A stretch of DNA of 63,387 nucleotides, filler included, from Chiloscyllium plagiosum (Eukaryota), in NCBI RefSeq assembly GCF_004010195.1. It is 3 parts of 3 records of this genome, joined end to end, with 100 filler letters (N's around TTAATTAATTAA, not from the genome) between each part and the next. Parts side by side here need not be neighbours in the genome. Positions count along the whole stretch, not along the records: positions 1 to 27,837 come from NC_057717.1; 2 more parts are not named here. The stretch is one strand, 5' to 3'. How positions within the stretch are numbered: the stretch's first letter is position 1; every line of letters begins with the position of its first letter. The notes below the pieces were generated by a model. The model saw only the letters and a program-made list of their open reading frames with translations. It searched no databases and was not told the DNA's origin. The translations under genes and the position numbers were made by a program. This document shows positions 1 to 63,387 of this stretch, piece by piece.

Positions 1-335
1 ATAACTTCCCAACTTCTATACTCAATGCCCTGATGAAGGCCTGTGTGCCAACAGCCTCCTTCACTCTCCTGTGTATCTGTGACTCAAATTTTAGACAACC
101 ATGCACCTGATCTCTAATTTCCTTTGTTACACTACACTCCTTAAGACCCTCTCATTCATTATTAAACTCCTACCTGGATTTGGCTTTCCAAAATGCAAGA
201 CGTGACCCTTACTTATGTTAAACTCCACATGTTATTTCTCAGCCCACTTCTGCTGCCGATCAAGGTACTGCTGCAATTTCTGGTAATGTTCCTCATTGGA
301 ACCCTCCTATTTTAGTGTCATCTGCAAACTTACTA
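1..335 (-). mobile_element. CR1/HER1-type LINE fragment (RT 3' region, degenerate)
   Basis: Reverse strand contains AGTAAGTTTGCAGATGACACTAAAATAGG (SKFADDTKIG), the CR1 RT motif. Confidence 0.75.
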
Positions 336-645
336 TCCTTCCAGCCCGGCACCGCCTTCCTGGCCTGCAGTCTTCTTCTTGACCTCTCCGCCTCCATCCT
401 ACTCCGACCTATCACCCTCACCTTGACCTCTTTCCACCTATCACATTTCCAACGCCCCTCCTCCAAGTCCCTCCTCCCTACCTTTTATCTTCTCCTGCTG
501 AACACTCTCTGCTCATTCCTGAAGAAGGGCCTGTGCCCGAAACGTCGAATCTCCTGTTCCCTGGATGCTGCCTGACCTGCTGTGCTGTTCCAGCAATAAA
601 GTTTCAACTTTGATCTCCAGCATCTGCAGACCTCACTTTCTCCTT
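336..645 (+). mobile_element. Penelope-like element (PLE) 3' end, family A, young copy
   Basis: Pyrimidine-rich tract, hammerhead motif, AATAAA, tail CTCCAGCATCTGCAGACCTCACTTTCTCC; near-identical to the reverse complement of 63106-63234. Confidence 0.75.
515..550 (+). ncRNA. Minimal type I hammerhead ribozyme motif (PLE-associated)
   Basis: AUUC-CUGAAGA-A-GGGC(CUGU)GCCC-GAAA-CG-UC-GAAU: intact core, stem I AUUC/GAAU, stem II, palindromic ACGU in place of helix III. Confidence 0.8.
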
Positions 646-1089
646 GGAGGATTTGAGTTATAGGGAGAGGTTGAATAGGCTGATGCTGTTTTCCCTGGAG
701 CTTTGAATGCTCAGGGATGATCTTATAGAGGTTTATAAAGTCATGAGGGGCATAGGGATAACTAAACAAAGTCTTTTCTCTAGGGTGGGGGAGTCCAGAA
801 CTAGAGGGCATAGGTTTAGGATGAGAGGCGAAAGGTATAAATGAGATCTAAGGAGCAACGTTTTAATGCAGAGGGTGGTACGTGTGTGGAATGAGCTCCC
901 AGAGGAAGTGGTGGAGGTTAGTACAATTGCAACATTTAAAAGGCATCTAGAGGCTATATGAATAGGAAGGATTTGGAGGGATATGGGCCGGGTGCTGTCA
1001 GGTGGGACTAGATTGGGTTGGATATTTGGTTGGCATGGATGAGTTGGACTGAAGGGTCTGTTTCCATACTGTACATCTCTATGACTCTT
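646..1089 (+). mobile_element. CR1/HER1 LINE 3' end
   Basis: RTRGHRF-type C-terminal RT region followed by the tail GAAGGGTCTGTTTCCATACTGTACATCTCTATGACTCT. Confidence 0.85.
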
Positions 1090-1949
1090 CAGATGTGATT
1101 ATGTTCAGCTTCCCTCATGCCTCATTCTGCTCATTTACGGTTGCTTTCCTTAAGAGCGGTTGGAATGTTCACTGAAAAGCAGTGTTCAGTTTAAACTATT
1201 GTTTTCTTTGTTCCTAGTTTTAGCAAAGAACTGTGTTATGACACAGTGTGGTGTTGGGGCAGCACAGCCAACATAAATTGACATCCTAATTTAATATAAG
1301 AATTACATGATAGAATTCTAACATAATAGAATTCTATTATATTGTACAGAAATAATAAAAGTGAACACAAAATGAACAAAATGAGCACAAATAAACAACT
1401 TGTTCATTCCTGATATTATCCTACAAAAGGCTCATGGGTTTGAAGTGATACTCTGATGAAGAATCTTTCTTCTGTGATTAAGCTACTATTGACTCCATTT
1501 CTTGAAGTTGGTCTTTGCAATCTGGTATATGCTTTGGTATATGCTTTGTCACTCCCATTTGATCAGATAATCTGAATTTAGGTATGTGTAAGGAAAAGGT
1601 CTTGAATAGCAATCTCCTCCAAGTGGGTAGGCTTAACACAAATTGTGTGTATTTTGTTTAGGAGTGTGAAGATATATTAGAGAATAGGAATATTTTAATG
1701 ATTAATGCCATTGCCAAGAAGCTACAGGCAAAGGTAAATCGAGTATTAGGATGTCTTTACAGGATAATCCATAAACTTACTTTTATACTGCACTTGGTTA
1801 GACTTCATTATTTTATTCAGTTTTAGTCCTTTCACGAGAGGAGCAGGCCGGAAACAGAAATGGTGGCCAGGAAACTCGGTAGCAGTCAACTGGAAGGTCA
1901 GGGTCAGAACATGAGTCTTCTCAAAGCAGTCACCCAGTTTGCAATTTGT

Positions 1950-4170
1950 CTCTCAAATGAAGGTGACAGAGTTGAATTTCCAGAAGGCATTTAATGATGT
2001 GCTACACCAAATGTTACTGCACAGAATAAGAACTCATGATGTAGAGGGTGACATATAAGCATGGCCAGAGAAGTGATTAGCTAACTCAGTTAACTGGATG
2101 GCTGGTTTGCAATGCAGAGTGACAGGAATAGCACACTCATTGTCTGTATTGGCTGAGGTTACTGTGAAGGTCACACCTTCTCAACCTCATCTGAGATGTG
2201 GTGACTCTCAGGTTAAACCACCACCAATCACCTCTCTCTTATGAGAGAGGAGCCCAATGATCCTCTGGGACTATGGCAACTTTAACAGGAAGCAAGAAGT
2301 AGAGATAAATGGGATAGAGTAATTTTCAGGTTGGGAGGCTGTAACTTGCAGAATGCCACTTGGGATCAGTGCATCAATTATGTACAATATATCTTAATGT
2401 CTTGGATGAAGAGTTTAGTTTGATCAGTAAGTTTTGCACGGTCAGTAAGGAAATATCACATCTGGATTGAGGCACAGCTTGAATGAGTATGGGATTTTGA
2501 AGTATGAGAATTTGGTAAAGAGGGCAAGAGGTACATATGTAGCAAGTGTTGGGCTGCTTGAGGAACTCCAAATCAGTGTTGATGAGCTAGAGTCTGAGTT
2601 TCAAACACTGATACATCAGGGAGGGGAAGAATAACCTGGATGCTATGTTTCAGGAGTCAGTCACACCTCTTAGATTAACTACCTCGAATTTGTTCGATGA
2701 TGAGGGACAGGAGTGTGTGACTATGAGCAAAGCAGGTATGGGGATCCAGGAATTATGCTGAAGGAGACTCAACCCTTGAGCTTGTCTAATGGGTCAGACA
2801 GACTTGTTCCTGTGTGGATGAGAGCAGGGACTATAGGGAGGATGATCAAAATAACCATAGCACTGTGGTACAGACAACCATTAAAAAGGGGGGAGGAAAG
2901 AGAAATGTAGTTGTAAACAGGGATAATTAGTCAGGGTGGGGGTGGGGGTGGGTTCAGTTGCATTGAAAACTGGAATATCAAAGATAAAGGAGAAGGTAGA
3001 ATTGCACGTTAATGATGGGATCGGTTGTTCCAGAAAATGATAGTAAGGGGCAATATGTTAATATCATATTGTATCAAAGAGCAATGAAAGCATAGGGAAA
3101 CTCAATAATAGAACAAACCTAAAGCTTTGTATCTGAATACAATGAGTTGGAGGAACTGACAGCGCAAATCAAGATAAATGAAAATGATCTCAGCCATTAC
3201 GGAGACGTGGTTACAAGGAGATCAAAGCTGGGAACTTAACAATCAGGGATATTTGACCTTTCAGAAAGACAGGACAGAGGGAAAAGGTGGTAGGGCAGCA
3301 CCATTAATATGAAACGAAATGAAGACAGTTGTGAGAAACGATCTAGGCTTAGATGATGTAAAGTCATAGAGTCATACAGCATGGAAACATCCCCTTTGGT
3401 CCAACTCATCCATGACGACCAAATAGCCCACTTTCTGGAATTTGGCCCATATCCCTCTAAATCTTTTCTATTCCATCCAACTATCTTTTAAATGTAATTA
3501 TACCTGCATCTATCACTTTTTCTCGCAGTTCATGCCACATACTTGATGGGAAGTAAAACACAGTAAGGGAAAAAAAGACATTGATAGAAGTAATGTACAG
3601 TTCCCCAAACAATTGTCATGCTATAGGACAGTCTATGTATCAACAAATAATGGGGCCATGTAAAAAGAATAGTGGAATAATTATGGATTACTTCAATCTT
3701 CAGGTTGATTAGGTTAATCAAATTCAAAAGGGTAGCTATGATAACAAATTCAGGGAATGCATTAGGGATAGTTTCCTAGAGTAATATGTTAAAGTGCCAA
3801 CAAGGGAGCAGACTATCTTGGGTCATGTATAGGGTAGTGAGACAGGTTTAATAATGACCCCCAAGTAAAAGATCCCCAAGGAAGAATTGATCATTACGTG
3901 GTAGAATTTAATATTCAGCTAAAGAGTGAGAAACTTGGGTAGGAAAAATAAAGGAAATTACAATGAAATGAGGATAGAATTAGCTAAAGTAAACTAGGTG
4001 AATAGATTAGGAATAAAAGTAAACAAGCAGTGGCACCCATTTAAGGAGGTAATTCATGACTTTCAGCATGGATGCCTCCCAGTAAGGAGGAAGGATTCCA
4101 AGAGAGGGATAAACTAACCATGGTTAACCAAGGAGGTTAAGGAGTGTATTAAGTTGAAAGAGAAAGGTCC
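1950..4170 (+). mobile_element. Degenerate CR1 LINE fragments (RT and APE endonuclease remnants)
   Basis: GAATTTCCAGAAGGCATTTAAT (DFQKAFD-like), ATTACGGAGACGTGGTTA (ITETWL), GGAAAAGGTGG (GKGG); many stops. Confidence 0.7.
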
Positions 4171-4915
4171 AGTTTGGTTTCTGGTCAATGGTAGCCCAGG
4201 ATGTTGATAGTAGCGAATTCACTGATAATGATGCCATTGAATGTCAAAGGGAGATATTCTTTTGTTTGAGAGATGTTTAGTTGCCATTTATTAGCACAAG
4301 GTCTGAATGTTGTCCAGTCCTTCCTGCATATTTGCATGGTCTGCTTTAGTATCTGAGGAGTTGAAAATGGTGCTGAATATTGTGTAATAATGAGTGAACA
4401 TTTCTGATTTTACGTTTTAGAGAAGAACATTGATCTGAAGATGATTGTGGCAAGACACTACTTTGAGGAACTCCTGCTGTAATGTCCTATGGCTGAGACA
4501 ATTTACTTCCAACAAGCACATCCATCTTCCTTTGCACAAGGTATGATTTCATCCAATGAGGCGTTTTCTCCCTGATTTCCATTGACTTCAGTTTGCTTCA
4601 TGATGCTACAGTTGATCAAGTGTTGCCTTAATGTCAAAGACAGACACTTTCACTGTATTGCTTGTGCATTTTTTTTGTCCATGTTTGGATGAAGGCTGCA
4701 TTGGATTAAGGAGCCAACTGGACCTTGGGAGAACCTAAACGGATGGTGAGTGAGCAGTTTTTTGTGTGCAAGTGATAACACCATGAAACAACTCCCCCTA
4801 TCATTTCACTGAAGAGGTTGATGGGGCGGTAATTGGCTAATTTGGATTTGTCCTGCTTTTTACAGACAGGAAATGCCTAGGCAATTTGCACATTGTCATG
4901 TAGATATTAATGATG
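4170..4915 (-). mobile_element. Degenerate L2/CR1-clade LINE RT fragment
   Basis: Reverse strand reads GVPQSSVL- and ALTLRQHL-like RT remnants; related to 20340-22450. Confidence 0.5.
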
Positions 4916-4929
4916 GGGTTGTTTCGCCT

Positions 4930-4935
4930 TTTATT
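4930..4935 (-). promoter_or_regulatory. Candidate polyadenylation signal of the VCAM-like gene
   Basis: AATAAA on the minus strand about 70 nt downstream of the TAA stop at 5003-5005. Confidence 0.4.
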
Positions 4936-5002
4936 GTGTCAGTTCTGAGACCGTATCATCATAAACATTGATCTTGGCTGTACATACATTGATTATTTAT
5001 GT

Positions 5003-5124
5003 TTACTTCTTTTTATTTTGTTTGATACAGTAAATGATTGTGATAAATAACAATTCTCCAGTTATGATTACAACAGAGGAGAGGCCAATGATCTTTGCTG
5101 CAAGCCTTCTGGCTGTTGTTTGAT
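5003..5124 (-). CDS. VCAM/ICAM-like gene, last exon: transmembrane helix and very short basic tail
   Basis: Acceptor ctttaattcag|AT; phase 1; (Y)QTTARRLAAKIIGLSSVVIITGELLFITIIYCIKQNKKK*. Confidence 0.75.
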
Positions 5125-5269
5125 CTGAATTAAAGAAAAGTAAAGAATGATTAAATTAATATCAAAAGTGTTCATTACACAATAACATACAAATATGGTT
5201 TAAAGTCCGCTTTAAAGTTATTTATCCTTTATATCCTCTCTCCTAATTAAAAGTGCGATTCCCCATTAA

Positions 5270-5535
5270 TGTCGAGGTGCCAGTGTCGACGAGGTTGGAC
5301 AAAACTAAAAATCACACATCACCAGGTCATTGTCCAACAGGTTTATTTGGAGGTACAAGCTTTCAGAGCGTTGCATCTTCGTCAGGTAGCTTGTGAAGTA
5401 GGATCGTCGGACACAGAATTTATAATAAAAGATACGACTGATGCAATGTATTGAACAAACCTAGATTGCTGTTAAGTCTTTAATGACTTAGAATGGTGAT
5501 GCAGGTTTTCATTGATTAATATAGAAATCCCAGGT
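5270..5535 (-). mobile_element. PLE family B 3' end with partly degenerate hammerhead motif (about 5357-5391)
   Basis: Homologous to 20712-20870; minus strand CUGACGA..GAAAGCUU. Confidence 0.6.
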
Positions 5536-6558
5536 GGGACTTGCCTCCCTGCGCTAGCCTCCAGTCTGTGACCTGCTGAGCTTTTCCAGCAATTTCTGTT
5601 TTTGTTTTTGATTTACAGCATTGGCAGCTCCTTCGGTTTTTATTTAGCTAACAGACAGGTAGAGCAGAATACACATCAGAATGTCCTGAAAAGCTATATC
5701 CTACATCTGCCAGTTGCTAGACAAGCATTTGCATCCTCAAGGACTGGGAAACATGTCATTTCAATTTCTTTGAAGAAGACAGCGATCCTCAATTTCTCAA
5801 GGAATTGATCATTGAAGGAAAACACTTAGGATCTCTATGAAATTTCACACTCATTCAGTTGTAAATTTATCTGGGAGGTGACTCATGGCTTCATCACTAA
5901 AGCCCATTAATATATTAGCTTTCCCTGGATGCTGGGAATCAGATGCTCAGGACATTCTGCATGGTTGCCATTGCTAGAAATCCATAGGGGCTGCATACAA
6001 ACAGTTGTAATCACGTAGCAATCAGAGCACACTATCAGCCACCAGCAATGTTCTGGAAAGGTTCCACACTGTAAGTGTGTGGATCATCTATGATGACACC
6101 AGCCAAGTAATGCAGATCTATTCACAAGATCCAGGGAGCTGTCACAACTCCTACATTCTGGAACCCTCAAAGGTGCCTGCATTGTTCAGTGCCCCTGACT
6201 TGCAAAGAATGAGCTGATTTGATTTAAATCTTTGCTGAAAATCTTGTTTACTAGTTGTTTATTAAAGAAATGTGCTTGCTGGATATTTTGATTCTAAACC
6301 TAATGTAGATAAAGCGTGTCATTGACTATATCTGTAACTGGATAAAGCATTTAAAGTTATGTTGTGTCCAGTGGTGAGGTGGGACCAGAGAATAACAGTA
6401 CAGTCTTGTTGAAAAGGTATGGAATCTTTGGTTATGTATGAGGAGACCCATTCAGTTTGGTTAGGACTAAGAGGAGAATTGGTATGAGAAATTCATTGGT
6501 CTGCATTTGGAAATAAAAAAACCCACTCATCTCTTGTCAGCAAAATTATTCCACTTAC

Positions 6559-6865
6559 ACAGGACATGGAGGGTTCCAACCTGTTGTTTAATAATAGGGC
6601 TTGTCATTGACTGATCTTGAAGTTTCAGTTCAGCTTCACAGATATACTGCTGTCCATCCAGCTTAGCTTGAGCTTCTACTGTATGAGAGATAATGAGCCC
6701 AGTACTGCTTGATCCATTCACTAATATGTCATTTCCTTTCTTCAGTCTGAGTTCAAGATCCCCTGAGACTTTTAACACAAGGCATGTAATATTAACCAAC
6801 AACATTCCGTGGGAGAATAAGGAAGAATAAAAATACATGGACAACAGGGAAAATGGAAATCGTGT
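6559..6865 (-). CDS. VCAM/ICAM-like Ig-domain exon, apparently frameshifted near its 5' end
   Basis: VNITCLV...LRLKKGN...DGQQYICEAEL...TLHVL then T|gtaagt donor. The best acceptor (cacag at 6866) gives a 307-nt exon, not a multiple of 3. Confidence 0.7.
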
Positions 6866-7492
6866 CTGTGTGGAATCGAATTCAACTGATTATCAAATTA
6901 AATAGACACAAGGATATCCACAGTGCCAAGAAGTTAGGGTGACTGCAGGAAGGGATTCAATTACCTCCTTAGGTGTAAACTCACTTGCTCAGTCACAATG
7001 CGCACAGGTCATTCACAACTTCCATATGTGAGAACTGATCCCGCAGGAGACCAATTGACAGAGTCAACAGTGAATTTACAAATGAGAGCAGGAGATCGAA
7101 ACTGCTGTTATTGCAGTTGTTCATCCCAACCAGCAATGAACCCTGTTTGCATGCGTGTTTCAAGTGGAGTTCCATTGTTTTCTGATGTAGATCCGTGATG
7201 TAGACATAGTTGCAGGAGCCAAGATTCAGAAGTTTGCTGATGATGCAACAATTGGTCGTGCAGTTGACTGTGACGACGAATGTCAGAGATTGCAAGGAAG
7301 TATCAATCTGGTGGAAAGGAAAATGGCGAATGGAATTGAATCCAGACCAAGCAGTGTTAACGAAAATAGGGAGAAGAAATAATAGCAGTGAGTATTCTGT
7401 GTGGTGCAGACAGACAAAGAGATCTTGGCGTGGACATTCATGATGACTGAAGATCAATGGACAGGGGAAATCAGTTGGATGGACGTGCGTAC

Positions 7493-8350
7493 TGTCGATG
7501 CTGGAGATCAGAGTCAAGATTAGAGTGGTGCTGAAGAAGCACAGCAGGTCATGCAGCACACATGTAGCAGAAATAAAGACGTTTTGGCAAAAGGCTTTCA
7601 TCAGGAATAAGGCTGGGAGTCTCGAGGTTGGAGAAGTAAATGGGAGGGGTGGGGCTTGGGAGAATTTAGCTGAGAGTGCAATAGGAGGATGGAGGTGGGG
7701 ATAAGAGTGTTCGTTCGGAGAAGAGGGTGGAGCGGATCGGTATGAAGGAAGATAGACAGGTGGGGCAGGTCAGTAGTACAGTGCCAAGCTGGAAGGTTGG
7801 AGCGAGTGTAAGGTGTGTGGCGGGGTGGGGAATAAGGAAACTGGTGAAATCCACATTGATGCCATGGGGTTGAAGTGTCATGAGGCAGAAGATGAGACGT
7901 TCTTCCTCCAGGCGTTGGGTGGTGAGGAAGTGGCTGTGGAGGAGTCTGAAAACCTGCATGTCCTCCGAGAAGTGGCGGGGAGGAGTTGAAGTGTTCGGTC
8001 ACGGGCGTTGGGATTGATTGTTGCCAGTCTCCTGGAGATGGTCTCTGAAGCGCTCTGTGAGAAGACGGCCGGTGGCCCCACTGTAGAGGAGACTGCATCG
8101 GGAGCAACGGATGCAATAAATGACGTGTGTGGAAGTGCAGGTGAAACTTTGATGGATGTGAAAGGCTTCTTTGGGGCATTGGGCAGAGGTGGAGTGTGTG
8201 TGGACGCAGGTTTTTCAATTCCTGTAGTGGCAGAGAAGGTGCCAGGAGGGGAGGGTGGATCATTGGAGGGCGGGGACTTGACGAGGTAGTCGTGGAGAGA
8301 CCGGTCTTTGCGGAAAATGGATAGGGGTGGGAGGGAAAAAAATATCCCTG
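7493..8350 (-). mobile_element. PLE 3' part with GIY-YIG endonuclease remnant
   Basis: Minus strand FTCTSTHVIYCIRCSRCSLLYSGATGRLLTERFRDHL...QPHGINVDFTSF, then purine/pyrimidine tract, degenerate hammerhead and tail. Confidence 0.85.
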
Positions 8351-8530
8351 GAGGTCTGTGTTACTGATATTTTTAACAAACCCACTGACAACCACAGATA
8401 TGTGGATTCCATCTCCTCCCACCCCACCTCCTGCACAAATGCTTTCCTGTGTTCCTAACTCCTCTGCCTCCGCTGCATCTGCTCCCAGAGGACCAGTTCC
8501 ACCACAGAACACACCAGAAGGCCTCCTTCA
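8351..8530 (+). mobile_element. PLE RT C-terminal fragment, inverted relative to the adjacent endonuclease part
   Basis: TDIFNKPTDNHRYVDSISSHP...LCLRCICS on the + strand. Confidence 0.7.
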
Positions 8531-8673
8531 TTTAAGATCGGAAATTCCCCTCCCATGTGGTGTTGGCAGTGGGACGAGATTGGGTTGGGATATCTGGTCG
8601 GCATGGACGAGTTGGACCGAAGGGTCTGTTTCCATGCTGTACATCTCTATGACTCTATAACCAGAATTCTTAC

Positions 8674-8967
8674 CATACACCTCAATAAAAGCACTATTAT
8701 TCTTTGAGGGAATTGATGGATATTTCTCAAAATCGGCCATACAGATGATTTCCATCAGACCAGATTCCTGTGGTGTCAATGCTGCTGTTATTCGGACAGT
8801 GTTGGAATTTGGCCTTGTGGTATCTGAGTTCAGTTCCACACCATCCTGAAACCATCTTACTCTCATCTTCTCAGCAGGATAGACATTTGAGACCTCACAT
8901 GTTAATGTGACCTCTTGCTTCACTTCTTTGGGTCTTTTGTCCAGGATTCTTGGCTGATCCATGAAAG
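8674..8967 (-). CDS. VCAM/ICAM-like Ig-domain exon (intact, phase 1-1)
   Basis: ttacag|CT...TAT G|gtaaga; 294 nt; VTLTCEVSNVYPAEKMRVRWFQDG...IICMADF. Confidence 0.9.
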
Positions 8968-9048
8968 CTGTAATACAGACAAGAAACTCACTTCATTTTA
9001 ATTTGTTGCAGTGTGTTTCAGTTTTGAATGGATAGAGTGGAAAACTGA

Positions 9049-9162
9049 TGAAGGGCTTTTGCCCAAAATGTTGATTCTAATGTTCCTCAGATACTGCCTG
9101 ACCTGCTGTGCTTTTTCTCTCTCGACTATAATCTCCAGCATCTACAGTCCTCACTTTCATCT
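9049..9162 (+). mobile_element. Short PLE 3'-end insertion with target-site duplication
   Basis: Flanked by AGAGTG(G)AAAACTGA on both sides; begins at the hammerhead core. Confidence 0.65.
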
Positions 9163-9389
9163 AGAGTGAAAACTGACATCATCCCAGAAATTTATCACGT
9201 TCACTCATAGTCAGAAAGCTGGAGACATCTGCAGAAGTTCACTTCTTTTATTTTTAAATTAATTCTTGCTACTTTTCAGGTATTTCAACTATTAAGTCTG
9301 TTTCATGTGCACCAATCAGTCTGAGTAGCATAATAATGTACCCCTGATTAACCTTCACTGTGATCTTCACTTGCATCTGTCTATAACAT

Positions 9390-10145
9390 GACTCGAAATA
9401 TGTGGTGCTGGAAAAGTACAGGAGGTCAGGCAGCATCTGAGGAGCAGCAGGTCAGGCAGCATCAAAGGAGCAGGAGAATCGACGTTTCGGGCATAAGCCC
9501 TTCTTCAGGAACCTAAAGAAGGGCTTCTGCCCGAAACGTCAATTCTCCTGCTCCTTTGATGCTGCCTGATCTGCTGCGCTTTTCCAGCAACACATTTTTA
9601 AGCTCTGACCTCCAGAGTGGCACGGTGGCACAGTGGTTAGCACTGCTGCCTGACAGCGCCAGAGACCCGGGTTCAATTCCCGCCTCAGGCGACTGACTGT
9701 GTGGAGTTTGCACGTTCTCCCCGTGTCTGCGTGGGTTTCCTCCGGGTGCTCCGGTTTCCTCCCACAGTCCAAAGATGTGCAGGGTCAGGTGAATTGGCCA
9801 TACTAAATTGCCCGTAGTGTTAGGTAGGGGCAAATGTAGGGGTATGGGGTGGGTTTCGCTTCGGCGGGTCGGTGTGGACTTGTTGGGCTGAAGGGCCTGT
9901 TTCCACACTGTAATCTAATCTAATCTAATCTAATCTGCAGTCCTCACTTTCTCCTTGCATCTGAGGAGCAGGCTAGTTGACGTTTCAGGGCATGAGCTCT
10001 TCCTGATAAAGCCCTTTATCAGGAAAGGCTTATGCCTGAAATGTCAGCTCTACTGCTACTCGGATGCTGCCTTGCCTACTGTGTTTTTCCAGTGCCACAC
10101 CTTTTGACTCTGACTCTCCAGCGTCTGCAGTTCTCAGTGTCTCTC
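9390..10145. mobile_element. Nested PLE fold-back elements (younger 9448-9956 inside an older one)
   Basis: 15-bp TSD GCATCTGAGGAGCAG at 9433-9447 and 9957-9971; opposed hammerhead motifs at about 9477-9511(-) and 9512-9545(+). Confidence 0.7.
9617..9935 (+). mobile_element. HE1-type tRNA-derived SINE
   Basis: A box TGGCACAGTGG, B box GGTTCAATTCC, V-SINE-like core, HER1 tail and (TAATC)n end. Confidence 0.9.
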
Positions 10146-11051
10146 TATCTATGACATCCTGGCTAAGGCTGGGATTTCAGTGTTCATAACCCAGGTGTAG
10201 ATTTTTGTAGTTTTCTTTGCCCTCTCTTTATAATGAGGTTTACTGAACTATTTATCACCCCCCCCCGCCCCCCCCCTCCTCATTACTGAGTGATGTTTAA
10301 GGCAGCGTGGTGAAATTCCTTCAGAAATTCCTGTCACTGTCAGGAATCTGCTGGCTGCCATGTGGCAAAGCAAGAGGTGACTGCCTCAGCCACCCAGTGT
10401 TCCTGAAAGTGGAAGGAGCGCCCATCAGTACACTTTAACCAATGGAATGTCTGGCAAGTCAGAACATACTCCAACTTGAGCTCTCCACCTTGAAGAAGGA
10501 AAATCAAGAGATGTGGGAACGGGTAAGGACATGGGGCTACAGTCAAAGATTAGTTATTGAACAGCAGAGTAGGCTCAAGGAGCTAAATGGCATATTCCCA
10601 CACCTGTTCCTTATGTTTATCTGCCTCGCAAAGATTTTATTGACTTTTTTGGACTAGATTTTGCACACTCTCTAGCAGGCTTAAAGATTTGTAGAACATT
10701 TAGAATTACACCATGAACAGGTCATAGAGTCATCCAACACGGTAACAGACCAGGTTTCCTAAACTGAATTACCCCCATTCACCTGTGTTTGGCCCATATC
10801 CCTCGAAGCCATTTCTGTGCAAATGTTGTATTTGTACCCATCTCTACTATGGGTGAGAAAATTGCATGTTTGCACCATTATTCAGGACAAACAATTCTTA
10901 TCCATCATATTTTGTAATGGGGACAAAACAAGAACTCATGAGAAGCCCATCTCTAGATTGCTTTCCATTGTTTATTCTGAACAAACTATAGGTATTTAAT
11001 CAATGGTATTTTCTAAAGAAAGAGAGCATTTCTTGTGCAATTAGAACTTAC

Positions 11052-11366
11052 CATAAGTTTGCAGACTGACAGAAGAGTTTGTGATTGACTTTGTGGTCTG
11101 AGAGCCCAAGTCCACTTCAGCCAAGCAGGTGTATTCCTGTCCATCATCTGATCGACTTGCAATGAAATTGAAGACATTTCTCAACCTTTTATCTTCATCC
11201 ACAGAACCTGGTTCGCCTGTGGAATTTCTCTGAAGAATCTCGCTACCTCTCAGCCATGTGAGTATGAGTTTATTGTTTGGATAGACTCTTGGGCGAATGC
11301 ACTCCAGACTATATGTTCTGTTAATCTCCAGTACTTCAGGGAGTAATGTAATGCTTACCTCTCGAT
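11052..11366 (-). CDS. VCAM/ICAM/MAdCAM-like Ig-domain exon (domain-2-like, intact, phase 1-1)
   Basis: ttcacag|AT...TAT G|gtaagt; 315 nt; YSLECIRPRVYPNNKLILTWLRG...DDGQEYTCLAEVDL. Confidence 0.9.
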
Positions 11367-11582
11367 CTGTGAAAGGAGAATCACAGTTAACAGGTTTCAC
11401 TGAAATGGTACGTTTAATGTTTCAGGCGTCCACTTGGTGTGGATAAGGAATGGAAGTGGACTGACCAGTATGCAGTTTCCCAAAAGGTTGTCAACTTCTG
11501 CAGGTAGCATGAGGTGTGTATGGGTCCATAGCAATTCCCAACCCACTTCTGCAGGTAGCCAATTAGGCTCATTCATACTTTT

Positions 11583-11672
11583 CCTGCTGAAGTGCTTTTG
11601 CCCAAAATGTCGATTTTCCTGCTCCTCGAATGCTGCCTGTCCTACTGTGCTTTTCCAGCACCACATTTTCGA
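11583..11672 (+). mobile_element. 90-bp PLE 3'-end insertion with 15-bp TSD
   Basis: CTCATTCATACTTTT at 11568-11582 and 11673-11687; degenerate hammerhead at the 5' end. Confidence 0.7.
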
Positions 11673-13200
11673 CTCATTCATACTTTTGTTAAAGGGAATA
11701 AAGGAGGCCATGTGGGAGCTTTCAGTTAACCTCCAGTTTCCCAACATAACACAGTCTGATGAACTGCTTGGAAGTATGCAACCAGAGGCAGACTGGGCGA
11801 CCAACGCTCAAGGCAGCTTGTGGCCTTCCATGCCTGCCTTAGTGCAGGTCCAATTGAAGACTGCCATGTTGAAAGATTCTCCCTGCCAACCCGCAACAGA
11901 GTTGGCTGAGCTGCTTTCACTTGTTTTTCATCATTTTTGTTTTTCAAAATTGAGGAGGCTGCAGAAGTGAGGAACTGGTGTTGTAGTGGTACTGTCACTG
12001 AACTGGCAATAATCTGGGGACATGAATTAAATCCCACCCTGGCAGCTGGTGCAATTAAGTTCAATTGAAAGCTCACCTAATGATGATGATTATGAAGAAA
12101 CCATTATTGATTGTCATAAAAACCCATCTAATTCGCTACATTGATTAGGGCACTGAAGGTAGCAAGGGTACATAGTGCAATCTGAGTGCACAAATTCAGT
12201 GACCATTACCAGAAGTATCTCAGTAACACCACTATTGATTGAGCTAGCAGAGTCCGAAAGGACATAACTGCTAGATTGGTTCTGCAGTAGATGAGGTGGG
12301 AACCAAGGAGAGACAAAATCATACTTGATTTTATTTCCACCAATTTACCTGCCTCAAATGTAGCAATGAGAGTATTGGTGGAAGTGATTGACACACAGAT
12401 CTTATGGAGATTAACTCCAACCTTCTCACTGTCACAACTCCGTGACGTAGTATACTGGAGATCAGGTCTCACTATTCCCAGAATCATCACAAGTTACAGC
12501 TATTGTACTGAAGTCCACATAACAAAGCTCACATATTCCTAAAAATCTCATGATTTTCTATTCAGCTTTAGAAATGTGGAATTCAATCAGATTCTTCACT
12601 TATGCGGTTCTTGGTAATATTTATCTTTGCCCTATGAAGTATCCCAAGTAAGTTACCTTTGCTTTTGTGAATTCACTTTTGGCCAGATTTATTACTCAGC
12701 CAGCTGACTACAATTGCTTAAGTAGGTCTTCTAAGTACCTTACATGGTCTTCCCATGTATATAACAACATTGTCTAATAAAACTGCAATATCAGATACTT
12801 TAGCAATGGCTTGATGCAAAAGTCTTTGGAATGTAACTGGGGCCATTTAAAACCCAGAGAAGTCACTTTACTTACTGTCTTAACATGTTTCTATTGACCA
12901 CTGATCTTTGCTTTCAGAGGTTCATCCTGTTTAAGCGCACAAAAACTTTGTATCCTGCTTGCAACTATCTAATATTCTGTTGACAACATGCTTATCTGCC
13001 TATTCTTTTCATAATCTCCTGGGAGGTGTTTAAATGCTGCTGCACAATTTTATGTGCTCCCATAAGTCTGTAGAAACTGAACATACAATCCAATAGTGAC
13101 CAATTTATGTTCTTTTGTCTTAAGAACTCTTCCATAATCAATTTTAATGGCTTGTCTCATGCTCATTGATTAGTTCAGTTGGATCAAACCCAAATGATTC

Positions 13201-13470
13201 AACAAGTCCACACCGACCTTCCGAAGAGCAACCCACCCAGACCCATTCCCATACATTTACCCCTGACTAATGCACCTAACACTACGGGCAATTTAATATG
13301 GCCAATACACCTGCACATCTTTGGACTGTGGGAGGAAACCGGAGCACCCAGGGGAAATCCACGCAGACACAGGGAAAATGTGCAATCTCCAAACAGACAT
13401 TGCCCGAGGTGGGAATTGAACCAGGGTCCCTGGCATTGTGAGGCAGCAGTGCTAACCACTGAGCCACCCC
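13201..13470 (-). mobile_element. HE1-type SINE (3'-truncated)
   Basis: Reverse complement matches the 9617 SINE; tail missing. Confidence 0.85.
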
Positions 13471-14692
13471 GATGAGGAAATCCTTCTGTATATCCATGGC
13501 CAAGAGGAAGAATATTCGAGAATCCTCTGCTTCCAGCTGTCACATCGATAATGACAATATGGATGAGACAACGTGAGTTGACGAATGTTCTGGTGCTCCA
13601 CTTAAAACTGAAGAGCCAAGGAAGATGAACAATCAGCCACCAAGGTTCCTGAAAAATCAAGAATGTAGATGCACACGAAGTGTCATTGAAACTACCACAA
13701 ACAATCAAGAGAAGGAGCTGTCAGCTAATGTAGAAACATGTAGAATTTCAAAAGTTCAGAAAGGTTATCTTATCACAGAGAGCAGTGATTCTGACGAACC
13801 AGTTTTTCTTGATGGCCAGAATGTTGAACGGAAACGGAGTTATAAGCATGCAGTGGCAGCTGTGTGTAATTACAATGAAGAATTAGAAACAGATGACTTT
13901 CCACCAAGAAAGAAGACCCCTTCACCAGACCTTACAGCCAGCCATGTGGTTCGACTAAAGCACAACAGCTTCCTCCATGCAGTTCAAAAGAACCAATTGA
14001 TGATGACCCCAGTGTCTGTTGGCTGCACAGTAGTTAAGTCCTTCATTAAATGCACACTCCACTGAAAGTTGATCCCAAGGAACAAGAGACAGCTCGTCTG
14101 GCAAATCTAAAGAAGAAACGAGAACAAGAGGAAGAAAGAATGCAAAAGATGGAGGAAGAGAAGAAACGCAAAATGGAAGAGTTTAAAAGAAACGGGAAAT
14201 GCAAATAAAGCGTGTTTTGGAAACCCGTTCCAGAGTTCAACAACAAGAAGAAGAAAAGATCAAAAAAATTGAGCAGAAGTTTGCTCAAATTAATGAGAAG
14301 AATGCAAATTAATGAGAAGAATTGTGGGCGGCACGGTGGCACAGTGGTTAGCACTGCTGCCTCACAGCGCCAGAGACCCGGGTTCAATTCCCACCTCAGG
14401 CGACTGACTGTGTGGAGTTTGCACATTCTCCCCGTGTCTGCGTGGGTTTCCTCCGGGTGCTCCGGTTTCCTCCCACAGTCCAAAGATGTGCAGGTCAGGT
14501 GAATTGGCCATGCTAAATTGCCTGTAGTGTTAGGTAAGGGGTAAATGTAGGGGTATGGGTGGGTTTCGCTTCAGCGGGTCGGTGTGGACTTGTTGGGCCG
14601 AAGGGCCTGTTTCCACACTGTAATCTAATCTAAATCTAAATCTAAATCAAAGATGCGTAAGGAAAGATTTGCTGAAGAGAAAGCAAAAAAAG
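13471..14692 (+). pseudogene. INCENP: Processed pseudogene fragment of inner centromere protein, split by a SINE
   Basis: SFLHAVQKNQLMMTP..VVKSFIK/TPLKVDPKEQETARLANLKKK...IEQKFAQINEK [SINE] KMRKERFAEEKAKK matches the INCENP central and coiled-coil region as I recall it; no introns; frameshifts and stops. Confidence 0.88.
14326..14648 (+). mobile_element. HE1-type SINE inserted in the INCENP retrocopy
   Basis: Full length, near-identical to the 9617 copy, (TAAATC)n tail. Confidence 0.9.
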
Positions 14693-15100
14693 AATATTGA
14701 ATTCAACATTTTTAGGGTTTGAGGCCACCTCGTTACCCCAAGACGTGCACACCAGGCCTTGTTATTACACAGGCTGCTACAACTTTATCAGCTACTAATA
14801 GCCCCAATTAGGAGGTATTCATTGCCCCCAGACTGACCTTTAGCCACTTCTGTCTTTCCAACTGTTTTTCTTTCTCTTTGGTCTTTATCTTCACTGATCA
14901 TTTCCTCCTCTCCGGCCCCACCCAATGTCCTGAGTAAATATCAGCTTTTTCCTAGCTTCCATCAGTTCTGAAGAAGGGTCCCTGGACCTGCATTGTTAAC
15001 TCTGATTTCTCTCCACAGATACTGCCAGACTTGCTGAATGTTTCGAGCAATTTCTGTTTTTATTTCTGATTTTCAGCTACCATGCTGCTTCTATTTTTTT
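14693..15100 (+). mobile_element. PLE family C 3' end
   Basis: Starts with NIEFNIFR (aligns with PLE endonuclease end NVDFTSF); degenerate hammerhead GTTCTGAAGAAGGGTC..GACC..GTTAAC at about 14965-15000; tail shared with 50419-50560. Confidence 0.65.
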
Positions 15101-15489
15101 GGTAGACTTCGGATATTTTATACCCAAATTACCAATCATTATCCTGGAAAATTTTAGTCACAATGTTGGAACCTTAGTCAGATTGTATTTCAATTGGTAG
15201 TCCATATCAAGAACAGTACTGAGTTAACTTTTCCACTACTACCTTAATTGTTATTGTCCAATCTATAATTGTAAGGACTGGTAAGTTCTGTTCCTCTCTC
15301 CAATTGGATTTCCATTCTAACCTTTCTTTTTGTACTCCATTGTTACTTCTGTTTTCTCTCCTGGTATTTGATAAAATCTTTGCCAAAACTTGTTTCTGCA
15401 CCCACACATCATTCCTCAGTGACTCCTCCGGCTCTAGGTCACCCAGCATGAATTCTGACTGAAGTTTCATCCTTTGCATTTTCACTCAG

Positions 15490-17150
15490 GATCATGATGT
15501 ACAAAACACCTCAGACAGTTGTTCTCATCACTGAGGACCACACTGAATGCTATGTGCCACCATTTGCACACTCTTGAGCTCTTTTTCAATCAGTGCTACC
15601 TCTTGCTGGCTCAGAGCTGTCCTGCACCTCAGTTTCAATGGACTTTCCAGCTCTTTCAGCATTCTAATAAGAATCTTTTTTTCTTTCAGGCATTGAGAAA
15701 TGCAAACTGGTACAACTCAGAGATACACATGCCCCTCTGGAATGCCACTCCCCTCCCTTCTCCTCTGACTCTATCCTTTTTCCTGATTCTACTACTTGTC
15801 AAATATTTAATATCCCTTCTGACCTTCCACTCTCTGATGGTGAACATTCCACACTGAGCAACTGTCTTAGTTGTATCTCTTTGTGCCCTCACCTTAATGA
15901 ATTTTGAATGCACATGTTTTGAACTCTTCTTCCGTCACCTCTGCCTCTGTGCCCAATTCTTTGGGTAGAGTCCTCTCTACACCCCATGGAATCTTCACCC
16001 GCCTCCAACACTCTCCCTTTACCTGGACTCTTCCTTGTTGCCTTTTTCCTGCTCTTGACCTGTTGAGAACTGCTGATGCAGCATTGGTTGTCTTAATTTC
16101 CCTACCTCACATTACACATTTGAACCAATCTCCTTCTGAACTGACTGCTGTCAGATCCACTTCTGACTTTCTCATCAAGCCTGCAAACAAGGATAGTGCT
16201 GTTATTGTGTGTCATAATGACCTCAACATTGCAGAGGCTTAGTGCCAGCTGTTGGACATCTTCTATCTTACCCTGGACTACGATCCCACCATTGAGCATC
16301 ACACCATTGTATCCACAACTTTAATTAACCTCATTTTATCTGGGAATCCCCCCCCCCAACAGCCTCTAAACCCATAGTCTCCCAATTGCCTACACTGAAC
16401 TCTCAACTGTTAATGTTGATCTCTCTCACTGCATCTTCCCTGCAGCTTTAATACTGTATTCTAACATCTGCTTGCAATATGATTTTGATCTCTAGCTATG
16501 GACTTTATTAGCCATTCTGTTCTGTTACCTGATGGACTTTGTATGGTATGAACTGCCCATAGACCATGCAAAACAACATTTTTCACTATATCTCGGTACA
16601 TGTGACAACAATAAATCCAATCAATTCAAATCAAAATCCTGCTTTTACCTTCTACCCACCTGAGCGGACCCATCGCTTCTGCCTGTTCCTGCCCTGCAGA
16701 ACTTATTTCTTCCTTCTTCAACTCTTTTTCTCCCCTTGACAGTCTCTCCCCCTTGCATCCATGATTCTTCTGATGCTTTACATCATTTTCCAGTATGTTG
16801 GCATCAATCTCCTCCTGTTCACCATGGACTTGCAATCCCTTTACATGTCCATCCCCCATAAGGGTGTTCTTAGACCCTCCACCTCTTCCTGGAAAGAAGA
16901 CCTGAACCGTCCCCATCCAACATCACACTGCTCCGCAACACACAAGCTCGTTCTCACTTTTAATAACTTCTCCTTTAATCCTCTCACTTCCTTTAGTCAA
17001 AGTTTGAGTACCCACATGGGCTCCAGTTATGCCTGTATCTTTGTGGGGTACATGGAACATTCCTTGATCCAATTTACTCGTGGTCCTCCAAATACTCTTC
17101 CTCTGGTATATTTTTGCCTTTTTTCTGGTGCAGTTTCCCTTAGGCATTCT
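15490..17150 (+). mobile_element. Degenerate PLE reverse transcriptase region
   Basis: IKPANKDSAVIV, LFTMDLQSLYMSIPH, LVLTFNNFSFN, HMGSSYACIFVGYME motifs. Confidence 0.85.
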
Positions 17151-17244
17151 TAATACAATAGTACTCCAGAACTCCTTCAGCCTCTGCTTCAGTGTGAACT
17201 GCCTACACTGACTCATGTAATTCTGAATCTGCTTTCTGTATTCA

Positions 17245-17492
17245 GGATTGAGATGAAGAATTTCTTCACTCAGAGAGTTATGAACCTGTGGAATTCTGTC
17301 CCATAGGAAGTTGTTAGGGCCAGTTCATTAGATACATTCAAGGGGGAGGTGGACATGGCCCTTGTTGCTAAAGGGATCGGGGGTATGGGGAGCAGGCGGG
17401 AATGGGATACTGAGATTCTATGATGGTATTGAATGGTAGTGCAGGCTCTGAGGGCCAAATGAGGTACTCCTGCATCTACTTTCTATATTTCT
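17245..17492 (+). mobile_element. CR1 LINE 3' end
   Basis: EMKNFFTQRVMNLWNS motif plus ...TACTCCTGCATCTACTTTCTAT tail. Confidence 0.8.
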
Positions 17493-20400
17493 GAGCTTCA
17501 CTTAATGATGATGAGTTAAATACCTCCTTTGGATTATCCTGTTTCATTATAAAGTTTCAGCTATTCTAACATCTGCTTGCAGTATGATTTTGATCTCTGG
17601 CTGTGGACTTTATTAGCCATTACTGTGGTCACCACTAATGATAGAATAATACTAGACTTTGTATTTGTAACTGATCCATCTCGTTCACCTCATTTGGACT
17701 TTGTGATTATGAATAAAATTATATCTTTCACTCCAGTCAAATGATTACCTAGGAGTAAGTACACTCCATCCAGAGGTAATTTCTTAACTGTTCCTACTAC
17801 CACTGGTCTGATAGCATGTCACATTCCAATTGCACTTTGTACCATTGAACTGGCACATACTTTGTACCTATCTTGTTTACTAATGCTAAATCTTACATTG
17901 CATTCTCTAGAAGAAAAACTAAATCCTTCTCCAGCAAAAGCAGCTGTTGTAAGAAGCAGAGTAGCATCTGTGTCCCTCAACAGAGTTGTGCGTTTTATGG
18001 CATGATTGGGAAAAAAAATAGTTCTTTGTTCTCTTGAAAAAAACCCTTTACATTCTCTGATCTCCCTATTAATCTGATTTGCATCTTTCAGTTTCCTGAT
18101 CGTAGTTAAAGTTGATCCGTTATATTTTTGTTTTGAGTTCCTATTACAGATTACACTCTTAGGAGCCTCAGCGCATCCTATACAACTCCCATAATTCTGA
18201 ATGAAGGTGTCCTACTTTATTACATTGGAAGCACTTCACTTTTCACCTACATCCTCAGCACCTTCCTTTCTGATCTGGAGAAGAGATTTTGGGGCATTCC
18301 TAGCTGTCCTTTTTTATACCCTGGCAATTTACCTTCCTTTCACTCTCCCATTCTCTATGCTTTTTAAGTTTATGTGGTTGAGGGAAACATGGTTTAGTTT
18401 TATAGATCAGCTCATAATTGTCAGCCATCCCTGTTTAGTAGTTGCAATTCTTTGGCCTTCAACAAGGGTTTTTAATTACAAAAGTTATTAATTTTTTTCT
18501 AAGAGAATGATCTCTCAGGGAACTTCATATGTGGTTTCAACTTCTAATGTTCATATATTTATATCAAAATTGCTTTGCTTAACCTTTTGAAATCCTTGGC
18601 AGGTTTGCCCAAGCTGTTTACTTAAATTTCAAAACTTTTCCTGTATGCTTCCTGAACTGTCACATGCTCCCAGTATAGTTCTTGTATACTGCCTTAATCC
18701 CTAGAAATCTCCTCTGACAATGATACATAAATATCCTATGAGCAATGTTCAGTTTTACTTTGGTTGTTTCATTTGTCTAGTTTTTCCAATGACATGAAGA
18801 ATGCTTCCACATTCTTTTCCTCAAATTTTGGTATGACCTGTACAACCTTAAACGTTGCCTCAATGGATTTTAGATTATGACTAGGATTTTCCCTATCAGA
18901 ATAAGCAGCATTCTCTTTTTTACAAACAGCATCATTTTAAGCTCATAGTTGTCATCTTTCTCTCCTGCCTTCCTTTGCCTTTGTAGTTTTAATTCTAATA
19001 TTCTAATGATCATTTCAAACTCCAACTTCTGCATTTTTTTTTCACATGCTGAAACTTTTTTTATTTGTAACTCAATATAAACTGATTCTAACATCTCACT
19101 ATTTGGAGTACTTGGTATCTCCTGTATCTCTATTAAGTGCAAATGCTGTGCTAATCCTTCAATTAGCTGTGCCTTTTTAGATCTGACAGGTAATGTCACT
19201 TCTAATTTATCTTCCAATTTCATTAAAAGAGATCATAAACATCAAGGTGAGTTAATCAGGAACAGTTATAGAAAGCCTTTACAACTTCCAATGCCATCTT
19301 ATCTTTGTAGTACAAGCCTTGGTGTTTATCTTTTAAGCCTTTGTCACTCATGCTAACTCCACATCCAATCTTAAATTGTCTTTGTTCCAAAACCCTGGAT
19401 CAGCCCTCAAACGTTGCCATGACTCACTGCGGCACTTTACTGGAAATCAAGCCCCACTTTTCCTAGAGTCTTCACAAAGTGAAAGGATTTAAACTGGCTA
19501 TGAAAAGTCCCCAGTGTAGATGACTGATGTTGACAGGTTAAAAGAAAACAATCATCAAAAGATAGTAAATAAACAGCTATTTATTGGAAACAGATTGTTA
19601 TTATTCCATGGCAGAAAAGAAACACTAATTGCTAACCTATAACTTTCTGAACTTCTGAACCTAATGAAAAAATTGCCATTTACATACAAACAGACATATT
19701 AAGAGACAAAACACAAATAATGCTAGTGGGAAAGGAACAGCACAGTTCTAGAATCAGATATAAATAAACAAGCATATCAGACAACCTGTTAACTCTGAGA
19801 TTTGACTCTAAGTGAGCTGGATCATTGTCAAGGACTTTCCATTTATAAATAAAGGGTGATTTGGTGATGGGATATTGGCCTCAATGGACTTATTTCACTG
19901 GAGAAATTCAGCAGCTTTGGTGGCATCTGTAGAGTTAAAACAAAAGTAACGTTTGGTATCCAGTAACCCTTCATCAGAACAGGTTGTAGCCACTCGACCA
20001 GAACCAATCAAAAAGTTGTTAGGTAGCTGATAATTCTGTACACAAGCAACTAGTCCAGGGTAAAAACCAAATACGTCTGTCACTAGGGAAACCTTCCCTT
20101 GGACTGTCACCCACAGAGCCAAGGATGCTAATATCTTCCCCAAGACTTTAATAAGGCCACCTTGTAGATGCAACACACAATGCATTCCAGTAACTTGCTT
20201 TTTCAAAAAAAAACTGCAACAACCTTTTTCACAGTCCCTCAGTTTAAAGCAAAGGATTTTCCTATTTTTGAATCTAGTCCAAAAAAAATTGCTTAACAAC
20301 ACTGAGGAAACCCTCCATCATGTTATGTGGTACTATCACTGTGCTGAATGCAATAGATTTTGAATAGAAACTGCAAATTGGGCATTCATGAGGTGTTGTG

Positions 20401-20711
20401 GACTATTGGGCCACAGCAGAATTGTCCTCTAACACAATGTGCAATCTTGTGGCTTGCCATATTTCCTACTCTACCATTATCATCAACCAGGGGATCAAAC
20501 AGGTTCAATGAAGAAAGCAAAAGGACATGCCAACAGCAGCACTAGCAATGTCTAAAACCGAGGTGTCAGCATAGCGATGTCACAGTACAGGGCGACTTAT
20601 TTGCCAAATAGTGGAAGGAGTATGTGATTGACAGAACTAATTGATCATACAACTAACGGATCAGATGTAAGCTCTGGACCTTCCTTCCATCACAAGATTA
20701 TGAATGGAATG

Positions 20712-21003
20712 ATTTGGAGATGCCGGTGTTGGACTGGGGTGGACAAAGTTAAAAATCACACAACACCACGTTATAGTCCAACAGGTTTAATTGGAAGCAC
20801 TAGCTTTCGGAGCGCTGCTCCTTCATCAGGTGGTTGTGAAGGAATTGTAAGACACAGAATTTATAGCAATAAATTCTGCTATAAATTCTGTCTTACAATT
20901 GTGTCCTCCACAACCACCTGATGAAGGAGCGGCCCTCTGAAAGCTAGTGCTTCCAATTAAACCTGGTGGACTATATCTTGGTGTTGTGTGATTTTTAACT
21001 TTG
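20712..21003. mobile_element. PLE family B fold-back element with two opposed hammerheads
   Basis: Inverted arms about 20744-20870 and 20878-21003; hammerheads at 20798-20832(-) and 20915-20949(+). Confidence 0.75.
20798..20832 (-). ncRNA. Minimal hammerhead ribozyme motif
   Basis: CAC-CUGAUGA-A-GGAGC(AGC)GCUCC-GAAA-GC-UA-GUG; palindromic AGCU. Confidence 0.8.
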
Positions 21004-23829
21004 AATGAGATAGTCATTGATGATTACACAATGTTCAGCACCATTTGCAACTCCTCACTGAAGCAGTTCATGTCCAAATGCAACGAGTCCTGGACAAAAT
21101 CCTGAATTGGGCTGTTAGGTGTCAAGTAACATTTATACCACACAGGTTTCAAGCACTGACCAAGGTAGAATCTGTCCATCTGCTCTTGACATTCAATTGC
21201 CTTAATTCTTTTACTGTCAGCATCTGGAGGTAAGGTCAAGTTGCCATAATCTCACCTGACCAAAGGCTGCTCTTTGATCAGAGGGGGACATATAGTGGTG
21301 GTTTAACCTAAGAGTCACCATGTTTCAGGTGATTAGATTAGATTAGATTAGATTCGATTCGATTTTATTTCTTGCGAATACAAGAATATAGGAATGCAAT
21401 GAGAAGTGTACAGTTGCTATACTTCAGCACCATCTTAGAAATATATATTTGGAATTAAAAACAAGAGCAGAAATTAAGGAAAAGAAAATGTCTAGATCAC
21501 CCTTGCTGCCACTGCCATGAGCCTTGAGCCAGACTCACCAATGCTGCCTATGCCGGACTACCAATGTCCAAGTGGCTACCCTGTAGTGCCATCACCGCTG
21601 CTGGGTCCATCTTGCCAATGTCATCTTGGAATCAACTTAAGTATCAGAATCCACAACCTTCTTGAACATGAGTTTTGAGAAGGTGAAGGACGAGATTGAG
21701 AAAGTGGTGTATTCATGGAACCTCACCCATTGCATGAATTGAACCGTGCTGTTGGCATTACTCTTCATCAAACCAATCATCCAGCTATCTGAATTAACTG
21801 AACTCTTCGTTGTGGGTTACCATTGACCAGAAATGAAATTGGATCAGACATATAAATACTTTGGCCAGAAGAGCAGGTCAGAGGCTAGATATTCTGCAGT
21901 GAATTACTCACCCTCTCACTGTTCGAAGCCTATCCAGTATCGACAAAGCACAAGTCAGATATCTGATGAGATATTCTCCATTTGCCTGAATGGGTGCAGC
22001 TTCAAACAACCGCTCAGGAAGCATCCAGCAAAAAGCAGGAAGCTTGTTTGAAGGTGGTGAATGAGGTGACAATGTTAATTCCTTCAACTGTCAATACACA
22101 GTGGCAGTTGTTGTACATTGCAATAACTCACCCTTCCTTCTTTAATAGAACCTAACTTATTAATTTCCTAATTTATAACATCTACCACCCAGCAACCCAA
22201 GGACAACAGATGCAGGTGTGTGCGCTCCCAAAAACATCCCCCCAAATCACACAACCTCCTCACTTGGACATATATCACTGTTTCTTCACAGGGGCAGAAT
22301 CCTTGAACTCCCTTCCTTAACAGCAATGTGAGTGTACTTGTACCATGTGCATAACAGGGTTCAAGAAGGCAGCTTACTACCACCTTTTCAAGGACAATTT
22401 GGGAGGGGCACTAATGTTGGCTTAGTCAGCAGTGCCTATATCCTGTGAATGATTTTTGTAAAATCACTTCCTTACTGTCATATGCATCTTCTTTCAAAAT
22501 GCAAGGGTTCTGATTGGTTCTTAAGTTCTGAAAGCTTGCTTGTTGTGCTTGGGTGAACAGGGAAAGCTCCATCAAAATCTTAATGTGTCGCTATTTCCCT
22601 TTGGAGTATTTTCAGGACCCGGAAACCTGTTTCTTCTATCCCTTCCTCCATCACCACCAGAACCAAAGCAAAGATTTAGTACATTTCTGAATATTCATTT
22701 GAGTCACCCCGAAGGTTTGACAGATGATTCAAACCTAGAGATGATTTACTGACTAGATTTCTTTCATTGTTCAAGGTTTTATTTATTTGTTTGTGGGATG
22801 CCATTGCCACTGGCAAAGCCAGCATTTACTACCAAATTAGGAATGGGCAATCAAAGCTGGCCTGGCCAGGGTTATACTGCTGCGATCATTGTGGTGTAGA
22901 GGCATCCAAATGGTTAACCCAAACATTGAAGAAACATTCATTTAATTCTATTTCAGGATGACTTATGAGCCTTGGAGGGGACATTATTGTGGTGATGTTG
23001 CCATGTGTCCTCGGTCTTAGTTCTTCTAGGTGATAGAGGTTGTAGATTTGGAAGGTGCTGTCAAAGGAGCATTGGTAAGATACTGCATTATACCTTGTAG
23101 ATGCACACACTGAAGCTACTGTGCCTCAGGTGGAGGAAGGGCCAATCACACAGCCTGCTTTGTCCTAGATGGTGTCAAGAATTATTTTTCAGTGTTGCTG
23201 GAGCTTCAACAGTAGCTGAATGAGAAAAGTAGTGGGTTATTCCTTCAAGATCCTTGTGGCTTCTGGACCATCTATGGGGAGCCTGCAAATGAGATACTCT
23301 AACCTGCAATTGTAACTATATAATTTATGTACCAGTCTATTTCTGTGCTGCAGGATGCTGATGGCGCTGTGATTCAGAATTGTGGTTAGTGAAGGATTGA
23401 GCCAATAGCTAACCTTAAATAGATTTTGTATTAATTCGCAGAACTAGATGTTAGAAACATACCTCTCCCTTCACAGTTACCACAGTCATACCGTGTATTT
23501 CATTTTCGGGATTCATGTGAACAACTAATTCTTGCCAAATAGCTGCAAACAATGAACATAATTCATGTACATTCAACAGATGATGGGAAATTCAATGATT
23601 GTATTGATGAGTAAGCTTTGTATGGTCAGTAAGGAGAGATCACATCTGGAATGAGAGACAGCCCAAGTGAATATATAGTTCGGGGATTTTGGAGGCTGCA
23701 TGTGAATTTGGTACTAAGGAGAAGAGGTGCTGTTTGCTTTTTTGGTTCATAGTTTGTAGGATTATATTAAAGAGGTAGATTGAAACACAGGATTCAGAGA
23801 TGCCCAATACAAAACAAAGTGACATCACT

Positions 23830-25750
23830 GTGACAAATCAGGGAGGGGGAGAGTTACCTGGGAACTGTGTTTCAGGAGGCTGTCATGTCCATTTGACTAA
23901 CTAGCTTGATTTTGTTCAGTGGTTTGGGATAGGGGGAATGTACTATAAGAAAGTGAGGACTGCAGATGATGAATATCAGAATCGAGAGTGTGTGGTGCTG
24001 GAAAAGCACAGGTTATGCAGCATCCAAGGAGCTGGAAAGTCAATGTTTTGGACAAAAACACTTCATCAGGAATGAGGCTGGGAGCCTCCGGGATGGAGAG
24101 ATAAATGGGAGGGGGGTGGGGCTGGGGAGAAGGTAGCTGAGAGTGCAATAGGTAGATGGAAGTGGAGGTGATAAAATCCCTACAGGGAATCCCGAAGGAA
24201 CTATAACAGCATACAGGTAGATGAATTGACAATGTAAATCAAGGTAATTAAATATGATCTCATAGCTGCTATGGATATATGGTTACAAGGAGATCAAAAC
24301 GAGAAACTTAACATTCAGGGATATTTGACCTTTCAGAAGATGGAAGAAGGGAAAAGGTGGTGGAATAGTTGTGTTAATAAGAAACATTATGACAATAATT
24401 GTATGAGATGATCTAGGCTCAGATGATGTAGATTCCATTTGGGTGGATATAAAAAACAACATGGGTAAGAGTAGTATATAGACCGCAAACAGTTTGCACT
24501 CTTTAGGAAAGACTTTAAATCAGCAACTCATAGGAGCATGTAAAAAGAATTGAGCAATAGTTATGGGTTACTTTAATCTTCATGTTAATTAGGTTACTTC
24601 AATTGGAAAAGGTAGCAATGACAACAAATTGATAGAGTGCATTAGGTATAGTTTGATAGAGCAATACCTTATGGAACAGAGAGCAGGCTATCTTGGACCA
24701 TGTAATGGGTAGTGAGGAGGTTTAACAAATGGCATCTGAGTAAAAGGTCACCCAGGAAGTAGTGATCATAATATGATAGATTTTAATATTCATTCCAACA
24801 GTGAGAAACCTGGGTCAGAAAAAAAACTGTTTAACTTAAATAAAGGGAATTATAATGAAATGAAGTTGGTGTTAGCTAAAATGAACTAGGCAGATAGATT
24901 ACCAGGAATGACAGTAAGCAAGCAGTGGTAGACATTTAAGGAGGAAATTCATGACTCTCAGCATGGATGTATCCCAGGAGAGATGAAAGATTCTAATAGA
25001 GATAAACCAATCATGGCTAACCAAGTAAGTTAAAGAGAGCAGTAAGTTGAAATAAAAAGCAGACAAGGAGGCCAAAGACTGGAATAAATTCAGAATCCAT
25101 CAAAGGTGGACTAAAAAGTTAATGAAGTCAGAGATAACAAATTATATGGGAAAATTAGTGAGAATATGAAAACTGACAATAAGAGAGTCTTTAAATATAC
25201 AACAATGAAGAGAGAGGTCAATGTGTACATAGTTTCAGATACACTAATGAGGCTAAAAGCAGATTAATACCCTGACCCTGATGTCTTGCATCCTAGGATC
25301 CTAAAAGAAGTAACTACAGCGATAGTAGACGCATTTAGTTGTAATTTTCAAAAACTCCTTGGATTCTGGAGAAGTAGCAGAGATAGAAAACTGCCATTGT
25401 GACATCCCTCTTCAAAAAGGGGGGGAGACAAAAAGCAGGTAACCATAGGCTAATTAACCTAACATCTATTGTTGGAAAAAAATTGGAATCAATTATTAAG
25501 GAAGTATTTGCAGAACAATTGGAAAATCATAACCCAATCAAAGTCAGCACGGCTCCATGAAAAAGAAATTATGTCTGATTAATTTATTAAAGTTTTTTTG
25601 AGCAAGTCTCAATCAGAGTGGGTAGAAGAGAACTAGTGACTGTGTCGTATTAGGAATTCCAGAAGGTGTTCGTCATGGTACCTCACAAAAGGTTAAGTCG
25701 TAAAATAAGAAACAATGGTGTCGGAACTAGTAGACTGGTATGGATAGAGA
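23830..25750 (+). mobile_element. Degenerate CR1 LINE (endonuclease to RT), interrupted by a PLE 3' end at about 23950-24172(-)
   Basis: GKGGGIV, SDHNMI, PDVLHPRILKE, NHRLINLTSIVGK, FQKVF remnants. Confidence 0.8.
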
Positions 25751-25754
25751 CAAT

Positions 25755-25980
25755 GAGGTCTGCAGATGCTGGAGCTCAGAGTTGAGAGTGTGTGGCTGGT
25801 AAAGCATAGCAGGTCAGGCAACATCCAAGGAGCAGGAAAATTGACATTCCAGGCTGGAGCCCTTCATCAGGAATGAAGCTGGGAGCCTCGAGGATGGAGA
25901 GATAAATGGGAGAGTGGTGGGGATGGGGACAAGGGGGCTGAGAGTGCAATATGTGGTTGGAGGTGGGGGTAAGGGTAATA
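25755..25980 (-). mobile_element. PLE family A 3' end leading into the minisatellite
   Basis: Reverse-complement tail and degenerate hammerhead; colinear with 7493-7770 and 23950-24172. Confidence 0.75.
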
Positions 25981-27837
25981 GGTCGGACAGGAGGGTGGAC
26001 CGGATAGGTGGGAAGGAAGATAGACAGGTGGGGATAGGTGGGAAGGAAGTTAGGCAGGTGGGGACANNNNNNNNNNNNNNNNNNNNNNNNNNNNNNNNNN
26101 NNNNNNNNNNNNNNNNNNNNNNNNNNNNNNNNNNNNNNNNNNNNNNNNNNNNNNNNNNNNNNNNNNNNNNNNNNNNNNNNNNNNNNNNNNNNNNNNNNNN
26201 NNNNNNNNNNNNNNNNNNNNNNNNNNNNNNNNNNNNNNNNNNNNNNNNNNNNNNNNNNNNNNNNNNNNNNNNNNNNNNNNNNNNNNNNNNNNNNNNNNNN
26301 NNNNNNNNNNNNNNNNNNNNNNNNNNNNNNNNNNNNNNNNNNNNNNNNNNNNNNNNNNNNNNNNNNNNNNNNNNNNNNNNNNNNNNNNNNNNNNNNNNNN
26401 NNNNNNNNNNNNNNNNNNNNNNNNNNNNNNNNNNNNNNNNNNNNNNNNNNNNNNNNNNNNNNNNNNNNNNNNNNNNNNNNNNNNNNNNNNNNNNNNNNNN
26501 NNNNNNNNNNNNNNNNNNNNNNNNNNNNNNNNNNNNNNNNNNNNNNNNNNNNNNNNNNNNNNNNNNNNNNNNNNNNNNNNNNNNNNNNNNNNNNNNNNNN
26601 NNNNNNNNNNNNNNNNNNNNNNNNNNNNNNNNNNNNNNNNNNNNNNNNNNNNNNNNNNNNNNNNNNNNNNNNNNNNNNNNNNNNNNNGAAAGATAGACGG
26701 GTGGGGACAGGTGGGAAGGAAGATAGACGGTTGGGGAACAGGTGGGAAGGAAGATAGACGGGTGGTGTTAGGTGGGAATGTAAATAGACGGGTGGCGACA
26801 GGTGGGAAAGACTATAGACGGGTGGGGATAGGTGGGAATGTAAATAGACGGTTGGGGACAGGTGGGAAGGAAGATAGACGGGCGGGAACAGGTGGGAAGG
26901 AAGATAGATGGGTGGTGAGAAGTGGAAAGGGAAGATAGACGGGTGGGATCGGTGGGAAAGAAGATAGACGGGTGGGGATAAGTGGGAAGGAAGATAGACA
27001 GGTGGGGATAGGTGGGAAAGAAGATAGACAGGTGGGAAGGAAGATCAACGCTTGGTCACAGGTGGGAAGGAAGTAGACGGGTGGGATAGGTGGGAAAGAA
27101 GATAGACGGGTGGGGACAGGTGGGAACGAAGATAGATGGGTGGGGATAGGTGAGAAGGAAGATAGACTGGTGGGGATAGTTGGGAAGGAAGTTAGACGGC
27201 TGGGGACAGGTGGGAAAGATGATAGACGGCTGGCAGCTGGGAAAGATAGACGGGTGGGGACAGGTGGGAAGGAAGATAGACGGTTGGGGAACAGGTGGGA
27301 AGGAAGATAGACGGGTGGTGTTAGGTGGGAATGTAAATAGACGGGTGGCGACAGGTGGGAAAGACTATAGACGGGTGGGGATAGGTGGGAATGTAAATAG
27401 ACGGTTGGGGACAGGTGGGAAGGAAGATAGACGGGCGGGAACAGGTGGGAAGGAAGATAGATGGGTGGTGAGAAGTGGAAAGGAAGATAGACAGGTGGGG
27501 ACAGGTGGGAAGGAAGATAGACGGGTGGGGATAAGTGGGAAGGAAGAGAGACAGGTGGGGATAGGTGGGAAAGAAGATAGACGGGTGGGGACAGGTGGGA
27601 AGGAAGTGGGAAGGAAGATAGACGGGTGGGAACAGGTGGGAAGGAAGTTGATGGGTGGGGACAGGTGGGAAGAAAGATAGACGGGTGGGGACAGGTGGAA
27701 AGGAAATAGACGGGTGGGAATAGGTAGGAAGTAAGATAGATGGGTTGGGACAGGGGGAAAGGAGGATAGACGGGTGGGGACAGGTGGGAAGGAAGATAGA
27801 CAGGTTGGGACAGGTGGAAAGGAAGATAGATGGGTGG
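25980..27837. repeat. G-rich minisatellite, about 30-bp unit AGGTGGGAAGGAAGATAGACGGGTGGGGAC (includes N gap 26067-26687)
   Basis: Dozens of tandem units; the block at 26688 recurs at 27241. Confidence 0.95.
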
Positions 27838-27937
27838 NNNNNNNNNNNNNNNNNNNNNNNNNNNNNNNNNNNNNNNNNNNNTTAATTAATTAANNNNNNN
27901 NNNNNNNNNNNNNNNNNNNNNNNNNNNNNNNNNNNNN
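27838..27937. other. Artificial 100-bp contig spacer N44-TTAATTAATTAA-N44
   Basis: 12-mer with stops in all six frames, centred in Ns; identical to 51164-51263. Confidence 0.95.
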
Positions 27938-27965
27938 CACAAATTGATCTAGCACTGTCACTTAC

Positions 27966-28032
27966 CAGGGACACCAATGATAGCAAGGATCATGTAGAAT
28001 ATTCTCTTACTTCTGTAGATTAATTCACGCAT
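27966..28032 (-). CDS. GPR139-like GPCR, exon 1 (exon 2 not in this contig)
   Basis: MRELIYRSKRIFYMILAIIGVP G|gtaagt; same 67-nt length and donor context as 36641-36707. Confidence 0.8.
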
Positions 28033-28199
28033 TTTATACTTCTAATGATTTGTCCTTGCCTATTGGAAACAATCTCTCAAACTTAACCTGTGAGGTGATG
28101 CATTAATGGTGCATTTAATGTGTACCCATGCTAAGTCCCCAGAGAGTCAGAAATTGCAATATTGTTGGAGTAAGGTGTTTTTAATTGTAACTAACAGGT

Positions 28200-28805
28200 T
28201 GCAACATGCCTTAGTTTCTGTTTTTGTTGGAATATGCTCATGACAAAAGAAATTGGAAATATTCCACAGCCTAGGAAATTTGGATCAACGCAATTAAATA
28301 ATTAAATTGCATGGTGCCTTTTTCCAACAATGACAATATTCACTCAAATTCAGGCAGAAAGAATAAAGAAGAGGCACATTATAAAAATTATAGGAAGTTG
28401 TTGAGTTTCGAGATGCAGAGTGATCTTGGTGTCCTAGTGTAGCAACTGCAGAATGTTTGTCAGCAGGTGCAGTAAGTAACTACGAAATCCTAAACAATGT
28501 CTTATTTTATTGTGAGAGAGATTGAGTGCCAGAGTATTGAGGTTATTCTTCATTTATAGTAGGAATGAGTAAGACCACATCTGGAGTACAATGCATAGTA
28601 CTGGTCACTGTACTTACAGAAATATGTTAATGTGTTGGAAGCTTTTCACAGAGGTATTCCAAGGACAGTATCTTAAATGTTTGAATTACCTCAGAGGAAA
28701 GGTGAGACAGACAAAACCTATTACATGGAGTTTAGAACAATCACAGGTGACTTAATTGAAACCTAGAATGTCTTAAAATGCCCAGACCAGATAGATGTGG
28801 AAAGA
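28200..28805 (+). mobile_element. Old CR1 RT fragment
   Basis: QSDLGVLV and VRPHLEY remnants. Confidence 0.6.
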
Positions 28806-28809
28806 ACAT

Positions 28810-29450
28810 CGTTATTGGCCAGGCTAGATACCGTCAAAACGTTTAAAGAAGGTAGCCCAGACCCTAACTTTTCTGGTCGTTTTGAGCAGGTGTACATTGG
28901 ATATTGCAGAAGTGATGCAGCTGGTCAAAACCTCTCGGTTTTTAATAAAATGGAATTTATTTACAGAGCCCCGAATGAAACACAAACAAAAGAGTACAGA
29001 ATACAGAATAACTTAACATATCCGAAAACCCAAAAGCTTAATGATACTGTTCCACCTACTTTCAGCATCTCCATAAACACCCCCTTGGCAAAAAGTGGTA
29101 AAATCATACACAGATTCTTAGAGGAGAGATGTCAAGGAGAGAAAGGACGAGCATGGAACAGTTTTGTTGACCAGCAGCTTGAAAAAAACTGACTGCTTGC
29201 TAAAACGAAACCAAATCAAACCATACCAGAGAAAAGCTGAGTTGGGATAACTGGTCACTCCCCTTTCATTGTACAAGTGGTTTTTTTTTTTCTAACTTGA
29301 AAGCCTTTTACCTGAGACAGTATCTGTTAGCTACAATCAATTTGGCCCTAAAACCCGGACACCAGAAACATCAGAACCTATGCATTTATGACCCATCTGA
29401 AAGAAAATCCAAGGGCAATCTCAACTTGTTAAAGAAGCAACATCTTCATA
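28810..29450 (-). mobile_element. Solo LTR (Gmr1/Gypsy family)
   Basis: Colinear with 31128-31723; its end resembles the reverse complement of the end of the LTR at 39696-40342. Confidence 0.65.
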
Positions 29451-29609
29451 ATATTTTCTCCTTTTAGAGAATCTAGAACTGGGGTATTAGTTTAAAAATA
29501 AGGGGTCAAACATTTCAAACATAATAAGGCCACGACGGAGAACAGTGGAAGAGGGAAGAAACAATTTACAATTTAAGATGAAGAGAGATAGATATGCTTC
29601 CCCGCATCC

Positions 29610-29895
29610 CTTTGTCTCTATCAGATACTCCCAGGACAGATACAGCACGTAGTTAGATACAGAATGAAGCTCCCTCTACACTGTCCCCCATCAAACGCTC
29701 CCAGGACAGGGAAAGCACGGAGTTAGATACAGAAAAGCTTCCCCTATAGTGCATCCCACTTATCAAATATTCCCAAAGGCAGGGACAGCGCGGGGTTGGA
29801 TACAGAGTAAAGCTCCCTCTGCACTGCCTCCCTTCCATCAAACACTCACAGAACAGGTGTAGCTCTGGGTTCAATACAGAGGAAAGCTCCCTCCT
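29610..29895. repeat. About 60-bp tandem repeat, 4-5 diverged copies
   Basis: Unit GGACAGCACGGGGTTAGATACAGAGTAAAGCTCCCTCTACACTGTCCCCATCAAACACTCCCA. Confidence 0.85.
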
Positions 29896-30074
29896 GATAT
29901 TTTTCGATGAACCTGTTTGTGGATATCGTTACACAGTCCTGGAGCAGATGGTACTTGAACATTAACCTCCTGGCTCAGAGGTATAGAAGAATAATAGGCA
30001 ACACTGTGTCATCTATCCTTCAAATGTGACTGTTTGAACCACAGCACCAATCCACAGAATCGTAATGCAGATTA

Positions 30075-30252
30075 TGGTGGATTAACCATGCTAAATTGCC
30101 CATAGTGTTCTGGGAGGTAAAGGTTAGATGCATTAATCGGGGTAAATGTGGAGGGATGGGTTTTGGTGGGATACTCTTTGGAAGTTCAATGTGGATATGT
30201 TGGGCTGAAGGGCCTGTTTCCACACTGTAGGGATTCGATGATTCTATGATTC
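30075..30252 (+). mobile_element. HE1 SINE 3' half
   Basis: CCATGCTAAATTGCCCATAGTG...GAAGGGCCTGTTTCCACACTGTAGGGATTC. Confidence 0.8.
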
Positions 30253-30435
30253 ATTGGTTATCCGTTAAATACCCAGGAAGGGGTCATTTAGCCCAATACA
30301 TTAATGTCCCTGCTCCATATAGACGTCTGAATGTATTCATCTTAAGACCATCAGTATATCCTCATATTCTTTCATCCCACAATTGTTATTAAGTACTCCC
30401 TCCTCACTGGTCCGCTTGTCAATCCAATGCAGATT

Positions 30436-30710
30436 CTATTTGGCAAAGCGACTGGTCAGAACTGAACAAGTACTTACAGTGCCATGGCTCCAAGCTCTTG
30501 CCGGGGCTGTGACGTTGCTCCTGATACTGTATGCTCCAATCGAGTCTCTTGTCCCAGAATCGGTCCAACCCCCAGTATCCCATTTGGAAACATTCCAGTG
30601 GATGGGGGCACTACGGGAGATCACTTTGTTCGCCAAACACGTCAATGGGATAGTTTCCATAGAAAATCTGCCATCTAGCGGCGAAGATAAGATTAATATG
30701 TTTGGGGCAC
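30436..30710 (-). pseudogene. Ig C1-set domain exon of a non-rearranging antigen-receptor-like gene
   Basis: catcag|GT acceptor, phase 1; GAPNILILSSPLDGRFSMETIPLTCLANK..IHWNVS..GWTDSGTRDSIGAYSIRSNVTAPARAWSHGTVSTCSV; early TAG at 30436-30438. Confidence 0.75.
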
Positions 30711-30801
30711 CTGATGGCGCTTAAGAGGAATGAAGCATTTTCAGTTCACCATTGCTGGTCAATTCACAGTGAAAATTGAATCGATTTACCTTAATTCTTA
30801 A

Positions 30802-31127
30802 CTGTTACGAGCAATTTTGAACCATTTCCAAATATAAGGGATATTCCAAAGAATTTGCACAGTAATAAACACCCGAATCATTTCTCTGCACGCCCTCAGT
30901 CACCAGTGTATCTGTAGTCTGCCTACCATCAACTTCAATCTTCCATCCGGGGGCTTGCCTTTTTTCGCATTATAAGTGAGTTGCAGAGGTTCTCGTCGCT
31001 GCTGCTTGAACCAACGAACATTTCCCTTCGCAAACCAACTCATGTGGCAACACAGCTTAACAGTGCTCCCAACCGAGACAATTTGAAGAGCTGAAGTCTG
31101 CTCGAGCACAGCCTGAGAGACAGTAAT
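30802..31127 (-). pseudogene. Germline-joined VJ-type Ig V-domain exon with two frameshifts
   Basis: QAVLEQTS..VGSTVKLCCHM..VRWFKQQ..DGR / TLVTEGVQRNDSGVYYCA / LIFGNGSKLLVT; no RSS between V and J; donor degraded. Confidence 0.85.
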
Positions 31128-31723
31128 TGAGGGGTATTGGACTAGGTTCGACCCACTCAAAACATTTCAAGAAAATAGCCCGGACCCTAACTTTGCTAGT
31201 TGTTTTAAGCAGGTGTACTGTGGATACTCCAGGAGAGAGGCAGCTAGCCCAACCAACTAGTTTTAAACAAAACAAGTTATTTGCAAGGTTTCCAAATGAA
31301 ACACAAAGAAAAGCGAACAGATTACAGAATAACCTAATCTATCTGAAAACCCAATAGATTGTCTTAACATAATGATGCTGTTCCAAATTCCTGCAACAAT
31401 CTCCAGAAACACCCCTTGCTAAAATAAAAAGGACCTTACTGCGGACAGATGGTGGAGAGATTCCGCATAGCTGTTTCTTGGACTGCAGTCTCAAAACTGA
31501 CTGCTTGCTTTCAGTGATCAGCCAGACTGCTGAAACCAAACCAAACCAGAGGAAAGCTGAGCTGGGAGAACTGTCCACTTCCCTTTCCATTGTACAATTT
31601 TCTTTTCAACTTGAAAGCATTCTCAAGAATTAAACCCGGGCTTTTCGAATCGCTCCTTTTACGACCTTTCTAGAGGAAAAAGCGAAGGGCAGCATAACCT
31701 TGTTAAAGGAGCATTATCATCAC
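31128..31723 (-). mobile_element. Solo LTR inserted at the 5' edge of the VJ exon
   Basis: TG...CA termini; homologous to 28810-29450. Confidence 0.7.
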
Positions 31724-31938
31724 AGCGATAACAGGACATGCTGTGATTCGGCAGACAGCAAATGGAGCTGTGCTCGACAAAGGCAACTTTAGATCGTAAA
31801 CTGAATGACAAATTATTCATGGGGCACCAATCAGATAAAATGATGAGAGAAAGAGAAAGGAAGTCAGGCAGACAGGGAAGCAGAAGGAAATAACAAATGA
31901 AAGACAGATGAATGAATTAATGAGAGAAAGGAAGAAAG

Positions 31939-32236
31939 GGCGGCACTGCGGCTCAGTGGTTAGCAAAACTGCTTCACAGCACCAGGGACCCGCGTTCGAT
32001 TCCTGCTTCATGCAACTGTCTGTGTGAGCTTACTCTGGGTGCTCTGGTTTCCTCCCACAGGCCAAAGATGTGCAGGTTGGGTGAATTGGCCATGCTAAAG
32101 TGCCCATCATGTTAGGGGCATTCATCAGGGGTAAACACAAGGTAGGGGAATGGGTCTGGGTAGGTTATTCTTTGAAGGGTTGGTGTGGACTTGCTGGGCT
32201 AAAGGGCCTGTTTCCACACTGGAGGGAATCTAATCA
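31939..32236 (+). mobile_element. HE1-type SINE
   Basis: A/B boxes, core with internal deletion, HER1 tail. Confidence 0.85.
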
Positions 32237-32489
32237 TAGATACGTTCTTGATTCGTGGAGGGAACCAGTGAAAAGACAGGAGAGTGGAGTTGGCACAGCA
32301 CATCAGCAGACTCGGTGGGCTGAATGGCCTCATTCTGGTCCTATTTAGGCAACTACAATCATGCAATGATCTGCATTTCACCTGCCACTCTCTCCATCCC
32401 ACCCCAAGCTTTACTTTTTAACTGGCTCCATTCCATGGTTTCTCACAGGGCAACAGATCAGTCTTCTCTCGACCATAACTCCATTCTCT

Positions 32490-32900
32490 CTTTTTTATTC
32501 AATTTTTCGCACCAGCCTGTTCAGAGATGTTATGACATGTGAACCTGGAGCATATGGGGCTTGAACCCGTGCATTGCCACTTCACCACACGGTGACTACA
32601 CTTTCCATGTAAAAACATTGCCCATGACTTTTTAAAATCTCCCTCCTCTCGCCTTAAAAATATGTCCTGTGGTCTTGAAATCCCCCACTCCAAGGAAAAG
32701 ACCGCTACTATTCACCTAATCTATACCTTCCATGGCTTGATAAACCTTTCTAAGGTCACCCCCTCAACTTTCAATGTAAAAAGCCCCATCCTATCCAGGC
32801 TCCCCTTGTAAGTCTACCCTCTATTCCCATAATATCCTGGTAAATCTCTTCTGAACCCTCTCCAGCTTCATAACCAGAACTGGACTCAGTGCTCCAGAGA
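32490..32900 (-). mobile_element. CR1 3' fragment
   Basis: Reverse strand LEHWVQFWL..LERVQKRFTRIL-like remnants. Confidence 0.55.
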
Positions 32901-34751
32901 GTAACCAGATGTTGTTGAAACACATGTAAAAGTCGACTTCAGCATAATCTATCATAAAATAATGAGGCCAAAATAGTTACTTAATCTCGTGTTTGTGTTT
33001 GGTGACCACACTGCTCCTTTGGAAGTGTGACCCTTGGCATTAACCACATTATGAACTAATGTGCACATCTCCCTAATCTACACATCTCCCGTTGCTTTCA
33101 AGAGTTAACAGGTTAGCAACACAATGATATTGGCCCTCTACGTTCTGTCTCCAGGGTGTGATGGGATGTTGGGTACCATTCAAACTAGACGTTTGGTATT
33201 TCTCCTCATATTACAAGATAAACAGCAAGAGGACAATGATAGGCTCCTGGTGCGGATTTAGGGGCGAGTCAATAATGCGGACTGGCCAGAATGCAAACGA
33301 ATAGCATAACTGTAATTGATTACTGATTCCTAATCCTCTGGCTTCTGTGGCCTGAAACTTGCAGAGCATACTACAGGACACTGTTAAAACGGACATAACG
33401 TTATTTATGTTTATTTATGAACTATCAATAGTGTTTTTTTTTATTATTCACTCACGGGGTGAGGGCGTCGCAAGCCAAGCCAACCCTAATTGCCCAGATG
33501 GAAGTTAAGAGTCAACCACATTGCTGTGTGGAGTTACATTTAGGCCAGACTAGGTAAGGTAGGCAATTTCCTTCCCTAAAGGGCTTCAGTGAAACCAGAT
33601 GGGGTTTCCATCAATCAACATGGATTCATGGTCATCATTAGACTCTTACTTCGAGGTTTTGCTAGTTCAAATTCCACCACCTGCCTTTCTGGGATCTCTC
33701 CATCTAAGGGAGTCGAGGGTTCGAGGGAAAGGGTAGGAGAGTGGATACTAGGGATATCAGATCAGACACGATCCTGTTGAATGGTGAAGCAGGCCCGATG
33801 GGCAGATTGGTCCACTCCTGGTCCTATTTCTTGTGCTCTTGTGCCATCTGAAGATGATAAAAACGAGCAGACCTTTACAATCGGGCAAAAGACAAAAAGT
33901 TGTTAGTTCCATACCCTTCAGTTAGACTGTTGCAACGAGAATACCTCGAGAGTTTTGCAGTTTCAAAACAGATACTGCATAATGTTGAGCTGTGCAATAT
34001 AATGCTACTTTTTTAATGAGTGAGTGGGAGAAATCAAACCTGCGTAGCACTAAAAGTCTTTGAGTTAAAGAATGTCTGTCTGACAACAGCCCTCAAATGT
34101 GTCCAGCTGCAACGTGCTCAAAAGTTGTGACAGAGCGGCAACAGAGGGATAGCGTCCAAAGTGTGCAGACACAAAACATCCATCTCTCCCTCCTCACTCA
34201 GGAAAATGAAATAAATGTTAGCAGCAAAATTAGAAATAATTCGAAAACAGGGTAAGAACTGGGTCCTTCTGATTGAGATAACGGCAAATGGCATTCGTAG
34301 AGTCATACAGCATTTCAGTGCATCGAGTCTGTGTCAACCTATCTCCACTCTTTCTGCTTCCCAGCACTTGGCCCACAGTCATAGCTAAAATCACATGGAC
34401 TGTTGATTGCCTGAACTTTGTTTATCTTATCCTCATTATTTTCTGTCCAATGCATGTGCATTAAATGTGCATGGGAACACCAAAACTTTCAAGTTCCCCT
34501 CAGAGCCACTCACGATTCTGACTTGGAAGTATATCGCCATTCCTTCACTGTCGCTGGGTCAAAACGCTGTAATTCCTTCCCTGAGGGCATTGAGTGTCAA
34601 TCTACACCAGATGGACTACTGCAGTTCAAGAAGGCAGCTCAGCACCACCTTCTCATGGGGCAACCAGGGATGGGAAATAAATGTTGGCCAGCAACGAGCC
34701 AACATCCCACGATTTTCTTTATAGTCTAATGTCGTTTATCTGTTGTAATCA

Positions 34752-34779
34752 TGTGTGTGTGTGTGTGTGTGTGTGTGTG
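34752..34779. repeat. (TG)n microsatellite
   Basis: About 14 TG units. Confidence 0.95.
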
Positions 34780-36640
34780 GTTTGGGAATTTGAAGAGGAG
34801 AGGTAAGTTGTTGAATAATAGATGATATCTTATTTCTTTGTTCTCCTCTTGTTAATCTTAGCTATGTTATTAAAACAGTTGTTTTGCCATTACTGATAAA
34901 GCTCGAAGTGAATTCATTTGTTCTGAGTAACACTCAGTCATGCAAATTTCTCATTTTGACAATCTGAGTGGAATTTGACACATTCATACTTTTTTTAAAC
35001 TATTTGCAAAACAGAGCTGCGGGATTACTGATGAACTCTTTCAAGTGATGACATAGGGACCCATCCTGGGACCACTTCTGAAGTGCAGATGGGTTATATG
35101 CACGGTTATCCTATGGAAATCCCAATGTAAGAGACTCTGAAGGAATTGCTGAAATGTCTGAAGTCTCCAAAGCTATCTGGTTAAGAATTCAATGGGTACA
35201 ACTGGCATTAAGAAAGTAGTTTCAAAATGTCTCGCTACTAAAATCCTATTTTAACGCCAAAGTAACCATTCAACTGACAAGCAATGCACCTTGCACTCCC
35301 TCGTAAATGCACAAACTCTTTACACCCACACATACAGTGAATCCACACCCCACTTCCCCCGGTTCCAAAATACAAAGATTCTGGACTCAACCATCCATGT
35401 CACACTATCTAATACTCACTTTCCCCACACCCATCACAGCTGTCTACATCCCTTCGCCAGCCCCCATCCCCATCGCCAGGCCTGACAGCAAACTTTGTAG
35501 TTGGAACCAATACACCCCACCTCAGATTTTGACCCGTCTCCCCTTGCCCCACCCCTTTGAGATCAAAATCTCCTTAGCCCCCCCAAGACCTGACACAAGC
35601 CCCCACTCTCCCTACCCCAGTCCTCTTGGCTGGGACGATATCGACACACACCTACTTGCTCCACCACTGATGCTCAGTGGCAATATTTTTGTTCTCTTCT
35701 GAAAGTGTTCCACTCATTGTATCTGTTTCGGTGATTGTTAAATTTAGTTGGAAAAGAATTCATTTTAATCATATCCAAATATATATGATGTGAACCTCCT
35801 GGCTGACACAATAGAAGATCGACACTGTTTATTATTGCCTTGATCGTGAGAGCTCACAGAAGACAAAATTAAACTTAACCATTTGACTTGCTCATTAATG
35901 TATTGGAATTGATATTGCAAGCAATGCTCAACTGAGACTAGACAAATATTACACAATGAATGAAATGAAGAATTTATGTCCTTAGATTTCTGTAATAGGA
36001 TTTTATAATATTAGGGTTTACACTGAAGCTGACAATGTTATTTGGGGTTAAAGGATGCTATAGCTATATCAGTGCATTAAACGATGACCATGTTCAGAGG
36101 ACTTGTGAAGACAATCAGATTAGGTTGTTGATAGAAGTTTAAAGTTGTTCATGTAATGCTGTTTGAGAAGAAATTATGTTACAAGGTGGGGTGAGGACAA
36201 ACTATTGGACAGAGATGTCGAGAAGGACTGACCTTCATGGCAACCTCAGCTGATATGCAAATTGAATTACTATCACTCTGCATCACAAACCAGCTGCCAA
36301 GCCAAGTGATCTCACCTATTCCACACCCCTCCCCCGAATCAGATTGTACATCCAACTGAATTAATGCCAGTCTAATTGTTTAATCAAAAAATCATGTTCA
36401 GGTTTTTGGAGTTTTGTAAATTAATACCAGAGAGAATTATATGATATTCGTATGGAATTGTCTGAGCTGTTGTAATCTGTTCTTTTCGTCATACCAAGCT
36501 AACTTGGAAAATAAATGTCAGAAGTATGCCTTCCCTGTGGAGATATCGCTGAGTATAAACACTCTGGGAAAATAGCATTTCAGAGCTTCCGTTATAGAGA
36601 TTGCTTTGAGCAGGGAAGGAGGAGTTTATTCCCAGAGAAA

Positions 36641-36707
36641 ATGCATCTTCTCAGGCAATCAATTGCAAAAATATAACATACAATCCTTGCAATGGTTGGT
36701 GTCCCTG
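36641..36707 (+). pseudogene. GPR139-like GPCR exon 1 with in-frame stop
   Basis: MHLLRQSIAKI*HTILAMVGVP G|gtaagt; TAA at 36674-36676. Confidence 0.75.
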
Positions 36708-37540
36708 GTAAGTGACCATTACCATTGAAGTTGCATCGATTTGCATCAGGGAAGGTTTCTGCTTTTGTGAGGGAGAATGTTGTACATTTTATTACTAAAA
36801 CTAGTCATATCGAGACATTGTTCAGAGAAGTCAATGCATTATTTGTCGTTCTATGTGGCGTCAGCACTTTTTGATCACTTGCCTCAACTAAAAGAAAGAC
36901 TCTGTGGTTCACAGGCTTGATGAATTATAGGAGTATCAAAGGCTATTGGGATAATGTTACGAAACATAGGACATAGAATCAGGGTTTGGTCCTTTGAACT
37001 TGCTCCTCCTTTCAATGTCATCATGATTGCACATTCAACTCAGCTCTCACTTGCTCCCCCAATATTCTTTGATCCCTTTAGAGCTATATCTACATCCTTC
37101 TCAAAGGCATTCAATGTTTTGGCTTCAAATATTTTCTGCAGCCGAGATTTCCACAGACTTAGTACTCCGAGTGAAGACATTTCTCCTCATCTCAGTCCTA
37201 TCTTGTATCATTAGACTGTGAGCCCTGGTTCAGGACTCCATCAGGAGCATTCCTCCTGCATTTATCATGTTAGAACTTTGTGGGTTGATCTCAGCGAGTT
37301 GTCTTAATCAGAGTAGAAGGAGGTTTCCCTATTACCGTTGATGGATTGAGTGCTGGGACACCTTCAAACGAGAGCAGAGATAATTGTCAGGCAATGGTTT
37401 ACTTTCGCATAAAATAAACTGGGTCCATGAGAGCCTCCCATGCTGAAGCATAGTTCAAATCTGTTGTCACCCTCGCTTGCATAACGTTTTGAGTCAGCAC
37501 CAATGTTTCCTAACTCAGGCAGCAGTCAAAACTTTGTGAT

Positions 37541-37875
37541 GGGACACATGGTAGCTCAGTGGTTAGCACTGCTGCCTCACAGTGCCAGGAAACCGGCTTC
37601 AATTCCAGCCTCAGGCAACTGTCTGTGTGGAGTTTGCACACTCTCCCCGTGTCTGGGTGGGTTTCCTTCTTGTGCTCCGGTTTCCTCACAATCCAAAGAT
37701 GTGCAGGTCAGGTGAATTGGCCATGCTAAATTGCCCACAGTGTTCAGGGGTGTGTAAGTTAGGTGCATTAGTCAGGGGTAAATGTAGAAGAATGGGTCTG
37801 GGTTAGTTACTCTTTGGAAGGTAGGTGTGGATTTGTTGGGCTGAAGGGCCTCTTTCTGCACTGTAAGGATTCTAC
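37541..37875 (+). mobile_element. HE1-type SINE in the GPCR intron
   Basis: A/B boxes, core, HER1 tail. Confidence 0.88.
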
Positions 37876-38684
37876 AGAGGAATAACTTTGTGATTGTCCA
37901 CTGACACGAGGAAGGGTCTGGTTTCTAAGATGCGTGGGATGTAATATCTGTGCGTGGGGTAGGGTGTGCCTTATACCTGCAAGTGTCTGGGTACTTTGAG
38001 AGACCTCCTATTTGGAGAGAATGCTCCAAATTCCTTCTGGTGACGATTAAAAACTTCCTCAATTATGGTCCTAGTTTTGACTTTTTTTCAGGCGAGTAGA
38101 TAGAGTCATATCAATATTGCCTAACCTGTGGAATTTACTTTTCAAGAGTTTTCCCACAGCTACACTTGTCTGGACATCTCTGGATATTTACAATGATATC
38201 TTGTCCGAAGCAAGATTATGCAATTCCAATCCAGAGGTATAGCCCAGTCCAGAGGTCTGTCTTAATTTCAGAAATGCTCTATATCAGCATGGTACTTTAG
38301 ATCTATAGAATGTTCCCTAGTTTGTGAGAAGTCCTCTGCCTCTGGGAAATGCCCTGCCTCTGAGAGCTGAACTCCTTTCTTGGGAAGTGGTGCAAGTCAT
38401 GATTGTGGGTCTTCTAACTTGAGCAGTGAATACAGTCCCAGATTTTCTGAATTCTATTGTGCCTTCTTATCCATTTCTTGCCAGGTGCTGGGTAGCTGGT
38501 CCAGCTTTCTTAAATTGCTAAATTGGAGGGAGACTGAGGCTGTTGTTGAGATTTTTTAACTTTTGAACATCTGATACCAATCCACTGGTTTTTAATGTTG
38601 TATTTCATCTCTAATTGTCTGGGCGCAAATATCTGGAATGCGATGATTCCCAGTTCTCAAATGTTTCTCTCTTCTGGTTTGCAG

Positions 38685-39619
38685 TTAATTTGATATCGAT
38701 TGTGATCCTGGCCCGGGAAAACTGTGGTCTCTCTAACTGCACCATTCGCTATCTGGTAGCTATGGCAGTAGCAGATTTCTCTGTCATTATCACTGAGGTT
38801 ATATTAAGACAATTCAATTGGTATTATTTCCCAGTATGTTTCCTGGACATCACCCCTGTGTGCCGCATCCGCTATATCCTCATGTATGCAGCAAGAGACT
38901 GTTCAGTTTGGTTCACGGTCACTTTCACCTTCGACACATTTGTTGCTATTTGTTCTCTCAGGCTGAAGAGAAAATGTTGCACTGAAAAAACTGCAACCAT
39001 AATTCTTGCAACAAGCTGTATTCTGTTCTGTTTAAAAAACATCCCTTACTACTTTGTATATGAGCCTGGGAAAATCATTAACAATGTCCCCTGGTTATGT
39101 AATGTGAAATCAAGCTATTATGCAGAGGCCGCATGGGTGGCATTTGACTCGTTTGCTGCGGTTTTAAGCCCATTGCTCCCGTTTGCTTTAATACTTTTGT
39201 TCAACTTTCTAACTGTTCGACACATTTTGACAGTCAGTCAGGTCTACAAGGCCCTAAGGGGTCAAACGAAAAGAGGGAATCCCAGTGACCCAGAAATGGA
39301 AAACAGAAGGAAGTCTGTGATTCTACTTTTTGCTATATCAGGAAGCTTCATACTTTTGTGGCTGGTGTATGTCTTACATACCTTTGATATTGCAGACCGA
39401 TTAGATCGTGATTCATTTTACACCTTCGGGCAAATTGGATTCATGCTGTCTAATTTAAACACCTGCATTAATACATTTATCTATGTGACAACTCAGTCCA
39501 AATTCAGAGGTCATTTCAAAAGCATGATGAAATATCCGCTTACATTGACCATTCAATTAATCAATGCATCAAACAGAAGATGGCAAACCAAACACCCAGC
39601 AGATACAAGCAAGCTGTGA
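38685..39619 (+). CDS. GPR139-like rhodopsin-class GPCR, exon 2 (end of TM1 to TM7, open frame)
   Basis: ttgcag|TT acceptor in phase with exon 1; YLVAMAVAD, CSVWFTVTFTFDTFVAIC, DPEMENRRKS, NTCINTFIY, QSKFR. Confidence 0.9.
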
Positions 39620-39695
39620 AGTCAACAGGATCAAAGCTAAGGGGCATGATGAGATTTATAGGTATTGAGAAATGAAAAGACTTTGTTCTGAGCAG

Positions 39696-41530
39696 TGTGA
39701 CAACGCTAGGGCTTTGAAAGGTGTATTTTGTCCTTTTTTTTGAGGAGAAGTTATAAAACAAAGGTTATGAGTTGTCTGTTTAGATCCAATAAAGTGAATA
39801 CTTTGTGAGGCCTTGGGCTATGTTCTAAGTTGGAACAATAGAAGTAGTCTAAATGAAAGGTGCAAACTCCCACAGAAACAGGATTTTTAGCTTTACTTTT
39901 TCAGTTGCAATTACTGGGTCTTAAACATAGGTTGAAGCTGCAGTATATCTCTCCATGCTGCTCTCTCTCAGAGTTTTCTATTGATGTTTTTCTTCTTGCT
40001 GCAGGTGTTGCATGTGAGACAATGTATCTTTCTGAACTTGTCTTTTGTCAGGTGTTTGTTTATGGGATATTACTGAATTGAAACAGGTACTGTTCAGTAG
40101 TAAATAAAAAAATCTATCATTCTGTTTCGTGTACCAATGGAGTTATTCGAATTTCTTTCCTATTGTTGTATTTCAGCAATAGTGTATGAATAAAGTGTGT
40201 TTTGCCTAACATCAAGGAAGTTTAACCAATCCAATTGCATCTGGAACACAACACCTTACATGTATCTTTAAAATAAGAAAAAGTTGGGGTCTAGAGTATG
40301 CTCGGAATATATTTTGAAGGCTTTTAGTCTGGTCTATAATAAATTGGGAGTTCTTGCCAGGATCAAAATTTCTAATTCCAAGTTGGGTTGAGGATTGTTG
40401 GACTCAACGACAGTGAGCAAAATGTTTGGTGTGTTTTATACATAATGAGTGTTGAATTCGGTTGATTTAAACAAGGCCTTGGGTAACAATGCCTCTTTCA
40501 TTCACTCAGAGTCTTCTAGGAGTCAAAGAAGTCACTTCTGGATTTTCATGGAAAATGATCAAGGCAAACTTTGGAATTGGGGCTGCTTGTGTCCAAAAGG
40601 AAATCGGAAATAATTGTGGCAATCATGCAGCATTTACAATTGGCAGGAATGCCATCAGAATCTTTGGAAATGGCTAAATTATAATTGAAACGGAAGCGTT
40701 TGAATATGAAAGGGAAAGGCAATTGTGATTGTGATTAAAAGCAGTGGAAGGCCTTAGCAGAAGAAAGGAAGAAAAGGAGAATACTAAAGTTGGGATAAAA
40801 GAATGCCATTTTTTTCAGTAAGGGATGCACCTAATGAATCTACCAAATTCAGCCCACTTGAATTAGCTTTTGGCCATGAGATGAGAGGACCACTGAAATT
40901 AAGGAGAACATGGTGAGTCAGAGTTCAGAGGCTACACATTTGGACTATGTGTTAAATTTTAGGGAAAGATTAAATCGAGTAGGTGAGTTGGTGAGACAGC
41001 ATTTGAAAATAGCACAGCATATGATGAAAGAGTAAGCAGGCAACCAATCAAAAACTTGGCATTTTGCTAATGAATATAAAGTACAGAGTATTGGTGTTAA
41101 TTCCAGTGCCATGTGTACTTTTGAGGGCAAGGATCGGTGGCCTAATCAAATTTAAAGGAAATTGAGTGAGGTGAACTACTTGATAAGAATACCAGGTAGA
41201 AAGAACTCTCTGGGTTTCTTTTGTGCCATGTGAATGTGCTCAAAGGTATTTTGATGAGGAAGTAAAGCAAAAGGAGAGTGTTGTATTGGCTACAGTGAAA
41301 CGTGAAGAACGAAGTTCAGATGATTCAGAATTGGACATTCCTCAAATTAAACAGGACAATGAGAAAGTTCTCAAAAATTCGGATAAATTACTGAGTTACC
41401 TTCCTGAATAAAATCAAAATGACCTGGAACAATTGTTAAAATTACGTGGAGAGACACGTGGGATTACTCTGGGAAGTGCTAATCTAATTACTCATGCTGT
41501 TCCAGTTAAGCAACATCCTGACAGATTTAA
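39696..41530 (+). mobile_element. Gmr1-like Gypsy element: 5' LTR (39696-40342), PBS, deleted gag, IN C-terminus, RT start
   Basis: PBS-Pro-like TGGGAGTTCTTGCCAGGAT at 40345-40363; APNESTKFSPLELAFGHEMRGPLK; LSEVNYLI..CHVNVLK; PVKQHP downstream of IN. Confidence 0.8.
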
Positions 41531-42239
41531 AAGGGTTGTGAATCCATGGAGTTCGTTGCAGCAGAATGCAGTGGACGGCAAGCTGCTGATTAAATGTAAG
41601 GAGGGATTAAATCGATTTTGAAGTAAAGATTTGTTAAAATTTTATTGGGAGCAGGGCAGCCAAGTGAAGTGAAGGTCGGCATGGGATAAATCATTATTTT
41701 ATTGAATAGTGCAACATGCTCAAGTGTTTGACCGGTCTACTCATGTTCTAATGTTCAAGATCTCCTATGAGGGAAAGATGTGAGCGATGGTCAACTGGAC
41801 AGTAATGGCGTGGAAAATTGGAAAACAGAAATAAGACGTGAGCTAAGGGGCGAACAGTGATGTTTAGCTTGAGATTATTGACGAGAGGTCGAGAACATTC
41901 TCAGCAGTGGTGACCCACTCTCAGGAAGTGGCAACGAGAGGGTTGGACTAGTCAACATGAAGTGTCAGGTATTGTCATTTGCTGGGACAAAGGTTTGTAC
42001 TTGGCAGCATATTACAGTCTTAATCCAAAATTTCACTGAATTAAAATTCCAACATCTGCTGCGATGTGATGTAAACCCGCATCCGTGGAGCATTACCTGG
42101 GTTTCTGTGTTAACAGAATAGCATTAATACCACTACACCATCACTTCCACTATAGTATGCAGATTTCGATCACCCGTTGAGTTTTTGTGGTCCATTTGTC
42201 TATGCGTTTGCTCATCTGTCTTACCCTCTGTCAAACACT

Positions 42240-42335
42240 CTGTCTCTGTCTGTGTCTCACCCTTCTCTTGCTCTCCCTCTCTCTCTCTCTCACTCTCACT
42301 CTCTCCCTCTCTCTCCCTCTCTTTCGCTCTGTCTC
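42240..42335. repeat. (CT)-rich simple repeat
   Basis: Imperfect CT runs. Confidence 0.85.
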
Positions 42336-42614
42336 GCCATCACACCCCTCCTCCCCATTTTGGAACGTTTATGATTGTGCATCACGTCATCTGAATAAAG
42401 ATTCTGATTGATAATATGTGAAAGACCTCAAGAAGTGCCTTATTATTTTAATAGAGTTATAAATACAAATGCGTATCACTGTTTCCTGCTCTCTGCCACT
42501 GACTCATTGTTTATAATTTTCCCTTATTTCACTCAGTCTGAATTATAACTGAATTATTTCTTTCTTTCCCTCTGCATGTATGTATCTATCTATCTATGTA
42601 TCTCTCTCTCTTTC

Positions 42615-43298
42615 TAGAACATAGAACATTACAGTACAGGCCTTCGGTCCTCGATGTTGTGCCGACCTATGAACCAGTCTCAAGTCCATTTATCTTACAC
42701 TACTCCATTTTCATCCATATGGTCATCCAATAACCATTTAATTACCCTTAAGGTTGGCAAGTATACTAATGCTGCAGGAAGAGTGTTCCATGCCCCTACT
42801 ACTCTCTGAGTAAAAAAACTACCTCTGACATCTTTCCTATATCTATCACCCCTCAATTTAAAGCTATGTCCCCTCGTGCTAGCCATCGCCATCCAAGGAA
42901 AACGTCTCACACTGTCCACCCTATCTAACCCGCTGATGGTCTTATTTGTCATAATTAAGTCAACCTCTCAACCTTCTTCTGTCTAACGAAATCAGCCTCA
43001 AGTCCCTCAGCATTTCCTCATAAGACCATCCCTCCATACCAGGCAACATTTTTAGATTTAATTACTTACAGTGTGGAAACAGGCCCATTGGCCCAACAAG
43101 TCCACACCGACCCGCCGAAACCCGGGTCTCTGGCGCTGTGAGGCAGCAGTGCTAACCACTGAGCCACCGTGCCGCCAACCTGGGCAACCTCCTCTGAACC
43201 CTTCCCAAAGCTTCCACATTCTTCCTATAATAAGGTAACAAGAACTGCATGCAATATTCCAAGTGTGGCCACAGCAGAGTTTTGTACAGCTGCAGCAT
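42615..43298 (-). mobile_element. CR1 LINE 3' end with an internally deleted HE1 SINE (about 43053-43157)
   Basis: STRGHSFKLRG..FFTQRVVGAWNTLP; tail ..GTTCTATGTTCT. Confidence 0.88.
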
Positions 43299-43639
43299 CT
43301 CTCTTACTTTTAATAGAGTTATAAATACAAGTAGGTATCGCTATTTTCTCCTCTCTGCCACTGACTCATTGTCTATCAATTTTTCGACTCAATTATAACC
43401 GAATTCTCTCTCACACACACACACCCAGTCACGCACACACATACACACACTCACGCCCACATCCTCTCTCTCTCCTCTCTTCTCGCACACCACCACCCTC
43501 CCCCCACCCATCTCAGGGTCCATGGGCATGCCTTTAATCTAACTTTTTCTTGTGCTTGTTTCTCTCATGAGTTAGAGGGTCTGGATAATAGCTATTGAGA
43601 TTAACAAGACTTGCAGAGCAATGTGCAGGGATAATGCGA

Positions 43640-44180
43640 TTGCACTGGAGGGGCTGCAGAGGTGATTCACCAGGATGTGGCCTGGGATGGAGCAGTCTCA
43701 CAGAATCGTGGAATGATGCAGTGCAGATGAGGCCCTTGAGCTTGCATTGTCAAAAAATACATTGAGCTTTACAAATCTATGAAAAGAGCTTGGATTGGCT
43801 CGGGTTGTTTTCTGTACAGCAGAGAAGGCAGAGACATGTCCTGATATGAATGTTTAAGATCATGATGGCTATAGACAGGGTGGACAGACAGCGGCTACAT
43901 ACATTAGTCGAAGGGATAATAATGAGGTGTCTTACTTTTAAGATAGGAAGAAAGGCAGGAGGTTTAGAGGTAATTTGATGGCTTGTTTTCACCCAGAAGG
44001 CAGTAGGATGTCTGAAATACACTGCCTGGGAGCGCAAGAGAGGCCAGAAAGATATACCTTTTACAACAAAGTACATGGATGAGTACTTGGGACAAAGTGA
44101 CAGAAAGAGGAATTAGTGTGGATAGGTCAGTGCTGCCTGGATGGGCCGAGGAGACACATCCGTTCTGCATGACTCTATAA
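43640..44180 (+). mobile_element. Degenerate CR1 3' end
   Basis: ALEGLQR*FTRMWPG remnant and CTGCATGACTCTAT tail. Confidence 0.7.
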
Positions 44181-45539
44181 CGTCTGATCTTTCAAACGTG
44201 AGGCTCTCAGTCAGCAGTAGTTTAAAGAGAGGGAGGGGAGATTATACAGGTGGAGTGAGATGAGGCAACTGGAAATGTGGTTTAACTGAGGATGAGGGGA
44301 ACTGAAGAAGAAGGGAGCTGAACATGAGGGTTAAATGAAGATGAGGGGTAATGCAGTTATGGGTAACTGAAGAAGAGGGGAGATTAAGGTGAGGATTAAC
44401 GGAAGATATGGAGAACTGAAAATTAGGGGAAATGAAGATGCGTGAAGGTAAGGGCCAACTGCAAATGAGGGATACTGGTGATGTGCAGAATTAAAGGTGA
44501 GGTGAGGGATGAAAATCTTATTCTCATGAATTGGTTTCAAGCAGTTTCCAGTGTAAGAGGAGAAGTGACAGTCAAAAAGTGTAGGGTGGAATTCCAAATG
44601 TTCTGGCTGATGGTAGATCAAGTAACAGATTGCAAGGACAATGGGTTTAGCATCTGGATATCAAACAGCCTTAAATAGTTAAGGTGAATATATCTGAGAG
44701 GTATCTAGAGCTGGGAAATTAATGACTGAAGATAGTGGGTGGAGAGGAGGAGGGGGTGTATTGCAAATGGTTTGATTCAAACTAAAGGAGGACATTTTAA
44801 ATATACTTGCCTGGGAACCAGTGTTGAGCAGAGATATAGTTTGGATGGGCTATGGATTGGGCAGGGAAACATGCTGCCTAGTTTTGAATCACTTTATTTG
44901 GTGGAATTTGTCAAGAGCCTACAGGACGAGGTTGAGTGTATCAGCAGTGAGGTGGGTGATCTGCTAGAGGTAGGGATGCGCGAACTCATTGATCAGTTCC
45001 ATTGGGAACTTAAAAGATCGGCTGGGATTTTGGCCTGACCTCCGGTTGTGGACAGACAATTGCAAACACAGACATTGAGGAAAGAGGGGAGTGAATTCAC
45101 TGAGCAGCTATCAATCCAAGTTACTGGCATTGCCTGATCCTTCCCTGCAACTACTCCCTTGCCCTACTGTCTCCCGTGCTAAATCGCGCAGCTGCATGTT
45201 TCCAGACATGATCCGCAGTGTCTGATGAGAGAAATACAACAGAGTGGTTGCATTATATTTTATTCTTCCGTGGGATGTGGCTGGGTTAGCATTTATTCAC
45301 AGAGGGCAGTTCAGTGTCAACCATACTGCTGTGGGTTTGAAGACACGTGTAAACCAGATGAGGTAAGGACAACAGATTTCCTTTCTTAAAGTTAATTAGT
45401 GAAACAGATATTTCTGTTTCAAGCAATTATTATTCCATGATCTTCATTAAACTCTAATCCCAGGTTTTTTTTTATATTGAATTCAAATCATCGTCTGCTG
45501 TAGCAGGATTTGAACATGAATTGCCCACCTCATTAGGCT

Positions 45540-45985
45540 TTATACTTAAATGTCATTCATCCAGCCTCAGAATAGCAACTTGACTTTCTAGAGCAGCCCC
45601 AATGTAAATTTTCAGTTGTCAGTTGGTGTTTTACATCTAAAGTAGGGAGGCATTCTTCTCACACAAAAGATAATGTACCTTGAACAATGTCAACAGACTT
45701 TATCGGTGTCATATTTAGATTTCACTTTCGGGCAGCAAATTGATCAAAGATGAAGCTAATTACGAACCAGACACATCAGTTGCTGGCTGCCAAAGTCAGG
45801 ATATAGATGATGCTGCGCACATGGGTGAGGTCGAGCACAGACATTGAGAAATAATAAATGATGATTTGCCTCAGCATAAACTCAGTAATAATGACAAGTA
45901 TTCTGCAGTTATCAGGTAATGAATGATGCAATTGGAGAGGCCACACATATTTCACAGAAGGAGCATAATTACCATTAAAAACATG
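45540..45985 (-). pseudogene. Heavily decayed GPR139-like exon 2 fragment
   Basis: MCGLSNCIIHYL / LVIITEFMLRQIIIYYF..LDLTHVRSIIYIL / CVWFVISFIFDQFAA / LHWGCSRKSSCYSEAG aligns to 38685-39140; stops and frameshifts. Confidence 0.8.
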
Positions 45986-46419
45986 CAAGAAAGGGAGAAA
46001 CAGAAAATAAAACGCTGAAAGCTATTCAGCAAACCTTTTTGATGTCTGTGTCTCCACGAAGAGAATCCTAGTAATTTAACAAAAAAAGCCAATTTTTAAC
46101 CTACCATATTATCAAATACTGTGATATATGGGTTTCAGTGATGGTATGATGTTAGGTATATCGGCTGTATGTCCCACAGGCTGGTAGACCATATCATACA
46201 ACCCATCTCATTGACTTTTTCAGAGGGTGGGACAAAGCAGGACTCTGTACTGGACAAAAAAGAATGCATGTGTAAGAGAGAGGGGATGTCTGCGAAACAG
46301 AGAGCTTGCCTGTGAGAGACAGTGTCATTGTGTGGGAGAGACTGTGAGTGCGTGTGAGAGAGTGCAAGCAAGAATATGTGTGGTGACAGAGACAGATTGC
46401 GAGAGCATGTGTACATAGA

Positions 46420-49400
46420 GCATGAGCAAGTCGGATCGGAAGTCCCGTATGGCGTGTTGCCTGCCTGGTGCCAGGGTGCAGGACATCTCTGACTGGCTTG
46501 AAGGGATACTGGAGCGGGAGGGGGAGGATCCAGTTGTTGTGGTCCCCTTTGGGACTAACAACATAGGCAAGGGTAAGATGGAGGACCTGTTTGGGGGTTA
46601 ATGAGCACTAGGAATGAAATTAAGGAACAGGTCCTCAAGGGTCATAATCTCCGGATTACTGTTGGAGCCATGTGCAAATTGGCTTAGAGACAAGAAAATT
46701 AGGGAAGCAAACACGTGGCTCGGGGAGTGGTGTGGAAAAGAGGGATTACATTTCATGGGACATTGGCGTCAATTTTGGAACTGAAGGGGATCTGTACCAG
46801 TGAAACAGTCTCCAGCTGAACCGATCTCGACCAGAGTTCTAGCAAAAAGGATAAATAGAGTGGTCACCGCGACTATAAACTTGCGAGTCGGGGGAAGGGA
46901 AAGGGAGTGCAAAAGGATGTATGGTGATAAATGAAGGGGTAAACAGCAGATTAACACGAATGCAGGTGTGTTTAAGTTCAAGGCAGACTATGAAAGAAGC
47001 AAAAATGAAGGATAACTCAGGAGATATTAGAGATGTTATGAATCATGACGGTAAGAAAGCTAGCTTAAAGGCATTTCACCTGAATGCTCATAGCACTTGT
47101 AACAAGGTTGATGAGTTAACAGCACAAATCATTGTCAGTCAATAAGATTTGATAGTCATCACAGAGACATGGTTGCAAAATGGTCATGGCTGGGAATTAA
47201 ATATCCAGTGGTACCAGACTATGTGGAAGGACAGACAGGAATGCAAGGGAGGTGGTGTAGCTCTGAAATTCAAGGACAACATCAGGGCGATGCTGAGAGA
47301 TGACATAGGTGCTATGGAGCATGAGGCTGAATCCATTTGGGTGGAAATTAGGAATTCCAAGAAGAAAAAGTCACTGATAGGCATAGTCGATAGGCCATCA
47401 AATAATAACATCACATTGTGATGGGAAATAAACAAGGAAATAACTAATGCATGCAAAAATGCTACAGCTATTATCATTGGGGTGGGTTTAATCTGCATGT
47501 AGATTGGTCGAACAGCTCAGTCAGGGTAGCCTTGATGGAGGATTTTGTTGAGTGTATCTGTGATAGTTTTGTTGAACAGCATGTAATGGAACTGATGAGG
47601 GAGCAAGCTATCCTAGATCTGGTCCTATGTAATGAGGCAGGAATAACTAATGACCTCATAGTCAGGGGTCATCTTGGAAGGAGTGATCACAGTTTGGTTG
47701 AATTTTAAAATACAGCTGGATAGTGTGAAGATAAAATTCAATACCAGGGTCCTGTGCTTGAATAAGGGGGACGATGATAGAATGAGGGAGGACCTGGCTA
47801 AAGTAGACTAGAAACAGAGGCTTTATGGTGCGACAGTTGATGAGCAGTGGATGACCTTCAAGGAAATTTTTCGAAGTGCTCAGCAAAAGTATATTCCAGT
47901 GAGAAGGAAAGACTGCAGGAGGAGGGATAATCTGCCATGGGTGTCGGAGGCAATAAGGCAGGTTATCAAAGTGAAAGCAAAGGTATACAAAGTGGCCAAA
48001 ACAGCAGAAATCTCAAAGATTGGGAAAACTTTAAAGGTCAACAGAAAGCCACAAAAAGAGCTATAAAGAAAAGTAAGATAGAGTACGAGAAAAAAACTAG
48101 CATAGACTACAAATCTTCTCACAAACTTTGTAGACTATAAAGACGGACAGTAAAAGTTTCTATTGATATATAAAATGAAGAGTGGCTAAACCTGGTCTTT
48201 TAGAGGATGAGAAGGGTCAGTAAGTTATGGGATATGATGAAATGGGCTGAGGCATTGAGCAGGTACATTGCATTGATCTTCACAGTTGAAGATACTAATA
48301 ACATGCCAAGAGGTGAAGTTAGATGAGGACCTGGAAACCATTATTTTTACAGAAGAGTTAGTGTTGGGTAAGCTAAATGAGTTAAGGATGGATAAGTCTC
48401 CTGGTCCTGATGGAATGCATTCCAGTGCACTAAAAGAGATGGTGGAAGAAATAGTAAGTGGACTGGCGATAATGTTCCAAAATTCACTGGACTCTGGAAC
48501 AGTCCAGCAGGTTGGAAAATAGCAAATGTGATGCCAGAATTCAAAAAGGGATGTAGACAAAAGCTGGGGAAATATAGACCAGTGAGGCTTAGCCTCTGTA
48601 GTGGGGAAGATGCTCGAGTCTATTATCAATGAAGAAATAGCAGGGCATCTCAAAAGAAATCTTTTGGAATTCTATGAAGACATTACAAGCAAGGTGAACA
48701 ATGGGGTTCCAGTGGATGTGGTGTACCTAGATTTCCAAAAGGCCTTTGACAAGGTGCCACACATGAGGCTACTGCATAAGATGGTGTTAGGGGCAGAGTA
48801 TTGGCGTGGATAGAGGATTGGTTGACTGACAGGAAGCAAAGTGTGGGGGTAATGGTGTGCTATTTTGGCTGGCAATCATTGACTAGTGGTGTGCCTCAGG
48901 AGTCGGTGTTGGGACCACAATTATTTACACTTTATATAGATGATTTGAAGTTGGGGACCACATGTTCAGTGTCAAAATTTGCCGATGACACTAAAATGAA
49001 TGGCAGAGCAAAGTGTGCAGAGCATTGTGAAACTTTGCAGAGGAACACAGATACATTGAATGAGTGGGCAAAGGTCTGGCAGATGGAATGCAATGTTAGT
49101 AAATGTGAAGTCATTTTGGTGGGAGTAACAACAAAATAGAAGATTACGTGAGCAGTCAAAAGTTGCAGCATGCTGATTTGCAGAGGGACCTGGGTGTCCT
49201 TATGCATGTATCGCAGAGGGTTGGTCTGAAGGTACAACAAGTAATTAGGAAGGCAAATAGAATTGTGTCCTTAATTGCCGGATGGGTTGAATTTAAAAGT
49301 AGAGAGGTAATTTACAGCTGTACAGGATGCTGGTGAAGCCACATCTGGAGTATTGTGTGCAGATTTGGTCTCCTTATTTAAGAAAAAATATACTAGCACT

Positions 49401-49868
49401 GAGGGAGTGCAGAGGAGGTTCACTGGGTTGATTCTGGAGTTGAGGGGGTTTGCCTTATGGGGAGACGTTGAGTAGATTGGGATTATATTCATTAGAATTC
49501 AAAAGAATGAGGGGGAGGGGGGGAAATCTTATACAAACATATGAAATTATGAAGGGAGTCGATAAAATAGAAATAGATTGGATGTTTTCACTGGTAGATG
49601 AGACAAGGACAAGAGGGCATGGCCTCAAGATTAGAGGAAGCAGGTTTAGACATGAACTGAGAAGGAACTTCTTCATCCAGAGGGTTGTGAATCTATGGAA
49701 TTCCTTGCCCAGGGAAGTAGTTGAGGCTACTTCAGTAATCACTTTTAAAGCTAAGGTAGATGCTTTTTGTTTGGAAAATAAAGGAATTAAGGGATATGGT
49801 GAAATGTGCGTAAGTGGGGCTGAGTCCACAAAAAGATTCGCCTACTCCTGCTCCCAGTCCTTATGTGA
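46420..49868 (+). mobile_element. Long degenerate CR1 LINE: ORF1 SGNH-esterase, APE endonuclease, RT, 3' tail
   Basis: CLPGARVQD..GTNNIG; ITETWL, GGGVAL, SDH; KSPGPDG, YLDFQKAFDKVPH, GVPQESVLGP, KFADDTK, RTRGH. Confidence 0.95.
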
Positions 49869-50049
49869 GTGAGTGAGAGAGAGTCATTGTCAATTATCTT
49901 GCTCACCTTTTCAAAATAGTTGGTTGTACTTTCCTCTGCAGTTTATAGACTGTCCGTACACTCTGCTTGAGGTGAATTCGTTCATTTTTTTTTCCAACCT
50001 ATATAAAATGGTTTCAAACTTCAGCAAAGTCGACACCAGTTTATCTAAA

Positions 50050-50560
50050 AGTACTGCGGACGCTGGAATCAGAAACAAAAGCAGAATTTGCTAAGAAAAC
50101 CCAGCAGTTCTGGGAACATCTGTGAAAAGAGGAAAGCAGTGTTAACGTTTCAGATCCAGCAACCCTTCTTCAGAACTGATTCTGGCAAGGAAAGGTTGGT
50201 GCACTCGCTGGGTGGGTCGGGGGAAGGTGAGAGAAGTAAATGAGATGAAGCCCACCTCTCTAATCTCTGCACTGAACTTGTGTCGGTATTGATGCCGTTA
50301 TCTTGATGGGAGTTGTGAGATGCTGCCCTCCCCTAGTAGTAAATTCTTCAGTGTTTTTCTGCCGGCTACCATTGCGGTAGCGTCCGTCTGCCAGCAGATG
50401 GTGGCATTGTATCACTTTGTTCTGAAGAAGTGTCACTGGACACGAAACGTTAACTCTGCTTTCTCTCCACAGATGCTGCCAAACCTGCTGGGTTTTCCAA
50501 ACAATTTCTATGCTTTTTTTTTTGGGTTTATAATTTCCAGCATCCAGCGTTCTTTGTTTA
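50050..50560. mobile_element. Two PLE family C 3' ends in inverted orientation (about 50050-50235 minus; 50419-50560 plus)
   Basis: Mutually reverse-complementary tails, each with a hammerhead motif. Confidence 0.65.
50419..50454 (+). ncRNA. Minimal hammerhead ribozyme motif
   Basis: GUU-CUGAAGA-A-GUGUC(ACUG)GACAC-GAAA-CG-UU-AAC. Confidence 0.75.
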
Positions 50561-51163
50561 GCTATAATCACAGAAACAAGCATTGACCGCCTGCGTCCAT
50601 TCGCCTCTAACCCAAGATCAAAGCTCTTCAGCAGCCTGAGGTGAGTTAGGCATTTTCAAAGACGTCAAATCTGCTGTACAATGTTTTGAGAGAGTTTTTT
50701 GAGCTCAAACACACACGACAGCTTTTTGGATTCTGGGAAAGAGCTGGGGTTTGGGGCTGAGGGAGATGCAAAAACTAAGAATCAGTTTCCCAACTGAGGC
50801 AAAATCACATTAAAAGTGCAATTGGCTTTCGCCATTCCTAACTGGGAATTCGCCCCCTCCCCCAACGCCGCGGTCTGTGTCTCTCTGCTGAGGGGACAGG
50901 GAGGGGCTGGGGTGGGCAGAGAAGGAGAGGGGTGTGGAGAGATGAGGACTGAGGGAGAGGAGGGGAGGAATGTGGGTTGGGCAGAGAAAGCAAAAGGGTT
51001 AGGGAGAGGCTTGAGAGAGGGGGATGGAGAGATAAAGGGAGAGATGGGGATCGGAAGGGACTGGGAGGCGATAGGGAGACGAGGGGAGGGGCTGGGGTTG
51101 GGAGTGGAAGGTGTTGGGGAGAGATGGAGAAGTGGGAGGCGGGGTAGGAAGAGAGAGGGGTTT

Positions 51164-51263
51164 NNNNNNNNNNNNNNNNNNNNNNNNNNNNNNNNNNNNN
51201 NNNNNNNTTAATTAATTAANNNNNNNNNNNNNNNNNNNNNNNNNNNNNNNNNNNNNNNNNNNN
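51164..51263. other. Artificial 100-bp contig spacer N44-TTAATTAATTAA-N44
   Basis: Same structure as 27838-27937. Confidence 0.95.
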
Positions 51264-52987
51264 TAGAATGGATGGGAGGGAATGAGTGAGAGAGACACAG
51301 AGAGGCAGAAACAAAGACCGGAAAGTAAGAGAGAAGCAGTTGTTGTCCACATATTTATGAGAGAAAGCAAGTACAAATGCTGTAAGTTGATATCTACAAA
51401 ATTCAGGCAACATATTTATGGAATTACACCCAACATTTTTCGTTCTCACCCGAATATTCAGACTCTTTCGGGGTATGCTAATCTTGTTCTATCACGACAC
51501 CCAAGTAGCAAAGTATTCTTCATGTCTAAGTTTGGAAGTTGAGTTATCATAGACTATTTGATGATGGATTCAGAGTCAAACCAGTTTCTGACCTTATCAT
51601 AAATCTAGATGAAGTCATATTCTAACATAGTCACTGACTAGGCATCAGGAAGGGAACTCCACCTGCACTACCTCTCCTCAATGATACCTTAGGCCAATTT
51701 TGTCCATGTCGATGTCCTGTGTAAAATCATGGATTTCAATCAAATCTTTCTGCCATCTTAGTAATTCCATTGTTTAGTGTGCTACTGAGTCTGACCTCTA
51801 TAATAGGTATCTACTAAGACTTAGATTTGCTTAAATTCTAATGTCTTGTAAATTATCCTGATGGCTCAGTCAGCAAAAATGTCACTTTGGGTGAGTCTGA
51901 ACTGCATAGATGATTTAACCCCTGCTTCATGCTAAAACCAAACCTCAATAAGCTGGGGTTAAAGGGCGGGAGATTGGAAAATGTGCTTAGGTTCCAGTCC
52001 TGTTCACTGATCAGTGACCTGGACCAAAAAACACCAGTTGATCAAGAAAGTTAGTATCGGATACAGTCCCATGACAGGCACCAAGTTGGAGTCCATGACT
52101 TCAGGAATGAATGGAGAAAACTTGGAGGGTTGGGAGAGAAGACATGAAGAGAAGAAACCACAGTGACTAGCAATCACTCACTCAGTCAATAACATGTTAA
52201 GAATTTGGCTCTGAATACTAAACACCTTTTACCTTTGATTGGGAAAGGCGGGGGGAGGGGTGAATTCACTTCAGATCAGGACTACTCTGTGTAGGTCAAC
52301 ATGTACTGAGGGGACATACATTGTGCATTTGTATTTTCTCAAGTGTATACCGTATAATGCCTTCCTTAGGAGATGCGTTTCTACTTTTGGAGAACAGGAA
52401 GAATCGGCAACACAGGCTCCGAACCACATAATCTGTGAGGTGCAATGATTTAAATTTCTTAAGAGAAAGGAAGAAAGAGGAATTTTGGGCCTAGTAAGAA
52501 AATCAATTCTTTTTTGAAGTTGCTCCTTTTGAAGTTGGCTACAAAAGCTTGCTTGGAATCAATCTGTTTAATTGTGCAGAGGCAGAACCGACACGAATGG
52601 TGATCATCCAGGCCCTTTCAGGTTGTGAAATCACTGAGGTACACTGTTGATCATCAGCATAATCGATTAGAATCGGTCCAGGCATTTTACAGAGGGGTTG
52701 TCCCTGTACCATAGTAACGTGCAGTTAGGAGGGCAGGAATGGGACAGAGAGACAGCAGTTGTAAGAATTCCAGGAGAACACCCAAGGACAGAAAAATCCT
52801 GGATGTGAGCCCAAAGTGCTCGAAATGTCCAATTCAGAATCCTGCACTCAATTGAAAACAGGTATAAAACTTGTAAGAGCACAGTTCCACTGCGTAATGC
52901 ATACCTTCTTGCTAACTTATTCTTTCCCACATCCTCAAAACTGTTGAAGTCATTCATTTCCATCTGGTTTTCCTTCTTCTACATAAA

Positions 52988-53276
52988 ATCATAGAATCCC
53001 TGCAGTGTGGAGCATACCATTCAGCCCAACAAGTCCACAGCGACCCACTGAAAAACATCCCACCCAAGACATTCCCCACTACACCCCCGTTCCTTGTAAC
53101 CCTGCATTTCCTGTCACTAATCAAGCCTGAACATCCCTGAACACTATGGGCAATTTAGCACTGAAATGTACATCCCTGGACTGTGGGAGGAAACTGCAGA
53201 ACGGAGAATGTCTGTGTGGAGTTTGCGCAGTCAGTCACCTGAGGCTGTGAGACAGCAGTGCTAACCGCTGAGCCAT
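52988..53276 (-). mobile_element. Degenerate HE1-type SINE
   Basis: Reverse complement of head (TGGCTCAGCGGTTAGCACTGCTG) and tail; short internal inversion near 53205-53228. Confidence 0.8.
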
Positions 53277-54748
53277 CTACAATTGACTCAACTTTAAATC
53301 ACCTTAGCCAGTCTTGAAATCACCTTAGCCAATGGGTCTTACCTTTACTGCTGGGTTTTGTAACATGGCAAACTTGACTCAACAGAATTGGTCTTTACAG
53401 ACATTGTACAATGACTCTTCAGGACCCCTAATTGATGTCAGTGGGAGAACAGCGAGCTATAGGTTCTTCCTGGTCCTCAGAGTATACAAGCAGATCACAG
53501 TGACCCCTAAGTTCAGCAATCTTTGTCTGTTCATCATTATATTCCTGAACTTTTCTAAACATTGAGTTAAGAGCTGAATAGTATATAATATGAGAACATA
53601 GCAGAGTTTCGGCAGCAATAAAGAAAAACTAGTTTCCTTGATGTAGCTGAAACTACTGTTCAGAAGGTAAAAAGGGGGAATCCCGAAAAGCGCTCCAATA
53701 TTTAAGGTATCCCTCAGCTGAAGGAGTTTTAATAACTACCATTGTAATCTACTAGTGTTGCTCAAACTACAGCAAGTTATGCAGTGGTTCTTCCCTTCCC
53801 CTCCATCCCATGAAACCAAGAAAATAAACTCCTGGTGAAAACTTATTTTAAACAAATGTGTTCTAAGGATGCAATTTAATAGCAGTCTAATAAGCTAGGT
53901 ACAGGCCTTTTTACACACTGTTTTCTTCAGTTTCATCTCTTTCCCACCCCCAGTCAATTCACCCAAGAATTGAGAAAGAATCCGATGTTTAGATTCCATA
54001 AGAATTGGATTAGAGGGAATCTGGGAGAGGAGCATGAATTAGGACAGTAACATTCCCTTCCCTGCCCTCCCTCCCCACTGAGAGATAATGTATAGCACAG
54101 CAGAACTGATATAAAAGGCAAATAAAAATGCCTTAGAAGTATTTGAGTACACAGAGTGCAGCTTTAAAATACTGCCAGTTAGCCATTGTATGAAATATGA
54201 CCCGACTGTGAAGCCCCTTCCCCCACACAGACTTGGCAGCTAAAGTAACTTATTTTTAAAATCACAGCATGTGGATGTGTGTATGTGTGCTTGTGTTGGC
54301 ATTAAGAGATATAGGTATTAAAAGCATTGCTTCCTTGCAAAGAAACATTAACATAACAGGATCCACATTCACACATCCAAACGACCCTTTTTTTCCTTGC
54401 CTCCCCAGTTTTACAGCCCCAAGCCCTCAACTTGTGAAGGGTCTGACTTATTACTGCATTATTTCACAGGGACCAGCCTACAGTTGTGAGCATAGGGAAA
54501 ATGTCACAACTGAGCCCAATGCTCTATTCATCCACACATCGAAACTTTGTAGTCAAAACAATTACTGGAAGTGACTTGGAAATGTTACCTCAGAAGTTAC
54601 TGTATAGTCTGTGGAGCCATCTCAGCTAGTCAGACAAAAGAAAATATTATATAGGCAAGAAACACGTACAGGAATAAGGGGTGGAGGTTTAACCAGTAAA
54701 GAGCACACATGAGGTTGACATAAATGGTACTGATGATCTGCCACCATC

Positions 54749-55043
54749 ATGCTGTGATGCTTATGTTTGCTCCTGCAGCACAAGGAGGAGATATGGGTCA
54801 CATAATACTGAAGAATTCAATAAACTTTAATTACAGCATCTGGCATTTACAGATGTACATTACAGTCATGGGCAACTGCATGTCTGGGCCCGAGCTCTGT
54901 GATTTGGATGTACTGCAGCACACTTCCCTCAACAAGCAACAGAGCAGAGCTCAGCAAGATGGAGACTGTGAGCGTACCTTATTAGGTCACATGGTATAAT
55001 ACAGTGATGACATCATGAGCATGTCCCTCAAAAAAAGGGTACA
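54749..55043 (-). mobile_element. Probable LTR remnant; related copy at about 59303-59583
   Basis: Shared block TTAGGTCACATG..AGTGATGACATCATGAGCATGTCCCT; both followed on the minus strand by a TG(G/A)TGGCA-type PBS-like motif. Confidence 0.45.
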
Positions 55044-58000
55044 TTGCGCATCTGCTGAAAACAACATTCCCCTTTTATTCCGAATTTAAAATATCACAAA
55101 CAGCTATACACTGTACATAGCCACATGCTGTCAGTTCAATAATAATACAAACTTGGAAAAACAGTGTTAACTACATTAAGAATTTGAATTTTGATGTAAT
55201 TTATTGGAGATTTGCCAACATGTCCTGATCTCATGATTGTATTCCCTCCTGAAGAGGTGTTTTTTCTTCCCTCAGTTGCTCTTAGCTGAAAACAATTGTC
55301 TTGCTGCTGGTTACTGATGTTCAGCATCATTGCACAATCATGTTGGACCTTTCCTTATCACTTTTGTGCATGATGGTACATCGTGCATTGGTCTAGGCTG
55401 TTATCTGTCCCTTTGCAATATAGCACCACAATCTGTAAAAACATATGATCTGGGCTAATTAAATATCTCAAATCTTTGCTGGTATTCAGGTATTTGAGAC
55501 AGTGCGTAGTTGCAGTAGTTCTCAATCTGCTTGCTGATGGTGTTTCTTTCTCCTCTACCTTTGAAGAGTGAAGTCCTGTGACTCGCTCATCACTTGGAGT
55601 GTGGTTTGAACCTCATGAATGGTTACAATGTGATGTTTTATGGTACCGACAGCCCAGCTGGTATTTACCAGGTGGATGATGATTTAGATAATCCAAGCTG
55701 AACTTGCACATTGTGTGCACGTACAGAAAATCTGGGAAATCAGTGGCATAATCACACTGCAGCACCAATGTCCTTTAGTTCCATGTGCTTTTATAACTGT
55801 GAAAAACACCAGGCAATCACTCAGTGGTTATGACTTAACATGGCTATAACAGATCCTGCTGCTTTAATGCAGTTTGCTATCTGTATGAAGTGTTGTGTGC
55901 ACCCAAAGCCTAAAATTGAAGTTGGCCTGTTACTATGGCTTCATGTTGCTGTCCATTTCCCAGCAAAATGGCGTTTTTTCTTGACCAGAACATTTTTATG
56001 GCAAGCTTTGATCAGAGTATAACTAATTATCAGTTCAATTGATCTCTCTGCAAGTAAATTCTTGGGGCTGTTTGTATGTCATCAGTCTGTGTGTATAAAT
56101 CCAGAAGCCAATTCAATTCTTGAGCGGGCCCTCAAGAACTCCAATCTGGATGTTTTTCTTGACCTCAAAGAGGAGATGTATTGATTCAGCGAAGCCCGTC
56201 CTTTCAGACAGCAAGAAATAATTTAAGAGCTCTCCTGTGGGGACCATTTACTGCTTGATCTGTAAAGCAGAGCTGCATATTTTGCTTCGATAGTTGTAGT
56301 TTGGTGAAGATGTCACTTGCTGCCCAACATAGAATTAAATGCTTGCCTCCCTTTCTTACTGCGGTCTGTGTTTTTTTATTCTGTTGAGGTAGAGCATTGG
56401 GCTTACTTATTCCATCCTTCTACGTTGTTCTTGTACCCTTCTATTTTTCCTTTTCTTCATTTCTCAGTTGTGGCCTCATGAGGAAGCTTTGCCAAGTGTG
56501 GATCGATGTCTATGAAAAAGAATCTATAATGGCAGGTGTCAGCCAAGGGAGGGAGTTTTCACTACACAGGATTGATGATATCACATCTGGCACTGCACTG
56601 AAGGAGACAAAATGCCAGAACCAACCAACCATTGCACACAGCTAAGTTTTTCTTGGTTAGAAAATTTGAACATGCAAATAGTATTTTGTTTACAAACTGG
56701 AGTGTATTGTTAAACTGACAATATCATTTATTTGCCTTAGTTTTAGAGACTGGAAGAAGCCTTTCAGTTGCCAATTTTAAATCTGTAAGCTGGTTGCTGT
56801 ACCATAACTTGGGAAGTAGACTTAAATATAATTATGGTTTCTAACAGCAATATAGGGCTAACAACTTGATAGGTCTTGAATTTTAAGGAGATAAAAGTTA
56901 AGTGTGCCTATTGGCTCTTTAGGTTCAAGATCTGCACTCAAAAAATGTAAGTGGTTTGAAGTTCAAATGCCCTATGATCCAAAGCTGTCTAAACCTCAAT
57001 TCTTTTATAAGCAGTTACTGGTTCTTATTACTGTGTTGTCACTGTAACATGATAGAAGACCGTAATGTGATATAGTGAGATACACTGCATAAGATAAAGA
57101 TGCATGGTGCTACAGGCAATATATTAGCATGGATAGAGGATTGATTAACCAACAGGAAGCAAACAGTGGGGATAAAGGAGTGCTTTTCTAGTTGGTGAGC
57201 AATGATTAGTGGTGGGCCTCAGGGATCAGTTTTGGGACCTCTGGTTGTTTACAATTTACATAGATGATTTGGAGTTGGGGACCACATGCAGTTTGTCAAA
57301 GTTTGCGCTTGACACTAAGATGAGTGGTAAAGAAAAATGTGCAGAGGACTGTGAAACTTTGCAGAGGGATATAGATAGTTTACAGTGGGTGGGCAAGGGT
57401 CTGGCAGATAAAAGCTGGTAAATGTGAAGTCATCCATTTTGGTAAGAATAACAGTAAAAAGGACTATTATTTGAAAGTTAAAATATTTCAGCATGCTGCT
57501 GTGCAGAAGGACCTGGGTGTCCTTGTGCATGAATCGCAGAAAGTTGGTTTGCAGGTGCAATATGTAATTAAGGCAGCAAATGGAACTGTGTCCTTCTTTG
57601 CTAAAGGGATTGAGTTTAAAAACAGGGAGATTATGTAGCAGCTGTATAGGGTGCTGGTAAGGCCACATGTGGAGTACTGTGTGTTGTTTTGGTGTCCTGA
57701 CTGGAGAAAAGATGTACTGGTACTGGAGGCAATGCAGAGGAGATTCACTTAGCTGATTTCAGCATTGAGAGTTTTGGCTTATGAGGAGAAACTGAGTAGA
57801 CTGGGATTACATCCATTGGAATTGAGAAGAATGAGGTGAGATCTTATAGAAATTGTGAAGGGAATAGATAAGATAAAAGCAGGAAAGATGCTTTCATTGA
57901 CAGGTGAAGCTAGGACAATAGGGCATAAGCCTCAAACTTAGATGGAGCAGATTTAGGATGGAATTGTGAAGGATCTGTGGAATTCCCTGCCCAGTGGAGT

Positions 58001-58059
58001 AGTTGAAGCTTCCTCATTGGCTGTTTTAAAGGCTAAGATAGATCATTTGTAGTGTATGT

Positions 58060-58146
58060 GTAGTCATGGCCGAGTGGTTAAGGTGATAGATTTTAAAAAA
58101 GCTCGTTGGAGGGTTCCCCACATAGGTTTGAATCCTGCTGTCTACG
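58060..58146 (+). pseudogene. tRNA-Ser-derived pseudogene
   Basis: GTAGTCATGGCCGAGTGGTTAAGG...GGTTTGAATCCTGCTGTCTACG matches vertebrate tRNA-Ser ends; anticodon arm disrupted. Confidence 0.8.
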
Positions 58147-58199
58147 TTGTGAATGACTTCTTACAGGGCGACTTTTCGCTCAAAGTTCAGGAAACCAAT

Positions 58200-59150
58200 T
58201 TTGTAACTTTGAAGATGGACGAGGGAGATCCAGTAGATGTAGTGTCCCCTGGACTTTCAGAAAGCTTTTGATAAAGTCCCACATAGGAGGTTAGTGAGCA
58301 AAATTAGGGCGCATGGTATTGGGGGCAAAGTACTAACTTGGATTGAAAGTTGGTTGGCTGATAGGAAACAAAGTAGTGATAAACGGCTCCATTTCAGAAT
58401 GGCAGGCAGTGACCAGTGGGGTACCGCAGGGATCAGTACTGGGACCGCAGCTTTTTACAATATATGTTAATGATATAGAAGATGGTATTAGTAATAACAT
58501 TAGCAAATTTGCTGATGATACAAAGCTGGGTGGCAGGGTGAAATGTGAGGAGGACGTTAGGAGATTACAGAGTGACCTGGACAAGTTAGGTGAGTGGTCA
58601 GATGCATGGCAGATACAGTTTAATGTGGATAAATGTATGGTTATCCACTTTGGTGGCAAGAACAAGAAGGCAGATTACTACCTAAATGGAATCAATTTAG
58701 GAAAAGGGGCAGTATAGAGAGATCTGGGTGTTCTTGTACACCAATCAATGAAGGTAAGCATNNNNNNNNNNNNNNNNNNNNNNNNNNNNNNNNNNNNNNN
58801 NNNNNNNNNNNNNNNNNNNNNNCAGGAAACATGTTTCCGCTGATGGGTGAATGCCGAACCAGAGGACACAGCTTAAAAATACGGGGTAGACCATTTTGGA
58901 CAGAGATGAGGAGAAACTTCTTCACCCAGAGAGTGGTGGCTGTGTGGAATGCTCTGGCCCAGAGGGCAGTGGAGGCCCAGTCTCTGGATTCATTTAAGAG
59001 TTGGATAGGGCTCTCAAGGATAGTGGAATCAAGGATTGTGGAGATAAGGCAGGAACAGGATACTGATTAAGGATGATCAGCCATGGTCATATTGAATGGT
59101 GGTGCAGGCTCAAAGGGCAGAATGGCCTACTCCTGCACCTATTGTCTATT
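58200..59150 (+). mobile_element. Younger 5'-truncated CR1 (contains N gap 58762-58822)
   Basis: GVPQGSVLGPQLFTIYVND..KFADDTKLGG; CTATTGTCTATT tail. Confidence 0.92.
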
Positions 59151-60009
59151 TTTTGAACAGTAAAGGAATTAAGGTTTATGGTAAGAAGGTGGGTAAGAGG
59201 AGTGAGGCCACAAAAGATCAACCATGATCTTGATGAATGGAAGAGGGGGTTCAAAAGGATAAATGTCCTACTCCTGCTCCTGGTTCTTATGCTTTGCCAC
59301 TATCATGCTATATACTTACATTAGCATCGGTGACACACAAATGAGACTGAAGAATTCAAATGAACTTTTATTGAATCATCTGGTACCTACCTATGTATAT
59401 CACAATCACAGGCACTTGCATTGCAAGACTCAAGCTAACCAAATCAGATGAACCTGCTGCAGGTTTCCTTCTGAGCAATAAGGTAGATCTCTGTAAGAGA
59501 GACATGATGAACCTTTGACAGTTAGGTCACATGTCATGATAGTGATGACATCATGAGCATGTCCCTTAAAAAGGTATGTCACACTTCTGCTGATAGAGAT
59601 AACAAAATAGAGGCAATCCTTATTGAAAATGCCAATGTAAATTCCTGCATTCTAAATTTACAATGCAGACACGTTCAGGAATGAAAGAATACTTCCTCTG
59701 TACAGTTGATGGCTGCATTTTATTCATGTCACACACCCAAATAAAAATGACTCTGACATACTCCTAAGTTCCAGTTTCCAGCCTAATCCTGTTCGCAGAT
59801 CAGTAACCCTGACCCTGAGTTAGTGATTGATTGCGACAAAGCTATTTCCTCCACAATTTAATTTAGGTTTGAGTCCTTCTTTGAAGATCTTGGTGGGAGT
59901 GCATTCTGACCTCTCCTCCTGTTATGTCAGATTGTTCATTTCACAAGGTGTTGCTACAGCAACTTTGAGTTTGATCTTTGGGTGTTTCATGTGCAGTCAA
60001 ACATTCAAC

Positions 60010-61070
60010 AATGTGGAAAATTGCAAGGTCACCCACTTTGGCAAAAAGAATGAAAAAGTAATTTAATGTTTCAATCGAGAGATTGCAGAACTCAGAGGTG
60101 CAGAGGGATCTGGGTGCCCTGGTACATAGATCACAAAATGTTAGTATATGTGGAAAATATGTGCTTTGGAAGGAGCTCGGATAAGGTTCATTCTATTCAT
60201 TTCTGGAATGGGGATTTTGGCTATGAAGAAAGATTGGGCCTTTATGCACTGGAAGTTAGGAGAATGAGAGGTGATCTTCTTGAATCATATGAGATCCTGT
60301 GGGATTTGATGGTGGATATTGAGAGAATATTTCTTCTTGTGGCCCTAGGCTGTTTTGTTCCCAGTTTTATTTCATGACAATTTTATCACAGCAAATATAC
60401 AACAGACCTACACATGAAGCCTAATACAGCCTCTGATGCAAGATACATCAATTATATGGGCTATGGACTTGGGAGCAGAAGGAGGCCATTTGACCCTTCA
60501 AGCCTGCTTCATCTTTTGGCAAGATTGTAGCCAATCGGTTTATGGTCTCAACTCTGCTTGTCGTCTGCCCATAATAATCCTGGACTTTGTCAACCAAAAA
60601 TCTATCTTATTCTTGAGCAAATTCAATGATTCGGCCTCCACTGCTTTCTGAAGAAGAAAATTCCACAGGTTAACAGGTCTCTCAAAAAACATCCATGTCC
60701 CCATCTTAAACTGTGCCCATGTATTCAATTGTCCCCCCCACAAGAAGAAATATTCTCTCAATATCCACCATCAAATCCCACAGGATCTCATATGATTCAA
60801 GAAGATCACCTCTCATTCTCCTAACTTCCAGTGCATAAAGGCCCAATCTTTCTTCATAGCCAAAATCCCCATTCCAGAAATGAATAGAATGAACCTTATC
60901 CGAGCTCCTTCCAAAGCACATATTTTCCACATATACTAACATTTTGTGATCTATGTACCAGGGCACCCAGATCCCTCTGCACCTCTGAGTTCTGCAATCT
61001 CTCGATTGAAACATTACATTATTTTTTCATTCTTTTTGCCAAAGTGGGTGACCTTGCAATTTTCCACATT
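60010..61070. repeat. 333-bp near-perfect inverted duplication (60010-60342 / 60738-61070)
   Basis: Arms differ at about 2 positions; identical ORF-track translations on opposite strands. Confidence 0.95.
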
Positions 61071-61780
61071 ACACTCCATCTACCGATGTTTGCCCACTCA
61101 CTCAATCTATACCCCTATGCAGACTTTTGACCTTCTTTTGATAATGACACAAATATAGATAGAATAGTAAGTTAAGTTTAACTGCTGCACAAATTGTGCT
61201 CACAGTCCAAGTTATTGATATGGACTATAAATATTTAAAAGGTCCAGCACTGATCCTTCTGGCAATCCACTAGTTACAGCTTGCCATCTTGAAAAAAAGA
61301 TCCATTTATCCCTTCTCTCTGTTTCCTGTTACATATGTTATTGCCTACACTATGTGATCTTACCTTCTGTAGTAATCTTTCACGTGGCACCTTATCAAAT
61401 ATACTACACCGACAGATTCTGCTTTACCATTCTAGCTTGTTATTCCATCAAAAAAAAATTAATTAATTGACTGATTCCCCTTTCAAAACATTTCTAATAT
61501 TCTGCTGTAATATTCATAAGAATTGATCCAGTAATTTCTCCACAACAGATATTAAGCTAAATGACCTCTAGTTGTTGGTTTTTGGTCATCCTCCTTCTTG
61601 AATAAAAAGGTGTTTATGTTTTATTTGCTATCTTTCAATGCATTACCCGCTTCCAGAATAACAAATTTTAAAAGAATATAATTGATACCTCCACTATTCT
61701 CACTTTCATTTCTTTTAAGATGTTTGGATGCAGGCTATCTGGTCCTCGGGACTTGTCATCCCTTCTGCCTAACAGTTTTC
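60450..61780 (-). mobile_element. Old CR1 RT/3' end
   Basis: DDKSRGPDSLHPNILKE, FDKVP, CKVTHFG and VNLWNF remnants. Confidence 0.75.
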
Positions 61781-63105
61781 CCAGCACATAAACACTGAGC
61801 TATCGCTGAAATGTTACGAACTGTTTATTCATGCAGTGAAACAGACAAGAGCATTTGCAGCTGGATTTCAGCATCCTACATCAATGATGCAACCAGCAAA
61901 CACTCCCTGGTGAAATGAAAGTCTGAAATTTACACAATGCTTCTGCCAGAAGGCTTTAAAAATGTATTTTTACTAAATAAGTAATTTGAAAATACAGTAA
62001 TTGTTTTATTTAGAAAAATGCAGTGGTCATTTTCTCTCAGTATGGTCAGAGATGTAAGGTGTACAAAGCTGTGAGGGGCATAGACAAGGCGGGTAGGGAG
62101 AAACCTTTCCCCTGAGTAAATGGGTCACAACCTGCAAACACTGTTTTAAAGGGGAAAAGCAAGAGTTTTAAAGGATATTTTCTCTCAGTATCTGGAAGTC
62201 ACTGCTCAAGAAAGTGTGTTAGAAGCAGCAACCATCAGACATTTTAGTAGTATGTGGATGTGCACTTGAAAGTCTATAGCATTTAAAATTCTGGGCCAAC
62301 TGCTGGCAAATGGAAGAAAAGATGGGCTGAAGGGCCTTTTTCTGCACTGTAAAAAAGTGTATGACTAAAAAGGATTGGAGATCAATGACTCATTAATCTG
62401 AATTTTCAGCGTTGGTTAGAATAGGAATATTGTCAAGACATCCAAAGAGCCCTATTGACCAGCACCTTAAGATTGGACTACACTTCTTATCCATTGTACC
62501 TATCATTAACTGTACTTCACATCAACTACTTGTCTAAAATGGGTTGCTGTGAAGCCCAATGGTTCTTACAACTTGACCATCCAAGATTCAGGGAACTCAC
62601 TTCTTTCTATAGTTCTACCTCTGATGCTTTCATGAATTTCCGTAGATTTTGCAGGAGATTTATTTGGGCACTGTTGCCTACTTAGTAGCTCAATCGGCAT
62701 CAGAAAACTGAGATACTGTACCAACTGGAAAAACAAGCAAAGGTATGGGAACATTGGTTCAAATGAATGCTCACAAGTTCCACTTAGGTGGTTTTGCCAC
62801 AATAAAATGTGGCCAAGTAAAGGATTGCACCACTGCATTGTAACACCCTTCCAACCCTCCTCCACATCACAAAAAAATCCAACTCTGACTTTACAATAGC
62901 TTAATTCATTTAGCAGAATCCTGGCCAAGTGTTGCTGAGGAGCTGACCATCTGGAGCAGATGTGGTCATGTTGGGGAAGGGGGGGGGAGAATGAGTAGAA
63001 ACAATTTTCCTTCAGGTACACCCTACTGGTCCCAATAACAACAAGCATTGCTTACATAAAATCCCAATTTGTGTTTCTGTGGTGGTAATACATTGGTATA
63101 ACACA

Positions 63106-63320
63106 GGAGAAAGTGAGGTCTGCAGATGCTGGAGATCAAAGTTGAAACTTTATTGCTGGAACAGCACAGCAGGTCAGGCAGCATCCAGGGAACAGGAGAT
63201 TCGACGTTTCGGGCACAGGCCCTTCTTCAGGAATGAAGAAGGGCCTGTGCCCGAAACGTTGAATCTCCTGTTCCCTGGATGCTGCCTGACCTGCTGTGCT
63301 GTTCCAGCAATAAAGTTTCA
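63106..63320. mobile_element. Young 215-bp PLE fold-back insertion with 16-bp TSD
   Basis: ACATTGGTATAACACA at 63090-63105 and 63321-63336; palindrome 63141-63322; intact hammerhead at 63199-63234(-). Confidence 0.85.
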
Positions 63321-63387
63321 ACATTGGTATAACACATTCAATCCAGTTTTCCATCCTTCAGAAGAATCGGAGGTGCTGCCTTCTCTA

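Follow-up and report, generated by a model that had tools for sequence, protein, structure and literature searches.

Hammerhead copies and the host gene

The window (the whole stretch of 63,387 nucleotides that was analysed) contains an ICAM5/VCAM1-like host gene, reverse-transcriptase remnants of Penelope-like elements (PLEs) and, by nhmmer profile and covariance-model searches, 19 copies of a minimal hammerhead motif in three families (family A, 12 copies; B, 3; C, 4). The catalytic core is intact in eight copies and degenerate in the other 11, in keeping with the roughly ten degenerate copies of the original prediction, and two further covariance-model hits (E 0.74 and 0.83) were discarded as chance. 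Copies are named by the coordinate of C3: 519(+) is the motif at 515-550, 9508(-) that at 9477-9511, 20918 that at 20915-20949, 50422 that at 50419-50454, and 63230 that at 63199-63234. The host gene occupies 5003-11400 on the minus strand, with exons at about 11400-11050, 8968-8663 and 6850-6557 and a terminal exon at 5124-5003; one Ig exon has 94% identity to a Chiloscyllium punctatum protein, and exons upstream of these were not found in the window.

Family A begins with an intact hammerhead at 515-550(+) (H17 at 546), the sole copy with an intact stem II that has no head-to-head partner, in a fragment of about 330-644 on the opposite strand to the ICAM-like gene and outside its coding exons. 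A 3' fragment at 7480-8348(-) carries a decayed, frameshifted GIY-YIG end (8002-8214), a 3' region and a dead hammerhead (C3 7604). Two mini-insertions, at 9045-9161(+) and 11583-11672(+), start at the hammerhead core and are degenerate (G12>A in the first). The arm at 9384-9511(-) bears the core-intact motif at 9477-9511 (H17 at 9481) and stands head to head with an inverted arm at 9512-9616(+) whose core is mutated to CTAAAGA and which is predicted to sequester it; a second, scrambled fold-back at 9957-10141 includes partial hammerheads near 10006 (minus) and 10018 (plus). Degenerate minus-strand copies lie at 23948-24170 (C3 24069) and 25748-26025 (C3 25870), and a young palindromic insertion at 63106-63320 has an intact minus arm (63199-63234) and a plus arm that begins at U4 of the core.

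Family B comprises a copy at 5263-5430(-) (C3 5385), in which the core is intact, stem II broken and stem I compensatory, and a pair of arms at 20708-20868(-) and 20869-21003(+); the first arm has an intact motif at 20798-20832 (H17 at 20801) and the inverted arm a core-intact motif at 20915-20949 (H17 at 20946). Copy 5385(-) has the orientation of the ICAM-like gene and falls in its last mapped intron. Family C is represented by copies at 14963-15088(+) (mutated GAAA box), 19854-19982(-) (degenerate, G12>C), 50050-50195(-) (core intact, C3 50173, H17 at 50144) and 50418-50543(+) (intact motif at 50419-50454, H17 at 50451), the last two head to head across a spacer of about 236 nt.

Identification of the motif

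The order CTGA(A/T)GA, extra A, stem II, GAAA, CG or GC, U and H is found at all six sites that had been named as intact motifs, each at the position and on the strand proposed. A strict descriptor, which asks for the core, 4 bp or more in stem II, and A-NN-U-H, returns seven sites in the window, these six and the copy at C3 50173(-), which the original prediction lacked; NN is palindromic in all seven, and none has fewer than 2 bp in stem I. Dinucleotide shuffles (n=300, 2-kb blocks) give no strict hits when the palindrome and stem I are required and 0.077 hits per shuffle when they are not. The eighth core-intact copy is 5385(-), with its broken stem II. As had been proposed, helix III is replaced in all eight core-intact copies by a palindrome (15.1-16.1 / 15.2-16.2), ACGU in families A and C or AGCU in family B. 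The extra A between 9 and 10.1 occurs in every anchored copy, and the 10.1-11.1 pair is G-C in five and G-U in two of the seven copies with an intact stem II. The motif has all four features described in PMC4209133 (an extra nucleotide, G10.1-C11.1, a palindromic 15.2-16.2 and covarying families), and the reading of the copies as minimal type I hammerheads of the PLE type, in three families whose stems covary, is supported.

None of the copies matches the Rfam hammerhead models at E<=10, and a covariance model made from families A and C misses family B. A relaxed descriptor gives 18 hits, 11 of them family copies and seven rejected as chance or tail antisense, and reveals no fourth hammerhead family in the window. 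Rfam matches at the palindromes are to miRNA-like models and were rejected, and ARAGORN reports no genes in the window. Cut out as 40-nt pieces, the motifs show no folding advantage over shuffles (z -1.05 to +0.21).

With 62,529 non-N bases and eight core-intact copies, the density is one per 7.8 kb. The host genome is presumably a few gigabases in size, and scaling the window density to it would give some 10^5 copies, above the counts of 2014; this is an upper-leaning guess, since the window was chosen for its hammerheads.

Covariation between and within families

Base pairs were counted from copies anchored at C3 and G12 by script, as MAFFT shifts family B by one column. Among the three families, six of seven stem pairs are altered on both sides and are still Watson-Crick, a count that carries no formal statistic and draws on only about three independent lineages. 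The stem I pairs across the families are C-G/C-G/U-A, U-A/A-U/U-A and U-A/C-G/G-C, and pairs 3-4 of stem II are G-C/A-U/G-C and C-G/G-C/U-A. Double changes are also seen within families, with U-A in 50422 against G-C in 14968 and 50173 (family C), and U-A in 5385 against C-G in the other family B copies. The proposal of at least three families with covarying stems is thus borne out, although on about three lineages. Of the stem I versions listed in the original prediction, AUUC/GAAU holds only for the 515 and 63199 copies, which are identical over 132 nt; in 9477-9511 stem I consists of two Watson-Crick pairs followed by U-U. Beyond the window, the same motif with other stems occurs in at least 51 of the 122 metagenome matches listed (from 120 loci). 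At least three structured ones among the matches listed have a GIY-YIG-like frame upstream, and none of the structured matches listed is similar at the DNA level to the window families.

Insertion architecture and 5' ends

TSDs of 15-16 nt surround three insertions: the units of 90-117 nt at 9045 (TSD of about 16 nt) and 11584 (perfect, 15 nt), and the palindromic insertion at 63106-63320 (perfect, 16 nt, from 63090 and 63321). The last combines an inverted arm, a one-sided tail (about 32 nt, on the minus arm) and a TSD. The family B pair likewise has an inverted arm and a tail of about 36 nt that is present on the 20708-20868 arm only; its one candidate TSD is 6 nt long. The TSD search gave nothing convincing for 519, 7604, 24069, 14968, 19977, 5385 and the family C pair, and a repeat that agrees at 12 of 14 positions around 9376/10144 is a doubtful TSD. 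The arms of head-to-head pairs differ by substitutions, and the window contains no head-to-tail, same-strand ribozyme tandems.

The 5' ends of the copies cluster at the ribozyme. In eight of the 17 scorable copies (63230, 63233, 9508, 9513, 9045, 11584, 50422 and 19977) the start lies within -6 to +2 of C3; the arms of family B begin some 45 nt before C3, and the remaining scorable copies are longer. None of the 17 starts at the cut site, nor does any copy in a profile search with the tail alone, a pattern that fits copying from uncut RNA, in line with the account in PMC11167929.

Carrier elements

The family A motif is tied to PLEs by protein-level evidence. The Pfam GIY-YIG model matches 8002-8214(-) with 22.8 bits (cut-off 22.6), on the same strand as, and about 400 nt upstream of, C3 7604, and one 841-aa reverse-transcriptase protein matches both this GIY-YIG fragment (E 1e-14) and the reverse-transcriptase remnants at 16642-17087 (E 3e-13). 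These belong to decayed remnants at 16024-17087(+) that have no adjoining hammerhead and whose fragments Pfam does not detect. A HMMER search with the endonuclease fragment retrieved 1039 proteins; a word-index protein search with it yielded none of 56 candidates. This 841-aa protein, like others closest to the family A endonuclease, has a CX4CXXC linker (of the CX2-5CXXC pattern, between reverse transcriptase and endonuclease) that is decayed in the window copy, and by this likeness the family A linker looks Neptune/Nematis-like, a group as defined in PMC8557442.

Families B and C are assigned to PLEs by motif and architecture, so that the PLE identity originally proposed for all of the copies stands on proteins for family A and is probable, by resemblance, for the other two. 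With 152 related proteins, tblastn matches only 7800-8500 and 15900-17100, and no PLE reading frame lies beside any family B or C copy in the window. This absence, together with a 2026 preprint that derives animal retrozymes from PLE pLTRs and reports them in one chondrichthyan (bioRxiv 10.64898/2026.07.22.740005), would suit the idea that B, C or both depend on PLE proteins as non-autonomous elements of a retrozyme-like or SINE-like kind. The idea is nevertheless improbable: short, 5'-truncated copies are expected to lack a reading frame in any case, the window has no ribozyme tandem of the head-to-tail kind, family C has tail sequence in common with family A (E about 1e-5; family B does not), and family B has the inverted-arm-plus-tail architecture.

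Decay after insertion

Decay was followed in the nine family A copies that remain when 63230 is dropped as identical to 519 and the two scrambled copies are left out. Degenerate copies decay at CpGs: in CpG columns 15 of 54 cells are off the majority base, against 44 of 421 elsewhere (p=0.001), and 14 of the 15 CpG-column differences are of the deamination type (C>T or G>A). The CpGs include core G12, changed in four of the nine copies, and the palindrome, changed at four of 18 cells. Across the whole core, seven of 98 cells are changed, which does not set it apart from the flank (p=0.18); with CpGs excluded, changes number 3 of 89 in the core against 30 of 234 in the flank (p=0.012). The better-kept non-CpG core could mean selection after insertion and counts against a reading of the copies as passengers. 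The flank also holds differences between subfamilies, and the choice of copies and their anchoring on the core weigh on the comparison too, which is therefore confounded and does not separate selection on master elements from selection on the copies.

Folding in context and the host gene

Seven copies retain both the core and stem II, and six of these lie in head-to-head pairs. Folded alone, five of the seven form stem II with a probability of at least 0.96, and stem II is weak even in isolation in 20918 (P 0.12) and 50173 (P 0.02); once 330 nt of upstream sequence is included, the value is 0.00 for the six paired copies and about 0.94-0.95 for 519(+). In these equilibrium folding predictions, the antisense arm thus sequesters six of the seven copies with an intact stem II. 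Dimerization is predicted to be restricted by family as well. Pairing rules allow two members of one family to build both stems I (2-5 bp) together with a helix III of 4 bp; when the two come from different families, at least one stem I is left with 0-1 bp.

The original prediction placed the copy at 9477-9511 on the transcribed strand of a VCAM-like gene, and this is correct: it lies, in sense orientation, in the intron that separates the exon ending at 11050 from the one that starts at 8968. The larger claim drawn from it, that the scattered copies are together a functional set of ribozymes and cleave host pre-mRNAs, in cis or in trans, as dimers, is highly improbable. Its attractions are the eight core-intact copies in 62.5 kb, the position of 9508(-) and 5385(-) on the sense strand of introns, the conserved non-CpG core positions and the precedent of canonical, conserved intronic hammerheads in amniotes (PMC6155905). 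Within the gene, however, four copies are on the sense strand and none is both foldable and partnered: 9508 is sequestered and has a 2-bp stem I, 5385 has a broken stem II, 7604 is dead and 10006 is scrambled. The region of 9477-9511 is predicted to form a hairpin of -126.9 kcal/mol (z -20), with the antisense arm transcribed first, in which P(stem II) falls from 0.99 alone to 0.00, and the gene offers no intact compatible dimer partner for it. Partners from another family would fail the pairing rules, published activity is low even for dimers (PMC4209133) or protein-dependent, and the Anolis RNA-seq described in PMC11167929 has no ends at the cut site. Intronic copies are accordingly unlikely, in these models, to cut host RNAs. 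Cutting of host pre-mRNAs would impose a surprising genome-wide regulatory load, and the evidence here points against it.

Origin of the copies

Chance matching as the source of the motifs, or misassembly as that of the palindromes, has next to no probability despite the N-gaps in the window and the unremarkable folding of isolated motifs, given the absence of strict hits from 300 shuffles, the substitutions between TSD-flanked arms and the recurrence of the motif with varied stems among the metagenome matches listed.

Very probably, the motifs are hammerheads of the pLTRs of endonuclease-bearing PLEs, and the copies in the window are 5'-truncated, decaying and largely buried passengers. The motif would be under selection in active master elements, which would account for a fixed core combined with stems that covary between families. 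Uncut RNA would have been reverse transcribed from a point about 90-125 nt 3' of the core, often no further than the 5' edge of the ribozyme, and several insertions also gained a second arm in inverted orientation. Once inserted, the copies would be passengers that decay by CpG mutation and are presumably inactive in vivo, those in head-to-head pairs folding into long hairpins that bury the ribozyme.

A bolder extension of this origin, speculative and on balance unlikely, is that in these shark PLEs the hammerhead serves as a structural landmark in integration and not as a cutter. The cDNA made on uncut RNA would end or fold back at the 5' edge of the ribozyme, yielding short, TSD-flanked and often palindromic units in which the antisense arm silences the ribozyme, and the genome could then carry about 10^5 hammerhead-headed units harmlessly. 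Stem I and the palindrome would act as a family-private dimer code, since families A, B and C are unable to complete each other's dimers.

Two features keep some interest: the gathering of 5' ends near the start of the ribozyme, and palindromes predicted to silence themselves. Motif counts overstate the number of working ribozymes, since hairpins are predicted to bury most intact copies here. Should the 5' ends prove to cluster genome-wide, the stubs would provide a large data set on where PLE templates start or reverse transcriptase stops, which would bear on what the PLE hammerhead is for.

Comparison with known systems

The results extend a known motif to a bamboo-shark-like genome. No shark-specific report of minimal hammerheads was found in the largely open-access literature searched, and the supplement of PMC4209133 may list one. 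Minimal hammerheads were described in the pLTRs of metazoan PLEs, with about 4,000 in coelacanth and 9,000 in Xenopus (Cervera & de la Pena 2014, PMC4209133); the monomers do not cleave, dimers cleave at low levels and opposite-strand pairs occur. The copies in the window resemble them in being type I, in lacking helix III and having a palindromic 15.2-16.2, in the extra nucleotide after A9 and the short stems, and also in the presence of several covarying families per genome, mostly as solitary truncated copies together with opposite-strand pairs. They differ in their shark host, which the text consulted does not name, in a density (1/7.8 kb) that would exceed the coelacanth and Xenopus counts if it were genome-wide, and in a stem II of 4-5 bp versus 7-8 bp in the Schistosoma motif.

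The insertion architecture is that of endonuclease-bearing PLEs, in which an inverted, 5'-truncated pLTR, a 30-40-bp tail on one end and a TSD have been described (PMC8557442, PMC3846280). Head-to-head arms, a one-arm tail of 32-36 nt and TSDs are common to both; the units here are only 90-230 nt long, and many of those in families A and C start no more than a few bases from the 5' edge of the hammerhead. A further parallel is Poseidon of Anolis (Frangieh et al. 2024, PMC11167929), which also has a pLTR hammerhead and whose insertion template is uncut RNA, as proposed here. There, the hammerhead is protein-assisted and dispensable for insertion in vitro, uncut RNA is the dominant insertion substrate, and two reverse-transcription start sites explain the tail, to which the tails here may be likened. 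The family A linker, by contrast, looks Neptune/Nematis-like, and the elements here are known from sequence.

Two other kinds of hammerhead invite comparison. Animal non-LTR retrozymes (PMC7229834 and the preprint cited above) are likewise short, non-coding type I hammerhead units related to PLE pLTRs, but they are head-to-tail tandems of mostly canonical hammerheads, whereas those in the window stand singly or in head-to-head pairs. The amniote intronic hammerheads (RECK and others, PMC6155905) share with 9508(-) and 5385(-) an intronic position on the sense strand; those are canonical and conserved across species, whereas the ones in the shark gene are minimal repeat copies that are decaying or predicted to be sequestered.

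Sequence features of the hammerhead copies

About 20 nt past the cut site, the family C copies of the Penelope-like element (PLE) minimal hammerhead carry a pyrimidine tract with CAG at its end, followed by ATG (50466-50475(+) and 15012-15021(+)). To judge from the sequence, this arrangement resembles a 3' splice site with a possible start codon. A weaker counterpart of the same feature is present in family A. At 5569-5630(+) there is a fragment made up of tail sequence alone, related to both family C and family A; it has no hammerhead, and its start lies well 3' of the cut site.

The tail of the inverted family A arm at 9512-9616(+) is interrupted by a repeat at 9617-9925, which is presumably SINE-like, and continues beyond it before abutting the next fold-back. 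Other copies of this repeat (repeat families D5-D9) occur near 13200-13470, 14330-14630, 32000, and 37550. In the scrambled fold-back (9957-10060), the hammerhead 5' part is present twice, with its orientation swapped, and is flanked by two 3' parts. Directly upstream of the degenerate family A copy at 25748-26025(-) is a simple tandem array with N-gaps (26028-27890).

Genes and other repeats in the window

The ICAM5/VCAM1-like gene (5003-11400(-)) comprises three Ig exons followed by a short terminal TM exon, the latter with a 95% match to a Hemiscyllium protein; neither the first Ig exon nor the later ones of its Chiloscyllium relatives turned up in the window. An uninterrupted rhodopsin-family GPCR reading frame of 334 residues occupies 38615-39616(+) (Pfam 7tm_1, E 2e-14). 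An inverted repeat with 333-nt arms (60010-60342 and 60738-61070; 99% complementary, 395 nt apart) is possibly a young non-autonomous DNA transposon. The LINE-type reverse-transcriptase fragments at 48780-49870 and 57250-59070 (Pfam RVT_1) are separate from the decayed PLE reverse-transcriptase remnants in the window.

Comparison with metagenome loci

Among the matches listed from the metagenome search for the same minimal hammerhead, three loci (L015, L056, and L064) carry the motif on the same strand as a GIY-YIG-like C-terminus and 3' of it, and two (L034 and L117) each carry two motifs on opposite strands.

Follow-up and report, generated by a model that had tools for sequence, protein, structure and literature searches.

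A dead fragment of a spliced INCENP transcript lies within a nested pile of mobile-element remnants in the genome of the bamboo shark Chiloscyllium plagiosum. It is joined to an inverted SINE on one side and to the 3′ part of a Penelope-like element (PLE) on the other, and we tentatively attribute this arrangement to a nested history in which the DNA was broken next to a PLE of greater age and each broken end primed cDNA synthesis, one on INCENP mRNA and the other on SINE RNA. The window, i.e. the whole stretch of DNA analysed, comprises 63,387 nucleotides (filler included) in three joined parts of assembly GCF_004010195.1, positions 1 to 27,837 being derived from NC_057717.1; all coordinates refer to it.

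Organization of the composite locus

From left to right the locus consists of the RT/integrase end of an LTR retrotransposon and an inverted SINE (both on the (-) strand), the INCENP piece, a first PLE piece, 186 bp of the LTR element, a second PLE piece and again the LTR element. The features are as follows.

5006..11367, (-): ICAM-like gene exons at 11050-11367, 8663-8968, 6554-6799 and 5006-5122 (protein matches)
12100..13199 (left limit approximate), (-): LTR element, downstream part, integrase end followed by RT and RNase H
13200..13471, (-): tRNA-type SINE, inverted relative to INCENP, joined to it head-to-head (self-BLAST and alignment, 7 window copies)
13472..14308, (+): INCENP retrocopy, main part, residues 309-587 of isoform X1 (frameshift-aware alignment)
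14309..14322, (+): repeat of the 14 nt at 14290-14303, on the 5′ flank of the inner SINE
14323..14649 (327 bp), (+): young SINE within the retrocopy, with a simple-repeat tail (self-BLAST)
14650..14692, (+): last INCENP piece, residues 588-601 (frameshift-aware alignment)
14693..15100, (+): PLE piece 1 of pseudo-LTR type, last 9 endonuclease codons, 3′ UTR, decayed hammerhead and T-run tail
15101..15285, (-): LTR element, 186-bp integrase-core piece between the PLE pieces (LTR-like composition, motifs by eye)
15286..17143 (start approximate), (+): putative PLE piece 2, running from near the beginning of the ORF into mid-RT and lacking the 3′ end (composition, DKG-like motif)
~16385-16640: later insert inside PLE piece 2
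17144..19232, (-): LTR element, upstream part, gag, protease and linker (frames read by eye)
~17240-17490: CR1-like piece interrupting the upstream LTR part

The inverted SINE, the young inner SINE and the PLE ORF resuming 186 bp past the PLE tail are absent from the sequence-only reading of this locus. No target-site duplication frames the PLE, the INCENP-PLE pair or the whole insert, the longest flanking repeats being of 4-5 nt and off the junctions; that the PLE has no duplication of its own agrees with what a single-event model requires.

The retrocopy stands apart from the parent locus, its neighbours being the ICAM-like exons and a 7TM gene. The exon at 11050-11367 encodes an Ig domain that shares 95% identity with a protein of Chiloscyllium and 93% with one of Hemiscyllium, and ICAM-like exons for residues 1-110 were not found in the window at >60% identity. 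The composite insert precedes, on the 5′ side, the exon that encodes residues 111-216, and so would probably be intronic and antisense to the gene. The 7TM gene is an intronless rhodopsin-family ORF of 334 codons at 38615-39616 (+) (Pfam PF00001, E 2e-14). Among the 24 public sequencing runs listed, 20 contain the stretch or part of it and 11 of them, from three studies of one organism, hold at least half of its words; a second organism carries 0.30 of the stretch in one run, and none of the 24 is an RNA run containing the stretch.

The INCENP retrocopy

The ORF at 13577-14062 matches 45 INCENP proteins among 202 candidates, the best being that of Hemiscyllium ocellatum (E 5e-65), and the frameshift-aware alignment assigns 13472-14692 to residues 309-601 of bamboo-shark INCENP isoform X1 with 254 of 293 codons identical, which confirms the identity given by the sequence-only reading. 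The copy carries four indels (~13616, 13654, 14051 and 14185) and one stop (13574). The same reading had described about 0.9 kb of intronless coding sequence; its length (~0.88 kb) and spliced state hold, the latter on indirect evidence, but the sequence is not continuous, being split by the 327-bp SINE. As that reading also had it, the copy ends at EEKAK and has neither 3′ UTR nor poly(A), so that the L1-type hallmarks, a poly(A) tail and a target-site duplication, are both absent.

Exon borders were deduced from protein isoforms of relatives rather than from parental DNA. Isoforms break at residues 330/331 (Rhincodon, Stegostoma, Scyliorhinus), 405-411, 511/512 (Xenopus) and 588/589 (Pristiophorus), which places the exon junctions in the retrocopy at ~13537, 13762/13777, 14079 and 14652/14653. 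All four are traversed without a gap, as would be expected if the copy were processed, and the template, judged by this indirect but sufficient evidence, was therefore a spliced mRNA. The 15-nt alternative segment encoding GYLIT is present at 13763-13777; in each of the three hemiscylliids these five residues distinguish isoforms X1 and X2. A Pristiophorus isoform lacks the segment beginning at residue 589, which marks the start of an exon. The 3′ break at 14692 falls in an A-run 12-14 codons further on, within that exon, and a splice junction at 14692 was therefore rejected. No remnant of the INCENP 3′ sequence was found elsewhere in the window.

Of the 34 sites at which the three hemiscylliids differ from both Rhincodon and Stegostoma, 29 show the hemiscylliid state in the copy, three the older state and two neither. 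In a tree of 132 residues it is sister to Hemiscyllium plus Chiloscyllium, with bootstrap values of 100 for the group and 72 for the outside placement. On this sequence comparison the retrocopy arose late on the stem lineage of hemiscylliids (bamboo and epaulette sharks). Sharks have two INCENP paralogues, which probably lie in tandem since a single gene model joins both in Chiloscyllium punctatum; the second one in Chiloscyllium is shortened and fast-evolving. Origin of the copy from the second paralogue was discarded, because the identity is 45% over one short stretch and the tree joins the copy to paralogue 1 with bootstrap 100.

SINEs at and inside the retrocopy

The inverted SINE has a nearly whole 5′ end (~8 nt missing), whereas its 3′ end has lost the tail together with ~40 nt. 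The head-to-head joint matches twin priming on a second RNA, because the SINE is inverted, 3′-clipped and nearly 5′-complete.

The inner SINE is 96% identical to the window copy at 9619-9933 and has the 4-nt repeat CAAA at both sides. At its 5′ side there is a 19-nt tandem duplication (14286-14322), and the SINE lies 3 nt before an inferred exon junction. It was also considered as the remnant of an intron, which the 96% likeness to a free SINE copy ruled out.

The Penelope-like element

As described in the sequence-only reading, INCENP is followed from 14693, on the same strand, by the natural 3′ end of a 5′-truncated PLE. The final codons of piece 1 resemble the end of the GIY-YIG copy at 7828-8160 (Pfam PF01541); the frame stops at 14720, after which come ~250 nt, a minimal hammerhead and a tail that stops at ~15100, like those of three other window copies. 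The hammerhead core at 14968 lies 275 nt past the junction, the corresponding distance in the other copy being 253 nt; stem II is retained and the GAAA core lost. Layout and motif are common to the PF01541-positive copy and other window copies, with only nine codons of the frame present in piece 1. Minimal hammerheads are known from PLE repeats, the available part of that source holding no shark data (PMC4209133). An Rfam scan found no hammerhead family and gave only chance hairpin matches (8).

Further PLE remnants were observed in the window. Head-to-head palindromic hammerhead stubs occur at 9440-9615, 9957-10143 and 63105-63326, where the Rfam scores correspond to chance microRNA hairpins; a hammerhead remnant at 19898-19990 lies close to where the LTR element presumably has its 5′ end; and a PLE 3′ region at 25745-27870 contains a long array of 30-nt tandem repeats and assembly gaps. 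PLE sequence accounts for ~7% of the window (1.8% on the (+) and 5.3% on the (-) strand).

The identity of piece 2 and its path through 10 frame changes, chosen by eye, follow what we take to be the general PLE layout, on which we also presume its link to piece 1. Composition scores are +4.3 and +3.7 for piece 2 against -21 for the 186-bp LTR piece, under a model in which 13 of 13 held-out LTR windows were negative and six of eight held-out PLE windows positive, a second-order model being less clear. A DKG-like motif was seen by eye near 16190, and the DKG motif has been named for PLE RT (PMC8557442). Searches with piece 2 in Pfam, PDB and the Atlas gave no confirming match (best Atlas score 0.79, a lead at most), the PLE motif had no matches in three collections, the search for a reference of the old PLE family returned one short endonuclease fragment, and no window copy covers 14693-14960 or piece 2. 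The two pieces (14693-17143) may form one unit, because a pseudo-LTR followed by an ORF is the usual order of partial PLE tandems (PMC8557442). In this case 186 bp of the target LTR element part the pseudo-LTR from the ORF start, and the split could reflect two primings of one RNA at two nicks. Within piece 2 a short LINE-like 3′ end includes a 64-bp stretch (16457-16520) copied with 94% identity from sequence 1.1 kb away (17562-17626), a local templated insertion.

The LTR retrotransposon

The RT frame at 12462-12788 matches Ty3 and foamy RT chains of solved structures (E 8e-6 to 2e-4). The integrase was recognised only by motifs seen by eye, and gave no match in Pfam, PDB or an HMMER scan of 1.84 billion proteins; 15 of 16 decayed frames had no relevant match in Pfam. 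No reference for the element was found in viral or metagenome contigs, and no LTR pair in a search of the window. The integrase read by eye lies upstream of the Ty3/Gypsy-type RT, as in Gmr1-like elements, in which integrase precedes RT (PMC8220671). The sequence-only reading had the composite interrupting a Gypsy integrase. The LTR-type RT at the left agrees with it, but the left neighbour of INCENP is the inverted SINE, and the interruption is not a clean one. Presumably ~45-50 integrase codons are missing at the insert, to judge from the motif spacing that we assume.

Relative ages of the parts

Private change in INCENP amounts to 28 of 536 non-synonymous sites (5.2%, 95% CI 3.5-7.5), or ~5.5% after simulation-based calibration. 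The inverted SINE has 16 of 273 letters private among the window copies (5.9%, 3.4-9.3) and is thus similar in age to the INCENP piece, while the inner SINE has seven of 304 (2.3%). PLE piece 1 has 11 of 109 (~10%, one-sided p 0.048; CI 4.5-16%, calculated for 10/109), an upper bound given only three other short copies and no subfamily assignment.

Other clocks point the same way. Comparable CpGs are kept in none of three cases in piece 1 and in 12 of 17 INCENP arginine CpG codons. Piece 2 has seven stops in 477 codons versus one in 293 for INCENP (one-sided p 0.13), with fewer routes to a stop per codon (0.27 vs 0.40), and its in-frame CGA:TGA ratio is 0:4 versus 4:1 (p 0.048). CpG o/e is 0.23 and 0.15 in this PLE; of the six further PLE copies, five lie at 0.35-0.47 and one at 0.20. 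Frameshift densities of piece 2 and INCENP (6.6 vs 4.6 per kb) do not differ clearly (p 0.37). Altogether four partly overlapping clocks, each with p ~0.05-0.15, put the PLE as older than INCENP; three of them, themselves overlapping, combine to p 0.059. The LTR RT is far more decayed, with five stops in 77 aligned codons versus one in 293 for INCENP (p 0.002). The order thus leans towards LTR element, PLE, INCENP together with the inverted SINE, and inner SINE, no single test being strong.

Origin of the composite

Among the accounts considered, the nested history of break-primed cDNA capture is our tentative preference, at somewhat below an even chance. An old Gmr1-like LTR retrotransposon would have inserted first and then received the PLE, of which a pseudo-LTR piece and, 186 bp away, an ORF piece were left. 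On the hemiscylliid stem a break or nick would have occurred at the 5′ side of the pseudo-LTR piece, which is the simplest account if the PLE is older. Both DNA ends would then have primed reverse transcription internally, the PLE-side end on an A-rich spot of the spliced INCENP mRNA and the opposite end on a SINE RNA; the two cDNAs would have been joined head-to-head, with the loss of ~140 bp of integrase and any further PLE 5′ sequence, and the young SINE would have inserted into the retrocopy afterwards. The candidate enzyme is a LINE RT acting in trans or a PLE enzyme nicking the older PLE copy, and according to the text available from PMC11167929 the PLE endonuclease may favour the ORF-pseudo-LTR junction of older copies. 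This history needs a chance break within a same-strand PLE, an event of a few per cent; the coincidence is modest and chance contact with a PLE not rare, because PLE sequence occupies ~7% of the window.

The sequence-only reading explained the junction by a PLE RT jumping onto a host mRNA. In such a single PLE-driven event the enzyme would prime at the tail, copy 407 nt of its own RNA and jump to the INCENP mRNA; the second strand may have been primed on SINE RNA, the template may have been a decayed copy moved in trans, and the ORF piece 186 bp away may have arisen when this RNA was primed once more, at another nick. Parts of that proposal stand: the copy is processed and truncated at both ends, it has the needed orientation, and the PLE keeps its natural 3′ end. 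The common strand, the PLE 3′ end, the lack of a separate duplication and the break inside an exon all suit one event, and 5.5% lies within the CI of piece 1 divergence (4.5-16%). The biochemistry is also favourable: for the PLE protein of the anole, cleavage and extension of both strands, an internal start at the tail and a predicted dimeric state are described (PMC11167929). Head-to-head 5′ structures are frequent among PLE insertions (PMC8557442). In rotifers PLE repeats mobilise host DNA in trans and PLE insertions can lack a target-site duplication, as the part of PMC3846280 at hand describes. However, equal ages are predicted unless the template had already decayed, and all age clocks lean to an older PLE, against the equal age of the two parts that the sequence-only reading would need. 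Moreover, three RNAs are required at once, the template jump of a PLE enzyme onto spliced mRNA was not found in the literature examined, and the original proposal omits the inverted SINE, which is the part age-matched to INCENP. We consider the single PLE-driven event somewhat unlikely. The full version with a single PLE complex, comprising two primings of a tandem RNA at nicks 186 bp apart, the INCENP jump and SINE priming of the second strand, seems to us unlikely. Overlap at the INCENP-PLE junction, the microhomology of interest to the sequence-only reading, is at most 1-2 nt and does not discriminate between the readings.

A longer ordinary INCENP retrocopy could instead have landed near the older PLE and been fused to it by a later deletion removing the last 330 codons, UTR and poly(A). 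The age order is consistent with this, the ages fitting a longer copy with later trimming equally well, and cross-border deletions are probable here, PLE piece 2 ending mid-RT against LTR sequence. Yet the clipped SINE demands a second deletion or twin priming, and the window holds no INCENP 3′ remnant that was detected; we regard such a deletion as rather improbable.

Capture by the LTR element, whose RT would have switched to co-packaged RNAs and back, replacing part of the integrase, has several hallmarks in its favour: both ends truncated, poly(A) and duplication absent, part of an ORF presumably replaced and several templates used (available text of PMC5131818). INCENP and the PLE are nevertheless antisense to the LTR element, its RT is far more decayed than INCENP and the window yielded no LTR pair, and we find this capture very improbable. 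LTR template switching copies mRNA in the sense of the element. Exon trapping, the SVA-like 5′ transduction route, would have joined INCENP exons by splicing to a PLE lying in an intron, with retroposition of the resulting chimeric transcript. It would account for the shared strand and for a spliced INCENP sequence preceding the PLE 3′ end but is hardly credible, the junction lying 12-14 codons inside an exon (Pristiophorus isoform) and not at a donor site.

Comparison with known systems

Break-primed capture has a close counterpart in class 2 templated sequence insertions, described in the available part of PMC5110952 as break repair with a cDNA patch. They share with the shark locus a spliced cDNA fragment, the absence of duplication and poly(A), a deletion at the site and little or no microhomology; unlike them, the present insert of ~1.15 kb seemingly combines two RNAs head-to-head, and is old, fixed and set inside an older pile of elements. 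A second RNA that is 3′-clipped, inverted and joined 5′ end to 5′ end is also found in twin-primed LINE chimeras, of which the accessible part of PMC4476161 reports inverted U5/U1/U2-L1 forms, U6 chimeras of L1, L2 and RTE, and tripartite ones ambiguous between one and two events. Those chimeras are flanked by duplications and consist of snRNAs and LINEs, whereas here a SINE, an mRNA and a PLE are accompanied by a deletion.

In Adineta vaga a host coding sequence likewise lies beside a pseudo-LTR of the same direction, and in one case described in the portion of PMC3846280 consulted the pseudo-LTR is at the 3′ side only. The mobilised rotifer gene, with introns retained, lies between pseudo-LTRs and has an 8-bp duplication around it (same source), unlike the shark copy, which is spliced and partial, with one pseudo-LTR and no duplication. 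LTR-mediated retrocopies, as far as the available text of PMC5131818 goes, resemble the locus in being doubly truncated and, presumably, in replacing part of an LTR ORF, but the INCENP copy runs against the sense of its LTR element and is far younger.

Meaning of the locus

On the best reading, break-primed capture, the locus is a dead retrocopy fragment that would represent an old example of cDNA synthesis on two RNAs at one break, and a fossil, with a date, of an INCENP splice form specific to hemiscylliids. All its ingredients have precedents. The jump of a PLE enzyme to spliced mRNA would be new, searches of an open-access library having yielded no report of one, and the locus does not establish it. 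If the PLE reading were true, the composite would document, in nature, the switch of a PLE RT to a spliced mRNA of its host, and would suggest how retrocopies can form where the main LINEs, e.g. CR1, are thought not to copy mRNAs (PMC5470649). If a single PLE complex made the whole composite, PLEs would supply sharks, whose stringent LINEs yield few retrocopies, with spliced copies of this kind and with multi-RNA chimeras.
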